Shown here: piece by piece, positions 1-64,000 of the stretch | Layout: each line of letters begins with the position of its first letter | How positions within the stretch are numbered: position 1 is the first letter of the stretch | NCBI GenBank assembly: GCA_943354165.1 | Contig: CALRBH010000001.1 | Coordinates: 80,828 to 144,827, forward strand | Direction: 5' to 3' | DNA: 64,000 nucleotides | Source of the DNA: Candidatus Uhrbacteria bacterium RIFOXYB12_FULL_58_10 | Lineage (GTDB): Bacteria > Patescibacteriota > Patescibacteriia > UBA9934 > GWF2-40-263 | The notes under the pieces: model-generated | The model's input: the letters and a program-made list of their open reading frames with translations, nothing else | The model's database searches: none | Told to the model about the DNA's origin: nothing | Translations under genes and position numbers: made by a program

Positions 1-52
1 AACCACGGACGGCCGCCCAAAAGGTGGCCGTTTTTGGTATACTGTTTCCACT

Positions 53-1468
53 ATGTTAAGGAGGAGTACAGACAAGCGCACCAAAATCGTGTGCACGGTT
101 GGGCCTACCTCGGCGGATCCGCGCATTCTTACGCGCATGGTCATGGCCGGGATGAACGTGGCGCGCCTCAACTTTTCTCATGGCACACATGCAAGCCATC
201 AAGCCGTCTTGAAGACCGTGCGGAGCGTGGAGCGCAAAACGAAACAAGTGATCGCCGTCCTTGCAGACTTGCAGGGTCCGAAGATTCGGTTGGGTGAACT
301 TCCGGCGGACGGGGTGGATATTCATACGGGGAGGGAAGTTGTATTTTCAACCGCCTCAAGTGTCTACAAGTCCGGACTCCTTCCGGTAACTTACGCTGGG
401 CTTCATAAAGACGTTAAGGTGGGAGATCGGATTCTCATCGATGACGGGCTGCTCGAAGTGAAGGTGCTGGCCGTACATGGAACGTCCATACGCGCCAAGG
501 TGATAAACGGCGGGCACGTCTCGTCTCACAAGGGGATGAACTTTCCGGACTCCACACTGCGGGTTCCTGCGCTCACGGCGAAGGATCGCGCGGACGCAAA
601 GTTTGCCGTGAAGGCGGGCGTGGAATACATCGCGCTTTCGTTTGTCACCAGCGCAAAGGACATTCGCACCTTGCGCGGGATCATTCAGGCGGCCGCATCG
701 AGAGGAACGGTGCTTCCTCGCATCATCGTGAAGATCGAAAAGCACGAGGCGATCACGCGGTTCCTTGAAATCCTTGCGGAGACGGATGCCGTGATGATTG
801 CACGCGGAGACCTTGGTGTAGAAATTCCCGCCGCGGAAGTTCCGGTGAAGCAGAAGGAAATGATTATGCTGTGCCGGCTCGCGGGCAAACCCGTTGTCGT
901 GGCTACGCAGATGCTCGACTCCATGATCCGCAATCCTCGCCCCACGCGCGCGGAAGTTTCGGACGTCGCGAACGCGGTGTTCGATCATACAGATGCCGTG
1001 ATGCTTTCTGGCGAAACTGCGTCTGGAAAATATCCCGTTGAGGCGGTCACGGCGATGGCGAACATTATTCGTGAAGCCGAACAGTCATCGTTCGATGATA
1101 TCCATTTACCAACCCTCATCTCCGGACGCCCCGAAGCCGCCATCGCCCAAGCGATTAAACTTCTTGCGGATGCGGGGGAGATTCAAGCGGTGGCTGCGCA
1201 TGGAGACCTGACCCCTTGGGCGGAAACACTCCTCAGCGATCGTCCAGAAATTCCATTTGTCTTTGCCTCAAGCGATACGTGCCACTTGCGACAGTCCCAT
1301 CTGCGATGGGGTGTGCATCCAGTGCTGCTTGCCTCCTCCGCATCCAGTACACTTGGACGACATCTTCTTGAGCGTCTGCATGCCAATACCAGCCTTCCTA
1401 AGGGCGCGCGCGTCGCCCTGATCCTTGGCGGGGTGCACGGCTCCGGATTCGACGTAGTTTCGTTGTAG
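53..1468 (+). CDS. pyk: pyruvate kinase
   Basis: TKIVCTVGP, RLNFSHG, DLQGPKIR, KIEK, MIARGDLGVE, ATQMLDSM, RPTRAEVSDVANA and VMLSGETA motifs. Confidence 0.97.
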   Translation: MLRRSTDKRTKIVCTVGPTSADPRILTRMVMAGMNVARLNFSHGTHASHQAVLKTVRSVERKTKQVIAVLADLQGPKIRLGELPADGVDIHTGREVVFSTASSVYKSGLLPVTYAGLHKDVKVGDRILIDDGLLEVKVLAVHGTSIRAKVINGGHVSSHKGMNFPDSTLRVPALTAKDRADAKFAVKAGVEYIALSFVTSAKDIRTLRGIIQAAASRGTVLPRIIVKIEKHEAITRFLEILAETDAVMIARGDLGVEIPAAEVPVKQKEMIMLCRLAGKPVVVATQMLDSMIRNPRPTRAEVSDVANAVFDHTDAVMLSGETASGKYPVEAVTAMANIIREAEQSSFDDIHLPTLISGRPEAAIAQAIKLLADAGEIQAVAAHGDLTPWAETLLSDRPEIPFVFASSDTCHLRQSHLRWGVHPVLLASSASSTLGRHLLERLHANTSLPKGARVALILGGVHGSGFDVVSL

Positions 1469-1536
1469 ATCCTAGGTCTTGCAGAGCCCTTTGGCTCATG
1501 TTAAGGTGCTGGCGCTTAGAGAGCGATCACCCCTTT

Positions 1537-1614
1537 GGACTGGTGGTGTAGCCCGGTTAACACGTCTCCCTGTCACGGAGAAGATCGCGGGTTCGAATCC
1601 CGTCCGGTCCGCCA
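1537..1614 (+). tRNA. tRNA-Asp(GTC)
   Basis: Acceptor stem GGACTGG/CCGGTCC; anticodon arm TCTCC-CTGTCAC-GGAGA (GTC at 1572-1574); T-loop TTCGAAT; discriminator G and encoded CCA. Confidence 0.97.
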
Positions 1615-1615
1615 G

Positions 1616-1648
1616 AAAAATCCCAGACCCGTTCTGGGGTTTTTCTTT
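1616..1648. terminator. bidirectional intrinsic terminator after tRNA-Asp
   Basis: AAAAATCCCAGA-CCCGT-TCTGGGGTTTTT hairpin with A and T tracts. Confidence 0.7.
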
Positions 1649-1653
1649 TGGGG

Positions 1654-1687
1654 AAAAAAATGAACAGTTGCCGAGGGGCAACTGTTC
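1654..1687 (-). terminator. intrinsic terminator of the 1706-2305 gene
   Basis: GAACAGTTGCC-GAGG-GGCAACTGTTC 11-bp stem, followed by a T run on the minus strand. Confidence 0.75.
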
Positions 1688-1705
1688 GTCGTGTCGCAGA
1701 AAGGA

Positions 1706-2305
1706 CTAGTCGATGGTCGGGTCGTTGTAGTCGCCATCAGGCATGGGTTCTTCCACGAAAGGTTTGATCTGTGTGGTCACGAGCTTGCCGCCAACGAGCT
1801 GCAGCGTACCGGCCTGTATGAGCTTGCCGCCGCAGTCGTAGATCAGCTGTCCGTTTTCATGGTGCGGCTTGCCGCGCTCCAGGTGCAACGTGCATGGTGT
1901 CGCCGTCGCCTTCACGCGTTTTTGGGCGATCTCGATGGGTTGCGCGTTCGCGGAGGAGAGGCCGAACCCGCCGATGAGCATGGCCGCAAGGACGGGGCCA
2001 ACGGCCTTCTTCATCCAGCTGAAGGACCAACCTGACCAGATCGAAGGCTCTTCGTAGACCAAATCCTCGACGAAGTCCATGGGCGGCGGAGCGGTCACAA
2101 CTGCGGGCGCTGCCTTCGGAACCGTGATGGGTTTGGGCTTCTCATTTTTCTTTGCGTTCTCGGCACGAACCTTTGCCTTCACGGACTTGGGCTGGTAGAG
2201 CCACATCACTGACATGTCGATCAGCGTGCCTTTATCGGTGAAGACGTCGGTGTTTCTTGGATGCGGTGCGTTCGCTTCTTTGTACCATCCTTCAAATGTC
2301 TGCAT
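1706..2305 (-). CDS. hypothetical protein with internal signal-peptide/TM-like segment
   Basis: 199-aa ORF with AAAGGA SD, upstream TTGACA-17-TATGTT promoter (2381-2353) and downstream terminator; contains MKKAVGPVLAAMLIGGFGLSSANA. Confidence 0.7.
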   Translation of the reverse strand: MQTFEGWYKEANAPHPRNTDVFTDKGTLIDMSVMWLYQPKSVKAKVRAENAKKNEKPKPITVPKAAPAVVTAPPPMDFVEDLVYEEPSIWSGWSFSWMKKAVGPVLAAMLIGGFGLSSANAQPIEIAQKRVKATATPCTLHLERGKPHHENGQLIYDCGGKLIQAGTLQLVGGKLVTTQIKPFVEEPMPDGDYNDPTID

Positions 2306-2403
2306 GATTGCCGTCCTTTCATGTAGTGCTTCCCGGGATGGGAGAGCCTGAAAACATACACGAAAAAATGCGTTTTGTCAATGGGTGATTGTGTGTTTTC
2401 AAT

Positions 2404-2439
2404 AAAAAAGCGGCGACAAGGAGTATTCCTTGTCGCCGC
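2404..2439 (-). terminator. intrinsic terminator
   Basis: Minus strand GCGGCGACAAGGA-ATAC-TCCTTGTCGCCGC followed by TTTTTT. Confidence 0.85.
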
Positions 2440-2460
2440 CCTAGGTTGGGAGTTCCCGTC

Positions 2461-4149
2461 CTAGTTCTGACTCACCACGATCTTCACGATGCGCATGCCC
2501 TCACACAAGGGCTTGCCGTCTGCGTTCACCTTCGCGATCACGGTATTCTCGGTCTCCGAGGGGCAGGAGAAGAACACTCCACCACTCGTGAGCCGTCGGC
2601 CGCGCTGTTCCTTGCCGTACAACGCGTACGTGCACCCTTCGATGACCTCGGGTGTCGACGCGATGACTGGAGCCACAGGTGCCACCACCGGAGTGGGGAC
2701 AGGAGCGACTGGTGGCGTGACCACAGGGACGACCGGCGTCACCACTGGGGTTACGACAGGCTGTACCACTGGCGTCACGACGGCCACTTGTGTCGCCGGT
2801 TGCCGGAAGTGATTGACAAAGAGCCCAATCCCCACCAACAATAGGACCAGCACGGCCGCGATGGCCCCGAGCACCGGCCACGGCGAACCTTCATTTTTCT
2901 TCTCGTCTTTCTTCGGTCCGTCCGTTCCGGAGGTGCCCTTGTTGAGCGGCGACTTCGGAGCGGCGGTCGTAGGGACGTTGAACAGCTTCGGTGCCGGTTG
3001 CGGCTTCGGAGGTTGGGGAAGGTCTGCTTCCTTTTCCTCTGGCACCGGCGGAGGCACCGGAGCTTGCGTCGGCGCCACCGCCTCGGCAACGAAGGCTGCA
3101 GTTTGCGCGCTGACCGTCTCTTCTTCCATGAGCTCAGCCAGTGCCTGTTTGGTCAGGGCTTCGTCCTCGAGACGTTTGTTTTCCGTCGCGATCCGAACTT
3201 CCTCGGCCCCTTCGGCCATCAGATGAGCCACTTCCTGCGGAGGAAGCGCCTCCTCCTGCTTGCGTGCGGCCTCGGCGGATTCCTTCTCCCACTTCTTGTG
3301 CAGCTCCGCCTCGATGCGCTGCTTCTCCTCCGTCACCTTCAGGCGTTCGTCTTTGAGACGCTGTGCTTCGGCTTCATCCAATGCGGCTTGCAGCCGATTG
3401 GCCTCCGCCAGATCAGATGCGGCCTTGTTGGCTTGCACCTGCGCCTTGATCTGTGCGATCTCAGCTTCGGCCCTTGCGGGCTTCTCCTTGGTGGCTTCGG
3501 TGGCAGTGATACCCCCTATCTCGTCCTCGTCCGTCACTGGCGCTTTCGTCGTCGGCGGGGGCATTGGAGCCCCTCCGGCGCCTTTCATTGTGGCCTCGGG
3601 CTTCTGTTTTCTCGGCAGGAGATCCGTTGGAATGTCCTTTTGAGGATCCAGATGCCTTAGCGGCGGCACCTCCGTCGGCAACGGCCTGTCCATGGGCTGC
3701 TTGGCCATATTCACATTCCCGTTCGAGAACACGTCGCCGTCGCTCGTGGGTTCTCCTGTGAGCCCCTCCGGCTGCGGCGTGTCCACCGCGGTGTTCGGCG
3801 GCAACCGCGGAATCTGCCAGAGTTTCTTCATGAAGCGTTTCGTATCCGCCGGCTTGATCTCGATGTGTGTCACTTCTGGATCATAGATCGGAATGCGGAC
3901 CATAACGCTGCCGTCCTTCTGCTTGATTCCGGTGTATTGATTGGTGTCGTGCTCGAGCAGTTCATCGTCGAACATCGTACTTCCGACAATAACCTCGATC
4001 TCTTCCATGTCCGTTGGAGTTCCTCCGAAGGAGAACCTGACGACGCGGATGAACTGCTTGTCATTTCCCCTGAGGCCGTCCACGTGCTCGTGGGTGATCT
4101 CGGGGGCGTTGGGCAGGGTGACGGGGAACTCTTGCTTCTCACTATTCAT
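2461..4149 (-). CDS. hypothetical single-pass membrane protein (Pro-rich, coiled coil, C-terminal TM, PVV repeats, small Cys domain)
   Basis: Long ORF; start moved to ATG at 4149, which has a GGAGG SD; TM WPVLGAIAAVLVLLLVGIGLFV. Confidence 0.8.
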   Translation of the reverse strand: MNSEKQEFPVTLPNAPEITHEHVDGLRGNDKQFIRVVRFSFGGTPTDMEEIEVIVGSTMFDDELLEHDTNQYTGIKQKDGSVMVRIPIYDPEVTHIEIKPADTKRFMKKLWQIPRLPPNTAVDTPQPEGLTGEPTSDGDVFSNGNVNMAKQPMDRPLPTEVPPLRHLDPQKDIPTDLLPRKQKPEATMKGAGGAPMPPPTTKAPVTDEDEIGGITATEATKEKPARAEAEIAQIKAQVQANKAASDLAEANRLQAALDEAEAQRLKDERLKVTEEKQRIEAELHKKWEKESAEAARKQEEALPPQEVAHLMAEGAEEVRIATENKRLEDEALTKQALAELMEEETVSAQTAAFVAEAVAPTQAPVPPPVPEEKEADLPQPPKPQPAPKLFNVPTTAAPKSPLNKGTSGTDGPKKDEKKNEGSPWPVLGAIAAVLVLLLVGIGLFVNHFRQPATQVAVVTPVVQPVVTPVVTPVVPVVTPPVAPVPTPVVAPVAPVIASTPEVIEGCTYALYGKEQRGRRLTSGGVFFSCPSETENTVIAKVNADGKPLCEGMRIVKIVVSQN

Positions 4150-4320
4150 GTTTCCTCCATATTTGAGTTTCGGGAACGGTTTGTTTTCTTTGACCACCAC
4201 CGCTTTACTATTAAATTTAATTGTGAAGGCGCCTCATAGCCCTTCAATATTTATGGCATGAGCGAACGTGCGAGTATTGCATGTTTTTGACAAAATGTCA
4301 ATGTCTTGCCCTAACATAGC

Positions 4321-4346
4321 CAAAAACGCCCTTGCGGGCGTTTTTG
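4321..4346 (-). terminator. terminator of infC-rpmI-rplT
   Basis: CAAAAACGCCC-TTGC-GGGCGTTTTTG hairpin. Confidence 0.8.
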
Positions 4347-4354
4347 AAGGAGGT

Positions 4355-4702
4355 TTAAGCTTTTACGCTCTTTACCACCGCTTCGAATACAGAGGCGTGG
4401 TCCTTCGCGATGAAGGAGAGCACCTTGCGGTCCAAAGACACGTTGTGTGCCTTGAGGGCGCCGATAAAGCGGGAGTAGGACATGCCGAGTGGACGCAGGG
4501 CGGCGTTGAGCCGAACCGTGAACAGGGCACGCATATCACGCTTTACGAGACGGCGGTCGCGGTAAGCGTACTTACCAGCCTTGAGCTCCGCGGTCTTTGC
4601 GAGCTTGATCTTTGATTTTCGGCCCCACATCATGCCTTTCGTCTTTGCAAGGAGATTCTTGCGACGCTTGGCATGCATGACACCGCGTTTAACGCGTGGC
4701 AT
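4355..4702 (-). CDS. rplT: 50S ribosomal protein L20
   Basis: MPRVKRG...YAYRDRR..KRDMRALF..RLNAA...SYSRFI...LDRKVLS. Confidence 0.98.
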   Translation of the reverse strand: MPRVKRGVMHAKRRKNLLAKTKGMMWGRKSKIKLAKTAELKAGKYAYRDRRLVKRDMRALFTVRLNAALRPLGMSYSRFIGALKAHNVSLDRKVLSFIAKDHASVFEAVVKSVKA

Positions 4703-4711
4703 AGAAGTTTT

Positions 4712-4915
4712 TTATGTACCTGCGTAAGGAAGAAGGGTCTGGAAGGCCTCCGCGTGCGCATTGTTCAGGGTCTGATCGCGGCGCTTTTTGCGGGTGATTT
4801 TTCCAGAATCTCGGCTGTTAAAATGGCCCTGTCCAGCATGACGCTTAAGGACTTTGCCGTTCTTGGTCACCTTTACGCGCTTTGCGAGCGCTTTGTGCGT
4901 CTTGAGCTTCGGCAT
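4712..4915 (-). CDS. rpmI: 50S ribosomal protein L35
   Basis: MPKLKTHKALAKRVKVTKNGK; lies between infC and rplT. Confidence 0.97.
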   Translation of the reverse strand: MPKLKTHKALAKRVKVTKNGKVLKRHAGQGHFNSRDSGKITRKKRRDQTLNNAHAEAFQTLLPYAGT

Positions 4916-4974
4916 AACGGGTTCGGTAAGAAGTGCGGGGAGTGTAAGGAATCGGCTGATATCCGTCAAGATAC

Positions 4975-5526
4975 TTAGATGCGGCCTACGATGGCGGTCA
5001 TTCGGCCGGCCATATAGGTGATTTCCTGCTCGGTACGGATGGGGAAGTCGGTTTTCAGGAGTTCCATGAACTTGATGGCGACTTCGCGGGCGATCTCCTG
5101 GTGGCCCTTTTCACGGCCACGGAGCACGAGCTCGATCTTGACCTTATCCCCACGCTCGAGGAATTTCTTGGCCTGTTGATGGCGGACTTCAAGGTCGTGA
5201 TCTCCGATGCGGAGGGAAAGGCGGATCCCCTTGACCTCGACTTCATGCGATTGGGCCTTTTGTTTGCGGGCTTCCTTTTCCTTCTGGTATTTGAACTGGC
5301 CGAAGTTGAGGAGCTTGCAGACCGGCGGGTTTCCCTTAGGAGAGACTTCCACCAGGTCCGATTCTTTGCTGAGCGCAAGCGCGATGGCGTCCGCGGTCGT
5401 CATGACTCCAAGTGGTTCACCTTCAAGCCCAATAACGCGAACCTCAGGGACGAGGATCATTTCATTGGCCTTGTAGCTCGGAACCTCAAATTTGGGTTTC
5501 CGAACCCGGTGTCGATGAATACGCAT
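4975..5526 (-). CDS. infC: translation initiation factor IF-3
   Basis: EVRVIG, DLVEVSP..PPVCKL, KFLERGDKVKI.LRGRE; start uncertain, ATG at 5526 chosen. Confidence 0.95.
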   Translation of the reverse strand: MRIHRHRVRKPKFEVPSYKANEMILVPEVRVIGLEGEPLGVMTTADAIALALSKESDLVEVSPKGNPPVCKLLNFGQFKYQKEKEARKQKAQSHEVEVKGIRLSLRIGDHDLEVRHQQAKKFLERGDKVKIELVLRGREKGHQEIAREVAIKFMELLKTDFPIRTEQEITYMAGRMTAIVGRI

Positions 5527-5589
5527 AACGTGGCCGATTGTAGCAGAGGAATGGAAAAAAACAAGAGAACGGGCTACCATCCGGTGGCT

Positions 5590-6030
5590 ATGGCAGATCT
5601 AGCGTTCAACAAGCGGGCCGCATTCGATTACGACCTTCTTGAAAAACTTGAGGGCGGGTTAAAGCTGACCGGGCCGGAAGTGAAGTCGGCGAAGGCTGGG
5701 CACGTGCAATTTAAGGGGGCGTTTCTACATGTGCAGAAGGGAGAGCTGTGGCTTAAGAATCTCCACATCTCCAAATACGTTCCGGCGGGGGAGCAGCTGC
5801 TCTATAATCCAACGCGTGATCGGAAGGTGCTTGTCCACAAGCGGGATATTGCTCGGCTCACCGGAAAAACGCATGCGGACGGATTGACATTGGTGCCAAT
5901 TTCGGTGTATCTTCGCAGGAATCTCGTGAAGCTTTCCTTCGCCCTCGCGCGCGGAAAAAAGCTGTTCGAAAAGAAGGACGCGATCAAGAAACGCGATCTC
6001 GACAGGGAAGTCCGCCGCGGCGAGGCGTAG
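5590..6030 (+). CDS. smpB: SsrA-binding protein
   Basis: NKRAAFDY, GLKLTGPEVKS, PTRDRKVLVHKR, GLTLVP, ARGKK..KRD; adjacent to ssrA. Confidence 0.97.
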   Translation: MADLAFNKRAAFDYDLLEKLEGGLKLTGPEVKSAKAGHVQFKGAFLHVQKGELWLKNLHISKYVPAGEQLLYNPTRDRKVLVHKRDIARLTGKTHADGLTLVPISVYLRRNLVKLSFALARGKKLFEKKDAIKKRDLDREVRRGEA

Positions 6031-6115
6031 TTAGTAGTTAGTAGATAGTAGTTAGTAGAGTTGGTTGGAAAATTTTCCTACTTACTACTAACTACTTACT
6101 ACTAACTGCTAACGC
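6026..6115. repeat. inverted heptamer tandem arrays, empty element
   Basis: Units GTAGTTA GTAGTTA GTAGATA GTAGTTA GTAG (6027-6058); central palindrome GGAAAATTTTCC; units TTACTAC TAACTAC TTACTAC TAACTGC (6082-6109). Confidence 0.95.
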
Positions 6116-6127
6116 AGTTAGTCATAT

Positions 6128-6528
6128 GGGGCTGATCGGCTTCGCCGGCAGCCTGTTTCCGTCTAAGCAAGCCGAGGGTGTACTGAACCTCGTAAATCCT
6201 CTGTGCAAAGAAGTCATTTGCCAACCTCTTCTCACAAGTGAAGAGCGCGATCGCTTCGGCGTTCCGCGTTCCGACACTTGCCATGGTTACCGCCTAAGGG
6301 CTTGTAACCCATCCGTCCTGCTGGTTCGTAAGCGGGGTCGCGGGTGTTATATCTACGGACTCTCCTTGATGGACTACCGGTCTTCAGCAAGGGAATTGGC
6401 GGCCGGTCCGTCTGCAGGTATTTCGTTCTGTTTGACCCTGCAGCCGCGTAAATCTAACAGAACTTCGCTTGGAGAAAGGATTGGGGACAGTTGACCAGAC
6501 GGGGGTTCGATTCCCCCCAGCTCCACCA
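6128..6528 (+). ncRNA. ssrA: tmRNA
   Basis: 5' GGGGCTG pairs with 3' CAGCTCC-ACCA (G3.U alanine identity); T-arm GGGGGTTCGATTCCCCC; tag frame 6220-6297; directly after smpB. Confidence 0.95.
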
Positions 6529-6563
6529 AAATATCCGATAGGCCTGTCCTCTCGGATATTTTG
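6528..6563 (+). terminator. terminator after ssrA
   Basis: AAAATATCCGA...TCGGATATTTT hairpin. Confidence 0.7.
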
Positions 6564-6590
6564 TTTGGGGAATGGTATACTCCTAGACGT

Positions 6591-7628
6591 ATGCCATTAC
6601 CGAAATCTCCTCTTCCGCAAACCATCACGCTTTCCACCGCCACGTTCATTAAGGCAGCGCTCGTGGTTGGCGGTATTGTCCTTGTCTGGTTCTTGCGTGA
6701 CGTGCTCGCGATCATTTTTGTCGCCCTCTTGCTCGCCGCGCTCATCGATCCGTTTGCGGACCATCTTCATTCGAAGGGGATGCCTCGCGGGCTCGGGGTC
6801 ATCATCATCTATTTATGTCTTGGAACGGTTTCGGTTCTTGGTCTGATTGTTCTTGTCCCAGTTGTCATTGAACAGTTCCTCCAGCTCGTCTCAAACCTTT
6901 CAGGAACCTATTCGGATTTTGCGAGTTCCTTCGGTCAGCTCAAGACGCTCTCGGTGAAGTACGGGTTTGAAACGAATCTTCTTTCAAGTCTTCAGTCGCT
7001 TCAGGAAGCGATCACTGGATCATTTGCTTCCATCTTCTCCACGGTACGCGGATTCTTCGGGGGGATTGCTGCTCTGTTTATCGTGCTCGTCCTCGCCTTT
7101 TACATGGTGGCGGAAGAAGACACGGCACGGAAATATTTTCAGAACATCGCTCCTCTGGAATATCAGCCGTTTCTTTCGCAGCTGTTTGCGAAGATGCAGA
7201 AGCGGATCGGTTCCTGGTTGCGCGGACAGCTCGTCCTTGGGTTGATCGTAGGGACGGCGGTGTATATCGGGTTGAGCTTGCTCGATGTAAAGTACGCGCT
7301 CCTTCTGGGTATTGTCGCCGCGATTTTCGAAGTGATCCCATATGTCGGTCCCGTCCTTTCGCTTATCCCGGCGGCGATCATTGGGTTCGCGCAGGGTCCG
7401 GTCACGGGCCTCTTGGTGGTAGGCCTCTACGTGATCATCCAACAGGTTGAGAATAACGTTCTGGTCCCGAAGATCATGCAAAAGGCGACGGGGCTGAATC
7501 CGGTCGTCAGCATCATTGCCCTTATGATCGGCATCCAGTTCGGCGGGCTGATCGGGGCCATTCTTTCCATTCCGGTCGCGACCATGATTTCCGTCGTGTT
7601 GGAAGATTTGTTTACACCAACCGCCTGA
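6591..7628 (+). CDS. AI-2E (PerM/TqsA) family transporter
   Basis: Multi-TM; WLRGQL, IPYVGP, QQVENNVLVPKIM..GLNP, GAILSIP motifs. Confidence 0.9.
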   Translation: MPLPKSPLPQTITLSTATFIKAALVVGGIVLVWFLRDVLAIIFVALLLAALIDPFADHLHSKGMPRGLGVIIIYLCLGTVSVLGLIVLVPVVIEQFLQLVSNLSGTYSDFASSFGQLKTLSVKYGFETNLLSSLQSLQEAITGSFASIFSTVRGFFGGIAALFIVLVLAFYMVAEEDTARKYFQNIAPLEYQPFLSQLFAKMQKRIGSWLRGQLVLGLIVGTAVYIGLSLLDVKYALLLGIVAAIFEVIPYVGPVLSLIPAAIIGFAQGPVTGLLVVGLYVIIQQVENNVLVPKIMQKATGLNPVVSIIALMIGIQFGGLIGAILSIPVATMISVVLEDLFTPTA

Positions 7629-7632
7629 GGGT

Positions 7633-8037
7633 ATGCACAAGCATCTCCGTTCTGGATTTCTTGGTGTCATCATCGTTCTTTCCTTTGCCCTCGCGGTTTT
7701 TGTCCTGAAGGCAGGGAAGAGCGCGCCGACGGCAACCACCCCTTACCCCTCCTTGGCGAAGGAGGGGAGTCTGGCTCCGACGGATGGAGAATATCGTGCG
7801 GCCACTCATTCTATTATTGCGGAAGTGCGCGTGGCGTATCCAGCGGCTAAAACCGCCTATGATCGCGAGCAGGCTCTCACGGTCGCGTTGAACAATCTGC
7901 TCGATGTCCGCGTTCCAAGAGAGGAAAAGGATTTTCACCTGGAACTCGCGGTATCCCTTGAGCTTACGCGCTCCGGTTCTCCAGATGGCTGGAAGCGTTT
8001 TCTGGCGACGGTTGAAAAAACGGACTGGTTGAAGTAA
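7633..8037 (+). CDS. hypothetical membrane-anchored protein
   Basis: N-terminal TM; tight operon spacing; contains palindromic element 7746-7767. Confidence 0.75.
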   Translation: MHKHLRSGFLGVIIVLSFALAVFVLKAGKSAPTATTPYPSLAKEGSLAPTDGEYRAATHSIIAEVRVAYPAAKTAYDREQALTVALNNLLDVRVPREEKDFHLELAVSLELTRSGSPDGWKRFLATVEKTDWLK

Positions 8038-8059
8038 GTAGAAGGAAACACGTTCCGTT

Positions 8060-8764
8060 ATGTCACGAGTTGAAAAAAACGCTCCCGTACAAGATGAGCT
8101 GCGCGCCATGCGCGGAGAGATGCTTGAAACTGTGAAAGTGAGTGGACGCGGGGTGGGGAAGAAGACGGGTTGCGCGATCATTCTCCTTCTTGTGCTGATG
8201 GCGTTTGGTCTTTGGATCCTGGTTCTTTTCGCTCGCACAGGACTCATAACGATTCCAGGTATTTCTCCAATCGTATTTACGGCTCCGGCTCCTGACCATC
8301 AGGTTGCCCCGGGGATCCTGATGGAAGAGAGCATTTCGCAGCAGTTGTCACAGGCCTCCACTTCGACAGCTATCGCGCTGCGCATGTCCGAGGAGTCACT
8401 TACCGCCTCCGTACGCCGAGTGCTGGCGGGATCGAACGTGAATTTCATCGATGCCGAAAAGACGCAGGTCATTGTGGAGACAGACGGTATCGAGATCTTC
8501 ATTCCCGTTGAAGGGAAGGATACGGCGGTCATGGTGCGTTTGCTTCCAGAGATCGAGAACGGTGCGTTTACGCTTTCGATCCGGGGCGTCGATGTCGGGA
8601 CGCTTGCTCTGCCGGGGGTGATTGTGGACTCCATGCTGCGTCCGGCCTTCGATGCGTCGGTGGACGAATTCAATCGAGAACTTGCCAAGCACGTTCTTCT
8701 TGAACAGATCCGTCTCGAGTCAGGCTCCCTTAGTATTTCAGGAACGCGATTCATTCCGCAGTAA
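8060..8764 (+). CDS. hypothetical membrane-anchored protein
   Basis: N-proximal TM, beta-rich C-terminal part, operon context. Confidence 0.75.
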   Translation: MSRVEKNAPVQDELRAMRGEMLETVKVSGRGVGKKTGCAIILLLVLMAFGLWILVLFARTGLITIPGISPIVFTAPAPDHQVAPGILMEESISQQLSQASTSTAIALRMSEESLTASVRRVLAGSNVNFIDAEKTQVIVETDGIEIFIPVEGKDTAVMVRLLPEIENGAFTLSIRGVDVGTLALPGVIVDSMLRPAFDASVDEFNRELAKHVLLEQIRLESGSLSISGTRFIPQ

Positions 8765-8767
8765 TAC

Positions 8768-9532
8768 ATGGTCATCATCCACCGAGCCACTCCGTTTGCG
8801 ATAGGGCTTGTGACCGCGCTGCTTTTTACCGCGGTGCTGTTGGGTTGGCTTCCGGTGGCTATCGGATTTCCATTGCTTCTTCTTCTGCCGTTCTTGCTGT
8901 TCTCGCGTTTATGCCAGTGGAGCGGGCGTACGTTTCAATTTTGGTATTTCGTGGGGACGCCCGTCGTGTTCCTCCTCTCCTCCATCGGATTCCTCCTGCT
9001 GCTTGAAGACTCCGTGAGCCGGTGGGCGCTTGCTGGGCTTGCGGCCTCGCTTCTATTTGTCTTTGGTGAATTGGTTTTCGTTTACTTACACCTGCCAGCT
9101 TCCTATCAGCCGTATTCCATCGAACATCTTTCCCTGCCGATGAACATCCTCTCGGTTTTTTTTCTTTCTGCGACGTTTTTCGGGACGAACCTGTTTTTGC
9201 AGCTCCCGCTCCCGCTCCTCTCCATCGCCTTCGCATTAGTGGTAATGTTCCTGGTGTTCGGGACGCTGTGGGTAAGTAAGGTGTCATTCACACAGGCGAT
9301 GCCCTATGCGCTTGCCGGCACCTTGCTCGCCACTCAGCTGTTCGCCGTGCTTACGTACCTGCCGACAGGGTATTATACGAATGCGGCGCTTCTCGCCTTA
9401 TACTTTTACCTCTTTTTAGGATGCACACGCGCCCAATCGCTCGCCCGGCTTTCCAAAGATGTGGTTAAGAGATATGTCATCTTCGGGGCGCTGCTCGGAG
9501 CGGTGATCTTAGGGAGCGCGCGCTGGATTTAA
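8768..9532 (+). CDS. hypothetical multi-pass membrane protein
   Basis: About 8 hydrophobic segments; 3-nt gap to upstream gene. Confidence 0.8.
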   Translation: MVIIHRATPFAIGLVTALLFTAVLLGWLPVAIGFPLLLLLPFLLFSRLCQWSGRTFQFWYFVGTPVVFLLSSIGFLLLLEDSVSRWALAGLAASLLFVFGELVFVYLHLPASYQPYSIEHLSLPMNILSVFFLSATFFGTNLFLQLPLPLLSIAFALVVMFLVFGTLWVSKVSFTQAMPYALAGTLLATQLFAVLTYLPTGYYTNAALLALYFYLFLGCTRAQSLARLSKDVVKRYVIFGALLGAVILGSARWI

Positions 9533-9539
9533 CCTTCAT

Positions 9540-10574
9540 ATGTCTACATCGTTTCGACCTCCCATCTCCTGGTTGCTGCTCTGTCTGTTCATTGGGGCCG
9601 CAAGTGGAATCACCGGCGTTTCCATCGCGGTGTATTCTTTTTCCAAGTATGCGCAAACCTTGGAGGAACTTTCTCTTCCGTTGCGGTTAGGGGATGAACG
9701 CCCGGCTCCCGTGACGGTGTCGAAAACGATCGACGCGCTCATGAGTTCGGTCTCCGGATCCGTTGTGCCGCTTTTTGTCTCTGATCGTGCGATGGACCGC
9801 GCGGATTCGGCGGTGGCTTCAGGTGTCGCCCTCACAAGTGATGGGTGGGTGCTGACGTCCGGGAGCGTGGAGGTGAGCCGCGGAAGGGCGTTCATAAAAA
9901 ATACCTCCTATGCCGTGGACCGCGTGGTGCGCGACCCGGCAACCGGATCGGCTTTTATTCATATTGCCGCCGATGGACTTCCGGTGGCGACATTCGGATC
10001 CGGCACTTCGCTGTCTCCTGGATCAGACGTCTATCTCGTTCCCGTGAGCGATCATCTTGTTCGCCGCACCTTGGTGGCCGTGGATCCTGGGGAGGCTTAC
10101 GATCACTCGTGGGACGTCTCCCAGAAACGATTAGTGTTAGATGCCGCCGCAAATGTTCCGCCTGGGACTCCCGTGTTTGATGCGGCAGGGAAGCTGGTCG
10201 GCATCATGGCGGATGCTGTTCGCGCGGTTCCGATCGACACGATTCTTCCCGCCCTCTCTTCCTTGCTTAAAGACGGATCAATTCACCGCATCGTTCTTGG
10301 GGTAAGTGGCACGGATCTTTCTCGGGCGGCGCCTGCAAGCGGATCTTCCGCACGTGCTGGCCTCAAGGTGAGCGCCGTACGGCCAGGTTCAGTCGCGGCT
10401 ATCGCTGGCGTGCGGGCAGGGGACATTATTCTTGAGGTCGATGGGGAGGCGGTTGGACGCCGTACGCTCGACGAGCTCATTCTAGGATTCGCCCCAGGGG
10501 CACGCGTGCCCGTTTCCGTTGAACGCCCAGACGGTTCCGTCGCGGATCTCGAGATGATCCTCACGGACAAATAA
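9540..10574 (+). CDS. HtrA-like trypsin-PDZ protein with degenerate catalytic motifs
   Basis: ASGVALTSDGWVLT, GTPVFDAAGKLVGI, PDZ segment PGSVAAIAGVRAGDIILEVDG. Confidence 0.85.
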   Translation: MSTSFRPPISWLLLCLFIGAASGITGVSIAVYSFSKYAQTLEELSLPLRLGDERPAPVTVSKTIDALMSSVSGSVVPLFVSDRAMDRADSAVASGVALTSDGWVLTSGSVEVSRGRAFIKNTSYAVDRVVRDPATGSAFIHIAADGLPVATFGSGTSLSPGSDVYLVPVSDHLVRRTLVAVDPGEAYDHSWDVSQKRLVLDAAANVPPGTPVFDAAGKLVGIMADAVRAVPIDTILPALSSLLKDGSIHRIVLGVSGTDLSRAAPASGSSARAGLKVSAVRPGSVAAIAGVRAGDIILEVDGEAVGRRTLDELILGFAPGARVPVSVERPDGSVADLEMILTDK

Positions 10575-10590
10575 GGTATACTGCCCCCAT

Positions 10591-11232
10591 ATGTCACAGC
10601 CTTCGTACGGAGTCGTGCTTGCGAACCGATGGAAATCGCTCGCGGCGTTTACTCTCCTCGGTCTCGTTCTCTCCTTGCTGGTTTCGTTTATCCAGCCGCT
10701 CAAGTATTCCTCGACCGTTCGGCTTCTGGTACGTCAGGACATCGGTTCCTCAGATGCCTACACAGCCAGTCGGAGTGAGGAACGCATCGCGGAAAACCTT
10801 ACGAACATTCTTTATACCACCACGTTTTTTGACGATGTCTTGAACGCCGGGTTCACCATCGATGAACGGACGTTTCCGGCCGAGGATTACAAGCGACGCA
10901 AGGAATGGGGAAGGACGGTTTCCGCCACGGTGGCGCGCGGATCCGGCCTCATGACCGTCGTGGCCTATCATCCGGATGTGAAGCAGGCCGAGCAGATTGC
11001 CCGCGCCGTGGCGTTTGTCTTCACTCAGAAGGCCAAGGACTACACCAGTGCGGCCGGGGTGGACGTGCGGTTGATCGATGCGCCGTTGAATTCCAATTGG
11101 CCGGTGAAGCCTAATTTGCTCGCAAATGGTTTGTCCGGTCTGGTCCTGGGCGGTCTGTTTGGGGTGGCCTACCTGCTATTGCAGGCAGAGCGGATTCGCC
11201 GCCGCCATCAATTGGTTCACGAGGAATTTTAA
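10591..11232 (+). CDS. Wzz/YveK-like polysaccharide co-polymerase
   Basis: N-terminal TM followed by PLKYSSTVRLLV; C-terminal PVKPN and Gly-rich TM. Confidence 0.85.
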   Translation: MSQPSYGVVLANRWKSLAAFTLLGLVLSLLVSFIQPLKYSSTVRLLVRQDIGSSDAYTASRSEERIAENLTNILYTTTFFDDVLNAGFTIDERTFPAEDYKRRKEWGRTVSATVARGSGLMTVVAYHPDVKQAEQIARAVAFVFTQKAKDYTSAAGVDVRLIDAPLNSNWPVKPNLLANGLSGLVLGGLFGVAYLLLQAERIRRRHQLVHEEF

Positions 11233-11308
11233 AAACCCTATTCCGTTAGAGAACGGTCTGATATCATAGCGCGCGTCCCATCCCGGGACGCGCGTTTTTG
11301 GAGGAATC

Positions 11309-11890
11309 ATGCAGCTGATCAATGTGTATCTAGCGATGCTGCTCGCGGCGGCTCCGGTCGCAGCGCAGTACACAGAACTCGCTCCGTTTCTTGGAGTGGG
11401 GACAAGTTTCGTCAGCGTCCCGTTTGAGACTCAGATTGGTGCGCCGGAATGGCAGACAGGTGAAAGGAGCTTTACCGGAGGTGTTACTTTTTCTACCGGA
11501 ATTGATCACACCTTTGGACGACTCGGAGTTCATCTTGATTTCGGACCGCGCGCTACGTTCTTTCCAGAAGAAGGGATGATGATGGGGGTTTTGGTCACCG
11601 GCTGCGTGGACGCGCTTTTCCGTCCGACCCACCATCTGCTGATCGGTCCATCCTTCTGTGTCGAAACCCACGAACCGCTTTGGTACGGTGGGGAAGCGCA
11701 ACGTACGATTTATGGAATGGGCGGGGTTGGGCTGGTCGTTCCGTTCCTGTTGGGCGATGAGACCGAACTGGCTCCTCACGTCTTTCTCGGTATTGCGCCC
11801 GTCTCAGGCGAAGATTCGATGCGTCTTGTTCCGTCCGTTCTGTTAGGGATAGATCTGGAGGTCTTGTTTTCACCGGCATTCCATCCGTAA
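11309..11890 (+). CDS. secreted hypothetical protein, beta-barrel-like
   Basis: GGAGGA SD (11300-11305); signal peptide ending PVAA; amphipathic Gly/aromatic-rich strands. Confidence 0.7.
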   Translation: MQLINVYLAMLLAAAPVAAQYTELAPFLGVGTSFVSVPFETQIGAPEWQTGERSFTGGVTFSTGIDHTFGRLGVHLDFGPRATFFPEEGMMMGVLVTGCVDALFRPTHHLLIGPSFCVETHEPLWYGGEAQRTIYGMGGVGLVVPFLLGDETELAPHVFLGIAPVSGEDSMRLVPSVLLGIDLEVLFSPAFHP

Positions 11891-11950
11891 GGCAAAGGCA
11901 ACCGTTGGAGGTCGTAGACCGCTCTTGGGGCGGTTTTATTCTATCTATAA

Positions 11951-12044
11951 GCAAAAAATCCACTGGGGCGGCTTGGCCTGGCAAGTCAGAGCGAGGAGGA
12001 GACGCCATGACCGCTGTACCAAGCCGACTCAACGGACTTTTGAT
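11951..12044 (-). ncRNA. candidate small RNA hairpin with UCUCCUCCU loop
   Basis: Minus-strand TTGACC(12079-12074)-17-TAGGGT promoter; long stem whose G.U pairs form only on the minus strand; ends in U6. Confidence 0.5.
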
Positions 12045-12103
12045 GTGCGAACCCTATCAACCTGGCTGTGCGGGGTCAAGAAATTCGTGGCTGTCATGGG
12101 GGA

Positions 12104-12132
12104 TTGACAAAACGGCCAGTTTCTGTTATATT
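12104..12132 (+). promoter_or_regulatory. sigma70-type promoter
   Basis: TTGACA-17 bp-TATATT with extended TG. Confidence 0.8.
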
Positions 12133-12445
12133 GCCGGGTCGATCGATCACTCAAATAGCCAATACATCACGCCAAACCGCGCGATTTCAGGCGGTTCGGC
12201 AGAGCACATAGCATCTCCTCCTTGCTATGGGCGCTGTCGGACCACTCGAGTTCACGCGGCCAGCGCGCAGACGCCCTTATCCACAGGGACCCTGCGCGCT
12301 GGTCACGTTGGACCCAATGGTCCTTACAAACGTGTCCTTACAGAGTACCAGCCGTAGGAAGAACGAGCCCAAGGCATTCCGCCAAAAAGCTCACCCTCTT
12401 CCGCGCGCTGTGCCGGAAGGAGAACAAATGCAACAGGAGAGTCCC

Positions 12446-13540
12446 ATGAAAACGAGCATCGTTTCCGTGTTCATCATCACTATGATCGGCTTCGCCTTCC
12501 CGGCCTTTGCGGACGTCTCGTCCACGGATGCCGGCGTCGCCGCGGCACCGGTCCTGTTCGATGAGATCCCCGACATGTGCCTCGCTGACTGCACGCAGGC
12601 CTATCAAACGGCCAACGACGCGTGCCTCAAGCAGTTCAACAACTGCGTGACCGAAGAGCAGGTCCGCGTGGACCCGCCCAAGGTCACTCCCGAGAAGTCC
12701 AAGAAGCCCAAGGCTCCGGAGGCCCCCAAGGCCTCGAAGCAAAAGGTGGAGAACTTCCGGGAGGCGCTCAAGGAACTCGAAAAGCGCACGGAGGACGGGT
12801 TCACCTCCAATGACGAGAAGCTCAAGAAGGTCAAAGAGACCATCAAGCTTCTCGACGATCGCGTCGGCAAGGTCGAAGACCGTGTCGGCAAGGTCGAAGA
12901 GGTCATCAAGAATCTTGTAGGTCGAGCCGACAAGGTCGGCGTCATGGGAATTATTGGGTTCGAAGCCTGCCTGGGCTCCACCCGCCAGGTGGACCTCACC
13001 GATCTGCGGCAGATCGATCAGAATGGGAATAACGTCGGCAACGACGGCACGCTCAAACTGCAAGATCCGGGCGCGGCATGCGTTCGTCCTGTGCTCGGGT
13101 TCGGTCTCCAAAACAAATACATGGTGCTGAAGATCTCGGGCAGCCCGTTTGGCGTCACCTTTGGCTCCGCGCAGGCGTCCAATGGAGATCCCTCGCAGGT
13201 CATCGGCTACGCTCCCAGCGTCGCCGGCGAGTTCCTGGGCTTCGTGACTCCCGACCTCGCGCTTGGAGTGTACGGCCAGTACATGTTCAACAAGGTTGGT
13301 GCACTGCCCAGTGGGAAAGCCTCGCTGGACGCGCAGACCTTCACAGGCGGCCTCGCGGCGGACTGGACCTTCCTGCGATTCGGATCGACGGCGCTCGCGC
13401 TCTCGGCTCGCGTCGGCGGCGGGTACGGTCATCTGTCGACTCGGCTCCCGACCGGCAAGGACAAGTGGTGGCCCGCGCTCGCGCTCGACGGCCAAGCCGG
13501 TGTGACCATGCGGTTCAACCCCTTCCAGGCCGCGGAATGA
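12446..13540 (+). CDS. secreted protein: Cys motif, coiled coil, C-terminal beta-barrel-like domain
   Basis: AGGAGA SD (alternative in-frame ATG at 12428 also has an SD); signal peptide ending PAFA; DRVGKVE tandem; amphipathic strands ending GVTMRFNPF. Confidence 0.8.
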   Translation: MKTSIVSVFIITMIGFAFPAFADVSSTDAGVAAAPVLFDEIPDMCLADCTQAYQTANDACLKQFNNCVTEEQVRVDPPKVTPEKSKKPKAPEAPKASKQKVENFREALKELEKRTEDGFTSNDEKLKKVKETIKLLDDRVGKVEDRVGKVEEVIKNLVGRADKVGVMGIIGFEACLGSTRQVDLTDLRQIDQNGNNVGNDGTLKLQDPGAACVRPVLGFGLQNKYMVLKISGSPFGVTFGSAQASNGDPSQVIGYAPSVAGEFLGFVTPDLALGVYGQYMFNKVGALPSGKASLDAQTFTGGLAADWTFLRFGSTALALSARVGGGYGHLSTRLPTGKDKWWPALALDGQAGVTMRFNPFQAAE

Positions 13541-13557
13541 AGTAGGACACGACTACG

Positions 13558-13601
13558 GTGTGGGGAGGGAGCAGGATTTAATCCTGTCTCTCTCCCCACA
13601 T
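13558..13601. terminator. long hairpin after the 12446 gene
   Basis: GTGTGGGGAGGGAG CAGGATT / AATCCTG TCTCTCTCCCCACAT; no clear U-tract. Confidence 0.5.
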
Positions 13602-13731
13602 TCTCTCTCTAAAGCCAGATACGTATGCGGACGAATTTTTCGCCCGCAGACGACCCCGGCTTTCCCGCCTCGTAGGAGGCAAGCCATCCGCCTCTCAAGA
13701 GGCTTGTCAGCAACCCCAGCAGGAGACAGAC

Positions 13732-14760
13732 ATGAACAACGTCAGCAAGTTCCTTTTCATCGCGGCCCTCGTGGCCATCACCTTCAACACGGTCGGCTGC
13801 GAGCCGGCCCAGGCGTCTGGCGCAAACGTCGTCGTGGACGGCGCCGCTGAATGCGAGAACAACGTCGATTGCACTGGCGATGAGGTCTGCACCGACGCAA
13901 CGTGCGTCGATCCCGACACCATCGAGTGCCGTCTCAACAGCGACTGCAACGACGACGACAAGGTCTGCACCGACGCGAAGTGCGTCGACAAGGACCCCCC
14001 GTCCAACGTCGGCTGCACGAACAACGACGGCTGCGAGTTCGACGAGGTGTGCACCAACGGCACCTGCGAAGAGCTCGATTGTGAAGTTGACGAGTGCGCG
14101 GCGGACCACGAGTGCGTGGACCTCCCGCCGGTCAGCGACTGCACGCTCAACAGCGCGTGCGGCGACGCCCAGCAGTGCACCAACGGCCAGTGCGTCAACA
14201 CGTCTTGTCCCTCGGGTCAGCACGCGGTGAACCACAATGAGTGCGTGAACGACACGCCCTCCGGCCAATGCACGCTGAACTCGCAATGCAGCAACGGCCA
14301 GGTGTGCACGAACGGTCAGTGCGTCGGCGGCAACCCGGTCAATCCCGGACCCACGCGCACGGAGCGGTTGTGCCAGAACGCCCCCTCGGGCAAGACGGTG
14401 AACGGTGACCTTACGGGTCGTTCGTTCGCCACCGACGGTGTCACGCTCTTGCAGAGCTCGTTCGCGAACGTCGCAGTGAATGCGGCGCGAACGCAGATCT
14501 GCGGTGACATCACGGTCCAGACCGGCGGGTTCCTTGAACACAACGTCACGTTCATCCCCACCGGCTTCACGGGATACGTGGCGTTCAACCAGAACTCGCA
14601 GAGCTGCCAGATCACGGCGGGTGCGTCATCGGCTCTCGGTGCGCGCTCCTTGTCCCCGGTCGCGATCCCGTGGCACTGTTCCGGACTGGGCTCGTGCAGC
14701 AACGCTGTGCCCGCAAGCAACGAAGGTTGCGATGCGCGCAGCAGCGTCCCGGCTCCTTAG
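13732..14760 (+). CDS. Cys-rich repeat lipoprotein (myxobacteria-like)
   Basis: AGGAGA SD; lipobox TVG-C; repeated C-x4-[D/A/Q]C-x4-C-x4-C modules. Confidence 0.85.
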   Translation: MNNVSKFLFIAALVAITFNTVGCEPAQASGANVVVDGAAECENNVDCTGDEVCTDATCVDPDTIECRLNSDCNDDDKVCTDAKCVDKDPPSNVGCTNNDGCEFDEVCTNGTCEELDCEVDECAADHECVDLPPVSDCTLNSACGDAQQCTNGQCVNTSCPSGQHAVNHNECVNDTPSGQCTLNSQCSNGQVCTNGQCVGGNPVNPGPTRTERLCQNAPSGKTVNGDLTGRSFATDGVTLLQSSFANVAVNAARTQICGDITVQTGGFLEHNVTFIPTGFTGYVAFNQNSQSCQITAGASSALGARSLSPVAIPWHCSGLGSCSNAVPASNEGCDARSSVPAP

Positions 14761-14776
14761 CTGGAAGTACGATACT

Positions 14777-14814
14777 AACCCCCATCACATCTGTGAGTGG
14801 GGGTTTCGTCTTTT
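14777..14814 (+). terminator. intrinsic terminator
   Basis: AACCCCCATCACA-TC-TGTGAGTGGGGGTT, then TCGTCTTTT. Confidence 0.65.
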
Positions 14815-14981
14815 CTGGAGCCGCATGTTCGATTGACAAAAGTCCTTTTTCTTGGTAGAAAAGAACGTTAGTATTTCACTAAGGATCGCGCGCTGATGTG
14901 GGTAGGGAATCCACACCAGGTCACGATCTTTAAACCCATACTTGTATCCTGCCGATCTGGGGCAGGGTACGGAGGTGATCC

Positions 14982-15758
14982 ATGCCGCGTTGGTTAAAAG
15001 CCTTGTTGCTGTCGTGTGTTCCGTTTGCCAAGTCCTGCAGCCTGCTCCTGCCCGCGACCGGATGCTCGCTCTGTGCCGTAGCATCCCAATGCTATGACGA
15101 CGTCGATTGCTCTCCGGGATCTGTGTGCGAGGAGGGGGCCTGTATTTCGAGCGGGACTACCATCGACGAGCCCGATGCCGGACCTGATCCTGGTGAAGGT
15201 GAAGGCGAGGGAGAGGGCGAAGGCGAGGGTGAAGGAGAGGGAGAAGGAGAAGGTGAGGGTGAAGGAGAACCTGATGAGGATGGGGATGGAAATCCCAATT
15301 CTACGGACCCTGCGGTGTTGCGTGATACGAATGCCAACACCAGACCAGATACTCTGTGTATCCTTTCGAGCCAGGTGATGCCGGAGCCGTGGGCAAATGA
15401 TGACGTGTTCCTTCAAATCCAGGGAGGCAGCTTCAATGATTTCGACACCATGACGCTTGGTGCAGAGATCCAAATTGAGCAGTTTGGCCCTGGACTTGGT
15501 TGGTGTCCGGACCTGAGTGGGTTCCCAGATGGAGATTATTTTATCCGGTTCGTGGCTGTTGAGGGGATCGATCAGACTTCTCTGCAGAGCGGATATGTGT
15601 GTTCCAGGGCTGTCATCAGCGACTTTGATGCGGCCTGTACTGGGGCAAATCCCGACCTTCTTTGCGGGTTCCTCTCGCGACAGGATAACTGCGGTGGATT
15701 CGTGGGAAATCTTATTCACGTAACCGTCACTGCAGCCTTTGGGGTGGAACCTGGCTAG
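14982..15758 (+). CDS. secreted Cys-containing protein with (Gly-Glu)n linker
   Basis: GGAGGTGA SD (14971-14978); upstream TTGACA at 14833; CYDDVDCSPGSVCEEGAC module; about 13 GE dipeptides. Confidence 0.8.
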   Translation: MPRWLKALLLSCVPFAKSCSLLLPATGCSLCAVASQCYDDVDCSPGSVCEEGACISSGTTIDEPDAGPDPGEGEGEGEGEGEGEGEGEGEGEGEGEPDEDGDGNPNSTDPAVLRDTNANTRPDTLCILSSQVMPEPWANDDVFLQIQGGSFNDFDTMTLGAEIQIEQFGPGLGWCPDLSGFPDGDYFIRFVAVEGIDQTSLQSGYVCSRAVISDFDAACTGANPDLLCGFLSRQDNCGGFVGNLIHVTVTAAFGVEPG

Positions 15759-15978
15759 ACAGCACGTTTCTCTAAGCGAGCCTTGACAATATCGGTAAAA
15801 TCCGGTAGAAATCAAGGTCCGTATTTTTCTTTATACCGTCCAATTTCGTGCTTTGTCTTCGGCATAGGAGGGTCGTGGACTGGGACATGAAACTTTCACA
15901 AGCGTGCTCGTACACGCATCCCCGTCCGCTACCAGTAGCGAGGAGACCAACCATGAAGCAGAGAAAGAGGAGGAGACC

Positions 15979-18330
15979 ATGAGAAGTTTGTTTTTGCTGG
16001 TTTTGTTTGCCATGATGCCCGCCTGCGTCGGCTGCGACGACGGGGATGGCATTCCCACCGAGGACGACTGCGATCCGGAGACGTCGGGTGACAATCAGGT
16101 CATCTCACTCTGCGGATGTCCGGACAACCCTGCCAGCCCTCCGGGCTGTGCGGATAATTCGGGCGAAGGCGAAGGTGAGGGCGACGGTGAAGAAGGCGAA
16201 GGCGAAGGTGAGCCGCTGCAGGAGTGTGTGCTCAACACCGAATGCGACGACGGCGAAGAGTGCACCGATGGAGAGTGCATCCAGATTCCTGTGGAGCCAG
16301 TGTGTACGCCCGGCGAACGCCGGGTATGCAATACGGGTCTCGACGGCGTCTGCATCTTCGGCAGCCAGCGATGCAAGGAGGATGGATCGGACTTCGACAC
16401 ATGCGAAGTCGAGACGTCTCCTGGCGAGCTCGATGAAGTCTGTTTTGATGGCATCGACCAGGACTGCGACGGTCGCATCGACAATGGATGCGCCTGTCCG
16501 GCTGGAGAAGAAGCTGACTGTGTCCTCCCTGCGCTCGACGGCGAATGTCGCCGCGGACGTATGGTGTGCCTACCGGACGGCTCCGAGTTCGGCGAGTGCG
16601 AGCAGGTCACCTTCTTTCAAGAAGAGATCTGCTTAAACGGGTTTGATGAGACGTGCGATGGCACAGCCGACGAAAACTGCGTGTGCTTCCCTGGGCAAAC
16701 CCAGCCGTGCAATTCAGGGTTTGAAGGCGTGTGTGCCGCGGGCGTCCAAACGTGTTTGCCGGATGGTCTGGGGTTTGACTCCTGCCAACCGCTGATCGCG
16801 CCGTTTACGGAACCTGAGACTTGCGAGAACGGGGTCGATGAGGACTGCGACGGTCGTCCGGATTCCGGATGTACCTGTTCGCCTGATGAACGGGCCCTCT
16901 GTGTCGTAGTGAGCGAGGTCGGACCGTGTTCTGTTGGAGAGGCAGTATGTCTTCCCGACGGAAACGGCTTCGGCGCCTGCGTCCAGACGGTACTGCCCGC
17001 CGCAACGGATTCCTGCTTCAACCTGCGGGATGACGACTGCGACGGCACGGTGAACAACGGCTGCGCGTGTGAGGCAGGAACCAGCATCGTCTGCGACACA
17101 GCCCTCGAAGGGATCTGTGCCTCGGGCCTGCAAACCTGTCTTGCGGACGGCTCCGGGTTCGACATCTGTCGTCCCGTGATCCTTCCGTTCGCACAAGCTG
17201 ATACCTGTGGCAACGGCGTCGACGAGGACTGCGACGGGCTCCCGGACAACGGGTGCACCTGCGATCCCGGTGATCAAGTCGACTGCGTTGTGACGGGGCT
17301 CGAGGGCGCATGCAAGATCGGGAAGGCGACCTGTCCTTCTGACGGCAACGCGTTCGGTGCCTGTACACAGACGGTCTTCCCGGCGGCGCAGGATACCTGC
17401 ATCAATGGGATCGACGACGACTGCGATGCGGCGACGGATGAAACGTGCGTCTGCCAGCCGTTCACGTCCCGTCCTTGCGCCACTGGCTTGCCAGGGGTCT
17501 GCAATGGCGGAAGCGAAACGTGCCGCGCCGACGGAACTGGATTCAACGTGTGTCAGGTGCTCATCATTCCCGGAACCCAGGCGGAAACCTGTGGCAACGG
17601 GCTGGATGATAACTGCAACACGGCGGTTGATGACGGGTGCGTAGTGGGTGCGGGCGTCCCTGGGACGCTGGCCTTTGATGACGATGGTGACTGCGAGTGT
17701 GAGATCGTCGCAGGCATCTGCTCGGGGTCTATCAACCCCGTGTGCACGGCGGTTACGGCAGATGACTGCGATGACGCTGCGAGAGTCAAAAGCTCGCTCG
17801 CCAACGAAGTCTGCGGTGGTACGGAGGACTTCGACTGCGATGGCTCGATCGGTGCCGCCGATCCGGACAGCGTGGCGCAGTGTGTAGGAACAATCAGCGT
17901 GAGTTTCGCGGCAGGGAACTTCACAGCCGTGATGAACGGCAATGTGACGGGAACAACCTTGAGCGAGATGACGACAGGCGCGGCTACGCTTCTTGGAAAC
18001 GTTCTGTTCCTTGAAGTCGGTGCCAACTCCGCCGGCTGCAGCTTTGATGCGACGAGTTCGTGTGGGCAAGTGGCCTTCGATCCCCTCACGGATAACTTCG
18101 TCAACAAGGCTCTGGTGTTCGCTGGAGCGATCGGTATTCCGACAGACTTCACTCCGCGGGTGCAGACGAACCAGACGGTGGTGACTCCAGGTACAGGAGT
18201 CGTGGTGCCTGAAGGAGCGTTCATTGATCTCGCCCGTTGGGGGGTGATCAATGGAGCAGGAGGCAAAACCTGTGCCGTATTGCCCGGTGGTCCACTGGGT
18301 GCGGCTCTGACCACACACTGCACGCCGTAG
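15979..18330 (+). CDS. large Cys/Asp-rich repeat lipoprotein (MopE-like metal-binding DxDCDG repeats)
   Basis: AGGAGGAGA SD; signal ending PACVG-C; GE linker; about 7 repeats of ~64 aa containing C.NG.D.DCDG..D.GC. Confidence 0.9.
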   Translation: MRSLFLLVLFAMMPACVGCDDGDGIPTEDDCDPETSGDNQVISLCGCPDNPASPPGCADNSGEGEGEGDGEEGEGEGEPLQECVLNTECDDGEECTDGECIQIPVEPVCTPGERRVCNTGLDGVCIFGSQRCKEDGSDFDTCEVETSPGELDEVCFDGIDQDCDGRIDNGCACPAGEEADCVLPALDGECRRGRMVCLPDGSEFGECEQVTFFQEEICLNGFDETCDGTADENCVCFPGQTQPCNSGFEGVCAAGVQTCLPDGLGFDSCQPLIAPFTEPETCENGVDEDCDGRPDSGCTCSPDERALCVVVSEVGPCSVGEAVCLPDGNGFGACVQTVLPAATDSCFNLRDDDCDGTVNNGCACEAGTSIVCDTALEGICASGLQTCLADGSGFDICRPVILPFAQADTCGNGVDEDCDGLPDNGCTCDPGDQVDCVVTGLEGACKIGKATCPSDGNAFGACTQTVFPAAQDTCINGIDDDCDAATDETCVCQPFTSRPCATGLPGVCNGGSETCRADGTGFNVCQVLIIPGTQAETCGNGLDDNCNTAVDDGCVVGAGVPGTLAFDDDGDCECEIVAGICSGSINPVCTAVTADDCDDAARVKSSLANEVCGGTEDFDCDGSIGAADPDSVAQCVGTISVSFAAGNFTAVMNGNVTGTTLSEMTTGAATLLGNVLFLEVGANSAGCSFDATSSCGQVAFDPLTDNFVNKALVFAGAIGIPTDFTPRVQTNQTVVTPGTGVVVPEGAFIDLARWGVINGAGGKTCAVLPGGPLGAALTTHCTP

Positions 18331-18433
18331 TGGTGCAGTTGGGATGATGTCCTAGTTACTTCTGCCGGCGGCCGCGATCTCCTCTCTGAGGAATCGCGAC
18401 CGTCGGTCTTTTATTTGGTACACTATGAGCGTT

Positions 18434-19975
18434 ATGTTGGACCTGCAGGCGATGTATGGCCTTACGGAGGAGCGGTCAAAGGGATTGATGGTGGTGCTCG
18501 CCATCTCGTTTGTTGTTCTCATCGGCTCCATGTCGTTTCTTTCGCCGGTAGCGGTGGTGGCCGGGGTGATTGGCGTTCTGCTGCTCGCTCTCACGATTGT
18601 GCGACCGCTCTGGACGCTGAGCCTACTCGCCCTCTACCTTCCGTTCGAGCCGTTTCTGCTCAAGTTTGCGCCGGACGAAGTGTATACGTTTGCCCGGTTC
18701 GGTTCCGAAGGACTCATCTATATTCTTGGGGGGCTCGTGATCGCGCGTATCCTCATGGGGCGTACGTCGAACGTTCAGACGCCTATCAGTCTTCCGTTCG
18801 TCCTGTTCTGCGTTGTTCTCGGCGCGTCCGCGCTTATCAATGCCGTGCCTCCGAGCATCGCCGTACTCGGCATCAGACAGATCATCAGGTTCATCCTGGT
18901 ATTCTTTATCGTCGTACAGCTCGCGCCGTCCAAGTCTTACATTTCAAAACTGACGATCGCACTGTTTGGGATTGCGGCGTTCGAAAGTTTGCTGGCGTTC
19001 GCCCAGCTCGTCATTGGTGCGCCGCTCGACACATTCCTCCTGCCGTCGGACACGCGCGCGATCGGCGACGTTGCCGTTACGGCCGGGACGACCCAGTTCT
19101 GGGACCCGGGCTCGCGCACGTTCGGGACGCTCGGTCGGTATGATCGGCTCGGAAACTTTCTGTTCATGATGCTGTTGTTCGGCGTCGGCTTCCTCACGCA
19201 GCAGGGGAAGCGCGCGATCTCTTTGTCCCGTAATCAACTTCTTTGGCTGTTCGCCCTCGGGTTACCTGCGCTCCTCATGACGTTCTCGCGCGCATCTTGG
19301 TTCGCCTTTCTCTTCGGCTTCCTTTTCATCATGGTGGTGCTGCTGCGCGATAAACGCGTGATGGCGGCGTTCGGGATTTGTGGGGTCCTTGCGGGAGCGT
19401 ACGTGGGATTGTCCGGGCTTAATGTACGGTTCATTACGGAAGCGCCGGGGCAGACCCTCATCGAGCGGTTTTACGAAACGTTCAGCTATGCGCGATGGCG
19501 CGGGGAATATTACGGACTCGGCCGCGTGTTTTGGTTCGTGCAAACCGTGTCAGTTGTCGTCCCCGCTGCGCCGATCTTTGGCTGGGGGCCTGGGCAGTAC
19601 GGGGCAGGGGCCGCGACCACGCTCGTGAATACGCGCGTGTATGACGCGCTCGGCTTGCCGTTCGGGGTCTATGGAACCGATGGGTATATCGATAACAACT
19701 GGTTCTCCTTATGGGGGGAAGCCGGAACGCTCGGACTCGCGTTTTTCCTCTGGATGTACATCGGACTATTTGTGTACGTATGGCGAGGATATCGCCGGAG
19801 TTCCGATGGGTTCACACGCGGGTTGTGCGCGGGGTATCTCGCCCTGCAAATCGGCGTCGCGTTCGCGGCGTTCCTTGCGACATCGTTCGAGACAAGAACG
19901 GTCGGGTACTACTTGTGGATGTATGCCGGGTTCCTCGTGGTGCTGCTTGAGCGTGAACGTCGTACGCCCGTATGA
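18434..19975 (+). CDS. O-antigen ligase/Wzy_C family membrane protein
   Basis: RTFGTLG, LMTFSRASW, PIFGWGPG, IDNNW.SLWGEAGTLG; start is 18425 or 18434. Confidence 0.85.
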   Translation: MLDLQAMYGLTEERSKGLMVVLAISFVVLIGSMSFLSPVAVVAGVIGVLLLALTIVRPLWTLSLLALYLPFEPFLLKFAPDEVYTFARFGSEGLIYILGGLVIARILMGRTSNVQTPISLPFVLFCVVLGASALINAVPPSIAVLGIRQIIRFILVFFIVVQLAPSKSYISKLTIALFGIAAFESLLAFAQLVIGAPLDTFLLPSDTRAIGDVAVTAGTTQFWDPGSRTFGTLGRYDRLGNFLFMMLLFGVGFLTQQGKRAISLSRNQLLWLFALGLPALLMTFSRASWFAFLFGFLFIMVVLLRDKRVMAAFGICGVLAGAYVGLSGLNVRFITEAPGQTLIERFYETFSYARWRGEYYGLGRVFWFVQTVSVVVPAAPIFGWGPGQYGAGAATTLVNTRVYDALGLPFGVYGTDGYIDNNWFSLWGEAGTLGLAFFLWMYIGLFVYVWRGYRRSSDGFTRGLCAGYLALQIGVAFAAFLATSFETRTVGYYLWMYAGFLVVLLERERRTPV

Positions 19976-21198
19976 CCGTCCTTCAAGCGCATAAATTTTA
20001 TTTTCCACGCGGCGGGGCGGAGACGTATCTCTTCGCGCTGTCCGAATATTTAGCGTCGCGCGGGTCAACGGTCGTTCCGTTCGCGATGCAACATCCGGGG
20101 AATCGGCAAACTCCATATTCGCACTATTTCCCTCGGTTCGTTCCTACGGAAAAAGTGAAGATGTCGCCGGCGGGATTGCGTACCGTAGGCCGGATGTTTT
20201 ATAGCTTCGAATCTAAGCGCCAGATGGAGCGATTGTTACGGGACGTCCCCATCGACGTCGCCCATATCCATAATCTGTACACGCAGCTGTCCCCATCGAT
20301 CCTTACTCCGCTCCGGAAGAGAAAGATTCCGACGGTGATGACGGTGCATGATTATCACCTGGTGACTCCGCACTATGCACTTCCGCTTGCCGGGCAGGCC
20401 GTGGACGTTTCTCGTGTGGGAGCATTGCGCGCGGCGCAGACGAAGTTTCATAAGGACTCAATGGCCGCAAGTTTTCTGCAAGCCGCATCTTATCGATTCA
20501 CCCGCCGCTGGAGATTTTATGATCGTGCCATTTCGCTCTTCATCGCTCCGAGTGAATTCATGGCGGCAAAACTGCGCGCGTCCGGATATGACAAGGATCG
20601 CATTCGCGTAATCCATTACGGCATCGACACGCGGACGATCGAACCTCGGTTCGGACACGATGGATATTTTCTGTTCGTCGGAAGGCTCTCGGAAGAGAAG
20701 GGGGTCGATACGGTGCTTGAGCTTGCGCATCGACTTCCGGATCTAAAGTTTAAGATTGTCGGGACCGGGCCAGATGAGGCGTTATTGCACTCCGTTGGCG
20801 ATCGACTTCCGAACGTCGAGTTCATGGGATACCAGCAAGGCCAGCGGTTGCGGGATCTGTACCTTGGTGCCCGGGCGGTATTAGTGCCTTCCAGGTGGGA
20901 GGAGCCTTCCGGTCTGGTTTTGCTTGAGGCCCAGGCCTGTGGAAAACCTGTGATTGCGAGCCATGCCGGTGGCATCCCGGAGGCCATGGAAGACCGCAGG
21001 AGCGGGTTTCTGGTCCCACCGCTTGATATCCACGCCTGGACCGAGGCCGTGCTGCGCCTCGCCTATGACGACCGGTCACGCGAAAAGATGGGCAGGGACG
21101 CCAGAACCCTTATGGAAGACCGGTTTTCGCTCAGGGCCCATTACGAGGCTGTGGAGCATGTTTATGCTGAGGCAATACGATTAGGGGGTAGTGCGTAG
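19972..21198 (+). CDS. glycosyltransferase family 4
   Basis: GGAE, FVGRLSEEKG, PSRWEEPSGLVLLEA..GKPVIAS..GGIPE. Confidence 0.93.
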   Translation: MTVLQAHKFYFPRGGAETYLFALSEYLASRGSTVVPFAMQHPGNRQTPYSHYFPRFVPTEKVKMSPAGLRTVGRMFYSFESKRQMERLLRDVPIDVAHIHNLYTQLSPSILTPLRKRKIPTVMTVHDYHLVTPHYALPLAGQAVDVSRVGALRAAQTKFHKDSMAASFLQAASYRFTRRWRFYDRAISLFIAPSEFMAAKLRASGYDKDRIRVIHYGIDTRTIEPRFGHDGYFLFVGRLSEEKGVDTVLELAHRLPDLKFKIVGTGPDEALLHSVGDRLPNVEFMGYQQGQRLRDLYLGARAVLVPSRWEEPSGLVLLEAQACGKPVIASHAGGIPEAMEDRRSGFLVPPLDIHAWTEAVLRLAYDDRSREKMGRDARTLMEDRFSLRAHYEAVEHVYAEAIRLGGSA

Positions 21199-21215
21199 TG
21201 TGTAGGGGGTAGGAA
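21181..21215 (+). repeat. G-rich heptamer half-array overlapping a stop codon
   Basis: TTAGGGG GTAGTGC GTAGTGT GTAGGGG GTAGGAA. Confidence 0.75.
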
Positions 21216-21290
21216 AAAAGGGCTCTATTTAGCTAAATAACTGTTGAAATGGCTTGACAAAAAGCCATTTTTTTGCTATTCTGCGCAGTT

Positions 21291-22463
21291 ATGAAAATCG
21301 CCATGATCGGATCAAAGGGGATTCCCGCCGCCTCCGGAGGAGTGGAGCGGCACGTGGAAGAGCTCTCAACGGAGCTCGTAAAGCTGGGACATGATGTCCT
21401 GGTGTATTCTCGTGCTTGGTATACGGGCGTAAACAAGCCTCGTTTTTCGCATCGCGGGGTGACCTGCGTTTCCGTTCCGTCATTGCGTACGAAGCACTTC
21501 GATTCCATTACTCATACGTTTGCCTCCATTGTGGCAGCGGCTCGTGAAGGGGTGGACGTGTTCCATATCCACGGCGTCGGTCCCGCTTTGCTTTCTTGGC
21601 TTCCTAAGCTGTTGCTTCCGTCCGCCAAGGTGGTTGTGACCTTCCATTGCATTGATCGCCATCATGAGAAATGGGGATGGATTGCCCGCTTCATGCTCCG
21701 CACCGGCGAATGGGCCGCAGTCCGTTTTCCGGACGCGACCATCGCGGTTGCAAAGTCTCTTCAGGATTACTTGCGCCTCACCTATGCCACCCACACCATG
21801 CATGTGCCTAACGGTACCCGCATGCCGGAGGGGGAAGGGGACGCGACCAAGCTCTCAAAGTTTGGACTTGAAAAGGGAAAGTATCTGATGTTCTGCGCCC
21901 GCCTCGTCCGTCACAAGGGGGCCCATGTTCTCGTGGAAGCCTGGAAGCTTCTTTGTAAGGAGCGTCCGGACCTCACGGACGGAATGAAGCTTGCGATTGT
22001 CGGAGGCTCGGCGTTTACGGACGGGTATGTCCGCGAACTCACGGAGCTTGCGAAGGGCGATGAGTCCATCGTTCTCACTGGTGCCCAGCATGGCGAGGAC
22101 CTGCATGCGCTCTTCAGCCATGCGTACGCCTTCGCCCATCCATCGTCTTCTGAAGGGTTGCCGATCTCGGTCCTCGAAGCGATGTCCTACGGCAAGTGCG
22201 TGGTCGCCGCAGACATTCCGGAATCGCGCGAAGTCGTGGAAGGCCACGGTCTCACCTTCAAGGTGGGGAACGTGGAAGACCTTGCCCGCAAACTCGCGAT
22301 GGTGATTGAAAGCCCGGACCTCGCCGCCTCCGTCGGGTATGACGCCCGCGACTTCGTGGCGCGACAGTACGACTGGGACAACATTGCCGAGACCACCAGC
22401 TACCTGTATGAGGCGCTCCAGTTCGAGCCTCGCGTACAGGTCCGGCCAGTTGCCGGGCGATAG
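21291..22463 (+). CDS. glycosyltransferase family 4
   Basis: MKIAMIG.KGIP..GGVERHV, ARLVRHKG, EGLPISVLEAMSYG; promoter TTGACA(21254)-17-TATTCT. Confidence 0.93.
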   Translation: MKIAMIGSKGIPAASGGVERHVEELSTELVKLGHDVLVYSRAWYTGVNKPRFSHRGVTCVSVPSLRTKHFDSITHTFASIVAAAREGVDVFHIHGVGPALLSWLPKLLLPSAKVVVTFHCIDRHHEKWGWIARFMLRTGEWAAVRFPDATIAVAKSLQDYLRLTYATHTMHVPNGTRMPEGEGDATKLSKFGLEKGKYLMFCARLVRHKGAHVLVEAWKLLCKERPDLTDGMKLAIVGGSAFTDGYVRELTELAKGDESIVLTGAQHGEDLHALFSHAYAFAHPSSSEGLPISVLEAMSYGKCVVAADIPESREVVEGHGLTFKVGNVEDLARKLAMVIESPDLAASVGYDARDFVARQYDWDNIAETTSYLYEALQFEPRVQVRPVAGR

Positions 22464-22466
22464 CCG

Positions 22467-22497
22467 AAAACACCCCCGCAGTTGCGGGGGTGTTTTA
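22467..22497. terminator. bidirectional terminator between convergent genes
   Basis: AAAACACCCCCGCA-GT-TGCGGGGGTGTTTT. Confidence 0.85.
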
Positions 22498-22504
22498 CGT
22501 GGTA

Positions 22505-22816
22505 TTATGTCGGCTGCATCCCCGTATCAGGAGGAGGTTCGATGTTGATGGATTTGGGGTTTGGGGAGAACAGTTTGTTCTTGATCTTCCATTGATCTAC
22601 GTACTGACCGATGCCACCTTTGTCCCGCTTATTGCGCACCGTGGTGGTGTGCTGGGACCACTTGAGAAGTGACTCGAAATTGATCTTGTAGCGCCCCTGG
22701 ACCACCACATAGCTCACCGCCCCATCGGTAATGGCCCGGCGTACCGTGCGCTGGGAAATCCCAAACAAACGGGCGGCTTCGGACACGGAAAGGCGGATGA
22801 GGGGGTTGAGAGACAT
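22505..22816 (-). CDS. excisionase-like helix-turn-helix protein
   Basis: LSVSEAARLFGISQRTVRRAI..G...VVVQGRYKI. Confidence 0.85.
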   Translation of the reverse strand: MSLNPLIRLSVSEAARLFGISQRTVRRAITDGAVSYVVVQGRYKINFESLLKWSQHTTTVRNKRDKGGIGQYVDQWKIKNKLFSPNPKSINIEPPPDTGMQPT

Positions 22817-22829
22817 AGGGTCTTTGTGG

Positions 22830-22874
22830 GGCTGTAAAGGCAGTAAGGGCTGTAAAGGCGGTAAGGGGATGAGG
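22830..22874 (-). repeat. nonamer tandem array in the 5' leader of the HTH gene
   Basis: Plus strand GGCTGTAAA GGCAGTAAG GGCTGTAAA GGCGGTAAG GGGATGAGG. Confidence 0.85.
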
Positions 22875-23003
22875 TTGTTTGGATACACCAGTGTAGCCAA
22901 ACAGAAGGACTTTCGTCAATCAAGGCTTGATAAAAATCACGATTTCGGCTAAGGTTAGCCATCGCTAAATATACATGTAAGACTTTGTCTTTTTCTGCAT
23001 CAT

Positions 23004-23546
23004 GTGTCGAAGCAACTAGATCAATTCCTTATTTCTCGGATCCGGGCGTTCCGCGACGAAAGCGCGTTCGAACGGATCATGGCAGATCATCATAAAGCTT
23101 TGCTTCGATTCCTTGAGTTTCGTCTGCCCTCTAAAGCCGATGCAGATGATGCCCTTTCCATCACCATGTTACGGACGTGGAACTATCTCACATCCGGGAC
23201 GCATGTAGAGCACTTGCCAGGACTCATTTATACCATTGCGCGTTCTGTGGTTGCAGAGTTCTACCGCTCGCGTCGATCAACGGTGTCTACTGATCTCTTG
23301 GAAGAAAGCGGAGTGATCATTCCGGATACGCAGCACACAAAGGGTGCCATGGAGGCACGAGTGGATGTTCAGTTCCTCGAAGAGAAGCTCAAAGAGCTTT
23401 CCGAAGAAGATCGAGATCTGATCGTGATGAAACACTTCGAACAATTGAGCACTCAAGAAATTGCGGACCGACTAGAAAAATCTGTAACAGCCACAAGCGT
23501 TGCCCTCCACCGCGCGTTAAAGAAACTCAGGGGGCTTATCGAATAG
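23004..23546 (+). CDS. ECF RNA polymerase sigma factor
   Basis: DESAFERI, ADADDA, LIYTIAR; region 4 LSEEDRDLIVMK..LSTQEIA..LHRALKKLR. Confidence 0.92.
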   Translation: MSKQLDQFLISRIRAFRDESAFERIMADHHKALLRFLEFRLPSKADADDALSITMLRTWNYLTSGTHVEHLPGLIYTIARSVVAEFYRSRRSTVSTDLLEESGVIIPDTQHTKGAMEARVDVQFLEEKLKELSEEDRDLIVMKHFEQLSTQEIADRLEKSVTATSVALHRALKKLRGLIE

Positions 23547-23550
23547 AGAT

Positions 23551-24693
23551 ATGACGGAGCGCGAACTCATTAAACTTTTGAACAAAGCAAAAGACCTCCC
23601 CCAATTTGGCGGAGGGTTTGATGCATCTGTTGAGACACCAAAAATGTGGGCGCGGATTGCCGGAGAACTCGGTTTTGATCCTGTCATGAAACACCGCGTC
23701 TACACCTGGCAGGAGTGGGCGCAATTTTACGTTCATAAATTCGGCGGCATGTTCCGCCACTCGTTCGCTTACGGACTTTCCGTATTCGCCCTCATGTTCG
23801 GCGGATGGGTTGCCACTGTTAACGCTTCGTTTGATTCCGTGCCAGGCGACACGCTTTATCCGGTGAAGCTCGCTACGGAGAAAATGCAGATCACGCTCGC
23901 AACGTCCACGGAGCGCCGCGCTAAGCTCCACACGGAGTTTGCTGGACGGCGCCTGCAGGAAGTGAACGAGATTTCCGTGTCCGATCGCGGCGACAAGGAC
24001 GCACGCATTAAGGAAGCCGTCGCCTCCTTTAAGACGGAGCTCGCCTCCGCTGGAGACCAGCTCGCGGTTCTCACGGATGGAAATTCAACAGAGGTGGCTG
24101 CTGTTGCCGCCGCCATTGAACAGAAAACAAACGAGTACGCTTCCACGCTCACCCAGGCTGAACTCGGAGATAACTCCAAGGATGATGTGGACTCTGCAAA
24201 GGAAGATGTAGAACGTACGGATGCCCAGGCCATCGATGCTCTCGTCGTCGTTCATGAGTCGGATACAGCTGAACCTTCGCGCGAGGCGCTTGAACGCTCC
24301 TTCCGTCAGGACTTCCAGAGTGTAAAGGACCGCTTGTCCCTCTCGCTCGGCCGGCTCTCCACGGTAGAACGCGTGCTTACCAACCTCGGTCGGATCGAAG
24401 CCTCGGAATACCGCGGACGCATCAACAAGGCCAGGGAAGTGATTGTGGGTCACGATCGCACTCTGGGCGGGTCTCAAGACTACGCTGCCGCCGGCGGATA
24501 TCGCCGCGCGTTTGACCTCCTGCGGATCGTCTCAACGGACGTGAAAGTTTCCGAAGAAATTATTGCCGCGTTGGAAATCGAGATTACGACGTCGGTTGCG
24601 ACGCAGGAGGAAGTAGCTGATGCCACGGACGGCAACCCCACCTCACCTCCCCTTGGCGAAGGGGAGGAACGAGTTCAACCCGCATCGTTTTAA
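23551..24693 (+). CDS. DUF5667-domain putative anti-sigma factor
   Basis: TM followed by SVPGDTLYPVKLATEK..RRLQE; directly after the ECF sigma gene. Confidence 0.8.
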   Translation: MTERELIKLLNKAKDLPQFGGGFDASVETPKMWARIAGELGFDPVMKHRVYTWQEWAQFYVHKFGGMFRHSFAYGLSVFALMFGGWVATVNASFDSVPGDTLYPVKLATEKMQITLATSTERRAKLHTEFAGRRLQEVNEISVSDRGDKDARIKEAVASFKTELASAGDQLAVLTDGNSTEVAAVAAAIEQKTNEYASTLTQAELGDNSKDDVDSAKEDVERTDAQAIDALVVVHESDTAEPSREALERSFRQDFQSVKDRLSLSLGRLSTVERVLTNLGRIEASEYRGRINKAREVIVGHDRTLGGSQDYAAAGGYRRAFDLLRIVSTDVKVSEEIIAALEIEITTSVATQEEVADATDGNPTSPPLGEGEERVQPASF

Positions 24694-24897
24694 AAACTGC
24701 ATCGGGCCCCGTGCTTATCTCCTCACGTGAGTAGGGAGATGAGCTCGGGGAAATCACCCGATAGCCCCGCAGCTAGTTGATGCAACGCAAGGTCGACCAC
24801 GTGTAAAAAACGTGGATGCATCAGCCTCCCGAGATCCGGGTTACCGGATCCGGCACTACAAAGGTTCACCTGGCTTACGCCAGGTATCTACTAAGCT

Positions 24898-27800
24898 ATG
24901 ACTGATTCTTTGCGAATCGGAAAGCGCGCTCTCACTGTGGCCGTTGCCGCCGTGACCATTCTTTGGTCCGTTGGCTTCTCCGCATTTGTGGCTCCGATGA
25001 CTGCTTCGGCAGCATCGTCTGGTGACGTTATTCGCGGCACCACGCTTTCCACCCTTTACTACCTCGCTTCAAACGGACAGCGCTACGCATTCCCTAACGA
25101 AAAGACTTACAAGTCTTGGTACGCAGACTTCTCGGGCGTTCAGACTCTTTCTGATTCCGCTCTTGCTGCGATCCCACTCGCTGGGAACATTGTGTACCGC
25201 CCAGGAGCTCGCTGGATTAAAATCCAGTCTGATCCTAAGACCTACGCCGTGACTCCACAGGGTCAGATCCGCTGGATCGAAACTGAGGCAGTTGCTGTCG
25301 GTCTTGCCGGTGCTAACTGGAACACATTCATCGATGACGTTTCGGATGTGTTCTTCGTTGACTACTCGGTAGGCGCTTCTCTCGCTTCGGCTGCCAACGG
25401 TTATTCTGGCATGCTCGTTGAAGAGGCTGGCAAGAACTGGCTTCTTTCGAGCAACCAGAAGCGTGAGGTTACCTCCGCTGGTTTCTCGGGCAACCGTTTC
25501 CAGACGCGCCATGTCCTCTCCGGTGACGGTGTAAACCTCGCTGGGATGACTGTGGGTGCTATGGTCACGGGTGCAGAAGCAGGTCTTACGGACACCGCAC
25601 AGCTCGGTGCAGCAGTGACAGGTGGTCTTTCCATCTCGCTCGCTTCTGACACCCCAGCTTCGACGACGGTTCCAGGCGGCGCTGACTCCGTTGAGTTCAC
25701 CAAGTTCAAGCTTGTTGCAAACTCCGGTTCAGCAACCATCAACCAGATCGTTGTGAGCCTCGGCGGCGTTGGGGCGACCAGCAACATCGACAACGTGTAC
25801 CTCTACAAGGGGAGCACACGTCTTACCGATGGTCGCTCGGTCAACTCGACTACGCGCAAGGCGACCTTCACAGGTCTCAACATCGCTCTCGCTGCCGGTG
25901 ACATCGTGTACCTCTCGGTACGCGCTGATACCAACGCAGCCGCAGGCGGTGGCGACACAGCTAACTTCTCCATCGCTGCTTCCGGCGATGTGACTGGCAC
26001 TGCTACGGTCTCTGGGAACTTCCCAATTTCTGGGAACACCATGAGTTTCTCCGATCAGAACGCCGGTACCATCACGGTAAGCAAGAACGCCACCATCACC
26101 GACCCAACGGTTGGCCAGGAGAATGCCGTGATTGGTAAGTTTAAAGTTGAAGCCGCTACGGAAGACGCTTCGCTTAAGCAGATTACCCTCAACATCGATG
26201 ATGCTGGCGACCACTCCAACTTCAAACTTTGGAAGGGTTCCACGCAGCTCGCTACGGGGACATCTGACGGCGAACTCGTCACCTTCGTGCTCACTAACCC
26301 ACTGCTCGTAGCAGAGGGCGACTCCGAAAACCTTCAGGTTTCGGCTGACATCGGTGGCGAGAAGGACGACGACATCAAAGTCGCGATTGAAGCTGAAGCA
26401 GACGTCGTTGCCATCGGTGGCGATTTCGGCTTCAACATGTCCACTGTCATCACTCTTTACGATGACGAAGGCGGCGCTTGTGTGGACGGAACAACAACTG
26501 GCTGTTCGTTCTCAGAAGTCCTTGGTGGTGAACTTACGTTCGCTTTCAACGGTCCAGCTGCAGACGACATTCAGATCGACGGCGATGACGTTGTGCTCTT
26601 GAAGTTCTCCATCACTTCGGAAGAAGCGGTTGAGATCAAGACGCTGAAGGTCACCGTCGCATGTTCCACTGGTGCGGAATGTGATAACGACAACAACGAC
26701 GAAGGCGGTCTCATTAACGACGTAACTGGCGCAGACAGCCCAGATACGCTCAATCTTGAGAACATCACTATTCGTAAGTCCGACGGTTCCGCTTGGATGG
26801 GTCCTGAGGAGCTCTCAGCCGCTGGCTCTGACGCAACTCAGACTCTTTCCTTCACGGACAACCAGAACATGACGGCCGGGCAGACGCTCGACCTTATGGT
26901 CACTGCAGACGTCGACAACGTTGATGGTCTCAGCGATGACAAGTACCGCGCTACATTGGAGCTTGGTACCGCTGGTGATGTTGAGGCAGAGGATGCAAAT
27001 GGCGACGATCTCGCCCTCGGCGACATCGTTCCAGGTACTGATCTCGTAGGAAACGAGATGACTGCAACCAACTCCTCCCTCTCGGTGCAGGTTTCGACTC
27101 CACCATCCTCTGGTACCTTCGTTAAGGGCCTCCAGAACGTGGCTGTGCTCGGCCTTGCCTTTGAGGCTGGGGATGCATCTGACGTAAAGGTCACCGACCT
27201 TGTGCTCAATGCTGATCTCGACACCACTGTCGGCGGCGGCGTTACCAGCACGGACTTGGTCCGCGATTCTGTGAACTCCTGCTCGCTTTACGACAGCCAG
27301 TCTGGAGCCCTTATTGCTGGCCCAGAGTCCTTCGACGCCGCTAATGAAGAAGCTTCGTTCGACAACTTCTCCTGGACCGTATCGGCCGGAGAAACCGAAA
27401 AGATGATCGTGAAGTGTAACTTCGCGAACGTTGATTCCAACGATGCTGACGATGATGAATACAACTTCTTCATCGACACCATTGGTACTGACATCACCGC
27501 AGAAGATACAGACGGCGATGACGTTGATCCAACAGCAGGTGCTGCTGGCCTCAACGAAGCCGTAGAAACAGTGGTCATCACGATCACGAACGCAGGCACC
27601 TTGATCATTAGTCTCGACGGTTCCACCGCTGCTTCGAACATCATCCTTGGTGCTTCGACCGGTGTGGCCATGTCGAAGTTTAAGTTCGAGGCAGGGGACG
27701 AGTCCTTCCTCGTGAAGGAACTTACCCTGGACAACTGTGTCACGCTCGTTGCAGACGCCGATGGCGACTGTGCAGACGGCGGTGAAGCCCTTGGTGCTGA

Positions 27801-28740
27801 TGACATCGCATCTGCGGTGAAACTCAGCTACCAGAACGAGGCAGGCGCTACGGTCACCAAGACCGGCTTCCTCTCGGGTAACACCATGAACGTCTCCGGC
27901 CTGGACTTCTTTATCCCATCCGGTACGACTCGTGTGCTCACCGTCACGATTGATACCAACGCGGTATCTTCCGTCGGTGCAGACTCCGGTACTCTTATTC
28001 AGCTCAACTTCAATGCCGAGGCCTCGGGTACGGCAACCTTCGAAGCTGTTGGATCTGGTTCCGGTGAAACGCTTACTGAAGTTGAGATTGATGCCGCCAA
28101 CTCTGGCGAATACATCGTTACGAACGACATGGTCGTTCGTAAGACAAAGCCAACGATCTCGCTCGCTTCGGGAAGCCCAAGCGGTGCAAGCATTCCTGGT
28201 CTCTCAGAAGTCCTTCGCTTCAACGTCGCTGCGGATTCCCGTGGCTTCGTGACCCTCGACGCAGTGACCTTCAAGGTAACCACGACCGATGGCGCTGCAA
28301 GCGGTTGGGCAGACTGTGATGACGCCTCGTTCGCAGTTGCAACGGGTTGGGAACTCTTCGACAACGACGATTCATCGGATAAACTCGATGACGCCGCTGA
28401 TTGGACCTTCCGAGATGGCGCAGGCGCTAACGTCTGTGGCGCCGGTGTTCCTCTCAAGTTCGTTGAACTTGACTTCGAAGGCGCTGCAACTCACCCAGCT
28501 GAAGAAATCGGTGCAGGTACAACGAAGACGTACGTTCTCCGCGTTGACACCACTGGTGCCGACTCAGCTGACGACGATTCGATCCGCATCGACATTCCAG
28601 ATGAGGCAGAAATCGATGCCGTTGTTGGCATGACTGCTATCCCATCTGCGATTCGTTGGGATGACGACGTGGAAGGCGACGACATCAACGGTGATCTTGT
28701 CAAGAACCTTTCCGTCACTGGCGGCACACTCGTTTACTAA
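24898..28740 (+). CDS. S-layer-like large surface protein
   Basis: 1280 aa, signal peptide, acidic Thr/Gly/Ala-rich beta domains; N-terminal RYAFPNEKTYKSWYADFS motif; strongly biased codon usage. Confidence 0.85.
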   Translation: MTDSLRIGKRALTVAVAAVTILWSVGFSAFVAPMTASAASSGDVIRGTTLSTLYYLASNGQRYAFPNEKTYKSWYADFSGVQTLSDSALAAIPLAGNIVYRPGARWIKIQSDPKTYAVTPQGQIRWIETEAVAVGLAGANWNTFIDDVSDVFFVDYSVGASLASAANGYSGMLVEEAGKNWLLSSNQKREVTSAGFSGNRFQTRHVLSGDGVNLAGMTVGAMVTGAEAGLTDTAQLGAAVTGGLSISLASDTPASTTVPGGADSVEFTKFKLVANSGSATINQIVVSLGGVGATSNIDNVYLYKGSTRLTDGRSVNSTTRKATFTGLNIALAAGDIVYLSVRADTNAAAGGGDTANFSIAASGDVTGTATVSGNFPISGNTMSFSDQNAGTITVSKNATITDPTVGQENAVIGKFKVEAATEDASLKQITLNIDDAGDHSNFKLWKGSTQLATGTSDGELVTFVLTNPLLVAEGDSENLQVSADIGGEKDDDIKVAIEAEADVVAIGGDFGFNMSTVITLYDDEGGACVDGTTTGCSFSEVLGGELTFAFNGPAADDIQIDGDDVVLLKFSITSEEAVEIKTLKVTVACSTGAECDNDNNDEGGLINDVTGADSPDTLNLENITIRKSDGSAWMGPEELSAAGSDATQTLSFTDNQNMTAGQTLDLMVTADVDNVDGLSDDKYRATLELGTAGDVEAEDANGDDLALGDIVPGTDLVGNEMTATNSSLSVQVSTPPSSGTFVKGLQNVAVLGLAFEAGDASDVKVTDLVLNADLDTTVGGGVTSTDLVRDSVNSCSLYDSQSGALIAGPESFDAANEEASFDNFSWTVSAGETEKMIVKCNFANVDSNDADDDEYNFFIDTIGTDITAEDTDGDDVDPTAGAAGLNEAVETVVITITNAGTLIISLDGSTAASNIILGASTGVAMSKFKFEAGDESFLVKELTLDNCVTLVADADGDCADGGEALGADDIASAVKLSYQNEAGATVTKTGFLSGNTMNVSGLDFFIPSGTTRVLTVTIDTNAVSSVGADSGTLIQLNFNAEASGTATFEAVGSGSGETLTEVEIDAANSGEYIVTNDMVVRKTKPTISLASGSPSGASIPGLSEVLRFNVAADSRGFVTLDAVTFKVTTTDGAASGWADCDDASFAVATGWELFDNDDSSDKLDDAADWTFRDGAGANVCGAGVPLKFVELDFEGAATHPAEEIGAGTTKTYVLRVDTTGADSADDDSIRIDIPDEAEIDAVVGMTAIPSAIRWDDDVEGDDINGDLVKNLSVTGGTLVY

Positions 28741-28791
28741 GCCTCGGCTTAGCGAACAGTACGCCGCGCTCAGCGCGGTGGCTGCTAGAAG

Positions 28792-28823
28792 CAAACTCCC
28801 CGCCCGCAAGGGTGGGGAGTTTG
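28792..28823 (+). terminator. terminator after the S-layer gene
   Basis: CAAACTCCCCGCCC-GCAA-GGGTGGGGAGTTTG. Confidence 0.8.
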
Positions 28824-28917
28824 TGTTTGGGGGACAACTAGTTCCAAACTGGAACCAGTTCACAATACACAGGAATATGGATAGCAATATGCCAAATATG
28901 CCTATTACAATTTTGAT

Positions 28918-28948
28918 TTGAACTGTTACAAAATATGTAACAGTTCAA
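28918..28948. promoter_or_regulatory. perfect palindrome upstream of the TA promoter (possible operator)
   Basis: TTGAACTGTTACA-AAATA-TGTAACAGTTCAA, just before TTGACG(28953)-17-TATGAT. Confidence 0.55.
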
Positions 28949-28989
28949 CGGATTGACGCGTTTCTCCCTCATTAGTATGATTCATCTGT

Positions 28990-29235
28990 ATGGTAAAGCA
29001 AAAACTTTCAGCCAAAGTGGATCGTAAAACGATTATCCACGCCGTTGACCAACTCTCTCCAGATCGTGCGAGGATCGCGGTGGATTTTTTGGAGTTTCTC
29101 CATCAGAAAGATGCTGAATGGGATGCAACTACAGAACTCCTTTCGGATAAAAAGTTGATGAGCGATATCGCCACCGCAAGAAGGGATGTGGCAAAAGGAA
29201 TCGGACTCTCGTCTTGGCGCAAAACATCTGCGTAA
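28990..29235 (+). CDS. putative type II antitoxin
   Basis: 81 aa; EWDATTELLSDKKLMSDIATARRDV resembles antitoxin C-termini; 1 nt upstream of a RelE-like gene. Confidence 0.75.
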   Translation: MVKQKLSAKVDRKTIIHAVDQLSPDRARIAVDFLEFLHQKDAEWDATTELLSDKKLMSDIATARRDVAKGIGLSSWRKTSA

Positions 29236-29236
29236 T

Positions 29237-29494
29237 ATGTTCGAGGTCCAGCTTCATATAAAAGCCAGGAAATCATATGAACGGCTTCCAAAACAGGCCG
29301 TTCTTCTTGTTGATCGCGGATTTGCTCTTCTTGAGTCGGATCCGTTTTCCGGGCCACAGATTAAACGTCTGCACGGTCCACTTGCCGGGCTATATCGTTT
29401 ACGGGCTGGAAGATATCGTATTGTTTATCAGATCATAAATGATCATCAAATAGTCGTAGTTCTTGTCATTGGCTCAAGAGAGAGTGTGTATTAA
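29237..29494 (+). CDS. RelE/ParE family toxin
   Basis: IKRLHG..LYRLRAGRYRIVY.I...VVVLVIGSRESVY. Confidence 0.92.
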   Translation: MFEVQLHIKARKSYERLPKQAVLLVDRGFALLESDPFSGPQIKRLHGPLAGLYRLRAGRYRIVYQIINDHQIVVVLVIGSRESVY

Positions 29495-29565
29495 TAAGGT
29501 TTGCCATTTCGCCCACATTTCGCTAAGATTCCGCAACGAATGTAATGATTGATCGATATCCCTGT

Positions 29566-30288
29566 ATGTCTAAGCAGATCCGGCCGAAAACGCTTCTAAC
29601 TGCCCTTGCCGCCGTCATTGTGATTGTGGTTGGCGGGATGTGGTACGACCGCTCCACAAATCTTTCTCAGGATACGACTTCTAAGCAGATTATCGTTGAT
29701 ACCGTGGATCGCGGGATGTCGCCGGAACAGCGCGATACGTTTTATAAAAAAATTGCGGAACTTCAGGTACAGATCGCAGACGATGCCAATGAAGGCAAAC
29801 GCGATATCAGCAAAATCCTCCAGCTCGGAAACATGTTTTACACCGCCGGGGAACTCGCTCAGGCGAACGAGCAATACAAGGATATTTTGCGCACCAACCC
29901 TACGGACACTCCGGCTATGGAGAATATGGGACAGTCTCTCATGGAAATGGGGGACTATGAGGGAGCGGCCGCTCTTTGGGTGAGGTCGCTTAATATTTCT
30001 GCCAATGAGCAGATCTACATTAAACTTGTGGACCTCATTACGGAGCGTCTTCCCGCCAAGAATGCGCGCATTCAGGAGATCCTTGAATCCGCCATTGCCA
30101 ACATCGGCCAGACCCCAACGCTTCTCAAACGTCTCGCGCAGTGGTACGGGGAAAATGGAAAATACGAGGAGGCCATTTCTCATTACGAGGTCGCCCAGAA
30201 GCTGAACCTCAAGGACACCAGCATTAAGGAAGAGATAGACGCTCTGCGTCTGAAGCAGGCTCAAGCACTGCGATTACAGGAACGGTAA
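29566..30288 (+). CDS. membrane-anchored tetratricopeptide-repeat protein
   Basis: N-terminal TM; LGNMFY..GE..A, MGDYEGA and GKYEEAI TPR-like units. Confidence 0.8.
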   Translation: MSKQIRPKTLLTALAAVIVIVVGGMWYDRSTNLSQDTTSKQIIVDTVDRGMSPEQRDTFYKKIAELQVQIADDANEGKRDISKILQLGNMFYTAGELAQANEQYKDILRTNPTDTPAMENMGQSLMEMGDYEGAAALWVRSLNISANEQIYIKLVDLITERLPAKNARIQEILESAIANIGQTPTLLKRLAQWYGENGKYEEAISHYEVAQKLNLKDTSIKEEIDALRLKQAQALRLQER

Positions 30289-30293
30289 TAATT

Positions 30294-30324
30294 CTCAAAC
30301 TCCCCTCCAGCAGGGGAGTTTGAG
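30294..30324 (+). terminator. terminator after the TPR gene
   Basis: CTCAAACTCCCCT-CCAGC-AGGGGAGTTTGAG. Confidence 0.75.
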
Positions 30325-30351
30325 TTTGCTTCATGTTATAATAGCAAAATT

Positions 30352-32403
30352 ATGCGTCGCCTTCTTACCCTTACCGCCCTTACAGCCATTACCGCCCTTA
30401 CCACCCAACCCGCACTCGCAGCCATCCCGAACGATCCTCTCATTGAACAGCAATGGTACCTGGCCAAGGTTCAGGCATTCAACGCATGGGACCACGGGAC
30501 GGGAACGGATGACGTCGTCGTTGCGGTGCTTGATACGGGTATTGATCTTGATCATCCGGATATAAAAGAGAATCTTTGGCGTAACGAAGGAGAGGTGAAA
30601 GGCGATGGGATCGATAATGATCAGAATGGTTTTGTTGACGATACGAACGGTTGGGATTTCATTGATGGGGACAACAGTCCGACTCCTTCCGCCGTGAACG
30701 CGCCGAGCGATGACGCGGTCGTGCATGGAACCGTCATTGCCGGAGTTATCGCCGCTGTTGGAAACAACGGGGAAGGGATCGCCGGGCTCAACTGGAAGGC
30801 GAAGATCATGCCGGTCCGCATCCTGGACCAATTCGGTTCCGGGACGAGCGAGGGAGCGCGTAAGGCCATCGAATACGCCGTGGCCAATCATGCCGACGTC
30901 ATTAATTTGAGTTTTACCGGATTCGAAGTCGACGAGGTCTTTAAGGACGTGGTTCACCGCGCGTACCAGGCAGGGGTGATTGTTGTTGCGGCTGTGGGGA
31001 ATAAAAGCGGCGGGGGAGTGAACCTGGACGAGACACCCGTGTATCCGGCCTGCTTCATGGGACTCGATGGGGACTGGGTGCTCGGTGTCGCCGCGACCAC
31101 TCGTCAGGACACCAAGGCTGGATTTTCAAACTACGGTTCGACCTGTACGGACATCAGTGCACCTGGGATCGAAGTGTTTGGCACGTCTTTTCAGGATCCG
31201 ACGGTAAACGGGTTTGGCCAGGCTTATCTTGGCGGATGGGCAGGTACATCGATTGCGTCTCCGATGGTGGCTGGCGCGGCTGCGCTGCTTAAGGCCAAGT
31301 ATCCGTTCATCACGCCAACGCAGGTAAAAACTGCATTGCAGCTTTCCGTGGATCCGCTTGCGGAAGTTGGGACGCCTGCCGCGGGGAAACTCGGTGCGGG
31401 TCGGCTGAACGTTGCTCGGGCGTTTGAGGTCGCGGGACAGTTTACGTTTGGGACGTCTTTGCCGATTCCTTCAGGACCCGCACCGGCAGTTCTCCCACCC
31501 CCTCCAACTCCCCCTCCGGGAGGGGGAGGGTTCGAGTCTGTTCGGATCGTCCTTGCGGCTGGGCCGGGTGCTGCGCCTCGAGTTCAGGTTTTTGATGAAG
31601 GCGGGCATGCGTCTGCATCGTTCTTGGCGTATGCCGAGGCGTTTAAGGGCGGCGTGCGCGTTGCGGCTGGCGATGTGGATGGGGACGGCGTCATGGAAAT
31701 CATCACGGTGCCCGGGCCAGGTGGCGGTCCGCACGTGCGTATCTTCACTCTTTCTGGCACGGTGAAAGGACAGTTTTTTGCCGGGGACAAGGCTGACCGG
31801 CGCGGATTAAACGTGTCGGTTGCGGATGTGGACGGCGATTTGAAATGGGAGATTATCACCAGCACGGAAGTGGGCGGGCTTGGGGAGGTGAACGTCTTTA
31901 CCATGGACGGAACTCGGCTTTCGAGCTTCAAACCGTTTCCAGGATCCAAGGAAGCGATTCGTGCGACGGGCGTGGACGCGGATGGAGATCGGCGAGATGA
32001 GATTGCCGTAGCGCTCGGCGCCGGGGCGAAACCGGAAGTGCGATTGTTTAGTTCCACCGGTTCGCTGAAGAAGAGTTTTCTTGCATATGGGGCAGGGTTC
32101 CTTGGCGGGATCTATTTGACTGCCGCGGATCTCGATGCAGACGGCAGCGAGGAAATCGTTGCGGGAACCGGGACTGGAGGAGGACCGCAGGTGCGGACGT
32201 TCACCGGCAAGGGTGCCGTCGTGGATTCTTTCTTCGCCTTTGACGCCACGCACCGCAAAGGGGTGATGGTCGCGGGGGCGGGCACGTTCCTTGTGGCCCT
32301 TGAAGGAAGCAGCGGAGCTGTGAAGCTCCTGAATCGCAAGGGACAGACCATGGGCGGATTCGATGTCCTCCCGGGCAATTATTCATTAGCTGTCCTTGAA
32401 TAA
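30352..32403 (+). CDS. S8 (subtilisin-like) peptidase with C-terminal FG-GAP-like repeats
   Basis: Catalytic triad VAVLDTG / HGTVIAG / GTSIASP; GGVRVAAGDVDGDG repeats. Confidence 0.93.
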   Translation: MRRLLTLTALTAITALTTQPALAAIPNDPLIEQQWYLAKVQAFNAWDHGTGTDDVVVAVLDTGIDLDHPDIKENLWRNEGEVKGDGIDNDQNGFVDDTNGWDFIDGDNSPTPSAVNAPSDDAVVHGTVIAGVIAAVGNNGEGIAGLNWKAKIMPVRILDQFGSGTSEGARKAIEYAVANHADVINLSFTGFEVDEVFKDVVHRAYQAGVIVVAAVGNKSGGGVNLDETPVYPACFMGLDGDWVLGVAATTRQDTKAGFSNYGSTCTDISAPGIEVFGTSFQDPTVNGFGQAYLGGWAGTSIASPMVAGAAALLKAKYPFITPTQVKTALQLSVDPLAEVGTPAAGKLGAGRLNVARAFEVAGQFTFGTSLPIPSGPAPAVLPPPPTPPPGGGGFESVRIVLAAGPGAAPRVQVFDEGGHASASFLAYAEAFKGGVRVAAGDVDGDGVMEIITVPGPGGGPHVRIFTLSGTVKGQFFAGDKADRRGLNVSVADVDGDLKWEIITSTEVGGLGEVNVFTMDGTRLSSFKPFPGSKEAIRATGVDADGDRRDEIAVALGAGAKPEVRLFSSTGSLKKSFLAYGAGFLGGIYLTAADLDADGSEEIVAGTGTGGGPQVRTFTGKGAVVDSFFAFDATHRKGVMVAGAGTFLVALEGSSGAVKLLNRKGQTMGGFDVLPGNYSLAVLE

Positions 32404-32420
32404 GGTACAATGTCCCCACT

Positions 32421-33431
32421 ATGCCAACCCAACCATTTGAAAAGAAAAACGTGCTTGTCACCGGCGGGGCCGGGTTCATCGGATCCCATCTCTGCGAACG
32501 GCTGCTCATGGATGGCCATCGCGTGATCTGCTTGGATAACTTTTCCACCAGTCACGTCCGTAATATCAACGACCTGCTTTCGAATCCAAACTTTCAGTTC
32601 CTCCGCCTCGACATCAACGAGCCGATGAACCTCGAGCAGTACACCGAGCTGTCCGGATTCAAGCTTCCGTTCCAGGGGATCCAGGAGATCTATCACTTGG
32701 CGTGTCCGACATCGATTAAACAGTTCGACCAGTTCCGTGCGCAGACGCTGCTCGCCAGTTCCGTGGGCACGTACAATGTACTTGAGCTCGCCCGGAAATA
32801 TCGCGCGAAGATTTTGCTGTCGTCGAGTTCGGTCGTCTACGGATCGCGACGCAAGGAACATCCAGTTGTCGTGGAAACGGATTTGGGAACGGTTGACCAG
32901 CTCTCCCCCCGCGCCTGTTACGATGAAGGCCGCCGGTTTTCGGAAACCATGTTTGCCACCTACCAGCAGGTGCACGGGCTTGAGACGCGCATCGCGCGCA
33001 TCTTCCGCACGTATGGTCCTCGCATGCCGCTTTTTGACGGCCATCTCATTCCGGATTTCGTCCTCAACGCCCTCGAAGGGAAAGATCTGGTGGTATACGA
33101 CCATGGAGGATTCCACTCGTCGTTCGTCTTCGTGACGGACGTCGTGGACGCGCTCGTCCGCCTTATGGGCACGCCGACCGATCCGGGTCCCGCCAACGTG
33201 GGAAGCGACGTCGACATGCTTGTGGACGATGTCGCGGCGATGATCGTCAAGCTGACGGAATCGACTTCGCCGGTAAAGCAAGGCGAGGACCTTCTGTTCC
33301 TCTCGGAGCTTCCGATTCCAAACATTGACCGCATGCGCGAGATTGGATGGTTTCCGATCGTGCGGCTGGAGGACGGGCTTGAGAAGACGGTCGAATACAT
33401 GAAGGCGAATCGGCTGCTCTTGAGCGTGTAG
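32421..33431 (+). CDS. NAD-dependent epimerase/dehydratase, UDP-glucuronate decarboxylase-like
   Basis: VTGGAGFIGSHLC, IYHLACP, PRACYDEG, RIARIF.TYGPRM. Confidence 0.88.
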   Translation: MPTQPFEKKNVLVTGGAGFIGSHLCERLLMDGHRVICLDNFSTSHVRNINDLLSNPNFQFLRLDINEPMNLEQYTELSGFKLPFQGIQEIYHLACPTSIKQFDQFRAQTLLASSVGTYNVLELARKYRAKILLSSSSVVYGSRRKEHPVVVETDLGTVDQLSPRACYDEGRRFSETMFATYQQVHGLETRIARIFRTYGPRMPLFDGHLIPDFVLNALEGKDLVVYDHGGFHSSFVFVTDVVDALVRLMGTPTDPGPANVGSDVDMLVDDVAAMIVKLTESTSPVKQGEDLLFLSELPIPNIDRMREIGWFPIVRLEDGLEKTVEYMKANRLLLSV

Positions 33432-33458
33432 GGCGTAGTGTGTAAGGTATAGGAATCT

Positions 33459-34124
33459 ATGCGAGTTATCGCGGTTATTCCTTGTTATAACGAGGCAAGC
33501 GAGGTGGGACGGGTCGTGCAAACGGTCCGTTCCTTTGTCGCACAAGTGATCGTGGTAGACGACGGCTCTAACGACGCGAGTGCAGAAGAAGCGCGCAAGG
33601 CCGGAGCGGTGGTGGTGCAACATGTCATCAACCGCGGATTGGGCGCTTCGCTCGGCACTGGGTTTGCCGCCGCTCTCATGAACGGCGCGGATGCCGTGGT
33701 CACGTTGGATGCCGATGGTCAGCACGACCCGTCGGAAATCCCGTCGCTCGTCGCGGCGCTTGAAGCTGGGGCAGATGCGGCGCTCGGATCGCGCATGCTT
33801 ACGCGCACGGGGATGCCGGCGCGCCGCCAGTTCGCGAACACGCTTGGAAACGTCCTTACGTTTCTCTTGTTCGGCTCATGGGTCACGGACAGCCAGTCCG
33901 GATACCGCGCGATCAACGCATCGACGCTTGCGAAGATGGATCTCAAGACCAACCGGATGGAAGTGTCCTCGGAAATCATCGCCGAGCTTTGCCGTGTAGG
34001 CGCGTGCGTCGTCGAGGTTCCCATCAAGGCGATCTACACGGAGTATTCGCTTTCCAAGGGGCAGAACTGGTTTGTCGGAATTAAAACCGCGATCAAGCTT
34101 CTTCTTCGCCGCCTCTCCTCGTAA
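33459..34124 (+). CDS. GT2 glycosyltransferase, DPM1-like
   Basis: IPCYNE, VVDDGS, NRGLG, TLDADGQH, TDSQSGYR. Confidence 0.92.
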   Translation: MRVIAVIPCYNEASEVGRVVQTVRSFVAQVIVVDDGSNDASAEEARKAGAVVVQHVINRGLGASLGTGFAAALMNGADAVVTLDADGQHDPSEIPSLVAALEAGADAALGSRMLTRTGMPARRQFANTLGNVLTFLLFGSWVTDSQSGYRAINASTLAKMDLKTNRMEVSSEIIAELCRVGACVVEVPIKAIYTEYSLSKGQNWFVGIKTAIKLLLRRLSS

Positions 34125-34126
34125 CT

Positions 34127-34477
34127 ATGTCGTTCACCCTCATCCAAATCATTCTCATCGGCGTTGCCTTGCTCGGAGCGTTCCGTACTGTGCGACAGTT
34201 TAGGGCCGGCCGCGTGCCACCCGCCTGGCTCGCCTTTTGGGGAGCGTGCTGGACGGCACTCGCGGTCGTCGCCTTCATTCCGCAGACGACCGACATCGCG
34301 GCGAACATTTTCGGCGTCGGCCGCGGAGTTGATCTTGCGGTGTACGTTTCCATCGTTCTTCTGTTCGCCCTCTCCTTCAAGCTCCTCATGAAGATCGAGG
34401 ATCTTGAGCGCGACATTACCAGGCTCGTCCGCGCGCTCGCCCTTAAGGATTCCGATAAGACTGATCATGTCGCCTAA
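34127..34477 (+). CDS. DUF2304-like small membrane protein
   Basis: 3 TMs; GVGRGVDL and ITRLVRALAL; follows a DPM1-like GT2. Confidence 0.85.
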   Translation: MSFTLIQIILIGVALLGAFRTVRQFRAGRVPPAWLAFWGACWTALAVVAFIPQTTDIAANIFGVGRGVDLAVYVSIVLLFALSFKLLMKIEDLERDITRLVRALALKDSDKTDHVA

Positions 34478-35546
34478 GGTTTCCATCGTCTACCTTTCGT
34501 ACAACTCCGTCCCGTATCTCCCGGACGTCGTGGACGCATGGGTAAAGATCGACTATCCGCGCGAGTCTCTTGAAATCGTGATCGTCGATAATGCGTCGGC
34601 CGACGGGAGCGTGGCGTGGATTCAGGAACATGTTCTTCCTCGGTCCGGTGCAGGTCTTCCCTCAATCATCTTTTTTTCACAGAAGGAGAACCTCGGATTT
34701 GCGGGTGGGTGCAATATTGGGATGGAGTACGCCATAGCGAACGGCGCTTCGTACGTCTATTTGCACAACAACGACTTGAAGCTCGATTCGGCTTCCATGA
34801 AGGAAGCGGTTTCACTCGCGGAATCAGATGCGTCCATCGGGTCCGTGCAGTCGCTCATGTGCCTGTGGCAGGATCCCTTGCGGGTTAATTCGACGGGAGG
34901 CATGGTGCACTTTCTTGGATTCGGGTTTGTGCGCGACAACGGACGGCTGCTTGCTGACTGTTCCGTTACGGATGGCGGGGAGATCGCGTACGGAAGTGGG
35001 GCAGCGACGCTCTACCGCTCTTCGTGTTTGAAAGAAGTTGGCCTGCTCGATTCGTTCTTGTGGCTCTATCACGAAGATTTGGAACTTGGCTGGCGCTTGC
35101 GGTTGGCCGGATTCAAGAACGTGCTTTCGACGAAATCGATCGCGTACCACAAGTACGAATTTCGTCGATCGACTTCGAAGATTTTTTGGATGGAGCGCAA
35201 CCGACTGCTCGTTCATCTTTCGCTATTGAAGCCTGGAACGATTATTTTGCTTGCGCCGTTTCTTTTGGCGCTTGAACCGGCTCTCATTCTGTTTTCCATC
35301 AAGGGCGGATGGTGGAAAGAAAAGTTCCGCGCGCTCGCGGCATTTTTCTCGCCGAAGCTCTGGACGTACCTGTACGAAAAACGAAAAGAAGCCCGGATGC
35401 TGCGTCGGGTGTCCGACCGAGAGATTGTAAGGATGTGGACGGGGAAGATCGTTCATCAGGAAACCTCGAATCCGCTAGTGGACCGGTTCGCGAATCCGGT
35501 GCTTGGTGGCGTCTGGGAGGTTTTGAAGAACCTGATAGTATGGTGA
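34467..35546 (+). CDS. GT2 glycosyltransferase (rhamnosyltransferase-like)
   Basis: VDNASADGS, NLGFAGGCN, LHNND, GLLD.FLWLYHEDLELGWR. Confidence 0.9.
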   Translation: MSPKVSIVYLSYNSVPYLPDVVDAWVKIDYPRESLEIVIVDNASADGSVAWIQEHVLPRSGAGLPSIIFFSQKENLGFAGGCNIGMEYAIANGASYVYLHNNDLKLDSASMKEAVSLAESDASIGSVQSLMCLWQDPLRVNSTGGMVHFLGFGFVRDNGRLLADCSVTDGGEIAYGSGAATLYRSSCLKEVGLLDSFLWLYHEDLELGWRLRLAGFKNVLSTKSIAYHKYEFRRSTSKIFWMERNRLLVHLSLLKPGTIILLAPFLLALEPALILFSIKGGWWKEKFRALAAFFSPKLWTYLYEKRKEARMLRRVSDREIVRMWTGKIVHQETSNPLVDRFANPVLGGVWEVLKNLIVW

Positions 35547-35657
35547 GATTGTAGATGTTTAGAGTGGGCAGGGTTTGCAGGGTGGGCAAGGGTGTAGGAA
35601 ATTTTTATAAAAAGCCATTCCATCACCCCGCCCATCCTTGCCCACCCCACAAACCCC
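35545..35657. repeat. inverted nonamer arrays, empty element
   Basis: AGTGGGCAG GGTTTGCAG GGTGGGCAA; central TTTTTATAAAAA; CGCCCATCC TTGCCCACC CCACAAACC. Confidence 0.75.
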
Positions 35658-35666
35658 TCGATTCCT

Positions 35667-36845
35667 ATGAAAATCGCCCAGGTCGTCTCAACATATCCTC
35701 CCTATCATGGCGGCATGGGCCGTGTGGCGTTTGAATATACGGAACGTTTGCGGGCACACGGGAACAATGTCCACGTGTTCACGCCGCAGTATCGGAATGG
35801 TGGAGACCCCACTTCGCCAAGGCTTCGAGGGGCAGGAGATCCGGAGTATGTTCATCGCGTGCCGTCCCCGCTTACGGCGGGGAATGCGGGCGTAGTGCCG
35901 TCGCTTTTCAACCGCATGAAAGGGTTCGATGTCGTGCATCTCCATTATCCTTTTTTTGGCGGGGCCGAACCCGTTATTATTCGGAAAGCAATACGGGACG
36001 ATCAGGCGCTCGTGATGACCTATCACATGGACGCCGTGGCAGATGGCGTGCGCGGCGCCATATTTGAAGCGCATCGCCGACTGTTGTTTCCGTGGATCGT
36101 CGGACGCTGCGATCGCATCCTCGTAAGTTCCAAGGAGTATGCGCAGTCCTCTTCGCTCTCTCGCGTGCACGGAGCGCTTGAGAAGGTGGAGATCCATCCG
36201 TTCGGGATCGACCTGCAGCGATTCTCTCCCGGGAGCGAACCGGAGTTGCGCGCGCAGCTCGGGATCACGGAAGCGGTTCCTCTGATTATTTTTGTCGGCG
36301 GGTTGGATACGGCACATCACTTTAAAGGATTACCCGTGCTGCTTAAGGCTCTTGAAACTCTTTCTGCGACGAAGTGGCATCTTCTTGTGATCGGTGACGG
36401 GGACATGCAGCCTACGTTTCAGGCGAACGTGTCTGCTGGCGCCATCAAGGATCGCGTGACGTTTCTTGGAAACGTGACGGACGAGGAGCTTCCGCGCTGG
36501 TACCGTGCGGCGGACCTTCACGTGTTTCCGTCCACGGAGCGCGCAGAGGCGTTCGGGCTCGTGGCGCTCGAGGCCGCCGCGTCCGGCATTCCGTCCATCG
36601 CGTCCGCGCTTCCCGGCGTTGCTTCCGTCGTACTCGATGGAGAGACGGGGATGCTTGTCCCCCCAAACGATGCGACCGCGCTCGCGAAGGCGATCGAACT
36701 TCTGTTGCTTCGGGCCGACGTGCGCGAACGTTTCGGCATGGCCGCGCGCAAACGCGCGGAAGCGGATTTCGCGTGGGGGCCGATCATTTCGAAGCTTGAA
36801 GGGACCTACCGCTCGCTGCTCGCTACACGAACCATGCGCGTATGA
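35667..36845 (+). CDS. glycosyltransferase family 4
   Basis: YPPYHGGMG, FVGGLD..H.FKG, EAFGLVALEA. Confidence 0.92.
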   Translation: MKIAQVVSTYPPYHGGMGRVAFEYTERLRAHGNNVHVFTPQYRNGGDPTSPRLRGAGDPEYVHRVPSPLTAGNAGVVPSLFNRMKGFDVVHLHYPFFGGAEPVIIRKAIRDDQALVMTYHMDAVADGVRGAIFEAHRRLLFPWIVGRCDRILVSSKEYAQSSSLSRVHGALEKVEIHPFGIDLQRFSPGSEPELRAQLGITEAVPLIIFVGGLDTAHHFKGLPVLLKALETLSATKWHLLVIGDGDMQPTFQANVSAGAIKDRVTFLGNVTDEELPRWYRAADLHVFPSTERAEAFGLVALEAAASGIPSIASALPGVASVVLDGETGMLVPPNDATALAKAIELLLLRADVRERFGMAARKRAEADFAWGPIISKLEGTYRSLLATRTMRV

Positions 36846-38041
36846 AGATTCTCATCCTCTCAAATCTCTACCCACCGTATGCGCGCGGGGGAGCGGAACA
36901 GGTGGCCGCACGCAGCGCCGCCGAACTGTTCGTGCGCGGACACAAGGTCAGTGTCCTCTCTACTCGTCCGTACGAGGGAAGGGATTCGCTGACTGCACGC
37001 GTCATGGAACGCGATCTCGAGCCCGTGTATAGGTTTTTTCCGCTCAACCTCTATCACTCACTTAATGATCATAAACACAGTTTTCCGATACGCTGGGCCT
37101 GGCATTCGTGGGACATCGTAAATCCTCATGCGCGGTATGAGATGTTTCGCGTGCTCACGCATGTGGAACCGGACGTGGTGCTTTCGCATAACCTGAAAGG
37201 CCTTGGACTGTCCGTCATTCCGGAAATTCGCCGATTCGGGATCAGACACGTGCATGTGGTCCATGACGTGCAACTTTCCATTCCAAGCGGTCTGCTCATC
37301 AAGGGATCAGAGCATGCCTGGCCGAATCTTCCTCCGCTTCGTACGGCGTATGAGCTCGCCGTAAAGGCGACCGTCGGTTCGCCCGATGTCATTGTTTCGC
37401 CGTCCAAGTTCCTTGCGGATTTTTACAAAGCTCGCGGATTTTTTCCGAAGAGCCAAGTCGAGATTCTTCCGAATCCAGCGCCGGATTCGGGGATTCCGCT
37501 GCGCGGTCCGCGTCATCCGGGTCCGGTTCGATTACTTTTCGCGGGACAGCTTGAAGACCACAAGGGCATTCGGTTTCTTTTGCGCGCTCTCGAGAAATGG
37601 GGACAGCCGTTCGAGCTTCATGTTGCCGGCGAGGGCGTTCTTTCGCCGATGGTGAAGTCATGGGCCATGCGTGACAAGCGCGTGAAGTACCACGGATACG
37701 TTTCCTTCGGGCACCTCGTGAAGTTGTTCGCGATCTGCGATGCGGTGACGGTGCCGTCGCTCTGCTACGAAAATTCTCCCACGGTGATCTATGAGAGTCA
37801 GCGCGCCGGACTTCCGGTGATCGGGGCGAATATCGGTGGAATCGGTGAGCTGGTGGAGCATGGACGTAACGGACTGCTTTTTGAAGCCGGGAATGAGAAG
37901 CAACTGCTTGCGACGCTCGATCTGTTCGTGAAGGAGCAGACCGTGTGGCGCGGACGAGACGCAAACATCCGTGATGGGGTTGAACCGTATGCGCTCGGAC
38001 ACTATGTGGATAAGCTTGAACAGTTGATGAAACCTGTATGA
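36842..38041 (+). CDS. glycosyltransferase family 4
   Basis: YPP..GGAE, FAGQL..HKG, PSLCYENSPTVIYE. Confidence 0.92.
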   Translation: MKILILSNLYPPYARGGAEQVAARSAAELFVRGHKVSVLSTRPYEGRDSLTARVMERDLEPVYRFFPLNLYHSLNDHKHSFPIRWAWHSWDIVNPHARYEMFRVLTHVEPDVVLSHNLKGLGLSVIPEIRRFGIRHVHVVHDVQLSIPSGLLIKGSEHAWPNLPPLRTAYELAVKATVGSPDVIVSPSKFLADFYKARGFFPKSQVEILPNPAPDSGIPLRGPRHPGPVRLLFAGQLEDHKGIRFLLRALEKWGQPFELHVAGEGVLSPMVKSWAMRDKRVKYHGYVSFGHLVKLFAICDAVTVPSLCYENSPTVIYESQRAGLPVIGANIGGIGELVEHGRNGLLFEAGNEKQLLATLDLFVKEQTVWRGRDANIRDGVEPYALGHYVDKLEQLMKPV

Positions 38042-38715
38042 AGTCTTTCAAGGCATGGCTGTGGGCTTGGCCAGACGGTGTTGTGTGGAAAGCGACGCGC
38101 AAGGCGTCGATCGCTTCCCGCAAGAGGAAGTTCGAGCTGTTCATGGAACACATGAAGCCCGGCGCCGAAACGACCGTGCTCGACGTTGGCGTGTCCGGCG
38201 CGGCCACGGACAATCGCGGGGAGAATTTTTTGGAGGAATGGTATGCCTTCCCGAGGCGCATCACCGCGCTTGGGGTCGATGACCTGTCTAAGTTTCAGGA
38301 GCGATATCCGTGCGTCCAGGTCGTCTCCGGAGACGGGAAGTCGCTTCCGTTTTCCGACAAGTCGTTTGACATCGTCTTTTCAAATGCCGTCATTGAGCAT
38401 GTGGGCGATGCGGAGAACCAGAAAAAATTCGTCGCGGAATGCCTTCGTGCAGGGAAGCGCGTGTTTCTTACTACTCCCGCGCGAACGTTTCCGCTCGAAG
38501 CGCATACGATGATCCCGTTCGTCCACTGGCTTCCGCGATCGCTTCGCAATTCCATCTATCGAAAACTCGGCCGCGTTCATGAAGGAACCGGCGACAACCT
38601 CGTCCTCTTAAGCGGCCGCTCGCTGCGCGCCGTTTTTCCGCGTGACGCCAAGGTGAAGATCGTCCGCCAGCGGATGCTTGGGATGACGACCGTGCTTATT
38701 GCGATCGCGGAGTAG
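38038..38715 (+). CDS. class I SAM-dependent methyltransferase
   Basis: VLDVGV, GDGKSLPFSDKSFDIVFSNAVIEH. Confidence 0.9.
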   Translation: MKSFKAWLWAWPDGVVWKATRKASIASRKRKFELFMEHMKPGAETTVLDVGVSGAATDNRGENFLEEWYAFPRRITALGVDDLSKFQERYPCVQVVSGDGKSLPFSDKSFDIVFSNAVIEHVGDAENQKKFVAECLRAGKRVFLTTPARTFPLEAHTMIPFVHWLPRSLRNSIYRKLGRVHEGTGDNLVLLSGRSLRAVFPRDAKVKIVRQRMLGMTTVLIAIAE

Positions 38716-40858
38716 TCATATCAAACCTGAACACGGTGATCGCCCCGTTATCGATCGCGAACCAGTCGTCGGCGATGTTCTTTGAGGTCTCCACGATGCG
38801 GTTGCTCTGCCACCAGTACTCGTTTACGGCAGAGAAGACGAATTCTACGGGAGACTGTACGCACGTCGGGGAGGCGTCGCATTGTGCGTTCAGAAGTTTT
38901 GCTGCTTCCTCAGCGATCTCGCGGGACGGGGCGTCGTTCATCTTGAGGAAGAGGGAATAGAGCTCGCCACCGGTTGGGATCGGATAGAAGAATGCGTCGC
39001 CATAGTAGCGGGTGAAGCCGAGGGTACGGACCGCCGCCGCGGAAACCGTCTGGTTGGCGAGGACCGCATAGGGCCTGCCGCCCGCCGCGCGGTCGATCTC
39101 GTAGACCGCGTTCACATCGCTCTGCGAGGTGTTGAAGGCGCGGCCACGTTCGTGGGCGTCGTTCCGTGGATAGGCCATGTACAGGAGGGAGGTCGCGGCT
39201 CCGGCTATGAGCACGATGCTCCCGATGCGCATGAGGAGACCGCGGTGTTGCGCGCGCACAAGAAGCGTTCCGAGGATGGCGAGGAACCCCGGGGCCGCAA
39301 AGAAAACAGCGAGCGGGATCAGACGCTGCGCGTAGTTTTGGCGTTCGTAATCTATCAGGAACGAGAAGTCCACGGCGGTCGAAAGCAGTAAATAGTTCAC
39401 AAGAAGGATTCCTGCGACGGCGATGCCGGGGAAGAGCGCGCGGCGCCACGGTTTCTTAACGACAAACGTCACGAAGGCCGCACACAGGATGAGCGGAACC
39501 ATGTTCTTGCCCACCAGATATGCGGCGTCGAGAAGCGGGCGGAATCCGTTTTTCAGGAACAGGCCGAGGTTGAGCGAAGCGATGAGGGTCGTTGGATTGA
39601 GGCGCGAAAGGTCGAGCCCGGTGCCTGTGTGGGCGAGGAGGGCGTTCGCGATAAACGACGCCGGCAACAGCATCGCTCCTGTGACGATGATGACGATACG
39701 GAAGGCTTGCGCGAGTCTGGGTGTGCGCGAACGCGTTGGATCGCTCAAGAGGATGCAGACGTAGAGCAGGGTGGGAATCCCGGCGATCGGATGAATGGCA
39801 CAGGCGGCCACGGCGGGAATAAGAAGCATGAACGGCCGCGGGCGTTCCTTGCCCGCAAGAGCGGGGAGTGAGGCGAGAACGGTAGCGAGCGCGAGGAGGT
39901 TGGCGATCCCTTGGGGTGTGGTTGGAATCAGTGTGACGAATGGGAGCAGAAGCAATCCCGCCGTTCCAGCCATGGCCGCTCGTCGATCAGGGAGGATATG
40001 CGAGAGTCCTAGATACGCAAGCGCCGGCAAAAGGAGAGCGGCAAGAATTGGGAGCAGCCACGGATCAAGTACGTCGACGGGAACACGAAAGGCCATCGAG
40101 ATGATTGTTTCGAAGGCGTAGGCTCCCGCATAATACAGCGGCTTTGGAGAAATGGTTCCGTGATCGATGATGTGTGTGACGGTCGCACGATGAAGAAACG
40201 GATCGAATCCGTAGCCGATGGGAAATAGGATGATGCCCGCGCCAAGCACGGTGACGATGAGTCCCGAAAGCAGCATCAACGACATCCATTTTTCGCGTCC
40301 ACGGACGAGGAGGGTCACGACTCCTATCGATGCAAGAAAGAATGCGGCGAGCGCGCCTGCCGTCCCGGCGGTCCAGGCGGTACGTACGCTTTCCGCGGTG
40401 GCAAGCGCGGCGAGGGTGTGGAACGTAAAGGCAAGTGCCGCCATCACTCCGGCACTTACGAGCAGAACTGGTCCCGGAACCCGGTGCGCGGACGCAGGCA
40501 TTCGATCATGCCGTCGCGCGATGAATCCGCGAGGCACGTTTCTCGCGAGGAGGGCCGTGAGCGGAACGCTGAGCGCGACGAATCCAATCGCCATGTCTTT
40601 GGTGAAGGGAAACAGATAATACCAGGCGGCTCCTATGATAAGGATTCCGCCAAGGGTGATCAACATGCCGGCCCCTGTGCGCAACAGAGGGGATTCTTCA
40701 GGGGCAACACGGGTTCCAAGGAGCCACCCCATGGCGAGGAGCCATACGCACGCAAGGACAGCTCCAAGCGCCAGCGGGCCTCCATAAAATGCGTTTATGA
40801 GGAAAACCCCTAGAAAAACAACAGAAATTATGGTACGTTCTACATGAGGGAACCGCAT
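38696..40858 (-). CDS. large multi-pass membrane protein (GT-C-like topology)
   Basis: Many TMs; GYGFDPFLHRAT loop; start chosen at MRFPH after a TACACT box. Confidence 0.75.
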   Translation of the reverse strand: MRFPHVERTIISVVFLGVFLINAFYGGPLALGAVLACVWLLAMGWLLGTRVAPEESPLLRTGAGMLITLGGILIIGAAWYYLFPFTKDMAIGFVALSVPLTALLARNVPRGFIARRHDRMPASAHRVPGPVLLVSAGVMAALAFTFHTLAALATAESVRTAWTAGTAGALAAFFLASIGVVTLLVRGREKWMSLMLLSGLIVTVLGAGIILFPIGYGFDPFLHRATVTHIIDHGTISPKPLYYAGAYAFETIISMAFRVPVDVLDPWLLPILAALLLPALAYLGLSHILPDRRAAMAGTAGLLLLPFVTLIPTTPQGIANLLALATVLASLPALAGKERPRPFMLLIPAVAACAIHPIAGIPTLLYVCILLSDPTRSRTPRLAQAFRIVIIVTGAMLLPASFIANALLAHTGTGLDLSRLNPTTLIASLNLGLFLKNGFRPLLDAAYLVGKNMVPLILCAAFVTFVVKKPWRRALFPGIAVAGILLVNYLLLSTAVDFSFLIDYERQNYAQRLIPLAVFFAAPGFLAILGTLLVRAQHRGLLMRIGSIVLIAGAATSLLYMAYPRNDAHERGRAFNTSQSDVNAVYEIDRAAGGRPYAVLANQTVSAAAVRTLGFTRYYGDAFFYPIPTGGELYSLFLKMNDAPSREIAEEAAKLLNAQCDASPTCVQSPVEFVFSAVNEYWWQSNRIVETSKNIADDWFAIDNGAITVFRFDMTTPRSQ

Positions 40859-40897
40859 ATGGTCAGAGTGTACCGTGTGCACGTCTCCTAGTCACTC

Positions 40898-41470
40898 ATG
40901 CGCAATCCATTAACCCCTTATCCGCACGACCGGCTCATGGCGGCTCTCGTGCTGCCGTTTATCCCCAAGTGGGTGACGCCAAACATGGTCACCATTTTTC
41001 GGTTCCTGCTTATCCCGTTCGTCGTCTGGCGGATCTATCTCGGGGATTACGCCACAGGACTTCCCTTGTTCGTATTCGCGGCTTTTACAGACGTCATTGA
41101 CGGTTCCGTCGCAAGGTTGCGCAATCAAGTCACGACTTGGGGAACGTTCTACGATCCACTCGCGGACAAGCTTCTCATCGCCCCCGTCGCCCTACTCGTG
41201 GTGACACGTCACGCGTCATTCGACCTCGCGCTCGTGATGGCCCTTTTTGAAATATTGATCGGGATCGGTGCCGTAGTATGGAGGCGTCGCGGCCAGCAGG
41301 TGAGTGCGAATAATTACGGAAAAACAAAAATGGTGTTGCAGGTCGTGGGCGTTTCCCTGCTGATCATCTCCGTTCTGTTCTCCGTTCCCCTTGCCGCCAA
41401 TCTAGGAGTGCTGCTTCTGTTCGCCTCCATTGGGTGTGCCGTGGTAAGCCTGTTCACGTATGGGATTTAG
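40898..41470 (+). CDS. CDP-alcohol phosphatidyltransferase (PgsA-like)
   Basis: TPNMVT.FR and DVIDGSVAR...GTFYDPLADK signature. Confidence 0.92.
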   Translation: MRNPLTPYPHDRLMAALVLPFIPKWVTPNMVTIFRFLLIPFVVWRIYLGDYATGLPLFVFAAFTDVIDGSVARLRNQVTTWGTFYDPLADKLLIAPVALLVVTRHASFDLALVMALFEILIGIGAVVWRRRGQQVSANNYGKTKMVLQVVGVSLLIISVLFSVPLAANLGVLLLFASIGCAVVSLFTYGI

Positions 41471-43124
41471 CAAGCCGGCCGCAACGGCTCTTGTCGTTTG
41501 CGTGGCCATCGTCGCGCTGCTCGGTTCTTTTTCGCTGTTTACGAACGAGCGCACGTTCGTCTCTCCGGATGAAAATGCCAATTATTTTTTTACACACACC
41601 TTTTTTCAGACGGGGAGGCTTTCCGCTCATGAGTCGCTGGGCGCGGACTTGGACGATGCCTTGCATCCACGTTCCATGGTTTCGCGTGAAGGGTCCCTCA
41701 TGCCCGTAAGTTTTCTTGGATTGCTCGTCACGTATGGTGCGGTCGCCAAGCTTTTTGGAATGGGGATCGTGCCTTTTCTTACACCCTTTCTGTTTGTGTG
41801 CTCCATTTTTGCGTTCCGTGCGCTCATGAACCGCCTGTTCGACCGGGATACGGCGCTCGTGGCCACTGTGTTGTATGCGTTCCATCCAGCCATGTGGTAT
41901 TACGCCGCCCGCGCGATGATGCATAACGTGCCATTTACCGTGCTCCTCGTGTTCGCGGCGTACGTGCTCGTGTGCAAGCCGTTCGCCCATAAGTTTTCCA
42001 AGGATCGTTTCGCGGCCTTTGCGGACGCTGGACTTTCTGGCCTGCTGGTGGGAACGGCGCTTTTTTTCCGTACGTCCGAGATCATCTGGATGTTTCTCGC
42101 GGTCGTCGTCGCGCTTGTCGCGTCACGCGTGCGGTTTACGTCGCGTCGCGTAGTGGTATTTGTCTTCGGCGTTGTTCTCGGCCTCGTTCCCATGCTGTTC
42201 TTCAACGCCTCCACCTACGGATCCCCGTTTACGTTCGGGTATACCGTGACTCCGCTTTCCGGCAGCTCGAACCCCCTCCAACTCCCCCTCCGAGAGGGGG
42301 AGGGTTCGATGGCGATGCCTGAGGTGGATCCGCCGGAACGGATCGGGGCGTTTCCGTTTGGCCTCCACCCGCGTGCAACGCTTGTGCATCTTTCGGAATA
42401 TGGATTCGGGCTGTTTTGGTGGCTCACGATCCTCGCGGCCGGCGGGATGATCATCTTGCTGCAGTCGCGTGACGCATCGCCTGAGCAGAATCAGCTGCGC
42501 AAGGCGTACGGCGCGTTCTTTATCGTCTCGGCCGGCTATCTCGCGCTCATGTATGGGAGTTGGACCATCCGGGACAATCCGGACCCCACGGCCATCACCA
42601 TCGGCAATTCCTACGTGCGCTACTGGCTGCCGGCGTACGTGTTGTCCGTTCCGCTCGCGGCCGTCTGCATCATGTGGATTTCCCGGCGACTGCTCACTCC
42701 TGCGCGCCGAGCGCTTGTGGCGAGCGCTCTTACGCTCATGTGCGTAGCCCTCAGTGTCGCTACGGTGTTTTACACGAAAGGCGATGGGCTGATCGACGCG
42801 CGGAAGACGCTCGCGGAAACCGCTTCCATCCGTGGGCAGCTGCTCAACCTCACGGAATCCGATTCGGTGATCATCGCGGACCGGGCGGACAAGTTCCTGT
42901 TTCCGTACCGACGGGTCGTGACGCCGTTGCGCGATGAGCACACATACTCGCTCATGCCGCGCATCGTCCTGCGCGTTCCGCTCTACTATTACGGCGTGAC
43001 GTTCCCGGAGAAGGACTTGGAATACTTGAACACCGAAAAGCTTCCGCCCCTCGGGCTGCAGATTGAGGAGCTTCGATCGTTCAAGGCGGAAACGCTTTAC
43101 CGCATTTATCGCTTGCCTTCATGA
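41460..43124 (+). CDS. GT-C fold glycosyltransferase (ArnT/PMT-like)
   Basis: SPDE first-loop motif, multiple TMs, YVRYWLP. Confidence 0.75.
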   Translation: MGFSKPAATALVVCVAIVALLGSFSLFTNERTFVSPDENANYFFTHTFFQTGRLSAHESLGADLDDALHPRSMVSREGSLMPVSFLGLLVTYGAVAKLFGMGIVPFLTPFLFVCSIFAFRALMNRLFDRDTALVATVLYAFHPAMWYYAARAMMHNVPFTVLLVFAAYVLVCKPFAHKFSKDRFAAFADAGLSGLLVGTALFFRTSEIIWMFLAVVVALVASRVRFTSRRVVVFVFGVVLGLVPMLFFNASTYGSPFTFGYTVTPLSGSSNPLQLPLREGEGSMAMPEVDPPERIGAFPFGLHPRATLVHLSEYGFGLFWWLTILAAGGMIILLQSRDASPEQNQLRKAYGAFFIVSAGYLALMYGSWTIRDNPDPTAITIGNSYVRYWLPAYVLSVPLAAVCIMWISRRLLTPARRALVASALTLMCVALSVATVFYTKGDGLIDARKTLAETASIRGQLLNLTESDSVIIADRADKFLFPYRRVVTPLRDEHTYSLMPRIVLRVPLYYYGVTFPEKDLEYLNTEKLPPLGLQIEELRSFKAETLYRIYRLPS

Positions 43125-44596
43125 AGTCCATCCGTGCGATTCAGGCTTTGATCATTCTTGTCCCCGTCATCCTGTTCGGCTGGCTGCTTTGGCAGGAGCT
43201 CGTCCCGACGGGCACGTTTATCATGGAGCGAGTCGCAGGAACGGCCTCGCCGTTTATTGATCGATTGCTTCCGGACGGACGCGTGCAGCTCGCTGATCCT
43301 CATTCCGCTCGTCCTACGGATACCATCACGGGCGACCCTGCGTTCTTTTTCGTCCATCCGCACCGCGGATTTGAATCCGGCGAGGTGGAAATTCGTTTTC
43401 AGAATACGGGCGTGCCCATCGTTGAGTTTGGTGGACTGGCGCGCGAAGAAGGACAGGTCTATGACCTCACGCCCATTCAGAACCGGCTGATCGACACCTC
43501 CACATGGACGCGTCATGAAGAACAAGGAATCACTCTTCTTGAGCGCGAGCCGAAGTTCGCGACGATCGCTGATTTTCTTGCGAACCCTCCGCCGCGCCAT
43601 GAGATTTCCACCTATCACTATCGACTCGCCCGCGCGTACCGGATGCCCGGGTATGTCGCACAAGGAGGCACCAGGAACATCGACGTTTCTTTGCGCGGAT
43701 TTCATGAATTCGAAACGTACCTGAAGAACGAGCCGCTTTCGTTCACGTTTTCTTATACGGATGAGAACCGCGGGGAAGGGCCGGACCCGTTTGAGGTGAT
43801 CGTCTTCAATGAGAACAACGAAGCCGTGACGGACGTCCATGTGGCGGATGACGGAAATACAGGCGATGATGCGCGGCCTTCCAGAATACGCACCGCGACC
43901 GTTTCGCTCGCATTGGTTCCGGAAGGGACGTACAAACTTGAGATACGGGTTGGCACGGACATTTTTTTGAGATCGATTCAGACAAGCGCGAACAAGCTCG
44001 TCGCGATGAACACCATCATTCTCGGAGATGAGGTTGGCTACAAGCCCGTGCCGTCGAGCGTGCGGATGTGGACGGAGTCGAAGACGCTCGCGTTTGAGAC
44101 GACGCACGCGGAAGGGGTGCAGTCGGTGGAGGTTGGGGCGAACGCCGTTGCTCTCGCGACGCCATTTACGCGCGTGGAATACGACGTGAAGGAATCCGGC
44201 GTCGTGCGCATTACGGTTCCGAAGGGCGATGCGCGCGTGTTCGGCGACGGACATTATGCGTTTGCCCCGGACCAGTTTTTCAATCCGGATCCTGTACGTC
44301 TGAACGCCACCACGAATCTTGATCGGCTCGGGGTAAACTATGTCATCGCCGCCTATACTCCGCCTGTGAAGGACCCTTCGACAAGCTCAGGGCAGGGAGG
44401 GGAATGGCTCGTGGCGCGCGTTCCGTTTAACACAGAAGGACTCGTTCAACTGAACGGCACCTGGAAATTTGCGTTCTCGCTTCCGGGAATCGAGCGGACA
44501 GGCGGCGCGGTGAACGTCCGATCCGTCTCGTTCACCATGCACCGGGCTCCTCTCACCATCTCTGTATTGATGACCCTGATCCGTTCGCGCTTATGA
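43121..44596 (+). CDS. hypothetical membrane-anchored extracellular protein
   Basis: N-terminal TM; ATGA overlaps on both sides. Confidence 0.8.
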   Translation: MKSIRAIQALIILVPVILFGWLLWQELVPTGTFIMERVAGTASPFIDRLLPDGRVQLADPHSARPTDTITGDPAFFFVHPHRGFESGEVEIRFQNTGVPIVEFGGLAREEGQVYDLTPIQNRLIDTSTWTRHEEQGITLLEREPKFATIADFLANPPPRHEISTYHYRLARAYRMPGYVAQGGTRNIDVSLRGFHEFETYLKNEPLSFTFSYTDENRGEGPDPFEVIVFNENNEAVTDVHVADDGNTGDDARPSRIRTATVSLALVPEGTYKLEIRVGTDIFLRSIQTSANKLVAMNTIILGDEVGYKPVPSSVRMWTESKTLAFETTHAEGVQSVEVGANAVALATPFTRVEYDVKESGVVRITVPKGDARVFGDGHYAFAPDQFFNPDPVRLNATTNLDRLGVNYVIAAYTPPVKDPSTSSGQGGEWLVARVPFNTEGLVQLNGTWKFAFSLPGIERTGGAVNVRSVSFTMHRAPLTISVLMTLIRSRL

Positions 44597-44793
44597 AACC
44601 GTTCACGCTTCGTCTCATCGCTACGTTGTTCCGCGTAAGTGCCCTCTCGTACGTTTTATTCTGGGCGGCAGATGCGATGAGGCCAGGGTTTGTGTCACGA
44701 TACGTCTCCGTCCACTTGTTCGGGTTGCTTGCGCTTGTGTTCGGAACCCTTTTTGCGGTATATGGAGAGGACGTTGGGGGTCGTAGTAAGTAG
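44593..44793 (+). CDS. small membrane protein
   Basis: 66 aa, two hydrophobic segments around PGFVS; stop codon lies inside the heptamer array. Confidence 0.65.
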   Translation: MKPFTLRLIATLFRVSALSYVLFWAADAMRPGFVSRYVSVHLFGLLALVFGTLFAVYGEDVGGRSK

Positions 44794-44816
44794 TTAGTAG
44801 ATAGTAGTTAGTAGGT
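44782..44816 (+). repeat. left heptamer array of the four-helix-bundle element
   Basis: GTAGTAA GTAGTTA GTAGATA GTAGTTA GTAGGT directly before ATG. Confidence 0.95.
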
Positions 44817-45182
44817 ATGGATGATGATTTGCGCAGGGATAAACGTTCATATAAAGATTTGACGGTTTGGCAGAAGTCCATGGATTTGGTTGTGCTTATC
44901 TACGAACTGACAAAAGATTTTCCTGCCGATCAGAAATTTAGTCTTGTGAATCAGATGCAGCGTGCGGCTGTCTCTGTGCCGTTGAATATCGCGGAAGGTT
45001 CACGTAGACGAAGTGAAGCAGATAATATTCGTTTTCTCCGCATCGCGTTTGGATCAGCGTCTGAACTCGAAACCCAGATCCTTATCTCTCAACGTCTCCG
45101 GTTCGGTCATTCTGAGAAATATTCAGGCATAAAAAGCTTGCTTATAGAGGTTCTCAAGATGCTAAACAAAATGTCAGAATGA
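44817..45182 (+). CDS. four helix bundle protein (23S rRNA IVS-protein / Avd-like family)
   Basis: SYKDLTVWQKSMDL..IY..TKDFP...FSLVNQMQRAAVSVPLNIAEG..R...FLRIAFGSASELETQI. Confidence 0.95.
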   Translation: MDDDLRRDKRSYKDLTVWQKSMDLVVLIYELTKDFPADQKFSLVNQMQRAAVSVPLNIAEGSRRRSEADNIRFLRIAFGSASELETQILISQRLRFGHSEKYSGIKSLLIEVLKMLNKMSE

Positions 45183-45187
45183 CCGTA

Positions 45188-45222
45188 ACCCTACTTTCTA
45201 CTTACTACTATCTTCTAACTAC
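45188..45222 (-). repeat. right (inverted) heptamer array
   Basis: ACCCTAC TTTCTAC TTACTAC TATCTTC TAACTAC. Confidence 0.9.
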
Positions 45223-45228
45223 ACCCAT

Positions 45229-45645
45229 ATGTCTGACTGTATTTTCTGTAAAATCATTGCGGGGGACATTCCTGCCATAAAGATTCATGAGGACGAGCAG
45301 TGCATTGCATTTCTCGATATCCATCCAGTGAACCCTGGGCACACGCTGATCGTTCCGAAGGAACACCATGCAAATTTTCTTGAGACGCCTAAGGAACTCG
45401 TGGCGGTGATCATGGCGCTCGGACAGAAGCTTTCGCCGGCCATCCTTAAAGCCGTCGGTTCCGATTCGTTTAATTTTTCTACGAACAACGGCCGCGCAGC
45501 AGGACAGTTGATTGCTCATACGCATTTTCACCTGATCCCGCGCTTTCCGGCAGACGGCCATAAGATGTGGCATGGGTCTGACGAGCATCAGGATTTTGCG
45601 GCGATGGCCACGAAGATTCGAGAGGCAGTAGGCAGTGGGGAGTAG
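45229..45645 (+). CDS. HIT family hydrolase
   Basis: CIFCKII, AFLDIHP..PGHTL..PK, GQ...HTHFHLIPR. Confidence 0.95.
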   Translation: MSDCIFCKIIAGDIPAIKIHEDEQCIAFLDIHPVNPGHTLIVPKEHHANFLETPKELVAVIMALGQKLSPAILKAVGSDSFNFSTNNGRAAGQLIAHTHFHLIPRFPADGHKMWHGSDEHQDFAAMATKIREAVGSGE

Positions 45646-45654
45646 GAAGTAGAT

Positions 45655-46593
45655 ATGAAAATACTTGTTACTGGCGGAGCGGGATTCATTGGATCCGCGT
45701 TCGTGCGCTACATCATCCGGGAACATGCGAACGACGAGGTGATCACCCTCGATGCGTTGACGTACGCGGGGAATCTCGAAAATCTTTTGGACGTGAAGGA
45801 CAATCCGCGTCACGTGTTCGTGAAAGGGGACATCTGCGACCGGAAACTCGTAAGCGATTTCGTGAAGAAATGTGACGCGGTGGTGCACTTCGCCGCGGAG
45901 ACGCATGTTGACCGATCGATTGTCGGAGCGAGCGAGTTTGTCCGGACGAACGTCGTCGGCACCCTTTCGATTCTTGATGCCGTGAAGGAACATGGAAAGC
46001 GACTGCATCATATTTCAACCGATGAGGTGTTCGGTGCCCTCGGACCCAAAGATCCGCCGTTCAACGAGAACACGCCGTACGCTCCGCGCAATCCGTACAG
46101 CGCTTCGAAGGCCGCGGCCGATCATCTTATTCGTTCGTACGTCATTACCCATGGCGTGAAGGCGACGATTTCGAACTGTTCGAATAATTACGGCCCCTAT
46201 CATTTTCCAGAGAAGATGATTCCGCTGTTCATTTCAAATCTGCTTTCCGGAAAGAAGGTGCCGGTGTATGGCAAGGGCGATCAGATGCGTGACTGGATTT
46301 ACGTGGAAGATCACGTTCGCGGCGTGGACCTTGCGCTGCGCAACGGCAAGATCGGCGAAACGTATCTCTTCGGCGGTGACGGAGAAATTACGAACCTCGA
46401 GCTCACGAAGAAGCTTCTCACATTGTGTGGACGCGATGAGGATGCGATTGAATTCGTCGCGGACCGTCCTGGCCACGATCGACGCTATGCGGTCGATTAT
46501 TCGAAGGCGAAACGAGAACTCGGTTGGGAACCGAAGATCAGCTTGGATGAAGGATTGAAGCGGACCGTGAAGTGGTTTAAGGCGAAGCTATGA
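45655..46593 (+). CDS. rfbB: dTDP-glucose 4,6-dehydratase
   Basis: TGGAGFIGS, DALTYAGN, HFAAETHVDRSI, ISTDEV, PYSASKA, DRPGHD.RY. Confidence 0.97.
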   Translation: MKILVTGGAGFIGSAFVRYIIREHANDEVITLDALTYAGNLENLLDVKDNPRHVFVKGDICDRKLVSDFVKKCDAVVHFAAETHVDRSIVGASEFVRTNVVGTLSILDAVKEHGKRLHHISTDEVFGALGPKDPPFNENTPYAPRNPYSASKAAADHLIRSYVITHGVKATISNCSNNYGPYHFPEKMIPLFISNLLSGKKVPVYGKGDQMRDWIYVEDHVRGVDLALRNGKIGETYLFGGDGEITNLELTKKLLTLCGRDEDAIEFVADRPGHDRRYAVDYSKAKRELGWEPKISLDEGLKRTVKWFKAKL

Positions 46594-47423
46594 AGATCCT
46601 GATTTTCGGAAAGGGATTTGTGGGCAATCGCTGCGCGTCCGCCTGGCCGGATGCGGTGCTTTCGGACGTACGCGTCTCGAATAAAGAGGAAGCGCTCGCG
46701 GAAATCAAGCGCGTACAGCCTGATGCGGTGTTGAATGCCGCTGGTGTGAAAGGGAAACCGAACGTGGACTGGTGCGATACGCATCAGATGGAAACCATTC
46801 TCGGCAACACGCTCGAACCGATCGTTCTCGCGCAGGCGTGTCAGGAAGTGGGCGTCTATCTTCTGCACATCGGATCCGGTTGCATCTTTTACGGTGACTC
46901 TCCGCATCCGGACAAGACGTGGCGTGAAGACGATTTCGGGAATCCGCGCCCTACATATAGTCGCGCTAAGTGGGCGGCGGATCTTGTGCTGTCGACATTG
47001 CCGAATGTGGCCATCGCGCGCATTCGCATGCCCATCGATCATGTTCGGAATTCCGGAAACCTTTTGCAAAAGCTCGCGGCGTACCCGAAGGTCATCGACG
47101 TCGAAAATTCGATTACGGTTGTAGATGACATGGTGTCCGTTTTCCGTCAGCTCATGGAAAAGAAGGCGCCGGGGATTTTTCATGTCACGAATCCAGGCAC
47201 AGCTCGCCACCGCGAGATTCTTGGATTGTATAAAGACCTTGTTGACCCGAATCATTCCTGTGAATGGATTTCTGAAGAGGATCTCGTGGTCCAGGGTCTG
47301 GCAACAAAGAAGCGTTCAAATAATTTTCTCGCTTCAACGCGCCTTGCCGAGGTTGGCATCGCGATGCGACCCGTGAAAGAGGCGTTGCGGGATACGGTTG
47401 AAAAATACGCGCGGGCCAAGTAA
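46590..47423 (+). CDS. NDP-4-keto-6-deoxyglucose 3,5-epimerase/4-reductase-like (NRS/ER, RmlD fold)
   Basis: NAAGVKGKPNVDWCDTH, IGSGCIF, YSRAK, RIRMPI. Confidence 0.8.
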   Translation: MKILIFGKGFVGNRCASAWPDAVLSDVRVSNKEEALAEIKRVQPDAVLNAAGVKGKPNVDWCDTHQMETILGNTLEPIVLAQACQEVGVYLLHIGSGCIFYGDSPHPDKTWREDDFGNPRPTYSRAKWAADLVLSTLPNVAIARIRMPIDHVRNSGNLLQKLAAYPKVIDVENSITVVDDMVSVFRQLMEKKAPGIFHVTNPGTARHREILGLYKDLVDPNHSCEWISEEDLVVQGLATKKRSNNFLASTRLAEVGIAMRPVKEALRDTVEKYARAK

Positions 47424-47435
47424 GGTTTGCCCGTT

Positions 47436-48521
47436 ATGAAAGCCCTGATTGCGGCGGGAGGCCGGGCCACGCGCCTGCGTCCCATCACCTGGACCATCAA
47501 CAAGCACCTGATCCCGATGACCAACCGGCCCATGTTGGCGCACGCGATCGACAAGATCGTGGAGGCGGGGATCACGGACATCATCGTGAGCGTGAATCCC
47601 GGCGAGACGGATTCCATGAGAGCGGCGCTCGGCGACGGGTCCGCATGGGGAGCCCGACTTACGTATCTCGAGCAGCGGGGCGGAGCGCTCGGTGTCGCGC
47701 ACGTGGTCGCAAACGCGGAGGATCTTCTGCGAGGAGAGAAGTTTTTGTTTTATCTCGGCGACAACATTATTCTCGGCAGCCTCAAGAAGTTCGTCGACCG
47801 TTTTCTCGACGAAGAGCTCGACTGCATGCTCGCGTTCTCTCGCGTGAAAGATCCGCAGCGATTTGGTGTTCCAGAATTTGCTGAAGACGGAAAAACGTTG
47901 CTTCGCGTGATTGAAAAGCCGGCGCATCCGCCTTCGGACTTTGCCGTTACCGGCATTTATCTTTACAACGACCGCTACTTTGACGGGTTCTTTTCCATCA
48001 AGCCGTCCTCACGAGGAGAATACGAAATTTCCGATGTGAACTCCTGGTTCGTGGAGAACGGAAAGGTGGGTTATGAGGAAATTACCGGATGGTGGAAGGA
48101 TACCGGCACGCCGGACGCGCTTCTCGAAGGGAACGCGCTCATGATGGACGACATGCCGCGCGAGCAGTTCCGTGTGGACGTGGACGTTCCGGATTCCGCC
48201 CAGGTTCAAGGACTCGTGAAGATCGGCAAGGGAACCGTTATTGGCGAGAAGGTGCTTATTCGCGGGCCGGTCGTCATTGGCGAGCATTGTCAGATCGACA
48301 ACGCCTACATTGGTCCTCATACTTCCATTGGTGATGGCGCCTCCGTAAAAAATGCGGAAGTGGAACACTCGATCATTTTTCCAGGCGCCTCGATTGATAC
48401 CAAACGTCGCATCGTAAGCAGCCTTATCGGAAAAAACGCTATCGTACACGATGCCGTTCAGACCCTTCCGCGTTCAGGATCCAGACTGGTGATTGGGGAC
48501 AGTAGTTCCGTTGAGCTGTAA
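47436..48521 (+). CDS. rfbA: glucose-1-phosphate thymidylyltransferase, long form
   Basis: AAGGRATRLRPIT..NKHLIP, YLGDN, PSSRGEYEISD, WWKDTG; C-terminal hexapeptide domain. Confidence 0.92.
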   Translation: MKALIAAGGRATRLRPITWTINKHLIPMTNRPMLAHAIDKIVEAGITDIIVSVNPGETDSMRAALGDGSAWGARLTYLEQRGGALGVAHVVANAEDLLRGEKFLFYLGDNIILGSLKKFVDRFLDEELDCMLAFSRVKDPQRFGVPEFAEDGKTLLRVIEKPAHPPSDFAVTGIYLYNDRYFDGFFSIKPSSRGEYEISDVNSWFVENGKVGYEEITGWWKDTGTPDALLEGNALMMDDMPREQFRVDVDVPDSAQVQGLVKIGKGTVIGEKVLIRGPVVIGEHCQIDNAYIGPHTSIGDGASVKNAEVEHSIIFPGASIDTKRRIVSSLIGKNAIVHDAVQTLPRSGSRLVIGDSSSVEL

Positions 48522-49826
48522 TTATTGCAGGGCGCGCCGATAGACTCCCTGATCCCCATTTGTGCGGAAGAACCAGAGTTCACGGGCACGACGGTCAAAA
48601 CCGAGGGCGGTGGCCGATCCCTCGAATAATTTGAATGTCGCTCTTCCTTCCTGTGAGACGGTTTCAATGGCGGTCACAGCATGGTCATCTGCGTAAATGA
48701 TAGCGGCCCCTGAAGGGAGCCAGAGAATTTCGCGGAGCTCGCTTGAAACCCTCGTGAGGGTTTCAGAACTATTTTTCTCAAGCGAATAGACGTTCAGCTC
48801 ATGTCCATCTCCGTTGGTGGCGAGGAACTTGGCGTCCGGCGACCAGCTTGTGAGGGAGGTTTGGGAAGAAAAAAGAATGGGGCGATCGGATCCGCGCGCA
48901 TCCAGGAGAATGACGCGTCTCGTGCCGGTCTCCTTCAGCAGGGCATAGCCGGACGGAGCCCACTCAAACGACCAGGTGCCGCGTGGGATCACGGCAAGTG
49001 GAGTGATGGTGGTTCCTTCGAGCCTTGATACAGCTTCTCCGGACGGGGAGGATTCCAAAATAAGAAAGCCGGATCCGGATCCCATGGCAGCTTTTACGCC
49101 GACGGGGAACGTTCGGCGCGTTTCCGATTCAAGATCCACGAGAACGAGCGTCTTTGGCTCATGGACGAATATGCGGGATTCTGAAGTCGGATCAAATTCC
49201 GCCGCAAGACTGGTGTGGAAAGAGGCGGTAAGTCCCGTGTCGATCCGCACGAATGTTGTTTCCGTTTTTGTATGGATGCGCAATAGGTGTCCTTCTGGAT
49301 GAAAGGAAAGCGCAAGATCACTGGCGCTCAACGCCGGAATGCGCGACAGGAGCGTTTTGTTTTCACCAAATTCATTGAGCGTCCAGAGCTCGACCCATCC
49401 GGCCTCCGTGCGCGCTACGATGAATGTTCCGATCGTTGCGGCTCCTGCATGGATGAATCCTGATTCGATTTTGGTGGCGGGAGCGGTAAGGAACAGAGGA
49501 ATACCTTCAAGAAAAACGGTTTGTCGCGCCACGACAGAAAGCGTTCTCTCCCAGGGGAAATAGCCGGATTTTTTCAGGAGCACCTCATGCGCTCCGGCGG
49601 GAATCGCATCAATCACAGACGGAGTGCGGGAGCCGATGAGCCTTCCGTCAATGGAAATCTCCGCGGAACGGGGGAGGGTAGATACGGAGATAAGGCCGGT
49701 CTGGACGATCCGCGCTGTTTTCCAATTTATGCGGAAACCAGCGGTATAGAGGACGACTGCGGGTGCCACCATGAAAAAACCCAACACAAAGAGGGTATAC
49801 AGCACGCGCCGGGTCCAACGATTCAT
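48522..49826 (-). CDS. PEGA-domain membrane-anchored protein
   Basis: N-terminal TM; TG.ISV.TLP..A.I.IDG...TP...GAHEV.L.K.GY.PW; propeller-like C-terminus. Confidence 0.85.
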   Translation of the reverse strand: MNRWTRRVLYTLFVLGFFMVAPAVVLYTAGFRINWKTARIVQTGLISVSTLPRSAEISIDGRLIGSRTPSVIDAIPAGAHEVLLKKSGYFPWERTLSVVARQTVFLEGIPLFLTAPATKIESGFIHAGAATIGTFIVARTEAGWVELWTLNEFGENKTLLSRIPALSASDLALSFHPEGHLLRIHTKTETTFVRIDTGLTASFHTSLAAEFDPTSESRIFVHEPKTLVLVDLESETRRTFPVGVKAAMGSGSGFLILESSPSGEAVSRLEGTTITPLAVIPRGTWSFEWAPSGYALLKETGTRRVILLDARGSDRPILFSSQTSLTSWSPDAKFLATNGDGHELNVYSLEKNSSETLTRVSSELREILWLPSGAAIIYADDHAVTAIETVSQEGRATFKLFEGSATALGFDRRARELWFFRTNGDQGVYRRALQ

Positions 49827-49865
49827 AATGGCTCCAGCATACGGAAAATATGCCATTCTGCAAAT

Positions 49866-49932
49866 CCTCCTTCGCTCTGCGGAGCTTCGGAGGACAGGCC
49901 GGCCTGCCAGCCGAAGCCTTAGCGAAGGCTGG
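49866..49932. repeat. pair of inverted REP-like palindromes
   Basis: CCTCC-TTCGCTCTGCGGAGCTTC-GGAGG-ACAGG, and on the minus strand CCAGCC-TTCGCTAAGGCTTC-GGCTGG-CAGG. Confidence 0.8.
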
Positions 49933-49970
49933 TTGTCCGTTTCGTACAATCCCGATATGATGCCATGCAT

Positions 49971-51212
49971 ATGTTGTCACCTCTTGAAAAGCATGCGCGT
50001 AGCTCTTCGCGTTCGCTTGTCACGCTCAGTCTTCTTCTTGCGGTCGCCTTTTCTTTTTCTGTCGGCGTGCTGCTTGGGCATGAACAGGGGGCGCGTGCGT
50101 CCGTGCCGGACGGAGAAGGCCGTGTGATTCATATTGGGGATGCGGCGCCTTCGCTTGGGGAAGACGTCGATTTCCGCCAGTTCTGGAACATCTGGAATCT
50201 GGTGAAGGAGTCCTACGTGCACCAGCCCGTTTCGGACAAGGAATTGTTTTACGGCGCGCTGAAGGGCATGGTGGCAGGAACCGGTGATCCGTACACTGTG
50301 TATTTTGACCCTGAGGAGGCGGGGGATTTCGCGGCGAACCTCGACGGCAAGTTCGAAGGTATCGGCGCGGAGATTGGCATCAAGGAAAACCAGCTTCAGA
50401 TCGTGGCCCCCCTTCCGAAGACTCCGTCGGAAAAGGCCGGTATCAGGAGTGGAGACCGCATTTACAAGATCGATGAGTCCGAGACCACTGGCATGTCCGT
50501 GGAAAAGGCAGTCACGCTTATCCGCGGGGAAAAAGGGACGCCTGTCACGCTTACCATCGGCCGAGAAGGAGTTGACGAGCTTCTTGTCATCAAGATCATA
50601 CGAGACACCATCAAGATCGACAGCGTGAAGTATGAGAAGGACGGGACTATCGCGATCATCTCCGTGTATACGTTCAATGACGACACGAACTCGCTGTTCG
50701 TCGATGCGGTGAACAAGGCACTGGCAGATGGTGCGACCGGCGTCATCCTCGATCTCCGCGGGGATCCGGGTGGCCTGCTTTCCTCCGCCATCAACCTCGC
50801 CTCCGTCTGGGTCGGCTACGATCCTGTACTCATTGAACGCACGCAAGACAAGTCGCAGACGTTCCGGGGCATCTCCGCCCCAAGGCTGAACACCGTTCCT
50901 ACCGTCGTGCTCGTAAACGGTGGGAGCGCATCCGCCTCCGAAATTCTCGCCGGAGCCCTGCAGGATTACGGTCTTGCCACCCTCGTAGGGGAACAGACGT
51001 TCGGGAAGGGGTCCGTACAGGACTATCAGCAGCTGCCAGACGGTTCCGCGGTAAAGATTACCGTGGCCGAGTGGTTCACCCCTAAGGGCCGCGGGATCAA
51101 TAAGACCGGGATCACCCCGGATGTCGTCGTTCCGTTCACTCAAGAAGACTTCCATGCCAAACGCGATCCACAAAAGGCCAAGGCCCTCGAGATCCTCCGG
51201 ACGAAGCGATAA
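49971..51212 (+). CDS. ctpA: S41 C-terminal processing peptidase
   Basis: DPYTVY, GIGAEI, PDZ domain, LDLRGDPGG, NGGSASASEI, TFGKGSVQ. Confidence 0.93.
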   Translation: MLSPLEKHARSSSRSLVTLSLLLAVAFSFSVGVLLGHEQGARASVPDGEGRVIHIGDAAPSLGEDVDFRQFWNIWNLVKESYVHQPVSDKELFYGALKGMVAGTGDPYTVYFDPEEAGDFAANLDGKFEGIGAEIGIKENQLQIVAPLPKTPSEKAGIRSGDRIYKIDESETTGMSVEKAVTLIRGEKGTPVTLTIGREGVDELLVIKIIRDTIKIDSVKYEKDGTIAIISVYTFNDDTNSLFVDAVNKALADGATGVILDLRGDPGGLLSSAINLASVWVGYDPVLIERTQDKSQTFRGISAPRLNTVPTVVLVNGGSASASEILAGALQDYGLATLVGEQTFGKGSVQDYQQLPDGSAVKITVAEWFTPKGRGINKTGITPDVVVPFTQEDFHAKRDPQKAKALEILRTKR

Positions 51213-51699
51213 GCGTCTGCCTAAGGGGAGCGAGCGTGTAGACCGCGAGGTGTCCTCGGGCGGGTTGGTATTCAGGCGTTCGCCAAAGGGTGTGCAGTTT
51301 GCGCTCATGCTGGATTCTTACGGGAAGTGGGCGTTCCCAAAGGGGCACGTGGAACCCGGAGAATCGCGCGAGGAAGCCGCGGCGCGTGAGACGCTGGAGG
51401 AGCTTGGGCTGGAGCAGGTCCGGCTGCTTGAGTACCTCGGGAAAATCGACATCTGGTTCCGTGACCGTTTTGAGAAGAAAGGAACCCTCATTCATAAGGA
51501 CATCCATTACTTCCTCTTCGAGACCACGCCGGAGGCGGAGTTGAAGCCTGATCCGGGGGAGCATGTGTACGATGCCCGATGGGTTCCGGCCGGCAAGATC
51601 ACCAAGACCTCCAACTATCCGGACATGCTTCCCATTATCCGCCGAGCCCTTGGGTTTGTTCGGCAAGAGACCGATGCGGCCGCCCAGGACAACGTATGA
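51154..51699 (+). CDS. NUDIX hydrolase
   Basis: PKGHVEPGESREEAAARETLEELG Nudix box; start uncertain, overlaps the ctpA end. Confidence 0.9.
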   Translation: MPNAIHKRPRPSRSSGRSDKRLPKGSERVDREVSSGGLVFRRSPKGVQFALMLDSYGKWAFPKGHVEPGESREEAAARETLEELGLEQVRLLEYLGKIDIWFRDRFEKKGTLIHKDIHYFLFETTPEAELKPDPGEHVYDARWVPAGKITKTSNYPDMLPIIRRALGFVRQETDAAAQDNV

Positions 51700-52460
51700 A
51701 ACGTTTTATCGCCTTTGCCCGCATCTTCACCGGGGACATTAGGGGGTTCCGTGAGGGATTCGCGTATCTGTTTCGCGGGGCGCATCGCCTGTTTAGGGAT
51801 CGCACGCTGTATCCGTATCTCGTCGCTCCCGTCCTGTTAAACATTTTGCTGTTTCTTGCGTTTCTGTGGGTGGCGGCTCAGGTGTTTGTCGCTGTGTTCG
51901 GTCGCGGGGTTCCGGAGAGCTGGTGGGGGATCGCTCTGTTTGTCGGCGTCATCATCGCGAGTCTCATTACACTGCTTTTCGTTGGTTCGGCGCTGTTTGT
52001 CTTTCTCGGGTCCATCATCTGCGCGCCGTTTTATGAAGCTATCGCCGTCCGGATCGCGCGCGAGCAGGGCAGGATCGTGGTTGACCGGCCTTGGTGGAGT
52101 CAGATGGGATCCATCATGGCGCGCTCTGCCAAGAAGTGGTGGTGGTACCTGCTGATCCAGCTCGGGCTTTTGGTGCTGTTTTTCATGCCGATCGCGGTCG
52201 GGCCGGTGGCGTACTCCGTGTGCGGGTTTCTCGTCACGACGTTTTTCCTTGCGTGGGAATATCTCGACATGTCATTTGACTTTCGCGGGCTTTCGTTCGA
52301 ACAGCGGTGGAAATGGTGCCTCCTGCACCGGGGAATCCTGTTCGGATTCGGTACAGCGATATTCCTGGGATTCGCGATCCCCATCTTAAACCTTTTCATT
52401 CCGGCCTGCGCAGTCGTCGGATCTATTTTGCTCTTCGAACACAAGGACAATCCTCGATAA
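51696..52460 (+). CDS. EI24/CysZ-like membrane protein
   Basis: IICAPFYEAI, LAWEYLD, FGFG..IPILNLFIP. Confidence 0.85.
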   Translation: MKRFIAFARIFTGDIRGFREGFAYLFRGAHRLFRDRTLYPYLVAPVLLNILLFLAFLWVAAQVFVAVFGRGVPESWWGIALFVGVIIASLITLLFVGSALFVFLGSIICAPFYEAIAVRIAREQGRIVVDRPWWSQMGSIMARSAKKWWWYLLIQLGLLVLFFMPIAVGPVAYSVCGFLVTTFFLAWEYLDMSFDFRGLSFEQRWKWCLLHRGILFGFGTAIFLGFAIPILNLFIPACAVVGSILLFEHKDNPR

Positions 52461-53387
52461 ATGCAGTATACTGCCCTGGATATGCTAGTCTCGGGGGAGC
52501 AACAGACCGTGTGGATACTTGTCGCGATTGTTTGTGTTCTCCTGCTGTGTATTGCGCAGCTCCTTATACACTTGCGTCGCGTCGTGAGGAGGCATCGCCG
52601 ATACCTAAGACCCATGGAAGAAGCTATGTGGGACCAGACGTTGCTGGTGAAGGGACTGACCAAGCGGATCGACGCCATTAAAGAAACGGAAGACACGGTC
52701 GTGTACCGCCTGTGTACAGGACTCAAGTCGCCGCTTAAGCGCTTGCAGTGGAACATCGATAACCTCTTTCTCTCCACACGCATGGCACTGCCGCCCGCGG
52801 ATGTCCGCGCACTCCGTGAAATCCAGGAGGCCGGTCATTCCATCACGCACTCCGTCACAAAACTAGTCACGCTCCTCGACATTCAGGAAGGGCGGGGGAA
52901 AATCCGGCTCGAGACCGTCGATCCCGCGGCCCTCGTGCGGGCGGTCTATGCCGCGAGTCGTCAGACGATGGACCACCTAGGACTCGCGTTCGATCTTTCG
53001 CTTCCAAAGCGTGCCATTAAGGACGTTCCGATGGACCGGGGGAGAATTCGCGAATGCCTCGAGTTTTTTCTTGAAAACGCCCGGTCGTACACCCCGCAGG
53101 GCGGGAATGTAACCATCGCGCTTGCCGAGACGAAAACAGGGATCCGCATCTCCGTTACTGATACAGGTATGGGGATTCCCATGAACGAGCAGAATAAGGT
53201 CTGGGAGAAGTTTTTCCGTTCCCCGTCTGCGGCGGAGCAGAAGCCGGACGGAACCGGAGCCGGCCTCGCCATCGTCAAATATTACGTGAAAGCGCACGGG
53301 GGCCACGTCGGGTTTACCAGCCGGCACGGGAAGGGGAGTATGTTTTGGATGGAACTCCCCTCAGTCCCTTTCATGGCGAACCCTTGA
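52461..53387 (+). CDS. histidine-kinase-like ATPase lacking the H-box His
   Basis: N box LENARSY, G1 DTGMGI, G2 GTGAGLAI; H-box reads CTGLKSPL. Confidence 0.85.
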   Translation: MQYTALDMLVSGEQQTVWILVAIVCVLLLCIAQLLIHLRRVVRRHRRYLRPMEEAMWDQTLLVKGLTKRIDAIKETEDTVVYRLCTGLKSPLKRLQWNIDNLFLSTRMALPPADVRALREIQEAGHSITHSVTKLVTLLDIQEGRGKIRLETVDPAALVRAVYAASRQTMDHLGLAFDLSLPKRAIKDVPMDRGRIRECLEFFLENARSYTPQGGNVTIALAETKTGIRISVTDTGMGIPMNEQNKVWEKFFRSPSAAEQKPDGTGAGLAIVKYYVKAHGGHVGFTSRHGKGSMFWMELPSVPFMANP

Positions 53388-53460
53388 CGCCGCGAGGGTG
53401 ACGTATCGGAAAACGCATGTTACCATGGCTTTTGTACGAAATTAACTTATCCACACCCGT

Positions 53461-53742
53461 ATGGCAAAGATGACCAAGAGTCAGACGATGGCCGCTCTCG
53501 CGGACGCAACCGGCATGTCTAAGAAGGACGTCGGCATGTTCCTCGACAAGATGGCTGAGCTCGCTTACAAAGAGGTTAAGGTCAGCGGTGAGTTCGTCGT
53601 TCCAGGTCTCGGTAAGCTCGTGAAGGTTCACCGCGCAGAGCGCATGGGCCGCAACCCAGCGACCGGCGAGTCTATCAAGATCAAGGCAAAGACCGTCGTA
53701 AAGTTCCGCGTGGCCAAGGCGGCAAAGGACGCCGTTCTCTAA
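53461..53742 (+). CDS. hup: DNA-binding protein HU
   Basis: MTKSQ, PGLGK, R..RMGRNPATGESIKI.AK..VKFR. Confidence 0.96.
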   Translation: MAKMTKSQTMAALADATGMSKKDVGMFLDKMAELAYKEVKVSGEFVVPGLGKLVKVHRAERMGRNPATGESIKIKAKTVVKFRVAKAAKDAVL

Positions 53743-53753
53743 GCATTGATGAT

Positions 53754-53785
53754 AAAACGCCCTCCCTTTACGGGAGGGTGTTTTT
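53754..53785 (+). terminator. terminator after HU
   Basis: AAAACGCCCTCCC-TTTAC-GGGAGGGTGTTTT. Confidence 0.8.
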
Positions 53786-53835
53786 GTTCTACGCGCCACT
53801 CTTTTCTTTTTCTCCAGCTATGGGAAGCTGCCTGC

Positions 53836-54981
53836 ATGGAATCCAAGAGAAAAGTAAAAGCGATCCTCGTAGACATCATTCACCCCCGAATGCTGCCCGA
53901 ACATGCCCTTGAGCGTATGGGAGAGCTTGAAGAGCTCGTCCGTACGTATGGCGGGATCGTCATCGTGAAAACTTACCAGCGCCGGTTCGAGCCACACCCG
54001 CGTACGTTCATTGGTCCGGGGAAGGTGGCGGACATGATGGAAGAGGGGAAGAAGTTTGGCGTCGAGCTTATTATCGTCAATGACCAGCTCAAGCCTCGGC
54101 AGATGTATAACGTAATGGAGATTCTAAAGGGGAACCCTTCGACAGGCTCAGGGCCTAGCGGGATTCAGTGCTGGGATCGGCTTGATTTAATCCTCAAGAT
54201 TTTCGGGAAGCATGCGAAGACGACGGAAGCCCGCCTCGAAATCGAACTTGCGAGCATTCGGCACATGGGGCCGCGCATTTATGGGATGGGCATGGAGCTT
54301 TCGCGGCAGGGAGGCGGTATCGGCACGTCCGGGATTGGGGAAACCAACACGGAGCGCATGAAGCGGCACTTGCAGGAACAGGAGCTGAAGATCAAGGAAC
54401 GGATCGAACGGTACGAGCGAGTGCGGGGTCAGCATCGACAGAATCGGACTCGCAATGGATTCAAGACAGCGGCAATCGTCGGGTATACCAATGCGGGTAA
54501 GACGACGCTTTTGAACGCCCTCACTGGCAGAAAGGAATACGCGGCGAACGAGTTGTTCGCGACGCTGGATACGCGGGTGGGGGAGTGGTACCTGCCGACG
54601 ATCGGAAAAAGCGTGCTTCTTTCGGATACGATCGGGTTCATCAAGAACCTTCCGCCGGAGCTCATCAAGGCGTTCGCCTCCACGCTTTCCGAAGCGGTGG
54701 AAGCCAATATTCTTCTTCATGCCGTAGACGCCTCCGATGAACATGCCGCGGCGCATATCCGGGTGGTGGAGGAGATTCTTGGCCGTTTAGGGATCATGGG
54801 GAGCCCTCGGATCATCGTATTTACCAAGTCCGAGGATGTGACGAAGGCTGCGAGAAAACGCTTAAAATCGCTTGTGGGCGAACTTCCGTGCGTGTTCGTT
54901 TCCTCGATAACCCGTGAGGGTTTGGAGGCCCTTGGGGAGGAACTCATCCACACCCTCCAGCAGGCCCCCCCGAAGCCGTAG
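53836..54981 (+). CDS. hflX: GTPase HflX
   Basis: IGPGK, DR..LIL.IF, LSRQGGGIG..G.GET, GYTNAGKTT, LFATLD, DTIGF. Confidence 0.96.
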   Translation: MESKRKVKAILVDIIHPRMLPEHALERMGELEELVRTYGGIVIVKTYQRRFEPHPRTFIGPGKVADMMEEGKKFGVELIIVNDQLKPRQMYNVMEILKGNPSTGSGPSGIQCWDRLDLILKIFGKHAKTTEARLEIELASIRHMGPRIYGMGMELSRQGGGIGTSGIGETNTERMKRHLQEQELKIKERIERYERVRGQHRQNRTRNGFKTAAIVGYTNAGKTTLLNALTGRKEYAANELFATLDTRVGEWYLPTIGKSVLLSDTIGFIKNLPPELIKAFASTLSEAVEANILLHAVDASDEHAAAHIRVVEEILGRLGIMGSPRIIVFTKSEDVTKAARKRLKSLVGELPCVFVSSITREGLEALGEELIHTLQQAPPKP

Positions 54982-55041
54982 CGAAGGAGGGCTTGCCTGT
55001 TCCCAGGCCTTTTGCTATTATCCCGCCGAACTAGACGACCT

Positions 55042-55278
55042 ATGAAGACCTGCATTGTCACGGGCAAAAAGCCCATCTCCGGCTTTCTCGTAAGCCACTC
55101 CAACCGCCATGTGAAGCGCTGGTTGTTTCCAGCCGTCACCAAGCGCACACTTTTGAACCCAGCAACGGGTCGCAAGGTCACGGTGATGATCTCTAACCGA
55201 GGTCTCCGCACCCTGAAGAAGTGGCAGCGTGAAGGGAAGGTGTACAACCTTTCGACCATGGGATCAGAGCTTTGCTAA
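55042..55278 (+). CDS. rpmB: 50S ribosomal protein L28
   Basis: C.VTGKKP..G..VSHSN...KR...P...S.RGLRT. Confidence 0.93.
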   Translation: MKTCIVTGKKPISGFLVSHSNRHVKRWLFPAVTKRTLLNPATGRKVTVMISNRGLRTLKKWQREGKVYNLSTMGSELC

Positions 55279-55351
55279 ACATCATCTCCGCCCCTCGGGC
55301 GGAGTTTTGTTTTGTGGTAAAATGAATCACCGATAATTTTCATTTTTCGCT

Positions 55352-55753
55352 ATGGCTGACCTGAACCGTCTCCAAGAAATTCACAACGAGATGCACGGGA
55401 AGAAGCATCGCCGGAAAGAGCTTGCCCAGACGTTCAAGGATGAACTCGCCCAGCATGCTCGCTATCAGGAGCTTCTGGAGGAAATGGAGACCTTAAAGAT
55501 TGAAAAGAGTTCCATCGAAAATCTCGTTCGCGAAACCGCCCCTAAGGATGCCGCTGAGCTCGAAGATCTCAAGGTGGAGATCAAGGCCGATGAAGAACTG
55601 CTCTCCGACCTCGCCATGACGCTCATCATGCAAAACGAAATTGTTGAACTCGTGGATGAGCAGTTGAACCGATATGTCGCCCACATGCTCGTGAAGTTTA
55701 AGAAGGATGGCATGGTGGATACGGACAAGCAAAAAAAATCTACCGAAGCGTGA
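55352..55753 (+). CDS. hypothetical coiled-coil protein
   Basis: 133-aa acidic helical ORF filling the gap between rpmB and the LOG gene. Confidence 0.75.
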   Translation: MADLNRLQEIHNEMHGKKHRRKELAQTFKDELAQHARYQELLEEMETLKIEKSSIENLVRETAPKDAAELEDLKVEIKADEELLSDLAMTLIMQNEIVELVDEQLNRYVAHMLVKFKKDGMVDTDKQKKSTEA

Positions 55754-55768
55754 TATACTCATTGAAGT

Positions 55769-56509
55769 ATGGCCAAAGGGGGAAAGAACAAGAAACAACC
55801 ATTCGACATGCACGGTCGTGTTTGTCGTATTCCGCTTCCCCCTGACGAAGCAGTACAGACGGCGGTCCCTGCGCAGATGAACGAGATCACTTGGCGCATT
55901 TTCCGCATCATGGCGGAGTTTGTGGAAGGATTTCAGTTCCTTTCCCAGTTTAACCGCGAAGTCAGCATCTTCGGTTCTGCGCGGTTGAAAGAGGATCACA
56001 AGTGGTACCAGGAAGCGCGTAGGCTCGGGCAGCTGCTTGCCGAATGCGGATTCACTACCATTACTGGTGGCGGCCCTGGGATCATGGAAGCGGCCAATCG
56101 CGGCGCGATGGAGCGCGAGGGCATTTCCGTTGGCATCAACATCCAGCTTCCTCTTGAGCAGCGCATCAACCCCTATGTGAACAAGGGGAGGGGTTTCCAT
56201 TATTTTTTTACGCGTAAAATCATGCTTGCGGCTTCCGCCCAGGCGTATGTCTTTTTCCCGGGCGGGTTCGGGACGCTCGATGAAATGTTTGAAATGATCA
56301 CGCTCATCCAGACGGGGAAGTCCATCAGGATTCCCATCGTGCTTGTCGGGAAATCCTTTTGGCGGCCCTTGTTCGACTGGGTGGACGCCCAGATGATTCC
56401 GCACAAGCTCATCGCACCGGAAGACCGCGCCATCTACCGCATCGTCGATACGGCGGAGGAGGCGTTCGACATCATTCAGGACGAATCCAGGGAACGGAGT
56501 TTCTTTTGA
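55769..56509 (+). CDS. LOG family (TIGR00730-like) protein
   Basis: FGSAR, TGGGPGIMEAAN, FFTRK, PGGFGTLDE. Confidence 0.93.
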   Translation: MAKGGKNKKQPFDMHGRVCRIPLPPDEAVQTAVPAQMNEITWRIFRIMAEFVEGFQFLSQFNREVSIFGSARLKEDHKWYQEARRLGQLLAECGFTTITGGGPGIMEAANRGAMEREGISVGINIQLPLEQRINPYVNKGRGFHYFFTRKIMLAASAQAYVFFPGGFGTLDEMFEMITLIQTGKSIRIPIVLVGKSFWRPLFDWVDAQMIPHKLIAPEDRAIYRIVDTAEEAFDIIQDESRERSFF

Positions 56510-56510
56510 T

Positions 56511-57896
56511 ATGGCCAAGCATCATCACAACAGCAGCATACCCGAAGCGTGGGTCATTGACGTTGATATGGGCTACGGCCACAGCCGTGCGGCGTTTGCG
56601 CTGCGCGACCTGTGCGGGGGATCGGTGATCACCGCCAACGCCTATAAGGGAATCCCCGACCTCGACCGCCGCCTCTGGAAGCTCACCCGCCAGGCATATG
56701 AGTTCGTGTCCAGGCTCAAGCCTATTCCGCTCATCGGAGATGCGGCGTTCGAGATCATGGACCGCATGCAGAGGATCCCAAACTTCTACCCAAGGCGCGA
56801 CCTGTCGAAGCCGAGTCTTCAAGTACGTCAAACCTATACGTTACTCAAGCGCGGGCTGTGCAAGCACCTGATCGCCGCACTCGGCAAAAAACCCCTCGGC
56901 CGTAGCTCGTATAAGCCTATTGGCGAGGCGCTTCCACTCGTTTCCACCTTTCCCATTCCTGCGCTCGCCGCCGAATATTTCAACTATCCAGGCGAGATCT
57001 ACTGCGTGACCACGGATACGGACGTGAACCGGGCCTGGGTCCCGCTTGATCCCAAGCGGAGCCGCATCAAGTACTTCGCCTCGTCCGGGCGCGTGGTGGA
57101 GCGGCTGAAATTATACGGCGTAAAGGAGAGCCACATCTTCCTTACGGGGTTTCCTATGCCCAAGGAACTCATTGGCGGGCCGAACGCCAAGCCTCTCAAG
57201 GAACTTCTTGCCGCCCGGTTGTGCAACCTCGATCCAAAGGGGATTTTTCATGAGCGTTACTCAAAAGCGCTCCATCAGGAGCTTGGAACGGAGCTTTGCC
57301 GGATGACCAAGGCGGCACACCCCCTCACCCTCACGTATTCCGTGGGCGGGGCCGGGGCGCAGCGCCAGCTCGGGGTGGACATCATGAAAAGCCTTCGTAC
57401 GCACATCACACGGCGCAACATCCGTGTGAACTTAGTGGCCGGTGTGCGACATGACGTAGCGAAGTTTTATCAGGAGGCGGCCATAGATCTTGGGCTGCGC
57501 AAGCACCTTGGTAAAGGGCTCGTGATCCCCACGTTCGAATCGCGCCTCGGGTATTTCGAAGGGTTCACGAAGATCTTGGAGACGACGGACATCCTCTGGA
57601 CGAAGCCGAGCGAGCTCTCGTTCTATACCGGTCTCGGACTTCCCATCATTATGGCACCTACCATCGGCAGCCAGGAGGATTTTAATAGGCTCTGGCTGCA
57701 GTACGTGGGAGGAGGGGCCATGCAGTTTGAGACCCCGCACGTGAACGAATGGCTGTTCGACTGGATCGATTCCGGCTCCCTCGCACGCCTCGCCTGGAAC
57801 GGCTATGTGCAGGCGCCCACGCATGGCACGTACCGAATTGAGGATACGGTCCTCGGCCGGCCGAGTGAGCTGGAGGAATTGCCGCTCATCGTATGA
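56511..57896 (+). CDS. hypothetical GT-B-like protein (UgtP/MGDG-synthase-like motifs)
   Basis: MGYGH.RAA, TGFP, LWTKPSE, PTIGSQE..N. Confidence 0.65.
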   Translation: MAKHHHNSSIPEAWVIDVDMGYGHSRAAFALRDLCGGSVITANAYKGIPDLDRRLWKLTRQAYEFVSRLKPIPLIGDAAFEIMDRMQRIPNFYPRRDLSKPSLQVRQTYTLLKRGLCKHLIAALGKKPLGRSSYKPIGEALPLVSTFPIPALAAEYFNYPGEIYCVTTDTDVNRAWVPLDPKRSRIKYFASSGRVVERLKLYGVKESHIFLTGFPMPKELIGGPNAKPLKELLAARLCNLDPKGIFHERYSKALHQELGTELCRMTKAAHPLTLTYSVGGAGAQRQLGVDIMKSLRTHITRRNIRVNLVAGVRHDVAKFYQEAAIDLGLRKHLGKGLVIPTFESRLGYFEGFTKILETTDILWTKPSELSFYTGLGLPIIMAPTIGSQEDFNRLWLQYVGGGAMQFETPHVNEWLFDWIDSGSLARLAWNGYVQAPTHGTYRIEDTVLGRPSELEELPLIV

Positions 57897-60655
57897 AGCG
57901 ATCCCCGTTGAGTGTCATTGTCTTTATTCTCATTGCCCTTGGCGTCGGTGTCTGGTGGGTGTATTTGCAGTTCCTCGTCGTTCACACCCTCCCCATCAAT
58001 TTCCTCTTTAATGCGGCGTATGCCGTCCCGTTCTTTGTGGCTGGGGGCATCATGTTGCGTTCCGTCTGGGGCTGGCGGCACAAACATGTTCCTGAATCCC
58101 CTATCATCCTCCTCATTCTTCTTTCCCTGGTGTTTTATGGCTTTGCGCAGCTTGCGTGGACCTATAATAATTTTACCTTTGGGGTTGAGGTCCCGGAATT
58201 TTCCCTCGCCGATGTTTTCTATATCTCTTCTGTCCTGCTGCAATTGATGGGTGCCGGGAGTCTTCTTGTCCATCAGGTTCGTAAGCAGCCAAGTAAACTC
58301 GCTGCGACAGGCTTCTACATATTTATCGCCGTCCTTGCGAGTTTTGCAAGCGCCTATGGCCTGTTTTCTGTCCTGAAAGGCCTTCAGAACAGCCGTGTCA
58401 TAACGCTTGAGTCGTTTTACACCACCGTATCTTTTTTCACGATCTTTGCCACCATTTTCGCCATCAATCGTGACAAGCACGGGGAAATGCGCCCGTTCCT
58501 TTACCTGTTTTTCGTCTCAGCGGTGGCTCATGCAGGAGCGGATTTCTTTTTCGCTTTGCGTGCGAGATCTGAGCTGTACTGGAATGGAGATTTCGTAGAC
58601 GGCATGTATGCGATGTCCGCTCTTTTTGTGTATTATGCGGCGCTTTGCCTCCCAGCATCACTCGACCATAGTGCCAAGGAGGAATACACCAAAGACCGAT
58701 GGGGAAGTTTTCTCCTTCCGATTGCGATCCTGCTCGTAGGCTTGCTTGCCGCCGTACAGGTTGGAGATTTCTTGTTTGTGGATAGACAACATCAACTCCA
58801 AAATGATGCGGACATGGCTGTGGAGCGCTATGTGGAAATCGTGCAGAAAAACATGCAAGTTCATATCGCATCGGTTCTTGCGGTAGCAGGATTTATTGAG
58901 GGAGATGAACAGATTACGGAAGAAGAATTCAAGAAAATTATTCAGGTACTGCATATCGATGAAACGCTTCCGGATCTCCGTCTTTATTTTGTCGGCCTTG
59001 ATCATCGTGTGGTATTTTCCGAAAAGCCATCGATCATAGGTTTGGACGTTTTCTCAGATCCGCAGTGGCAACTGATTCTGGAGGAAACGATCGCTTCCAC
59101 CAAACTCGTCATCTCCAAGCCGGTACCTCTCGTCTCAAGGGTTCCCGGCATTCTGCTCATGAAATCCGTCTATAAAGACGGGGTGTACGTAGGAACAGTC
59201 GTGGGGACCGTGAGATTGTCAGAGCTCATGACGGCGCTTCATGCTTTTTCTGAGCAAGAACAGCTCGATATTCAACTACTGCTTTCGGAGTCCATTGTGT
59301 CTTCGGACGGACTTGCGGTGTTCAATCTCGCATTTGACCCGATTTTTTTGGATCCATCTCTCATTGAGAAGAGGGTGTTCGTTCCGTTTCATCCACAAGC
59401 CATCATGGGCCGTGCCGTGTTCCTGGTAGGTACGGATGAATGGCAGTTGGATGTCGGTATCCGTCAGGATCGGCAAAATTCTGCTTATACAATAGCGATC
59501 TCTGTGTTTCTTGGGGTGTTCACGTTGATATTTGCGCTCGCGATGGTGGTGTATTTACTCACCTCTCAGCGTGTGCGCCTGCGCGAGCAGTTGGAGATGA
59601 AAACGCGCTCCCTAAAGAAATCCATTTCCGACCTTTCTGAAAAGAAGTCTTACCTCGATAGCGTAAGCGATGCGGTCGTTGTGCGTGCTGGATCCGCAGT
59701 TCTCTATAAAAACGCCGCCGCCGTGCGCCTGTTCGGAACGGAGAACGGACACAAGGAATGGCCTTACAACACGATAAATATCGACAGAGATGAGGTGCAC
59801 GAATCTTTGGTGCAGAAGCATGTGTTCGAAGGGGAGGGTCAGACGGGCAAGAAGGACCTTTCACGTGATGTCCTTGTGTCCGTTCGGATGCTTGCGGAAG
59901 ATGGGCGTCGTGGAACGGAACTTTTGTTGGCGCGAGACATTACGGATCGAAAAAACATCGAGCGGGCAAAGACGCAGTTCGTTTCGCTTGTCGCCCATCA
60001 GTTGCGCACTCCGATGACCCAGCTGCGATGGATGGTGGAAACCATGGAAGGATCGAAACGCCTGTCGGCGCACACACGTGAGACCCTTGAGGATATGCAC
60101 GCAATTATCCTAAAAGAGAATCAATTCGTGGGCGACCTATTGAATGTTTCGCGTATTGAACGCGGAGTACTCAAGCTTAATACGGGAAACGTTGGCGTCG
60201 AAGACCTCCTCAAAAAGACGGTGTCCCCGCTCCTTCCCCTAGTTAAGGAGCGGAAGATTTATATAATCATTGAGGATATTCCACGCACAGCTCGCATTCA
60301 TGTCGATGAAGAGAAGACGATCGAGGCGCTCAGGAATCTGGTGGATAATGCTGTGAAGTATGCGCCGGTCGGTTCCACGGTTACGTTGGATGCCGTACGG
60401 AACAGGGATGCCTGGGAAGTGCGCGTCACGGATCAGGGTGCAGGCATTCCGGATGAATTGCAGTCGCGGCTCTTCGATATTAAAACCAGCATCTCCGTCT
60501 CATCGAATCAAAATGCGTCCAGTACCGGCCTTGGGCTGTACCTTACGAAAAAGTTTATTGAAGGCATGGGAGGCACCATCAGGTTTGAGACCTCTTCCAA
60601 AGGGACAACGTTCTTCGTGCAGCTTCCATCCGCCTCTAAAGAATCCGCCGCCTAG
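57893..60655 (+). CDS. multi-TM sensor histidine kinase (CHASE-like and PAS domains)
   Basis: RDITDRK, VAHQLRTP, NLVDNAVKY, DQGAGI, TGLGL. Confidence 0.92.
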   Translation: MKRSPLSVIVFILIALGVGVWWVYLQFLVVHTLPINFLFNAAYAVPFFVAGGIMLRSVWGWRHKHVPESPIILLILLSLVFYGFAQLAWTYNNFTFGVEVPEFSLADVFYISSVLLQLMGAGSLLVHQVRKQPSKLAATGFYIFIAVLASFASAYGLFSVLKGLQNSRVITLESFYTTVSFFTIFATIFAINRDKHGEMRPFLYLFFVSAVAHAGADFFFALRARSELYWNGDFVDGMYAMSALFVYYAALCLPASLDHSAKEEYTKDRWGSFLLPIAILLVGLLAAVQVGDFLFVDRQHQLQNDADMAVERYVEIVQKNMQVHIASVLAVAGFIEGDEQITEEEFKKIIQVLHIDETLPDLRLYFVGLDHRVVFSEKPSIIGLDVFSDPQWQLILEETIASTKLVISKPVPLVSRVPGILLMKSVYKDGVYVGTVVGTVRLSELMTALHAFSEQEQLDIQLLLSESIVSSDGLAVFNLAFDPIFLDPSLIEKRVFVPFHPQAIMGRAVFLVGTDEWQLDVGIRQDRQNSAYTIAISVFLGVFTLIFALAMVVYLLTSQRVRLREQLEMKTRSLKKSISDLSEKKSYLDSVSDAVVVRAGSAVLYKNAAAVRLFGTENGHKEWPYNTINIDRDEVHESLVQKHVFEGEGQTGKKDLSRDVLVSVRMLAEDGRRGTELLLARDITDRKNIERAKTQFVSLVAHQLRTPMTQLRWMVETMEGSKRLSAHTRETLEDMHAIILKENQFVGDLLNVSRIERGVLKLNTGNVGVEDLLKKTVSPLLPLVKERKIYIIIEDIPRTARIHVDEEKTIEALRNLVDNAVKYAPVGSTVTLDAVRNRDAWEVRVTDQGAGIPDELQSRLFDIKTSISVSSNQNASSTGLGLYLTKKFIEGMGGTIRFETSSKGTTFFVQLPSASKESAA

Positions 60656-60696
60656 GCTTGTCCTTCCGGCTCCCGCGCGTTATCCTCCTAGACGTT

Positions 60697-60867
60697 ATGG
60701 AAGATCAAAATACGGCCTATTGTCCCTCTTGTCGTGAAGACCGCGTACTGCTTGACGCGGAGCCTGTGCGCATCCCTTCCGGAAGTGGCACGCAGGAAGC
60801 TCTGAAGGGAACCTGTGCCGTCTGCGGCGTAGCCATCATCTCTATTACTTCGAAGGAAACGCGTTGA
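60697..60867 (+). CDS. small Zn-ribbon protein (DUF5679-like)
   Basis: AYCPSCR...ALKGTCAVCG. Confidence 0.75.
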   Translation: MEDQNTAYCPSCREDRVLLDAEPVRIPSGSGTQEALKGTCAVCGVAIISITSKETR

Positions 60868-60868
60868 T

Positions 60869-62437
60869 ATGGCTACATCCATTAAAGTGTTGCTGGAAGC
60901 CGTGGAGCACGAGCGCGCCCTGCACGGGGCCGCCACCTCTGGAGAGGTGATCATGGTGAGCGACACCGTATCCGCTGCGGCAAGCGTGTACGAATCGCTG
61001 CGGAATACCCTTGAATACGATGAAGAACATTTACTCAGGCGCAATGCGATCCGACGCATCCTCAAGCGCCGTATCGGCGAGGAGTCGGCAGAGGCGTTTT
61101 CCATCGATCTGTTGCGCGAGCTCATTTGGGCGCGGTATCTCCCAAATGGGAAGGTTCCTGAAATGATGGTGGCCACGGTCGCCGGCATCCTTGCAAAATA
61201 CCGCGTGCTGTTTGATACAGCCGAAGGAGCCGGCAACGACATGGAAGAGTGGCTGCTCGACGTAGTTTCCGCCGAGGTTGAATATGCGCTCTCTCCACCC
61301 TATGGAGACGAAGCACTTGCAAACCTCGCCTATGAGGAACTGCGCAGCCGCATCCAGTGGGCGTCTACGGTAGTTGCTGAACAGGACCGCGACCTGCAGC
61401 TATATATCGCCGTTCACCGAGCGGCCCTGAAGTCGAACCTCGCGACGTTGCGTTTCCGCACGCTCTGCCTATTTTTCCCAGACTGGTCGAAAGCGCACAA
61501 GGACAGTTCTGTGGTTTCGGAACTCTCCGCGGCCCTTCCGGACGTCATCCAGACCATCGAGCGACACATGCAGCATCCGGCCTCGGACCAAATGTTCCGG
61601 CTGGTGCGCAAGTATATTTTCGCCTTCCAACTTCTGCATGATGTCGCCCGGGACCACCCGGAAGATCTGTCAGCTGCGTTGAACGGTGATACGGCGGGGC
61701 TCGACGCTTCGCTCAAGAAGGCGGCGTCTTCCCGTTACCGCAAATTTCATGCCCGATTGCGCCGCGGCGTGGTGCGTGCAGTGCTGTTCCTGTTGTGCAC
61801 CAAATCCATCCTCGCGCTCCTGATCGAGCTTCCGTATGAACGATTTGTGCTCGGTGAGTCCGCGTGGACTCCGCTTCTCGTCAACATTACGTTCCATCCG
61901 TTCCTTCTCGGATTCATCGGTCTCACGGTGACGATTCCGGAAAAGAAAAATACGGCACGTGTTCTTGAACTTGCTCACGCGCTCCTCGGCCAGGGCAATG
62001 ATTTCACCGTCACGTTCAAAGCCAAGCGCACCTGGGGCCGCGGCACCCTCGCGCTCGTGTTCCGCCTGCTGTACGCCGCGTTCTTCCTGTTTACCATCGG
62101 CGTCATCGCGACGTTCCTCACGGCGTTGCACTTCAATCCGCTTTCCATCGCGTTCTTCATCTTTTTCCTCGCGCTCGTGACCTTCTTCGGGTTGAAAATC
62201 CGGAGTAGTCGTAAGGAGCTCCTGGTCATTGAGACAGGTGGCGGGTTCTTCGGAACCATCTCCGACGTCCTATTTCTTCCGCTCATCCGCGCCGGACGCT
62301 GGATTGCCATGCGCGCGCCACGCGTGAACATCTTCCTGTTCTTCCTCGACTACATCATTGAGGCGCCGTTCAAGAGCGCGATCCGTCTGATCGAAGGCTG
62401 GCTCTCTTATCTACGCGAAAAGCGTGAAGAAATATAA
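60869..62437 (+). CDS. hypothetical membrane protein
   Basis: 522 aa; YE.LRN.LEY.EEHLLRRNAIRRILKRR; C-terminal TMs. Confidence 0.8.
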   Translation: MATSIKVLLEAVEHERALHGAATSGEVIMVSDTVSAAASVYESLRNTLEYDEEHLLRRNAIRRILKRRIGEESAEAFSIDLLRELIWARYLPNGKVPEMMVATVAGILAKYRVLFDTAEGAGNDMEEWLLDVVSAEVEYALSPPYGDEALANLAYEELRSRIQWASTVVAEQDRDLQLYIAVHRAALKSNLATLRFRTLCLFFPDWSKAHKDSSVVSELSAALPDVIQTIERHMQHPASDQMFRLVRKYIFAFQLLHDVARDHPEDLSAALNGDTAGLDASLKKAASSRYRKFHARLRRGVVRAVLFLLCTKSILALLIELPYERFVLGESAWTPLLVNITFHPFLLGFIGLTVTIPEKKNTARVLELAHALLGQGNDFTVTFKAKRTWGRGTLALVFRLLYAAFFLFTIGVIATFLTALHFNPLSIAFFIFFLALVTFFGLKIRSSRKELLVIETGGGFFGTISDVLFLPLIRAGRWIAMRAPRVNIFLFFLDYIIEAPFKSAIRLIEGWLSYLREKREEI

Positions 62438-62439
62438 CT

Positions 62440-63399
62440 ATGAAGCTCTCGCCTATTGCGATCTTGGTTGCAATTTGCGTGAGCCTCGCCGCTCTTGCGG
62501 TTTGGGCCATGCCTCAAGTGGAGCCGCGCTGGGGCGTGACGTTTTCCACCAAGTATTCTCGCGAGCTCGGGTTGAATCCGGAAACCGTGTTTTGGGAGGT
62601 GGTGAACGACCTGAACGTCCGTGCAATCCGGTTGCCCGTGTATTGGGATGAGGTGAATCCACAATTCGACGTTTGGAATTGGCAGCCGTACGACCATCTG
62701 GTTGAAATGGCCGATGAGAAGGGGGTCGCCCTCACGCTTGCGGTGGGAATGAAGACGCCGCGCTGGCCGGAATGCCATGTTCCAGAATGGGCCGCCTCCA
62801 TTTCCTCCATCGATTCATTCGACAAGCAGCGATCCGCCTACATCGATGCGGTTATTAAACGATACGACGGACACGTCTCCGTGGAGCGGTATCAGATCGA
62901 GAATGAGCCGTTGTTTCCGTTTGGTGAGTGTCCGGGTTCCAGCATCGAGCGGCTGGAAGAAGAAGTGCATCGTGCGAGGCTTGTGACGACGAAGCCAATA
63001 CAAATCACGGCGAGCGGAGAATTCGAGCTCTGGAGCCGTGTGGCCCCTCTTGTCGATGTCCTTGGCGTTTCCCTTTATCGCATTTCCTGGAACGATGCAT
63101 ACGGTTTTTTTCGCTATCCCATTCCCGCCGCGTATTACCGATTACGGGCTATGGGTATCCAGCGTCCGGTTATTATTTCCGAGCTTCAGGCCGAGCCGTG
63201 GTTTCCCGTCTCCATTGAGAGTCACCCCGCCTCTTATTGGGCGCAGCTGTTCACGTCCAATGATTTCCGCGACCAGGTCCGCTTTGCCCGCCGGACCGGA
63301 TTGTCCGAAGCGTATCTTTGGGGGGTGGAGTGGTGGTACTATTTGCGTGCTCACGGATATCCAGAGCTTTGGGACGCTGCGCGTCCTCTTTGGCGGTAA
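62440..63399 (+). CDS. clan GH-A-like glycoside hydrolase
   Basis: IRLPVYW, PRWPECH.P.W, QIENEP (acid/base), ISELQAEPW (nucleophile). Confidence 0.8.
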   Translation: MKLSPIAILVAICVSLAALAVWAMPQVEPRWGVTFSTKYSRELGLNPETVFWEVVNDLNVRAIRLPVYWDEVNPQFDVWNWQPYDHLVEMADEKGVALTLAVGMKTPRWPECHVPEWAASISSIDSFDKQRSAYIDAVIKRYDGHVSVERYQIENEPLFPFGECPGSSIERLEEEVHRARLVTTKPIQITASGEFELWSRVAPLVDVLGVSLYRISWNDAYGFFRYPIPAAYYRLRAMGIQRPVIISELQAEPWFPVSIESHPASYWAQLFTSNDFRDQVRFARRTGLSEAYLWGVEWWYYLRAHGYPELWDAARPLWR

Positions 63400-63498
63400 G
63401 GGCGGTTAGGGTTGTAAGGGGAGTAAGGGATTTTCCTTTCGCTCTATTCGTTCTGTCGCCCTTACCGTCCATTACCACCCTTACAACCCTTACCACCC
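63392..63498. repeat. inverted nonamer arrays, empty element
   Basis: GGCGGTAAG GGCGGTTAG GGTTGTAAG GGGAGTAAG ... CTTACCGTC C ATTACCACC CTTACAACC CTTACCACC. Confidence 0.92.
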
Positions 63499-63515
63499 AA
63501 CGATCCCACGAATCT

Positions 63516-64000
63516 ATGCCCAACAAAGAAATCGTTTTAGATATCGAAACCGCTAACACCTTTCAAGAGGTCGGCTCTTATGATCATACCAAGCTTGTCA
63601 TGTCCGTTTGCGGCGTCTATTTCTACGAAACAGACGAATACCGGGCGTATGAGCTCCATGAGATGAAGGATCTTTGGCCCCGGCTTGAAAGCTGTGATCG
63701 CATCATCGGCTACAACACCATCGGGTTCGATATGCCCGTCATGAATAACTATTATCCGGGGGATCTTCTTAAGCTCAATCAACTTGATATTCTGGCCGAG
63801 ATCCAAAAAGCCCTTGGGTTCCGTTTGAAACTCGATGACGTTGCCGCGGCTTCGCTTGGTCACGGAAAAACGGGCCATGGGCTCCAGGCGGTTGAGTGGT
63901 GGAAGCAGGGGGAGAAGGAAAAGGTGAAGACCTACTGCCTCGATGACGTCCGGGTGACCAAGGAACTGTACGAATACGGCCTGAAATACAACGCGGTCGC
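63516..64000 (+). CDS. RNase H-like (DEDD-type) domain protein, runs off the window end
   Basis: Own translation: MPNKEIVLDIET...IIGYNTIGFDMP...LKLDDVA...YCLDDVRVT. Confidence 0.88.
   Translation, partial: MPNKEIVLDIETANTFQEVGSYDHTKLVMSVCGVYFYETDEYRAYELHEMKDLWPRLESCDRIIGYNTIGFDMPVMNNYYPGDLLKLNQLDILAEIQKALGFRLKLDDVAAASLGHGKTGHGLQAVEWWKQGEKEKVKTYCLDDVRVTKELYEYGLKYNAV

Follow-up and report, generated by a model that had tools for sequence, protein, structure and literature searches.

The window analysed here, a 64-kb stretch of a Patescibacteria (Uhrbacteria-like) genome (G000), carries seven accessory genes for which the first-pass annotation had claimed a purine SD motif and a C before the ATG. 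All seven were confirmed, with pairing energies computed against the 16S tail of G000 itself. The annotation had located them at 11300-18330; five of the seven lie in this interval, in a conserved slot, and the genes starting at 2305 and 4149 sit behind rplT. The features are:

53..1468, plus strand: pyk, used as a core contrast; a -10-like box (TATACT) lies 9 nt ahead of the ATG
1706..2305, minus strand: SD-led orphan; AAAGGA, pairing energy -8.1, C at -1, GC3 0.75; promoter-like site 2381-2353, terminator-like hairpin 1687-1662
2461..4149, minus strand: SD-led orphan behind rplT; GGAGG, -9.3, C at -1, GC3 0.73; promoter-like site 4301-4273, terminator-like hairpin 2442-2407
4355..5526, minus strand: infC-rpmI-rplT, core genes for contrast; T at -1 without SD, stop codons TAA
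10591..11232, plus strand: wzz-like core gene, left edge of the slot
11309..11890, plus strand: SD-led 193-aa orphan with signal-like N-terminus; GGAGGA, -9.3, C at -1
11916-11936, plus strand: terminator-like hairpin 3' of the preceding gene
12104..12132, plus strand: sigma-70 consensus promoter-like site TTGACA-17-TATATT (11/12), upstream of 12446
12446..13540, plus strand: SD-led 364-aa protein; AGGAGA, -7.4, C at -1
13732..14760, plus strand: SD-led Cys-rich predicted lipoprotein; AGGAGA, -7.4, C at -1, GC3 0.85
14833, plus strand: TTGACA-17-TAGAAA, upstream of 14982
14982..15758, plus strand: SD-led Cys-rich protein with a Gly-Glu tract; GGAGGTGA, -14.9, C at -1
15783, plus strand: TTGACA-17-TAGAAA, upstream of 15979
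15979..18330, plus strand: SD-led protein of 783 aa, a predicted lipoprotein containing repeats of Cu-binding_MopE (PF11617); -11.9, C at -1
18425..19975, plus strand: O-antigen-ligase-like core gene, right edge of the slot; T at -1 and no SD

A near-identical donor, which the first-pass annotation had named as evidence against its claim, was not found for the island genes: the 11309 protein gave no homologue, the 12446 protein a single one (34%), and the Myxococcota-like 15979 protein at best a Myxococcales protein (38% over most of its length). By language-model features only, the 11309 protein resembles a small outer-membrane beta-barrel (likeness 0.95; fold prediction pLDDT 34). The 12446 protein combines a signal-like N-terminus, a Cys pair, a Pro/Lys linker, a coiled coil and a barrel-like C-terminus (likeness 0.94 by the same kind of features; pLDDT 28). 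Neither barrel-like protein matched Pfam, screening the SD class by regex for barrel C-termini gave no match, and a solved-structure search for a barrel-like protein returned coiled coils and designed proteins only. Omp85/BamA had no match in the G000 genome. The 13732 protein has DUF7107/EB-like repeats and a weak, below-cut-off match to Myxo_Cys_RPT, and the product of 1706..2305 matched neither Pfam nor NCBIfam.

Core genes had been described as lacking an SD and having T before the ATG. This was borne out for pyk, rplT, rpmI, rpmB, the HU gene and the gene at 24898 (-3.9 to +3.0). smpB has T at -1 if it starts at 5590, which agrees with the starts of relatives, and not at 5551, the caller's choice. 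The "S-layer" label given to 24898 found no Pfam or NCBIfam match. Across the window T stood at -1 in 40/51 non-SD genes. Because of its closely placed TATACT box, pyk is likely near-leaderless. An SD precedes a single core gene of the window, 49856, whose start is doubtful.

SD use and the base at -1 by gene class

We scored SD use genome-wide in G000, a bin of 24 contigs (contamination 0.09%) and the only genome known in its genus, and in two distant relatives, G003 and G024. Start codons came from an in-house caller with the SD term left out of start choice. The strict SD test was GGAG/GAGG, which the AAAGGA at 2305 fails while passing by pairing energy. At these SD-blind starts a strict SD preceded 62/218 orphan genes of G000 vs 13/449 core genes (odds ratio 13, p 3e-21). 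Internal ATGs set the chance level at about 4% (123/2934); core genes did not exceed it and orphans were well over it. The split was repeated in both relatives (orphan vs core, 137/397 vs 8/445 and 47/287 vs 10/442), the counts hardly moved when alternative starts were allowed (core 15/449, orphan 68/218), and the position of GGAG in G000 peaked sharply at -10/-9 (51/847 starts). SD use was strongly unequal in all three genomes; similar use across classes, the outcome that the annotation had set against itself, did not occur. The SD-led class of G000 holds about 70 non-core genes (62 of these 70 are orphans), or about 1 gene in 12, and SD-bearing accessory genes number 54-152 per genome.

We rejected the idea that an SD only reflects first-in-operon position, since the split persists among genes with an upstream gap of at least 80 nt (48/127 vs 4/178, 90/214 vs 3/162 and 36/144 vs 2/147 in the three genomes). 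We likewise rejected the idea that it marks high expression: ribosomal-protein genes other than rpsU have almost no strict SD (0/32, 1/31 and 1/31, by a criterion that differs from the one used for rpsU below), and their GC3 is not raised (0.65/0.41/0.41).

In core genes U precedes the AUG, in some cases with hardly any leader; in SD genes the base is mostly C. Among orphans, SD and U(-1) were mutually exclusive, with U at -1 in 6/60 vs 81/145, 9/129 vs 135/244 and 10/43 vs 139/229 genes with and without SD in the three genomes. The C at -1 was in excess (40/67 and 93/144, vs 22-27% C at -5 to -2). Core genes may be initiated through pairing of U(-1) with A37 of the initiator tRNA, as PMC10018350 suggests to us. 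The initiator tRNA of G024 has CAU followed by A37; that of G000 was not found in its assembly. We did not find the SD/U(-1) split in Patescibacteria described in print, and PMC10746230 has no passage on SD in CPR. Under any reading, the split provides a sequence-only marker of a functional gene class and a direct means of testing which ribosome reads it.

Composition, lipoboxes and age of the SD-led class

The SD class differs from its carrier's own expression signals in SD, -1 base, GC3 and lipobox. GC3 in the three genomes was 0.69/0.57/0.67 for SD genes and 0.65/0.46/0.43 for core genes, and was lower than core in U(-1) orphans (0.60/0.42/0.39). Since ribosomal-protein genes show no raised GC3, that of the SD genes does not reflect the codon usage that this cell favours at high expression. 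A shift to TGA stops was strong in G000 (38/70 vs 78/438) and absent in G003. A G-x-G-C lipobox occurred in 22/31 non-SD predicted lipoproteins, 3/27 SD-led ones and 4/84 non-Patescibacteria loci; this pattern was picked after the list was seen, and lipoboxes were assigned by a crude rule. The exact GAGC, set before testing, gave 14/31 vs 2/27 (p 0.0025). SD-led lipoproteins thus appear mostly to carry a canonical lipobox rather than the native G-x-G-C.

The same slot in G003 and G024 holds SD-led arrays of Cys-rich lipoproteins, and the slot behind rplT likewise has SD-type genes in both. Genes resembling 12446 in architecture, recognised by eye and with no BLAST match, open the slot in both relatives; three slot proteins aligned poorly. 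The MopE motif was present in 121/132 genomes of the order and in 0/14 controls.

The target gene of a DGR served as a control. On contig C15 of G000 we found an RT, an avd remnant (called as a 58-aa piece only), a TR and a target, with 26/27 TR/VR mismatches at A; in four other DGR loci mismatches were exclusively at A. RT and Avd of these loci were named from reading the sequences. In 11/11 loci with the RT in view, GC3 of the target, with the variable region removed, exceeded that of RT and Avd (0.85 vs 0.42 and 0.43), and a strict SD lay at the nearest start of 20/30 targets and 0/10 RTs. Four-fold sites of the target were the same at 51/88 positions between two genomes of one family and at about 40-50% between most families, while SD and a GC3 of about 0.85 endure despite saturated synonymous change. 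Its homologues comprised 32 matches, and the 4/4 with a taxon name were Patescibacteria. In part this locus is like the Clade-2 (Patescibacteria) DGRs of PMC8144416, with a target without Pfam domain in both; the accessible part of that paper does not mention an SD-led, high-GC3 target beside a native-style RT and Avd.

Recent transfer, one of the two origins proposed by the annotation, fails for the island slot, which is filled in relatives and whose MopE motif is order-wide, and for the DGR target, whose SD and GC3 outlast synonymous turnover. This supports the other origin, selective retention. By these sequence comparisons, SD-led genes have long been part of the order and are likely kept by selection.

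Candidate readers of the SD-led mRNAs

The annotation had proposed inspecting the 16S 3' tail for CCUCC. The anti-SD of G000 is intact (GAUCACCUCCUUU), and CCUCC is present in the tails of most relatives. The internal frameshift SD of prfB is kept at 2/2 sites found in three genomes examined. With GGTG 4-12 nt upstream of the start as criterion, rpsU had an SD-like site in 15/34 genomes and 5/14 genera; G000 lacks it, and rpsR is without SD in G000 and G024. As prfB and many rpsU genes keep such sites, the own ribosome of this organism, likely a symbiont, can probably pair with SDs. In the accessible part of PMC7797042, Bacteroidia are SD-blind through sequestration of the anti-SD by bS21, bS18 and bS6, and in that of PMC9976891 the SD-led rpsU of F. 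johnsoniae is translated by ribosomes without bS21. As far as these sources go, the present system shares the kept anti-SD, a core without SD, rpsU as an apparent exception in many genomes and the kept prfB SD. It differs in its many SD-led accessory genes with codon and lipobox habits of their own, in the U(-1) of its core genes and, by eye, in Leu or Met at the bS21 Tyr54 position.

We consider that the SD-class mRNAs may be read by the ribosomes of a host cell with two membranes and a higher GC content, with a probability of roughly 0.4; the GC3, the lipobox split and the barrel-like cargo in a genome without a BamA match lend this indirect support. The symbiont's RNA polymerase would transcribe the SD cassettes, and RNA (or DNA) would pass across a contact site to the host. 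The host would translate it, and its Sec, Lgt and Bam would put lipoproteins and barrel-like proteins into the host envelope; the cytoplasmic products (the DGR variable protein, a lone PyrB and a second RpoD-like sigma) would act on host physiology. In its widest form, which we regard as doubtful, Uhrbacteria-like Patescibacteria would reprogramme a bacterial host by mRNA, with 50-150 chromosomal cassettes, poorly read by their own U-AUG ribosomes and translated by the host. The host would in this way make outer-membrane proteins and lipoproteins as well as metabolic enzymes, a sigma factor and a binding protein subject to hypermutation. We found no precedent in print for mRNA delivery between bacteria. 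Agrobacterium T-DNA and wasp polydnavirus genes are inherited in one genome and carry expression signals for another cell, as SD-class genes would under host translation; here, unlike there, the cassettes are scattered singly, neither borders nor excision sites were noticed, transfer is putative, and donor and recipient alike would be bacterial. If host translation is true, gene expression is handed between bacteria and the SD class provides a ready-made catalogue of effectors; with mRNA delivery, SD, GC3 and lipobox would mark effector genes and indicate the host from sequence. How Patescibacteria act on hosts, and for most of them which host they have, is treated as open in the accessible part of PMC11665869, with the role of T4SS unknown and translation control expected to matter.

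It is also possible, if tentative, that the SD class is a regulon which the symbiont translates itself, on ribosomes with a free anti-SD (such as ones lacking bS21, known from Flavobacterium) and perhaps at a single life stage; its proteins would act at the symbiont surface or reach the host as exported proteins. The intact anti-SD, the rpsU sites set against the near absence of strict SDs in other ribosomal-protein genes, the prfB site, the presence of bS21, Lgt and LspA genes in G000 and the mechanism demonstrated in F. johnsoniae (accessible part of PMC9976891) agree with this. However, it leaves unexplained a GC3 of about 0.85 next to 0.42 in one cassette, the C(-1) excess and the lipobox split, and G000 rpsU lacks GGTG. 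At the position that the accessible part of PMC7797042 gives as Bacteroidia Tyr54, 12 residues past the S42 equivalent, the three bS21 proteins have Leu, Leu and Met by eye, with a shared Tyr 8 residues further. If true, such a specialised-ribosome regulon would far exceed Flavobacterium's single-gene case.

Rolling horizontal import is an unlikely explanation: moron-like cassettes would repeatedly enter hot-spot slots from donors that use SDs and have about 55-60% GC, and would keep donor signals until these are lost, with no special ribosome. Horizontally acquired islands and phage "morons" are self-contained promoter-SD-gene-terminator units of atypical composition between core genes, features shared here. 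SD genes are mostly orphans, often equipped with a separate promoter (26/58 vs 43/214) and a separate terminator (35/58 vs 77/220). Spacers between them are GC-richer (0.52/0.47/0.45 vs 0.47/0.41/0.40 in the three genomes), which fits imported origin; in G024 a broader spacer set was near equal (0.395 vs 0.398), an equality that weakens with only spacers between SD genes. The closest relatives of 15979 are Myxococcota, DGR targets cross families (94% identity between those of G023 and G041), and SD retention between homologues outside the DGR family and slot, scored automatically, was at background (9/29 within and 6/23 between genomes; background 16-31%). Yet, although composition is atypical in GC3 and SD, the relatives' slot is occupied and no tested gene has a close donor. 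Unlike in islands, slot and MopE motif are order-wide, and a DGR target with Patescibacteria names only stays GC-rich and SD-led through synonymous saturation beside AT-rich RT and Avd; U(-1) orphans, moreover, have GC3 below core, not above. An artefact (an assembly chimera, contaminant DNA or a bias of the start caller), suggested by the binned assembly and in-house caller, is highly improbable and already largely refuted: the island lies within a 164-kb contig between core genes, the same slot recurs in two genomes, one a single contig, and contamination is minimal; starts were picked without an SD term, and other starts barely alter the counts.

The SD class also holds plain mobile-type genes (Cas12f/TnpB-like, AbiEii-like), which counts against host translation. 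Its second RpoD-like sigma gene is SD-led, and the native one beside it has T at -1, a point in favour of that reading. An IF-1-like reading of C6:17071-17433 was dropped, being without Pfam support. PyrB is present in G000, with no PyrD or carbamoyl-phosphate synthase match there, which likewise favours host translation; pyrB was found in 27/132 genomes, and G024 carries pyrD too, in native style, which speaks against it. A variant anti-SD tail occurred in 1/162 genomes (G022), the sole informative genome, where GGAGGT vs GGAGAT before CATG stood at 12 vs 8; four other genomes gave 34/13, 13/11, 10/18 and 8/5.

Start-site classes across the order

The first-pass annotation had described a Shine-Dalgarno (SD) site and C before ATG at seven accessory genes (window starts 2305, 4149, 11309, 12446, 13732, 14982 and 15979), and T before ATG without an SD at named core genes; the window sequence bore out both descriptions. 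We extended the comparison to the source genome, G000 (852,500 bases, 24 contigs including the window's contig C1, completeness 98.4%, contamination 0.09%), in which our own codon-model caller, without an SD term, called 850 genes. The same caller was applied, with each 20-kb stretch handled separately, to the whole genome of G003, a member of the same family with 47% GC, and to 1,000,000 of the 1,002,985 bases of G024, which belongs to a different family of the order and has 45% GC. G001, at 272 kb, was too incomplete to enter the class counts. Core genes had a BLAST match in both other genomes and orphans in neither, with proteins under 60 aa excluded; a site counted as a strict SD if it had GGAG or GAGG within -14 to -4 and paired with the 16S tail at an energy no higher than -6.

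Genome-wide scoring showed a strong difference between classes. Strict SDs preceded 62/218 orphan, 8/157 intermediate and 13/449 core genes in G000, and 137/397 orphan versus 8/445 core genes in G003 and 47/287 versus 10/442 in G024. Since internal ATGs had SDs by chance at rates of 4.2, 2.9 and 3.9% (G000, G003, G024), the SD frequency of core genes is at or below chance. T(-1) was found at 76, 81 and 80% of core genes and C(-1) at 60, 65 and 37% of non-core SD genes, and the G000 ribosomal-protein genes, recognised by reading sequences, had T(-1) in 31/32 and an SD in 0/32. A -10-like box lay 5-11 nt upstream of ATG in 29/214 core and 0/58 SD genes, and a full -35/-10 site in 43/214 and 26/58, respectively. 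The split is real and order-wide, and the SD class is likely to be under selection. The G000 16S 3' tail, which the annotation had singled out for inspection, is canonical, so the anti-SD is intact.

No description of this split in Patescibacteria was found in the literature searched, where most subscription papers were absent. The main text of PMC10798248 does not name Patescibacteria, and its supplementary table (4362 genomes) may include SD values for them; excerpts of PMC6107228 and PMC6851277 held nothing bearing on the split. The pattern shown is a new form either of translation that is poor in SDs while the anti-SD is retained, or of gene sets maintained so that they can be expressed elsewhere.

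TAA stops were used by 32/32 G000 ribosomal-protein genes versus 212/421 other core genes. With the pattern used, a variant 16S tail, CAUCUCC, occurred once among 162 genomes of the order (G022 C3:133744-133762), and G008 has two different tails. For rpsU (C1:59340 in G000, and its counterparts in relatives), the start codon was GTG in 23/34 genomes in which the gene was found, and an R-E-Y motif is common to the bS21 C-termini.

The island slot and SD-led cargo

The five-gene block at window 11309-18330 is flanked by wzz-like and O-antigen-ligase-like genes. In G003 the same slot held five GC-rich genes (GC at third codon positions, GC3, 0.72-0.85; SD flagged in 4/5). In G024 the caller placed eight ORFs there, seven of them with GC3 0.71-0.93 and four with a strict SD at the start it chose. 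Most of these genes and ORFs encode Cys-rich predicted lipoproteins. The Cu-binding_MopE motif (PF11617) of the 15979 protein was present in 121/132 genomes of the order, 59/59 of the family and 0/14 controls, and no close donor homologue was found for the three island proteins searched (11309, 12446, 15979). Together these argue against the recent transfer or misassembly that the annotation had allowed for; by sequence comparison, the "island" is an old, fast-diverging slot.

Most SD-led genes had no Pfam match. Those annotated encode PyrB, a uridine-kinase-like protein, a 2OG-Fe oxygenase and a second RpoD-like sigma in G000; kinases, PP2C phosphatases, NAD-salvage enzymes, PurA and an RNA-polymerase alpha C-terminal domain in G003 (150 of 152 scanned); and PyrF and a PRPP-synthetase-like protein in G024. 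The SD-led pyrB of G000 lies in a genome that gave no match to pyrD or carbamoyl-phosphate synthase.

SD-led loci
G000 C7:28421-29320 (L250:798-1694): second RpoD-like sigma of 299 aa, sharing 37% identity with the native RpoD, whose gene is close by on C7
G000 C17:3778-4806 (L269): pyrB, present in 27/132 genomes of the order
G000 C9:13840-15828 (L254): 662-aa protein, weak Cas12f1/TnpB-like zinc-finger match
G003 L189:6028-13802: an OmpA-domain protein and a vWA protein, clustered with lipoproteins whose lipoboxes are of the host style

SD-class codon use was shifted away from ribosomal-protein genes and towards Myxococcota loci. A G-x-G-C lipobox occurred in 22/31 non-SD and 3/27 SD-led predicted lipoproteins and in 4/84 from non-Patescibacteria loci, this broader pattern being post hoc; the test on exact GAGC gave p 0.0025. 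Two of the three SD-led cases with G-x-G-C have T(-1). Patescibacteria are described as monoderm (excerpt of PMC11665869); G000 encodes LspA and Lgt and gave no Omp85 match. Language-model features gave outer-membrane-barrel resemblances of 0.95 for 11309 and 0.94 for the 12446 C-terminus, on a scale where 4-10/100 shuffled proteins reach 0.9, and folding of both gave no confirmed barrel.

A retroelement target and the question of which ribosome

One SD-led family, found in 37/132 genomes, is the target of a diversity-generating retroelement (DGR).

G000 C15:9486-10289: SD-led DGR target

TR/VR mismatches fell at adenines in 5/5 DGR loci tested. All taxon-named homologues of the target were Patescibacteria, one being Ca. 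Uhrbacteria. In 30 cut-out target loci, judged at the ATG closest to where the gene should start, the SD was strict in 20, looser in 3 and absent in 7. Where the RT was also in view (11 loci), mean GC3 was 0.85 in the target against 0.42 in RT and 0.43 in Avd; all 11 loci differed in this direction, though kin are not independent. Native codon use is present in the machinery that acts on symbiont DNA and not in the target of the same cassette. A leader, GGAGGGCTA(T/C)TCC, is common to targets of six genomes and three families (L277, L279-L282, L288), despite four-fold sites between targets being largely saturated; from its sequence, it could pair back onto its own SD. One cross-family target pair was 94% identical, indicating that cassettes also move between Patescibacteria. 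SD retention in other homologue pairs, from automatic calls that miss some starts, was no higher than background, which counts against the generality of the DGR case.

A single cause would explain the SDs, U(-1) loss, GC3, lipobox and cargo jointly: SD-class mRNAs would be translated, and their proteins processed, in a GC-richer diderm host. We put this at a probability of about 0.4 and infer every step past the sequence pattern. Excerpts of the literature report contact-site conduits in another Patescibacterium (PMC11880426), clade-2 DGR targets without membrane anchors (PMC8144416) and, in E. coli, established pairing of U(-1) with initiator tRNA A37 (PMC10018350). The main rival is that the cell's own ribosomes read the SD class, as suggested by the frameshift SD retained in prfB and by frequent SDs at rpsU; both recall the Bacteroidia, whose bS21-less ribosomes read SD mRNAs (excerpts of PMC7797042 and PMC9976891). 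However, prfB SDs bear no relation to genome-wide SD use (excerpt of PMC10798248), and the rpsU signal is two-edged, as symbiont ribosomes, if bS21 normally blinds them, would read SD genes without U(-1) poorly at home. Rolling import is a likely source of part of the SD class. Translation in the host, if true, would imply mRNA delivery between bacteria, which would be categorically new.

Other features in the window

Window 6031-6115: AT-rich hairpin of short repeats, between smpB and tmRNA
Window 6128-6528: tmRNA, matched by Rfam and not detected by ARAGORN
Window 29186-29494: ParE-family toxin gene with a small ORF upstream

The ParE-family gene and its upstream small ORF probably form a type II toxin-antitoxin pair.

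Follow-up and report, generated by a model that had tools for sequence, protein, structure and literature searches.

The small RNAs (sRNAs) RsaE/RoxS and LhrC of Firmicutes expose C/U-rich loops that pair with G-rich ribosome-binding sites, and they carry CCCC or UCCC motifs in several loops or linkers of folds that are specific to each family. UCCC loops are also described for RNAIII (PMC4615179). A further group, the cuckoo/alpha-r14 sRNAs of Alphaproteobacteria, which includes CcsR1-4/RSs0680, SmelC397, and NfeR1, presents the sequence CCUCCUCCC in hairpin loops that are closed by highly variable stems (PMC4615179, PMC10746234), with 2–4 adjacent hairpins of 24–50 nt each (PMC4615179). In reporter assays, the anti-Shine-Dalgarno (aSD) seeds of NfeR1 were found to silence targets at the ribosome-binding site (RBS; PMC4615179, PMC10746234).

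The locus considered here lies in a genome of the Candidate Phyla Radiation (CPR), a host that rarely uses Shine-Dalgarno (SD) sites. To our knowledge, which is based on a literature search of limited coverage, no regulatory RNA has been described in the CPR, and no description of the RNA reported below was found in the literature searched. Two hairpins with the same aSD-like loop, designated RNA A and RNA B, are located within a 555-nt intergenic spacer. They belong, as paralogues, to a family of hairpin RNAs that is conserved in CPR bacteria and was previously undescribed, and we see about an even chance that they function as mimics of the 16S rRNA tail, using a CUCCUCCU loop to pair with SD sites and block ribosome binding. 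The evidence for the RNAs themselves comes from covariation, synteny, and promoter and terminator signals, while the regulatory reading draws on the loop sequence and on the SD sites that surround the pair.

Genomic Setting of the RNA Locus

The window, i.e., the whole 64,000-nt stretch of DNA that was analyzed, corresponds to C1:80828-144827 of an 852.5-kb, 98%-complete genome in 24 contigs. The RNA pair is preceded by an envelope operon that comprises a DUF5656-like gene and the genes for a protease (PDZ/trypsin), a 213-aa Wzz-like protein, and a secreted protein of 193 aa; a series of genes for secreted, Cys-rich surface proteins follows downstream (Table 1). The Wzz-like neighbor of RNA A is 55–73% identical across genera of the same family and 30–34% identical in another order (tblastn). 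The gene order PDZ protease, Wzz-like gene, RNA is found throughout the family, in other families, and in another order too, and this conserved synteny marks the RNA locus as an old chromosomal locus that is kept across the order, rather than a mobile island. The initial annotation of this DNA had proposed an SD-led island whose RNAs might act on host mRNAs; the SD-led gene cluster is genuinely unusual (the best of 687 windows), while the notion of mobile DNA acting on a host is at odds with the syntenic chromosomal position. In searches against Rfam 15 at the gathering threshold, the whole window contained tmRNA (6128-6528) and one tRNA and nothing else, and a search of 11850-12500 at E up to 10 returned only four chance-level miRNA/snoRNA rows.

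Table 1. Features of the RNA locus and its surroundings, in window coordinates.
Feature	Position	Strand	Basis
Gene for a Wzz-like 213-aa protein with two TMs; synteny anchor that is conserved upstream of RNA A	10591..11232	+	Wzz and GNVR domains (Pfam)
SD-led genes for secreted proteins, clustered around the RNA pair; starts at 11309, 12428/12446, 13732, 14982, 15979	11309..18330	+	
Intrinsic terminator belonging to the plus-strand gene upstream, immediately beyond RNA A	11916..11936	+	Terminator scan
RNA A, predicted stand-alone ~90-nt rod-like hairpin sRNA	11953..12042	-	Covariance model R1 (94.7 bits for the source genome copy), covariation, G-U bias, fold z = -4.27
Apical 9-nt loop UCUCCUCCU of RNA A	11994..12002	-	CUCCUCCU part invariant; CCUCCU common to 16S tail
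Predicted promoter of RNA A: TTGACC, 17 nt, (TG)A-TAGGGT	12051..12079	-	Read from sequence; conserved in homologous loci
Predicted promoter of RNA B and leader: TTGACA, 17 nt, (TG)T-TATATT	12104..12132	+	11/12 consensus positions, has TG
Structured 5' leader: RNA B, second hairpin (12260-12303), local SD-sequestering hairpin (12395-12425)	12139..12445	+	Fold
RNA B, paralogous ~85-nt hairpin in 5' leader, loop UCUCCUCCU at 12214-12222	12176..12260	+	R1 match, B-type alignment
Gene downstream of RNA B: secreted protein of ~364 aa, signal peptide MKTSIVSVF...	12428..13540	+	Translation; AAGGAGA/AGGAGA before ATGs 12428 and 12446
GAGGAGGAGAC, 11-nt complement of RNA A loop and closing pair	15967..15977	+	1 nt (C15978) before ATG 15979

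RNA A, a Predicted Stand-Alone sRNA Gene

RNA A forms a single, unbranched hairpin of ~90 nt that contains 32 pairs. Its predicted transcript extends from ~12044 to 11953, with U6 (11958-11953) as the 3' end. Folding of minus-strand positions 12050 to 11940 gave a minimum free energy of -43.8 kcal/mol (z = -4.27), a value that none of 200 shuffles equaled, which bears out an earlier description of the minus transcript as one long hairpin ending in U6. The apex reads GGCG-UCUCCUCCU-CGCU with a 9-nt loop, and the CCUCCU within this loop is shared with the 16S 3' tail of the source genome, GGAUCACCUCCUUUA.

Back-to-back promoters had been proposed between the two hairpins, and both TTGACC-17-TAGGGT on the minus strand and TTGACA-17-TATATT on the plus strand are present. 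The boxes of the RNA A promoter are TTGACC at 12079-12074 and TAGGGT at 12056-12051, separated by a 17-nt spacer and with a TG before the -10 box; TAGGGT is a weak -10 box, and this promoter falls under the threshold of the consensus scan in the source genome. Among 50 homologous loci, other families included, a TTGACn-17-TGnTAnnnT sequence ends 7–12 nt before RNA A in most cases as judged by eye, and the U-run 3' of the hairpin, likewise assessed by eye, is also kept.

RNA A displays the general features of an sRNA gene, namely its own promoter, an intrinsic terminator, a covarying structure, a strand bias, and an intergenic position. It also has the makeup of a bidirectional terminator, since most A-type sequences take the form AAAAAG-stem...stem-UUUUUU. 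The invariant loop and dedicated promoter of RNA A nevertheless exceed the needs of a terminator, and its sequence features are those of a self-contained gene, in which a promoter of the sigma-70 type is followed by a rod hairpin of ~90 nt and a terminator with a U-run.

Conservation and Covariation of RNA A

A BLAST search of the spacer against 60 relatives gave matches that were confined to the two hairpin regions, with the RNA A region 77–84% identical in 16 of 36 same-family genomes, which represent different genera. In a 12-sequence alignment of RNA A, the outer stems are conserved, the inner stems covary freely, and the loop is invariant. RNAalifold applied to a MAFFT alignment of RNA A gave 33 pairs, 16 of which carry compensatory changes.

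The distribution of RNA A was determined with covariance model R1, which was built solely from relatives of the minus-strand hairpin and without any RNA B sequence. Of the 73 family genomes, 56 each contained a single strong R1 match. Across the order, RNA A was found in 108 of 151 genomes, in 99 of the 129 that are of good quality, and in 46 of 55 genera. The family as delineated by these matches is order-wide, occurring in >100 genomes, and previously undescribed.

Support for the structure comes from an alignment of 39 A-type sequences, in which pairing extends to 95.4% of cells and both sides have changed in 26 of 32 pairs; this alignment was fitted to the model and is hence biased towards structure, although the independent MAFFT/RNAalifold result agrees with it. 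None of 500 shuffles was as high, and slid controls paired at 38–48%. A strand test revealed 163 G-U versus 22 A-C cells, with 95.4% pairing in the sense and 84.1% in the antisense direction. The excess of G-U over A-C cells therefore identifies the window's minus strand as the transcribed strand of RNA A. The CUCCUCCU sequence is identical in all 39 A-type loops, while the first loop base that precedes it varies (U in 21, C in 12, and A in 6). Non-helical parts of the rod are conserved as well, specifically a 3x3 internal loop with the sequences RCA/CAG and a GCGGUC...GAC element.

RNA B, a Paralogous Hairpin in an mRNA Leader

The plus strand carries CAUAGCA-UCUCCUCCU-UGCUAUG at 12207-12229, as originally noted, and this element is the tip of a hairpin of ~85 nt. 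The 9-nt loops of the two hairpins are identical in sequence, which agrees with the initial annotation, but the assertion made there that the stems are unrelated proved wrong. Covariance model R1, which was made without RNA B sequences, still matches RNA B (12176-12260, plus strand) at 32.7 bits (E ~5e-7), and the A and B hairpins are therefore paralogues. Of 30 family loci, 20 have a second R1 match at a distance of 110–215 nt from RNA A, with the divergent orientation of the source genome in 14 and a tandem arrangement in 6. Other families contribute five loci in which RNA A is followed downstream by the second copy, in tandem.

An alignment of 32 B-type sequences yielded results much like those for RNA A: 93.8% of cells pair, double changes are seen in 26 of 28 pairs, none of 500 shuffles reached the observed pairing, and slid controls paired at 38–42%. 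CUCCUCC is invariant in 32/32 B-type loops. The covariance analysis suggested at the outset thus returned a conserved loop and covarying stems for both hairpins (26/32 pairs in A, 26/28 in B). Taken together, the alignments indicate that both RNA A and RNA B are genuine structured RNAs that have been conserved and whose invariant loop is similar to the anti-SD sequence of 16S rRNA.

The promoter of RNA B is the sole promoter-like site that the consensus scan reported within 11000-13500, and in related loci RNA B is preceded by a promoter of comparable type and by a 5' start resembling CGUUCA that is conserved. The leader that follows from this promoter is highly structured, with a predicted folding energy of -127.1 kcal/mol (12138-12460; z = -6.6). 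A terminator scan of the plus strand from 12260 to 12446 reported no terminator-like site before the gene, such that, among the general features of an sRNA gene, RNA B possesses the promoter and the covariation and lacks the terminator. From its sequence context, RNA B is best regarded as a 5' leader element and not as an independent terminated transcript. The earlier view of two independent small transcripts is supported for RNA A, by its conserved promoter and terminator, and not for RNA B.

Across related loci, the gene 3' of RNA B starts 100–290 nt downstream, and the open reading frame (ORF) after RNA B combines a hydrophobic N-terminus with a GGAG-type motif in 17 of 19 loci. The protein sequence after RNA B is not conserved; the flanking proteins P0001 and P0002 had no tblastn match in related loci. 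A second covariance model, R2, was used for a wider search for B-like hairpins, and it added 13 genomes of the class outside the order (16/151 in all) and gave no match beyond the class in ~144 other genomes of the phylum. In the distant relatives found with R2, the B-like hairpin occurs as a free-standing unit with a U-run.

Shine-Dalgarno Sites Around the RNA Pair

SD sites are rare in the source genome but are concentrated in the secreted-protein genes beside the RNAs. Genome-wide, an SD of at least 5 nt precedes ~115 of 798 ORFs compared with 97 of 798 for the complement control, a noisy count that is barely above that control and that relies on crude ORF calls. Every gene from 11309 to 15979 has an SD, and the operon genes at 8060-10591 and 18425-23551 are without one. 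The cluster motifs are, in order, GGAGGA, AAGGAGA, AGGAGA, AGGAGA, GGAGGTGATC, and GAGGAGGAGAC, and an SD motif is present in all five real genes that flank the RNAs; AGGAGA had already been pointed out before the ATGs at 12428, 12446, 13732, and 15953, and AGGAGA or GGAGG motifs are indeed there. Among 687 windows of six ORFs across the genome, the one at this locus ranks first for SD (5/6 against a background of 16%), a score in which one of the five is a spurious ORF across RNA A and from which one real SD-led gene is missing due to a wrong-strand ORF call; this test, like the others on SD sites around the RNAs, was also post hoc, as the pattern was noticed first and tested afterwards.

Beyond the source genome, four relatives (G017, G003, G034, and G084) were inspected for SD-led genes adjoining the RNA, and signal-peptide or lipoprotein genes led by an SD adjoin it in the first three. 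Signal peptides are not enriched among the SD-led ORFs of the source genome (26/115 versus 178/683), and the first loop base did not co-vary with the SD of the neighboring gene in related loci.

The strongest complementarity to the loop is found at the start of a gene in the same cluster. The sequence TCTCCTCCT occurs three times in the window, at 11994-12002 (minus strand), 12214-12222 (plus strand), and 15968-15976 (minus strand), compared with a shuffle mean of 0.47; 1 of 100 shuffles reached 3. In the 852.5-kb genome it occurs 16 times, and strongly closed loops are formed only at the A and B copies. Another copy, at C6:31289, has 4 flanking pairs. The exact complement of the loop that had been reported at 15968-15976 is present and forms part of GAGGAGGAGAC, which precedes ATG 15979, the start of the gene for a 783-aa Cys-rich lipoprotein. 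The AGGAGGAG core within GAGGAGGAGAC ends 3 nt before this ATG, and the duplex of the site with the 9-nt loop is predicted to have an energy of -15.9 kcal/mol. For the genes of the cluster as a whole, predicted duplexes between the loop and the RBS range from -8.6 to -15.9 kcal/mol, versus +0.2 to -4.8 kcal/mol for 6 of 7 flanking operon genes.

A search of 73 family genomes for AGGAGGAG-N3-9-ATG found this arrangement to be only ~2x as frequent as a reversed control, and the genes behind eight sampled sites were unrelated to one another. An identical 14-mer, AGGAGGAGACCATG, recurs in the genomes designated G000, G001, and G017, and the ORFs behind it are unrelated.

Comparison With Described RNAs

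The cuckoo/alpha-r14 sRNAs are the closest functional analogues of the RNA described here. As those sRNAs are portrayed in the two reports cited above, both groups combine an ultraconserved anti-SD-like loop motif with stems that change freely via compensatory mutations, both occur as neighboring paralogous copies, and a 7-nt core, CUCCUCC, is common to both. The full cuckoo loop CCUCCUCCC is not present; the loop here is N-CUCCUCCU-Y, in which the first base is U, C, or A. The cuckoo sRNAs have several short hairpins (PMC4615179), whereas the RNA here consists of one rod of ~90 nt that carries only one loop. The hosts also differ, being Alphaproteobacteria in one case and Patescibacteria in the other, the RNA here matches no Rfam family, and one of its copies is embedded in an mRNA leader. 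Silencing at the RBS, which was observed in reporters for NfeR1, would have its counterpart here in the predicted duplexes with neighboring RBSs (-8.6 to -15.9 kcal/mol). Because architecture, phylum, and model match all differ, the RNA is not a member of the cuckoo/alpha-r14 family.

Compared with the motifs of RsaE/RoxS, LhrC, and RNAIII, the loop here is longer, CUCCUCCU, and offers two SD registers; membership in the RsaE/RoxS family is contradicted by the lack of an Rfam match and of a CCCC run in the loop. Putative anti-SD-loop hairpins of ~90–95 nt in other Patescibacteria have loops that read NCCCCCUCC or CCCUCCU, as opposed to N-CUCCUCCU-Y.

Proposed Mechanism and Potential Significance

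The most likely mechanism of these RNAs would be to mask the SD sites of mRNAs that encode a small set of surface proteins. The loop of RNA A would pair in trans with SD-led mRNAs, neighbors first, and its best-matching target would be the GAGGAGGAGAC site before the 783-aa lipoprotein gene. RNA B would act in cis on the SD of its own mRNA or, alternatively, present the same loop to the same partner. The predicted outcome is translational repression, as has been demonstrated experimentally for the cuckoo/alpha-r14 sRNA NfeR1.

A more far-reaching proposal, which we offer tentatively and consider doubtful in its full form, is that the SD site serves as the address label of a small surface-protein regulon in SD-poor CPR bacteria. 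The 16S-tail-mimic RNAs, A in trans and B in cis, would switch the SD-dependent translation of secreted proteins on or off and leave the SD-independent bulk of translation untouched. If the loop does pair with SD sites, selected mRNAs could be controlled by competition with the ribosome for the SD despite translation that is mostly SD-independent. The candidate targets are surface proteins that are likely involved in host contact. Furthermore, if the phylum truly lacks Ffh and FtsY, as it appears to, throttled initiation of secreted proteins could compensate for the missing targeting via the signal recognition particle (SRP). The locus would also provide a simple model system, consisting of one hairpin and one loop, with cis and trans copies side by side.

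Alternative Interpretations

The same conservation pattern can be read in terms of a protein partner. In this alternative, the invariant loop and the internal loops are the docking site of an RNA-binding protein, e.g., one that recognizes the 16S 3' end, with RNA A titrating the protein and RNA B subjecting the downstream gene to it. One sRNA copy accompanied by one leader copy is a layout that resembles titration circuits, which counts in favor of such an arrangement, as do the constancy of the loop (8 nt in 39/39 A-type and CUCCUCC in 32/32 B-type sequences) while every stem pair varies, and the fact that no conserved mRNA target was found. The conserved non-helical elements RCA/CAG and GCGGUC...GAC point in the same direction, although they would also fit an rRNA partner. 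No candidate protein is apparent, however, as the conserved neighbors are envelope proteins, the PDZ protease, and the Wzz-like protein; moreover, the loop is exactly suited to SD pairing, and SD sites are concentrated beside the RNAs. We therefore regard a protein partner as possible but on the whole unlikely, and SD pairing by the loop as the preferred reading.

An explanation that dispenses with a trans role altogether would make RNA A a bidirectional terminator or insulator after the Wzz-like operon and have RNA B fold onto its own SD. The placement of RNA A between an A-run and a U-run, such that it can terminate both ways, and its position always just after the Wzz-like gene, in either orientation, are in keeping with this explanation, as is the location of RNA B, without a terminator, 100–290 nt upstream of an SD-led start. 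Terminators, however, do not preserve a loop of 8 invariant nt together with internal loops and a promoter of their own over an entire order, and the G-U bias signifies selection on one transcribed strand. The upstream gene already has its own terminator at 11916-11936, and the B-like hairpins of more distant relatives are free-standing with a U-run. A purely cis-acting role thus seems improbable.

Two further ideas can be set aside. The initial annotation had itself raised the alternative that the loop motifs are merely the SDs of small ORFs on the opposite strands (ATG 12007, plus strand, 116 codons; ATG 12209, minus strand, 20 codons), and AGGAGGAGA-N4-ATG does lie opposite both loops with good spacing, but the alignments contradict this reading and make it extremely unlikely: of 12 aligned homologues, only 2 retain ATG 12007, and ATG 12209 draws its bases from a stem that covaries. 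In addition, Pfam has no match for the 116-aa product, and the two ORFs would be convergent and overlapping. A highly divergent SRP (4.5S) RNA is brought to mind by the size, rod-like hairpin, and essentially single-copy, widely conserved occurrence of RNA A (roughly one copy per genome), and by the lack of an Rfam match to small or large bacterial SRP RNA (RF00169, RF01854) in this 98%-complete genome, but this identity was rejected and has next to no chance of being correct, since the loop is 9 nt and not a GNRA tetraloop, no conserved loop motif like that of SRP RNA was seen, no Rfam SRP match arose in the RNA region at E up to 10, and neither Ffh nor FtsY was detected (no match to PF02978 or PF00448, a best E of 0.11 for E. 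coli Ffh in tblastn, and no SRP-GTPase motifs).

Sequencing Data

One RNA sequencing run (X9) contains 6% of the sampled words of the 11300-13300 stretch. At 90% and 80% likeness, none of its reads fell on 11900-12400, and two short unlike pieces were placed inside the downstream gene. Another run, X1, may represent the source sample. DNA runs X2 and X3 contain near-identical short contigs that span both hairpins.

Orientation of the Hairpin RNA Gene

The position of A, the minus-strand hairpin RNA gene, was compared with those of its plus-strand paralog B and the upstream Wzz-like gene in relatives of the same family (loci L014-L044) and order (L047-L066). Among the 30 family loci, A and B are divergent in 14 and tandem in six: some genera carry A and its promoter in the orientation opposite to that of B and the Wzz-like gene, and in others the arrangement is tandem. 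A is likewise convergent with the Wzz-like gene at L050, a locus from another family. Because orientations are mixed within the family and a convergent A recurs outside it, the inversion of A must have arisen more than once.

Leaders and Possibly Coupled Reading Frames

Downstream of B, the leader is predicted to fold into a local hairpin that can sequester the Shine-Dalgarno (SD) site of the ATG at 12428, while leaving that of the ATG at 12446 open. A different layout precedes the gene for the 783-aa lipoprotein, whose SD, GAGGAGGAGAC, sits inside the body of a nine-codon upstream ORF; the TGA stop of this ORF overlaps the lipoprotein ATG at 15979, and the sequence arrangement could allow translational coupling.

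Features of the leaders and other RNA genes in the window
Feature	Position	Strand	Basis or note
tRNA gene	1537-1611		Rfam match
tmRNA gene	6128-6528		Rfam match, 105 bits
Local leader hairpin, CCCUCUUCCG...CGGAAGGAG	12395-12425	+	Predicted fold
Nine-codon upstream ORF, MKQRKRRRP*	15953-15982	+	Own SD

SD Use, Secreted Proteins, and the Signal Recognition Particle

In four relatives (G003, G084, G017, and G034; loci L087-L094), 14 of the 23 ORFs flagged as SD-led encode a hydrophobic, often lipoprotein-like N-terminus, a hint that within the clade an SD site is a marker of secreted proteins; a genome-wide test of the Uhrbacteria genome itself did not show this pattern.

Profile searches of the same genome, which is 98% complete, found no match to PF00448 or PF02978, and no signal recognition particle (SRP) RNA was found there with Rfam. 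PF00448 scored above the cut-off in none of 26 genomes of the order, a class-wide search for the SRP GTPase returned just 7 of 151, all marginal partial P-loop matches, and at E <= 1e-10 the count across the phylum was 0/101, with controls positive in 14/14. A search for SRP-GTPase motifs found none, and E. coli Ffh as a tblastn query gave a best E of 0.11. That no SRP GTPase was detected in this genome or its relatives was unexpected; the absence could be genuine, or it could be an artefact arising from the collection.

Other RNA Features

Of the genomic copies of TCTCCTCCT, the loop common to A and B, the third one with four complementary flanking pairs occurs at C6:31289 (minus-strand complement at 31290); it matches neither R1 nor R2, the covariance models of the hairpin family. 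Rfam matches in the whole window are confined to the tmRNA and tRNA genes.

Follow-up and report, generated by a model that had tools for sequence, protein, structure and literature searches.

Tandem repeat arrays at gene junctions of a Candidatus Uhrbacteria genome are arms of purine-first hairpins, likely gene-less copies of a four-helix-gene cassette

Introduction

Arrays of short tandem repeats lie at gene boundaries along a 64,000-nt stretch of Candidatus Uhrbacteria bacterium RIFOXYB12_FULL_58_10 (GCA_943354165.1, CALRBH010000001.1, positions 80,828-144,827 of the forward strand; the window). A preliminary description had reported a strict polarity of these 7-mer and 9-mer arrays, with a G-rich arm over the upstream stop codon, a C-rich arm ahead of or in the next gene, and no array in the opposite orientation relative to transcription. 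From this bias it had argued for an RNA-level mechanism. Does the polarity of the arrays reflect transcription, and what are the arrays? We analyzed these questions in the genome holding the window (G000, 98% complete) and in relatives including G041 and G001.

Results

All arrays listed in the preliminary description were recovered, and 286 arms were catalogued genome-wide, a count from which very decayed arms may be missing. A k-mer scan of G000 returned 284 arms at a score of at least 40 and 0 in one block shuffle; G041 has ~220 arms. The number of units is ~4-4.5 throughout, with arm length rising from 31 to 35-39 nt as the period increases, and both unit number and unit sequence vary among arrays. 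Six main families (7a, 7b, 7c, 9a, 9b and 9c) account for 98 of the 101 pairs in G000. The 9-mer families have G-tracts; 7a, the commonest 7-mer family, and 7b are without G-runs.

Three gene-less hairpins are complete in the window, all on the plus strand. The first consists of a purine-rich 7a arm (6026..6060) with the smpB stop (6028-6030) inside it and a complementary pyrimidine-rich arm (6076..6113), and fills the gap between smpB and the tmRNA gene (6128-6528); its RNA fold z is -7.4 on the plus and -6.8 on the minus strand. In the second, of the 9/10-mer family 9c, the purine-rich arm (35561..35594) begins 14 nt after the stop at 35544, and the complementary arm (35624..35657) ends 9 nt ahead of the ATG at 35667. 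At this junction G001 has a 4-nt gap and G041 a different repeat family. The third belongs to 9a, with a stop (63397-63399) inside the purine-rich arm (63391..63433) and the complementary arm (63457..63500) 15 nt upstream of the ATG at 63516.

Other arms stand alone. Purine-rich plus-strand arms of the minor 7-mer family 7g span the GT4 stop (21196-21198; arm 21182..21213) and cover the stop at 33429-33431 (arm 33423..33450), in the latter case with the next ATG (33459) close downstream. A solo purine-rich arm of minor 7-mer family 7e (45623..45652, plus strand) codes for the end of the HIT protein and contains its stop (45643); 25 nt of it are absent from a contig of a related strain. Note that the G-rich arms at 33423 and 45623 also lie ~8-15 nt upstream of the following ATG. 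Two solo arms belong to 9a. One (22828..22878), in a divergent gap, is pyrimidine-rich on the minus strand, 11 nt upstream of the minus-strand ATG at 22816; the other (30358..30411, plus strand) is pyrimidine-rich and lies in frame within a subtilase signal peptide (start 30352), which is 2 residues longer than its G001 counterpart, and no more.

The remaining pair in the window encloses a gene. The purine-rich 7a arm (44781..44816, plus strand) contains the stop (44791) of a conserved 66-residue gene and abuts the ATG of a four-helix-bundle gene encoding 121 residues (44817..45182, plus strand; PF05635/TIGR02436). The pyrimidine-rich arm (45190..45223, plus strand) closes this copy 7 nt past the four-helix stop, and the ATG of the HIT gene (45229) follows 5 nt on. 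The closest solved structure to the 44817-45182 product is XCC0516 (2GSC; sequence match E 1.9e-24). XCC0516 is a homopentamer, and Avd is a pentameric RNA-binding relative.

The proposed polarity holds in part. A stop lies inside the G arm at 6028, 21196, 33429, 44791, 45643 and 63397, whereas at 35544 it precedes the arm by 14 nt. The C arm at 6076 precedes a tmRNA gene rather than a start codon, and the one at 30358-30411 is inside a gene. The statement that no array is oppositely oriented is incorrect in the window itself, as the G arm at 44781-44816 meets the four-helix ATG, the C arm at 45190 follows the four-helix stop, and the solo G arms at 33423 and 45623 come shortly ahead of a start codon.

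We next consider the order of the arms. Among neighbours within 120 nt in G000, purine-then-pyrimidine order was found 91 times and the reverse 0 times; in G041 the purine arm was first in 52+26 cases versus 0. The AG/GA-rich arm came first in 133 of 133 motif-free pairs from three genomes, and this was the sole rule without exception. G-rich-first order, as previously described, held for 77 of 89 motif-free pairs, purine-rich-first order for all 89. Each element is an imperfect palindrome, with a purine-rich tandem arm ahead of its reverse complement. A palindrome with this fixed order reads the same on both strands, and therefore places a G arm after a stop and a C arm before a start on either strand. 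Thus, the stop/start polarity is a by-product of hairpin symmetry and placement. As the gene-boundary pattern is, moreover, already published for Xanthomonas, Nostoc and Beggiatoaceae, the polarity provides no evidence for an RNA mechanism. The purine-arm-first order is a constraint for any proposed mechanism.

Regarding placement, the median distance of outer arm ends is -1 nt to stops and 11.5 nt to starts. Pairs occur in every gap type without significant bias (p=0.61 and 0.24); copies are also present in divergent and convergent gaps, ahead of tRNA and tmRNA genes, and within genes on either strand. The strand-sensitive tests were null genome-wide, at odds with a strict polarity to transcription. 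Gene-less copies had their intrinsic orientation with transcription in 23 cases and against it in 27 (50 of 68 orientable, p=0.67), RNA folding was no better on the transcribed strand (sense versus antisense 38:37, n=76), and arms within genes showed little strand bias (20:16). Some orientation bias survives. Of 41 solo intergenic arms without ties, 31 have their outer end nearer a gene (p=0.0015), and gene-carrying copies are co-oriented with their neighbours (91 versus 6). Among 38 co-directional solo arms, 26 carry the pyrimidine-rich sequence on the sense strand (p=0.03). Family 7a may also lean one way relative to transcription (24:13 by spectral orientation, p=0.10; 18:5 among confident calls). 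Spectral orientation resolves the 7a loops poorly, with two close eigenvalues and agreement in 529 of 755 pairs, and orientation was therefore redone against the gene-carrying copy, giving 11:17. Of 96 empty pairs, 16 have the GG(A)n(T)n motif described before for complete pairs, or the complement of this motif, near the centre. This count is within the range of 500 shuffles (mean 8, maximum 17), and the motif is therefore not a general feature.

To which genes do the families belong? Profile search found exactly six TIGR02436 genes in G000, and a separate main family brackets each of these genes. Five are enclosed by a single arm pair, and the 7c copy has a hairpin on each side. All six sit between protein-coding genes, with the purine arm directly upstream of the four-helix gene's own ATG. 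The seven minor families, each of up to 8 arms, are without a gene-carrying copy. In G041, each of the five motif-free families with at least two pairs has a single gene-carrying copy; a sixth family, seeded from the remaining gene-carrying copy, comprises 79 arms. These six families differ from those of G000. Two exceptions occur in G041: a minor family that has no gene, and a weak PF05635 match that has no arms. The earlier suggestion of one cognate protein per repeat class thus stands in modified form, with one four-helix gene per family and not per period; the small genes enclosed by 9-mer pairs are the four-helix genes of 9a, 9b and 9c. It is likely that each four-helix protein recognizes the repeat of its own family.

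Inverted arms were found at 77 of 93 family-level four-helix loci and at 64 of 80 loci across many phyla. Repeat period tracks the protein tree (a quick tree of 125 columns), with 9 changes versus at least 21 in 500 shuffles, a result that co-inheritance alone predicts. Arms resembling 7a flank proteins of a different clade in two genomes (G047 and G076). DNA searches for 7a- and 9a-like copies covered 73 genomes, with at most 12 candidates scored per genome, so that these are not copy numbers. Dispersed copies have non-repeat loop sequence in common, and on visual comparison the loops of empty 9c and 7b copies are similar to the cargo gene's leader and trailer.

Other types of cargo were considered and rejected. 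Small genes beside arms in 20 chosen G000 regions were read as housekeeping genes; from their translations, we take them to include groES, rplL, rplK, thioredoxin, grpE and pth. The profile search gave no match to PF13366, and none in G000 to the Y1 transposase family PF01797.

Comparison of relatives showed extensive turnover. Among 316 orthologous junctions, 53 had an element in G000 alone and 44 in G041 alone, and the 29 occupied in both genomes mostly held different families; 97 of the 126 occupied junctions were thus occupied in one genome only. Sharing was nevertheless above chance between G000 and G041 (odds ratio 2.4, p=0.004) and with part of G001 (odds ratio 8.3, p=0.003), a pattern that selection for a hairpin at the shared junctions would also produce. 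The four-helix gene beside the HIT gene was absent in 29 of 29 relatives.

We also searched for traces of mobility. Flanking direct repeats of at least 4 nt were present at 6 of 94 empty pairs versus 4.9 expected, and of at least 6 nt at 0, although old insertions could have lost target-site duplications. G000 encodes four reverse transcriptases, none adjoining any of the six four-helix genes. No reverse transcriptase was detected by HMM or tblastn in G041 (two contigs, rated 100% complete, nearly all searched), nor was one found in G088 or G058, which have 6 and 5 PF05635 matches, respectively. Joints skipping 44814-45190 were considered as signs of excision at this site and rejected, as their short side has just 26-30 letters and fits empty copies elsewhere. 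Of 22 RNA runs listed, all contigs, four were compared with positions 4300-7000 and four with 29000-47500 of the window. The contigs X5 and X6 stay within the tmRNA body; none bridges the hairpin, and they have no bearing either way on processing.

Discussion

The arrays are arms of dispersed purine-first palindromic hairpins, and we estimate a probability of roughly 0.6 that these hairpins are gene-less copies of a selfish four-helix-gene cassette, one gene per family. By homology, the four-helix protein would be a homopentamer. The pentamer may bind the four-to-five-unit purine-rich arm, as ssRNA or ssDNA, with about one unit per subunit. Binding would let hairpins of the protein's own family be copied to new sites via host recombination or repair, without target duplication. 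Selection would then retain copies mainly at harmless sites, namely gene junctions and, for 9-mers, in frame in variable loops, and gene-carrying copies would be retained only where host transcription runs through.

Alternatively, the hairpins may be selected RNA regulatory sites, with the four-helix paralogue binding the nascent purine arm before the complementary arm exists and thereby controlling stem formation, RNase III cutting or translational coupling, as well as its own translation. Such a role would account for the purine arm being first in all 133 pairs, the close spacing of outer ends to stops and starts, the re-use of the same junctions across genomes, and the co-orientation of cargo genes with a purine arm immediately before their own ATG. 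An RNase III gene is present in G000, and in vitro the enzyme cleaves the stem of the related IVS from Coxiella (PMC4990558). Nevertheless, we consider regulation rather unlikely as the primary explanation: most occupied junctions hold a hairpin in just one of the two genomes, families have been exchanged at those that are shared, the transcribed strand folds no better, and gene-less copies occur in both orientations. Copies are also present between divergent and between convergent genes, ahead of tRNA and tmRNA genes, and within genes on either strand. In the study of Rehm et al., similar repeats showed no regulatory role (PMC4692102).

RNA-templated synthesis, offered in the preliminary description as one origin of the arrays, appears improbable. 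Here an Avd-like four-helix protein would bring a diversity-generating-type reverse transcriptase to hairpin RNA, in line with the four reverse transcriptases of G000 and with Avd being a pentamer similar to S23 proteins and a partner of the retroelement enzyme (10.1101/2023.10.23.563531). The proposal is weakened because G041 has ~220 arms in six families and no reverse transcriptase, recent enzyme loss being possible, and also by G088 and G058, by the distance of the six genes from any reverse transcriptase and by the lack of strand bias. Least probable is an origin of the arrays by local slippage, with retention for G-quadruplex or hairpin structure and no partner protein, as considered for the Xanthomonas and Nostoc repeats (PMC4692102): variable units and the G-tracts of 9-mers would fit, but not the common loop sequence, the absence of G-runs in 7a and 7b or the one-to-one family-gene match in two genomes, and the fixed arm order would be left without a reason.

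Returning to the selfish cassette, we tentatively extend it to PF05635 proteins in general. Such proteins may act as rings that read specific sequences, every one of them matched to a purine-first hairpin family of its own. Gene and hairpin would then make up a selfish element, free of transposase and reverse transcriptase, that repopulates gene junctions one family at a time. In G000, a small genome, the six main repeat families pair one to one with six paralogues of a widespread protein of unknown function. This pairing makes a 6 x 6 binding test of PF05635 possible and suggests a testable origin for the dispersed 7- to 9-mer repeats that two papers left unexplained.

Among known systems, REP/REPIN elements with their RAYT gene share the overall arrangement of a gene flanked by its own repeat family and many dispersed gene-less hairpins in intergenic space. 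In contrast, no Y1 transposase was found in G000 (98% complete), the arms here are tandem arrays, and the flanked gene is without a known catalytic site. Avd of diversity-generating retroelements forms a pentameric barrel similar to S23 proteins and binds RNA (bioRxiv 10.1101/2023.10.23.563531). By analogy with XCC0516 and Avd, the four-helix proteins here may be homopentamers that bind nucleic acid. The six genes differ from Avd in not lying beside a reverse transcriptase, which the repeat-rich relative G041 lacks altogether.

The G-rich heptamers of Xanthomonas and Nostoc (Rehm et al. 2015, PMC4692102) have about four units, are intergenic and form convergent pairs, with the G-rich strand after stops and the C-rich strand before starts, all of which is found here. 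There, one family per genome was described and read as possible G-quadruplexes, whereas G000 has six main families of 7-mers and 9/10-mers, each tied to one gene. The main text of that paper mentions neither xcc0516 nor S23 nor four-helix proteins. Heptamer direct repeats of two to six units occur in Beggiatoaceae, Cyanobacteria and Bacteroidetes in fixed orientation just before start codons, in a genome with few Shine-Dalgarno sites, and in some cases in reverse orientation past stops; the author proposed a cognate regulator and named S1, Csp and CsrA as possible binders (MacGregor 2015, PMC4679880). Those are single-orientation direct repeats, whereas the elements here are mostly complete hairpins with a candidate protein gene between the arms. 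A literature search of main texts, with few subscription journals among them, turned up no study that connects four-helix-bundle genes with dispersed repeat families.

The 23S rRNA intervening sequence of Coxiella with its S23p gene is similar, as a terminal stem encloses a PF05635-type gene and purine-rich tandem heptamers immediately precede the ORF (PMC4990558). Likewise, a PF05635/TIGR02436 ORF enclosed by complementary termini is present here. The Coxiella element sits in rRNA and is cut out by RNase III, whereas none of the six four-helix genes of G000 is in an rRNA gene, and about a hundred gene-less hairpins accompany them. If PF05635 proteins do read purine-first hairpins as rings, the heptamers of Xanthomonas, cyanobacteria and Beggiatoaceae and the rRNA intervening sequences would be one system.

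Repeat families and their four-helix-bundle genes

All of the 7- and 9-mer arrays named in the preliminary description exist in the window. We analyzed them across the source genome, G000 (852.5 kb in 24 contigs, rated 98% complete), of which the window is C1:80828-144827. Genes were called by our own hexamer model, ARAGORN and gap filling (smpB and tmRNA patched in; start positions approximate). TRF at a score of at least 36 returned 137 period-7 and 123 period-9 rows, with 9 rows of period 6 and 4 of period 8. A scan with repeat units gave 214 tandem arrays (arms) and data-derived k-mer profiles gave 284 (score at least 40), with none in shuffled sequence in either case; the merged catalogue holds 286 arms. 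After addition of five weak partners, the genome contained 101 pairs of a purine-rich and a complementary pyrimidine-rich arm (96 empty, i.e. gene-less, and 5 long) and 89 solo arms. A motif-free scan found 89 pairs in G000, 38 in the relative G041 and 6 in 358 kb of the relative G001, and none in any shuffle. Both strands of the window's three empty pairs fold strongly (z -3.4 to -7.4).

Six main families (7a, 7b, 7c, 9a, 9b and 9c) account for 98 of the 101 pairs. G000 encodes exactly six PF05635/TIGR02436 four-helix-bundle proteins, and each gene is bracketed by arms of a different main family, that of 7a at window 44817-45182. The suggestion that each repeat class has a cognate protein is supported at a finer level than proposed, with one gene per family and not per period; the small genes enclosed by 9-mer pairs in G000 are the PF05635 genes of 9a, 9b and 9c. 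G041 shows the same kind of match with six other families. Seven minor G000 families (up to 8 arms each) are without a PF05635/TIGR02436 gene. In G041, each of the five motif-free families with at least two pairs has one gene-carrying copy (52 pairs in the correct order, 0 reversed). A sixth (79 arms; pairs 26 versus 0 in order) was seeded from the arms of another gene-carrying copy and is not an independent find; G041 also has one minor family with no gene and, among its PF05635 loci (7 located, 8 counted), one weak match with no arms. The 9c gene and its G041 sister (tree support 97) occupy the same junction. The loops of these two copies are related, their arm units differ, and the empty copies match the local version. 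At G000:C10:8658-9240 and G041:C1:776143-776706, a complete hairpin lies on either side of the four-helix gene, in place of one enclosing arm pair.

Repeat period tracks the protein tree, with 9 changes over 63 labelled rows (500 shuffles: mean 27.5, minimum 21). Such agreement would also arise, without recognition, if gene and arms were inherited together. The window protein (44817-45182) matches XCC0516 (structure 2GSC; E 1.9e-24), described as a homopentamer of four-helix bundles, and Avd, a similar pentamer, is reported to bind RNA (bioRxiv 10.1101/2023.10.23.563531). TRF gives median copy numbers of 4.4 (7a), 4.3 (9b), 3.9 (9a) and 3.3-3.6 (9c and 7c). These pentameric relatives and copy numbers suggest a ring that may read about one repeat unit per subunit.

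The minor family 7g (window 21182 and 33423) is mostly solo in G000 and resembles F0, a common complete family of G001 and G041; in the tree, the G041 protein bracketed by F0 falls together with the 7a protein of the window (support 86). A change of repeat unit, after which the old family decayed, would fit this pattern. Right after a solo 7g arm, window:21246-21282 carries a sigma-70-like promoter (10/12 matches) and, overlapping it, an inverted repeat of 10 pairs; the GT4 gene downstream is inverted in G001.

Arm order and polarity relative to transcription

Same-family neighbours at most 120 nt apart in G000 run from purine to pyrimidine in 91 cases and in reverse in none. The first arm of motif-free pairs is purine-rich in 89/89 (G000), 36/38 (G041) and 6/6 (G001). 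G exceeds C there in only 77 of 89 G000 pairs, while AG/GA exceeds CT/TC in all 133 pairs of the three genomes. Since the order purine arm-loop-pyrimidine arm is retained upon reverse complementation, an element filling a gap shows the purine arm next to a preceding stop and the pyrimidine arm ahead of a following start, on either strand. The stop/start polarity is therefore mostly the symmetry of the hairpin. G000 pairs lie a median of -1 nt from the stop (77/94 within 15 nt) and 11.5 nt from the start (56/100 within 15 nt), and at 25 of the 40 stop sides of 7a the arm includes the stop codon. Plus-strand, minus-strand, divergent and convergent gaps hold 52, 28, 10 and 7 pairs (background gaps 455, 220, 106 and 106; p = 0.61 and 0.24 for bias), with two further pairs inside genes and two at the ends of contigs.

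The preliminary description held that G-rich arms follow stops and C-rich arms precede starts strictly with respect to transcription, and deduced an RNA-level mechanism. The pattern is real; its strictness was not upheld by the strand tests, the solo arms or the cargo genes. Oriented against their family's gene-carrying copy, empty copies genome-wide run 23 with and 27 against transcription (p = 0.67; 50 of 68 co-directional copies orientable). Clustering-based orientation gave 8:6, 5:3, 3:2, 2:2 and 3:3 in five families and 24:13 in 7a (p = 0.10; 18:5 among confident calls), so 7a may have a lean. Among 76 folded RNAs, the sense strand was stabler in 38 and the antisense in 37 (p = 0.44), i.e. 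no strand preference.

Solo arms (87 of 89 taken; two singletons of unrelated type dropped) are pyrimidine-sense in 20 and purine-sense in 16 cases inside genes, and in 26 and 12 cases in co-directional gaps (p = 0.03). The strict rule is broken: of the 26 pyrimidine-sense arms in such gaps, 13 are at most 15 nt from the upstream stop, and 4 of the 12 purine-sense arms are equally close to a start. Ties aside, 31 of 41 arms have the outer end as the one closer to a gene (p = 0.0015), as expected for hairpins after loss of one arm.

Viewed from the cargo gene, polarity runs the other way: of 77 family-level loci whose inverted repeat is significant, 74 have more G than C in the upstream arm. 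The family-level set comprises 93 loci, the six own and 87 drawn from the 184 matches in 73 relatives' genomes, with L102, L117 and one duplicate left out. In a many-phyla set of 80 loci the count is 55/64. Cargo genes face the same way as the upstream neighbour in 6/6 cases in G000, and by 91 versus 6 in a crude open-frame test (168 loci, 71 uninformative). This co-orientation is the clearest tie to transcription.

Two placements and the start context are recorded here. smpB and the tmRNA gene are adjacent on the plus strand (window:5515-6528), separated by a 7a hairpin, and RNA-run contigs contain the tmRNA body only; a 9a hairpin (G000:C6:18382-18484) starts 5 nt past the stop of a gene with an RNase III match. 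T is at -1 in 71% of 472 G000 ATG starts without a nearby arm, upstream of which Shine-Dalgarno-like 5-mers are not dominant.

Turnover at shared sites

The window's junctions are in G001 and G041 either empty gaps or occupied by a different family. The 9c gap at 35546 measures 120 nt in G000 and 4 nt in G001, and in G041 the site has an 87-nt hairpin from a different family; rfbB and the next gene overlap in G000, with a hairpin there in both relatives. Among 316 orthologous junctions, 53 are occupied in G000 only, 44 in G041 only, 29 in both and 190 in neither (odds ratio 2.4, p = 0.004), those occupied in both mostly by different families. The 1.5 kb around the HIT orthologue are free of four-helix genes in 29 of 29 relatives. 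A strain ~86% alike (one contig) keeps the cassette and lacks 25 nt of arm at 45620-45650; one ~91% alike keeps the smpB-tmRNA hairpin.

In-gene arms sit in variable loops, with a median net gain of 2.5 residues per 13-residue arm relative to G041 (26 alignable) and five near-full insertions. The same protein loops seem to be reused by different repeats. At G000:C8:3265, C10:25308 and C12:17701, loops hold in-frame arms where G041 or G001 appear to hold other repeat-derived peptides.

Several other repeats were noted. A different short repeat (window:44372-44395), in frame in a 491-residue gene, has 13 genome-wide copies at up to 2 mismatches, and a similar insert occurs at window 33763 in a related strain. 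At window:39840, within the minus-strand gene 38696-40732, two related strains have contigs with an insert of 35 nt that is self-complementary. Period-6 Gly-Glu coding repeats in two neighbouring predicted secreted proteins (window:15195-15269 and 16162-16211) have no relation to the 7/9-mer families. In G041:C1 (L168), a ~45-nt unit stands three times in tandem upstream of the subtilase orthologue; G001 has one copy.

Possible mechanism

We favor, with a probability of roughly 0.58, a selfish cassette of which the arrays represent copies that lack the gene. In this reading, the gene product, a pentamer, would attach to the purine-rich arm of its own family and promote copying of the hairpin through host recombination or repair, with landing sites filtered by selection; binding and copying are steps that we infer. 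A second reading, tentative and clearly less probable, is a domesticated regulator at the RNA level that acts on the purine arm while the stem is still open: it would account for the fixed arm order and the re-use of junctions between genomes, but not readily for the swapping of families at sites, lineage-specific occupancy or the absent strand bias. The selfish cassette and such a regulator are compatible. Insertion driven by reverse transcriptase fits worse than both and is improbable; four reverse transcriptases are present in G000 and none was found in G041. We found no Y1 transposase in G000 and no excess of flanking direct repeats around empty pairs. Plain slippage repeats, which also fit worse than both, are the least probable.

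Comparison with known repeats

The feature is real, and the polarity claim is partly right and largely known already. In Xanthomonas and Nostoc, the same placement at stops and starts, a preference for four units and convergent pairs were described by Rehm et al. 2015 (PMC4692102), who in the passages concerned name neither a function nor a partner gene. Our literature search found no paper tying these repeats together with the oriented heptamers ahead of start codons (MacGregor 2015, PMC4679880) and the S23p-bearing IVS of Coxiella, in which purine-rich heptamers lie 5' of the S23p gene inside a stem cut by RNase III (PMC4990558). To these descriptions the present analysis adds the polarity test, the purine-first rule and the one-to-one match of repeat family and gene in two genomes.

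Follow-up and report, generated by a model that had tools for sequence, protein, structure and literature searches.

A PF05635 gene between inverted heptamer arrays looks like the gene-bearing member of a copy-and-paste hairpin family

In the window studied here, which is the whole analysed stretch of DNA with a length of 64,000 nucleotides, a gene for a four-helix-bundle protein stands between two other protein-coding genes and is enclosed by tandem heptamers that are complementary to each other on its two sides. To our knowledge, no function has been assigned to the S23p/PF05635 proteins since their discovery in rRNA intervening sequences (IVSs), and we know of no explanation to date for the tandem heptamer arrays that lie between bacterial genes. 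The locus therefore raises the question of whether the gene and the arrays are a single element, how such an element came to its present place and what the protein has to do with the repeats. The coordinates of the features are collected in Table 1.

Table 1. Features of the cassette and of its surroundings, in positions of the window
Feature	Position	Strand	Remarks
5' arm of the GTAG cassette	44783..44815	+	five GTAGNNN heptamers; arm ends 1 nt short of the ATG
PF05635 / TIGR02436 four-helix-bundle gene (S23p, '23S rRNA intervening sequence protein')	44817..45182	+	121 aa, pI 9.5
3' arm of the cassette	45190..45222	+	five units complementary to the 5' arm; ends 6 nt ahead of the HIT start codon
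Truncated small membrane-protein gene	44593..44793	+	66 codons; stop TAG (44791-44793) within the 5' array
HIT-family gene	45229..45645	+	intact downstream neighbour, outside the element; ATG 45229; PF01230, E 2.4e-23
Gene-less GTAG hairpin	6027..6113	.	array, 19-nt loop, complementary array
Lone GTAG-like array	45623..45652	+	about 4 units; spans the HIT stop codon; ends 2 nt ahead of the rfbB-like start

The earlier note on this DNA had described about five GTAGNNN heptamers up to the ATG and about five complementary NNNCTAC heptamers starting 5 nt past the stop, and this arrangement was confirmed by the sequence, by an inverted-repeat search and by TRF. By inspection, the GTAG cores were located at 44783, 44790, 44797, 44804 and 44811, the fifth unit merging into the ATG at 44817. 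The stop codon of the gene is TGA (45180-45182), and the NNNCTAC series extends from 45188 to 45222 with CTTC, not CTAC, as its fourth core. The inverted-repeat search resulted in arms of 33 nt that are 79% complementary and separated by 374 nt, the inner 25 nt being 92% complementary. TRF determined a period of 7 with 4.6 copies upstream and a period of 7/14 downstream. The whole cassette, consisting of the PF05635 gene and both arms, is 440 bp long. A four-core GTAG pattern (at most 1 mismatch) had 11 matches in the 64-kb window versus 0 in each of 100 dinucleotide shuffles. No target-site duplication was evident by inspection at the cassette, and no Rfam family reached the gathering score in the interval 40000-50000.

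The order of a 491-aa gene, the small membrane-protein gene, HIT and rfbB is conserved in relatives. The earlier note had proposed to look for empty sites at this locus, and these are indeed present: a PF05635 gene was found at the orthologous 491-aa/HIT locus in 0/19 relatives, HIT directly follows the small membrane-protein gene in 15/19, and no hairpin occupies the empty site in 18/19. The open frame of the small membrane protein comprises 119-148 codons in 16/19 relatives versus 66 here; when aligned, the protein ends about 55 residues early, and the cassette occupies the place of the last approximately 55 codons. The comparison of the loci demonstrates that the cassette is a derived insertion here. 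The suggestion that the unit separates two ordinary genes was thus correct for the intact HIT gene downstream, but not for the upstream membrane-protein gene, which has been cut short. In one relative (G008), a 73-codon small membrane protein ends at the same alignment column and is followed by a short TTACGAA-type inverted repeat; this coincident end point may reflect either common descent or a hot spot. A second cassette of the genome, with 9-mer arms, lies between rpoC and yebC, where a PF05635 gene was present in 0/29 relatives and the distance between the two genes was 3-157 nt in 10 of them. The closest homologue of the cassette protein (65% identity) has GTAGCGT arms and is encoded on contig C48, and the 491-aa gene of the same genome is on contig C39. 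An apparent empty copy in near-identical strains (contigs X2-X5 compared with 43800-46200) was rejected: its joints, 44814>45190/45191 with 23-30 letters a side and 8-21 other letters between, are gene-less GTAG hairpins from elsewhere, and none of these contigs covers 44529-44771.

The genome (852.5 kb, 24 contigs, 98.4% complete) has six PF05635 matches (C1:125680, C10:8801, C10:11318, C2:71601, C8:13515, C18:6803), and 6/6 of the genes have an array on one side and its complement on the other. All six genes, versus 8/834 other ORFs, had inverted repeats with a score of 30 or more between their two flanks; the ORFs were our own greedy longest-ORF calls (869 in total, 92% coding). Of the eight exceptions, one was a GIY-YIG cassette and one a gene enclosed by two terminators, and the rest were ordinary genes (groES, for example) that happen to have a separate hairpin on either side. 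The repeat units of the six PF05635 genes are GTAGTTA, GGCGTTA, GGGTGGTAA, GGTTYGGGA, a GGGCAAG-type 10-mer and AAACGAC, and all of them recur elsewhere in the genome as arrays or hairpins. No two of the six paralogues share a repeat family. According to the TRF consensus unit, the families count 112, 56, 32, 26, 11 and 3 arrays; this rule of at most 2 mismatches is loose, and the degenerate 9- and 10-mer families come out too small with strict core patterns. A random landing of six genes in arrays, in proportion to family size, would hit six different families with P about 2e-4 (calculated post hoc). The six proteins share 26-54% identity, with 54% between the two having 7-mer G-type arms and 51% between the two having 9-mer arms, and all of them are basic (pI 8.0-9.5). 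Six paralogues with six units and their own hairpin families in one small genome amount to a natural experiment.

The repeats are abundant far beyond the cassettes. TRF returned 297 arrays of period 5-12 in the whole genome, and a period scan detected 134 with a period of 7 and 85 with a period of 9, versus 22 in a simulated genome. With the strict GTAG pattern 102 arrays were found, 0 of them with the reversed core; 76/102 had exactly four full cores. A GTAG arm followed by a loop of at most 60 nt and a CTAC arm occurred as 45 pairs, which is a lower bound for the hairpins, and the opposite polarity occurred 0 times. Among 44 GTAG pairs, 42 had loops of 2-50 nt, and the single loop of 378 nt was that of the cassette under study. 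The cassette is the only gene-bearing member of a GTAG hairpin family that has at least 45 gene-less copies in the genome.

By ORF arrangement, 58 gene-less hairpins of five families were divided into 23 on ++ and 14 on -- junctions, 9 convergent, 8 divergent, 2 within ORFs and 2 at contig ends. Most hairpin ends are no more than about 20 nt away from the end of an ORF, and many hairpins begin on the upstream stop codon or a few bases from it. When the GTAG elements were aligned and oriented, they resulted in one arm consensus of about 30 nt, with identical spacer mismatches, in two orientations. The common consensus and the identical mismatches indicate that the GTAG elements are copies of a master and not products of local slippage. 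The inner ends of the gene-less elements also resemble those of the cassette: GGTT...AACC stands beside the cores, and two loops have CCGTAAA[T/A]C where the cassette has CCGTAACC, the stretches being short. In a MITE that stems from an autonomous element by internal deletion, both ends would be those of the gene-bearing copy and target-site duplications would be expected; the resemblance seen here covers the arms and the few bases inside them. A rule by which the arms are unit-wise complements in the same order was considered (20 hairpins fitted the same order better, 5 the pairing order, 12 tied) and rejected, as one asymmetric master in two orientations explains the counts. Relative to flanking co-directional ORFs, 12 gene-less GTAG elements have the same and 15 the opposite orientation. 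Due to the near-symmetry of the element, these orientation counts do not separate action at the DNA level from action at the RNA level, and an RNA-level action is possible with such an element.

The cassette protein was assigned to PF05635 with E 2.5e-38 and 131 bits (cut-off 33.8) and to TIGR02436 with 119.8 bits (cut-off 24); its sequence also matched PDB 2gsc with E 1.9e-24. The predicted structure (pLDDT 91.1) consists of four helices at residues 2-32, 37-63, 67-93 and 99-119. In Foldseek comparisons, the model superimposed on 2gsc with TM 0.84/0.89 and an rmsd of 0.6, and 2rld was also among the closest entries. Avd (8ub7, 4dwl) followed behind 2gsc and 2rld with TM 0.73-0.81, in agreement with the earlier statement that the family is structurally related to Avd. 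The entries 2gsc and 2rld have five chains each, and in the available text of PMC4990558 the authors call the protein of 2gsc a homopentameric toroid. Judged by these solved homologues, the cassette protein is predicted to form a homopentameric ring. Among 16 diverse PF05635 sequences, Q46, S53, N57, E60 and E83 were invariant and R49 nearly invariant; from their spacing, these residues probably lie on one helix face together with one residue of the next helix. No nuclease, recombinase or polymerase domain was recognisable in the protein, which is therefore unable to move DNA alone.

The arrays have a length of about 4-4.4 units at any period, corresponding to 30 nt for period 7, 35 for 8, 34 for 9 and 40 for 10 (223 arrays on 300 flanks), although the unit count per array is shaped in part by the TRF score threshold. 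A constant unit count is what an oligomer that counts units would give, with the TRF threshold contributing. The idea of a ring with one unit per protomer may be drawn from the homologues and from this count.

The inverted-array design is family-wide for PF05635 genes. PF05635 was matched in 34/41 genomes of the same order, the own genome counted. In the 40 related genomes, inverted flank repeats scoring at least 30 were determined for 49/63 full-length PF05635 genes, 35 of the 49 clearly tandem; this survey covered 69 further places and took only full-length genes whose flanks were long enough, which excluded one short flank as well as seven fragments. For the cross-phylum scan, an 8-sequence alignment was used as the query against one genome per species, and 80 loci were sampled, of which 79 were analysed. 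By record title, the 80 loci span about 19 phyla, one archaeon among them. A flank score of at least 30 was reached by 49/79 PF05635 loci versus 2/390 control pairs made of flanks from different loci. Tandem repeats were present in 48/49 of the positives, with period 7 in 39, period 8 in 7 and period 9 in 2. The earlier note had staked its proposal on an enrichment of flanking inverted arrays around homologous genes, and the enrichment was found both in the relatives and across phyla.

The gene and the arms change together. For the nearest protein neighbour in another related genome, the unit agreed within 2 mismatches in 14/38 cases (3.5 expected; 0/2000 shuffles) and the period was identical in 28/38 (14.6 expected; 1/2000 shuffles), where the related genomes are not independent samples. 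Among cross-phylum neighbours, units within 1 mismatch were observed in 15/44 (null mean 1.35, maximum 10 in 1000 shuffles), and neighbour pairs from different phyla had such units in 6/27. Since kin share labels, the co-variation demonstrates joint inheritance and transfer and not function; it would arise from co-inheritance alone, with no functional link needed.

Several units are confined to their own cassettes. In one relative (G007), the TAGGAAK unit occurs at its own cassette only (3/3 matches) and the AGGCAAK unit at its own cassette and one other site. The 9-mer GGWCNGAAA of a third cassette of this genome has 58 matches over all ten contigs. All three units were absent from four other genomes searched. 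In another relative (G022), the TAGGT unit was found at its own cassette and one site. A four-core pattern for a GAGTC 8-mer gave 0 matches in five genomes, the pattern being too strict for a known array that has three full cores. The cassette-private units indicate that the arms belong to the cassette and not to the host, and the sequence comparisons demonstrate that gene and arms have been inherited and transferred together as one unit. The view that arrays and gene are one unit is accordingly upheld by the construction of all six paralogues, by the units that follow the protein and by the private units.

The cassette looks like the gene-bearing member of a copy-and-paste hairpin family. We regard it as moderately probable that this insertion cassette is the gene-bearing master of the GTAG hairpin family, and that its ring-forming protein likely binds the arrays unit by unit and marks or guides the copying of hairpins into gene junctions. 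The protein would form a five-part ring as its solved relatives do, and the ring would bind its own array with one unit per protomer. The bound array would be marked for copying, or protected, and the hairpin copied into new gene junctions, with cut-and-paste or copying enzymes supplied by the host. The binding of the protein to the arrays and its role in spreading are put forward as proposals. In the operon transcript, the paired arms may in addition be cut by RNase III, by analogy to the IVS of Coxiella burnetii.

Intervening sequences of 23S rRNA are located in helix 25 in species other than Coxiella. In the accessible text of PMC4990558, the S23p ORF of the C. burnetii IVS in helix 45 of 23S rRNA occupies the loop closed by a 28-bp stem, with three tandem GACAGAT heptamers and a degenerate one ahead of the start codon, and the stem is cleaved by RNase III; the same text cites an earlier proposal according to which the IVS was mobile and its ORF had a part in this mobility. 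The cassette shares with this IVS, as far as the text describes it, the PF05635 protein, the position of the gene in the loop of a terminal stem of about 28-33 bp, the tandem heptamers directly 5' of the start codon and the lack of a good ribosome-binding site. The earlier note had considered an IVS-like insert, and the layout of a stem and tandem heptamers before an S23p start indeed matches that described for Coxiella. Unlike the Coxiella IVS, the cassette stands between protein-coding genes (the membrane-protein gene and HIT) and is not inserted in a 23S rRNA helix, both of its arms are full five-unit arrays, its gene-less copies number in the dozens, and six families, each tied to one paralogue, share a genome.

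According to a purely RNA-level account, RNase III cuts the paired arms, the mRNA of the gene is released or destroyed and the flanking messages are separated, the protein being unrelated to the arrays. The folding is in accordance with it. In the predicted RNA fold of 44770-45235 (-143.7 kcal/mol, z -3.86, 0/100 shuffles as stable), the two arms are paired with each other in the MFE as well as in the centroid structure, which bears out the earlier claim that they could form an imperfect stem of about 30 bp enclosing the gene. The genome encodes RNase III (126 bits), the cleaved Coxiella stem offers the precedent, and no promoter or terminator signals above chance were detected within 44300-45800, which makes co-transcription plausible. 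The composition of the stems points the other way. On the sense strand, the arms of 56 cassettes contained 1511 Watson-Crick, 50 G.U, 55 A.C and 108 other pairs, and those of 37 gene-less hairpins with co-directional ORFs on both sides 916 Watson-Crick, 8 G.U, 17 A.C and 85 other pairs. In neither set did G.U outnumber A.C on this strand; therefore, selection on an RNA stem receives no support from these counts. Most arm mismatches are A/T transversions in the spacers, the cores being kept, and these stem mismatches are conserved among copies, not compensated. The account also leaves unexplained the paralogue-specific units and the tracking of the protein tree by period and unit. As the full explanation it is unlikely, but it is compatible with a gene-bearing master of a hairpin family and not exclusive of it.

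A domesticated regulator was considered next, in which the protein binds the hairpins as operator or RNA sites that control translation or termination of the neighbours, its own arms being autoregulatory. The hairpins do fill the spaces from stop to start, the 5' arm of the cassette ends directly before the ATG, and heptamer sets were interpreted as regulatory in Beggiatoaceae (available text of PMC4679880) and in Geobacter metallireducens (available text of PMC2700814). However, no start codon follows the 9/58 hairpins that lie between convergent ORFs, a conserved small membrane-protein gene has been cut short by the element, and some units are confined to their own cassette. Units and copy numbers also turn over between genera: GTAG-array matches amounted to 118 in the own genome, 9-41 in seven relatives and 1-3 in six, with none in 27/41 genomes. 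These findings make a regulatory role as the main explanation distinctly unlikely. A passenger gene inserted into the loops of hairpins that the host already had, with arms that are part of the target, is very improbable: gene-less hairpins far outnumber the cassettes (at least 45 to 1 for GTAG) and the IVSs of rRNA are found at the loops of hairpins, such as helix 45 of Coxiella (accessible text of PMC4990558), but there are units found only or almost only at their own cassette, six genes are in six different families, unit and period track the protein tree between phyla too, and the empty sites of 18/19 relatives at this locus are without a hairpin.

The cassette was further compared with other known systems. 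In REP/REPIN systems with RAYT, a gene is flanked by inverted repeat copies, the repeat also occurs as gene-less hairpins and there is one gene per repeat family. The cassette is similar in its flanked gene, in the dispersed gene-less hairpins of the same repeat and in having one gene per family. In contrast, the flanked gene is PF05635 and not a Y1 (IS200-like) transposase, and the cassette arms are tandem arrays of short units and not single palindromes. No match to the Y1 transposase (PF01797) was found in the 98.4%-complete genome; therefore this is not a REP/RAYT system, and the epithet transposase-free, used before for the unit, holds with respect to this enzyme.

The Avd pentamer, in the available portion of bioRxiv 10.1101/2023.10.23.563531, has a specific RNA element as its binding partner in the DGR particle. 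The cassette protein is likewise a four-helix bundle, with the pentamer and the binding of a defined RNA standing as features of Avd. It differs in scoring 23.7 bits against the NF033474 cut-off of 80. Unlike Avd/DGR, cassettes occur in 10 relatives that have no RVT_1 match, and in the own genome no RVT_1 gene lies beside any PF05635 gene, the four RVT_1 genes being located at C3:20980, C15:7770, C19:8337 and C1:51276.

Heptamer sets themselves have been reported before. In the available text of PMC4679880, TAACTGA sets are described in Beggiatoaceae, Cyanobacteria and Bacteroidetes, and in that of PMC2700814 G. metallireducens has sets of four or five tandem heptanucleotides. The arrays studied here resemble these published sets, so far as the texts describe them, in having two to six tandem 7-mers that are mostly intergenic and near start codons, and for one Geobacter class, with five tandem heptamers, the drawing shows a strand that folds back upon itself (PMC2700814). 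Unlike the cassette arms, the TAACTGA sets consist of direct repeats, with only one case of inversion given in the text (PMC4679880). The terms 'four helix', 'S23' and 'intervening sequence' are absent from the available texts of PMC4679880 and PMC2700814, and the PF05635 family is unmentioned there. A literature search with little coverage of subscription journals found no published description of the cassette outside rRNA, or of its link to gene-less arrays. The analysis adds the one-gene-one-family pattern in one small genome, the private units, the two empty-site comparisons and the constant unit count.

A broader reading is offered only tentatively, as a possibility. The PF05635 proteins as a family may be sequence-reading rings, in which each of five protomers binds one array unit and which, with host enzymes, spread their own hairpin, forming a class of transposase-free, protein-guided mobile elements. 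Such a unit-reading ring may be likened to TRAP, which reads spaced triplets. If reading by a ring is true, it would account for the rRNA intervening sequences as well as for the unexplained tandem heptamer arrays of many phyla. The two puzzles of S23p function and of the heptamer arrays are thereby merged into one testable proposal, namely that the protein recognises its own array. If the cassettes are mobile, they represent a small and widespread kind of insertion which shapes gene junctions, supplies stop codons and truncates genes in very small genomes.

A dependence on reverse transcriptase was also considered and set aside. RVT_1 was present in 8/8 genomes with at least 9 GTAG-array matches versus 19/33 others, but 10 PF05635-bearing genomes are without RVT_1 and the genomes are related, so this is a weak lead. 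In one relative (G001), 33 GTAG-array matches were detected together with only two PF05635 matches, one with E 1.9e-10 just above the Pfam cut-off and one with E 2.4e-5 below it. Going by the many arrays and the weak PF05635 matches of this genome, hairpins are able to persist, or to spread, where a strong cognate gene is lacking.

In the relative G001, 33 matches of the GTAG-core tandem pattern were detected, mainly with GTAGTGC and GTAGGGG units and many of them arranged as hairpins. Only two PF05635 matches were determined in this genome, one just above the Pfam cut-off (E 1.9e-10) and the other below it (E 2.4e-5). A few arrays of the GTAGTGC/GTAGGGG sub-type were also present in G000, the genome of the window itself.

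At least one RVT_1 match was found in all 8 genomes with 9 or more GTAG-array matches, compared with 19 of the 33 other genomes of the order. Because these genomes are related to each other, the association of reverse transcriptases with numerous GTAG arrays is only a weak lead.

In G008, which belongs to another genus, a short TTACGAA-type inverted repeat was located directly 3' of the 73-codon small membrane-protein gene (locus L091), exactly at the position of the cassette in G000. The upstream proteins of G008 and G000 end in the same alignment column. The common site of the repeat and the cassette may be a hot spot, or it may go back to an old insertion that the two genomes share. The 3' junction of rpoC, where G000 carries a 9-mer-armed cassette, was occupied directly downstream of rpoC by a 10-mer array in G018 (L193) and by a long 8-mer array in G008 (L207).

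A second PF05635 sub-family (alignment A1: L068, L072, L075, L006) had ANYIEA instead of NIAEG, and its upstream arms were mostly A/C-rich, not G-rich. The AAACGAC-armed paralogue of G000 is a member of this sub-family.

Repeats were also detected around other genes of G000. The groES gene had a lone 9-mer array on one side and a complete 9-mer hairpin on the other, which indicates that ordinary genes can appear enclosed at such an array density. The GIY-YIG-like ORF with its GC-rich repeats is a different type of small cassette in the same genome. No complementary partner was found in the vicinity of the lone GTAG-like array next to the rfbB-like gene. The unit type of the 9-mer hairpin in the window was that of the arms around the PF05635 gene on contig C2.

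Arrays, hairpins and genes located in the window, elsewhere in G000 and in G001
Feature	Location	Remarks
GTAG-type hairpin (example)	G001:C7:27599-27657	
GTAGTGC/GTAGGGG sub-type array	window 21181-21212	
Lone GTAG-like array	window 45623-45652	~4 units; overlaps HIT stop codon, ends 2 nt upstream of rfbB-like start
9-mer hairpin	window 63392-63498	GGCGGTAAG arm, ~30-nt loop, CCCTTACCA arm
groES	G000:C5:11431-11867	outside window
GIY-YIG-like ORF	G000:C12:18654-18956	outside window; 100 aa; flanked by two copies of a ~60-nt GC-rich repeat
Four RVT_1 reverse-transcriptase genes	G000:C3:20980, C15:7770, C19:8337, C1:51276	outside window; genome of 0.85 Mb
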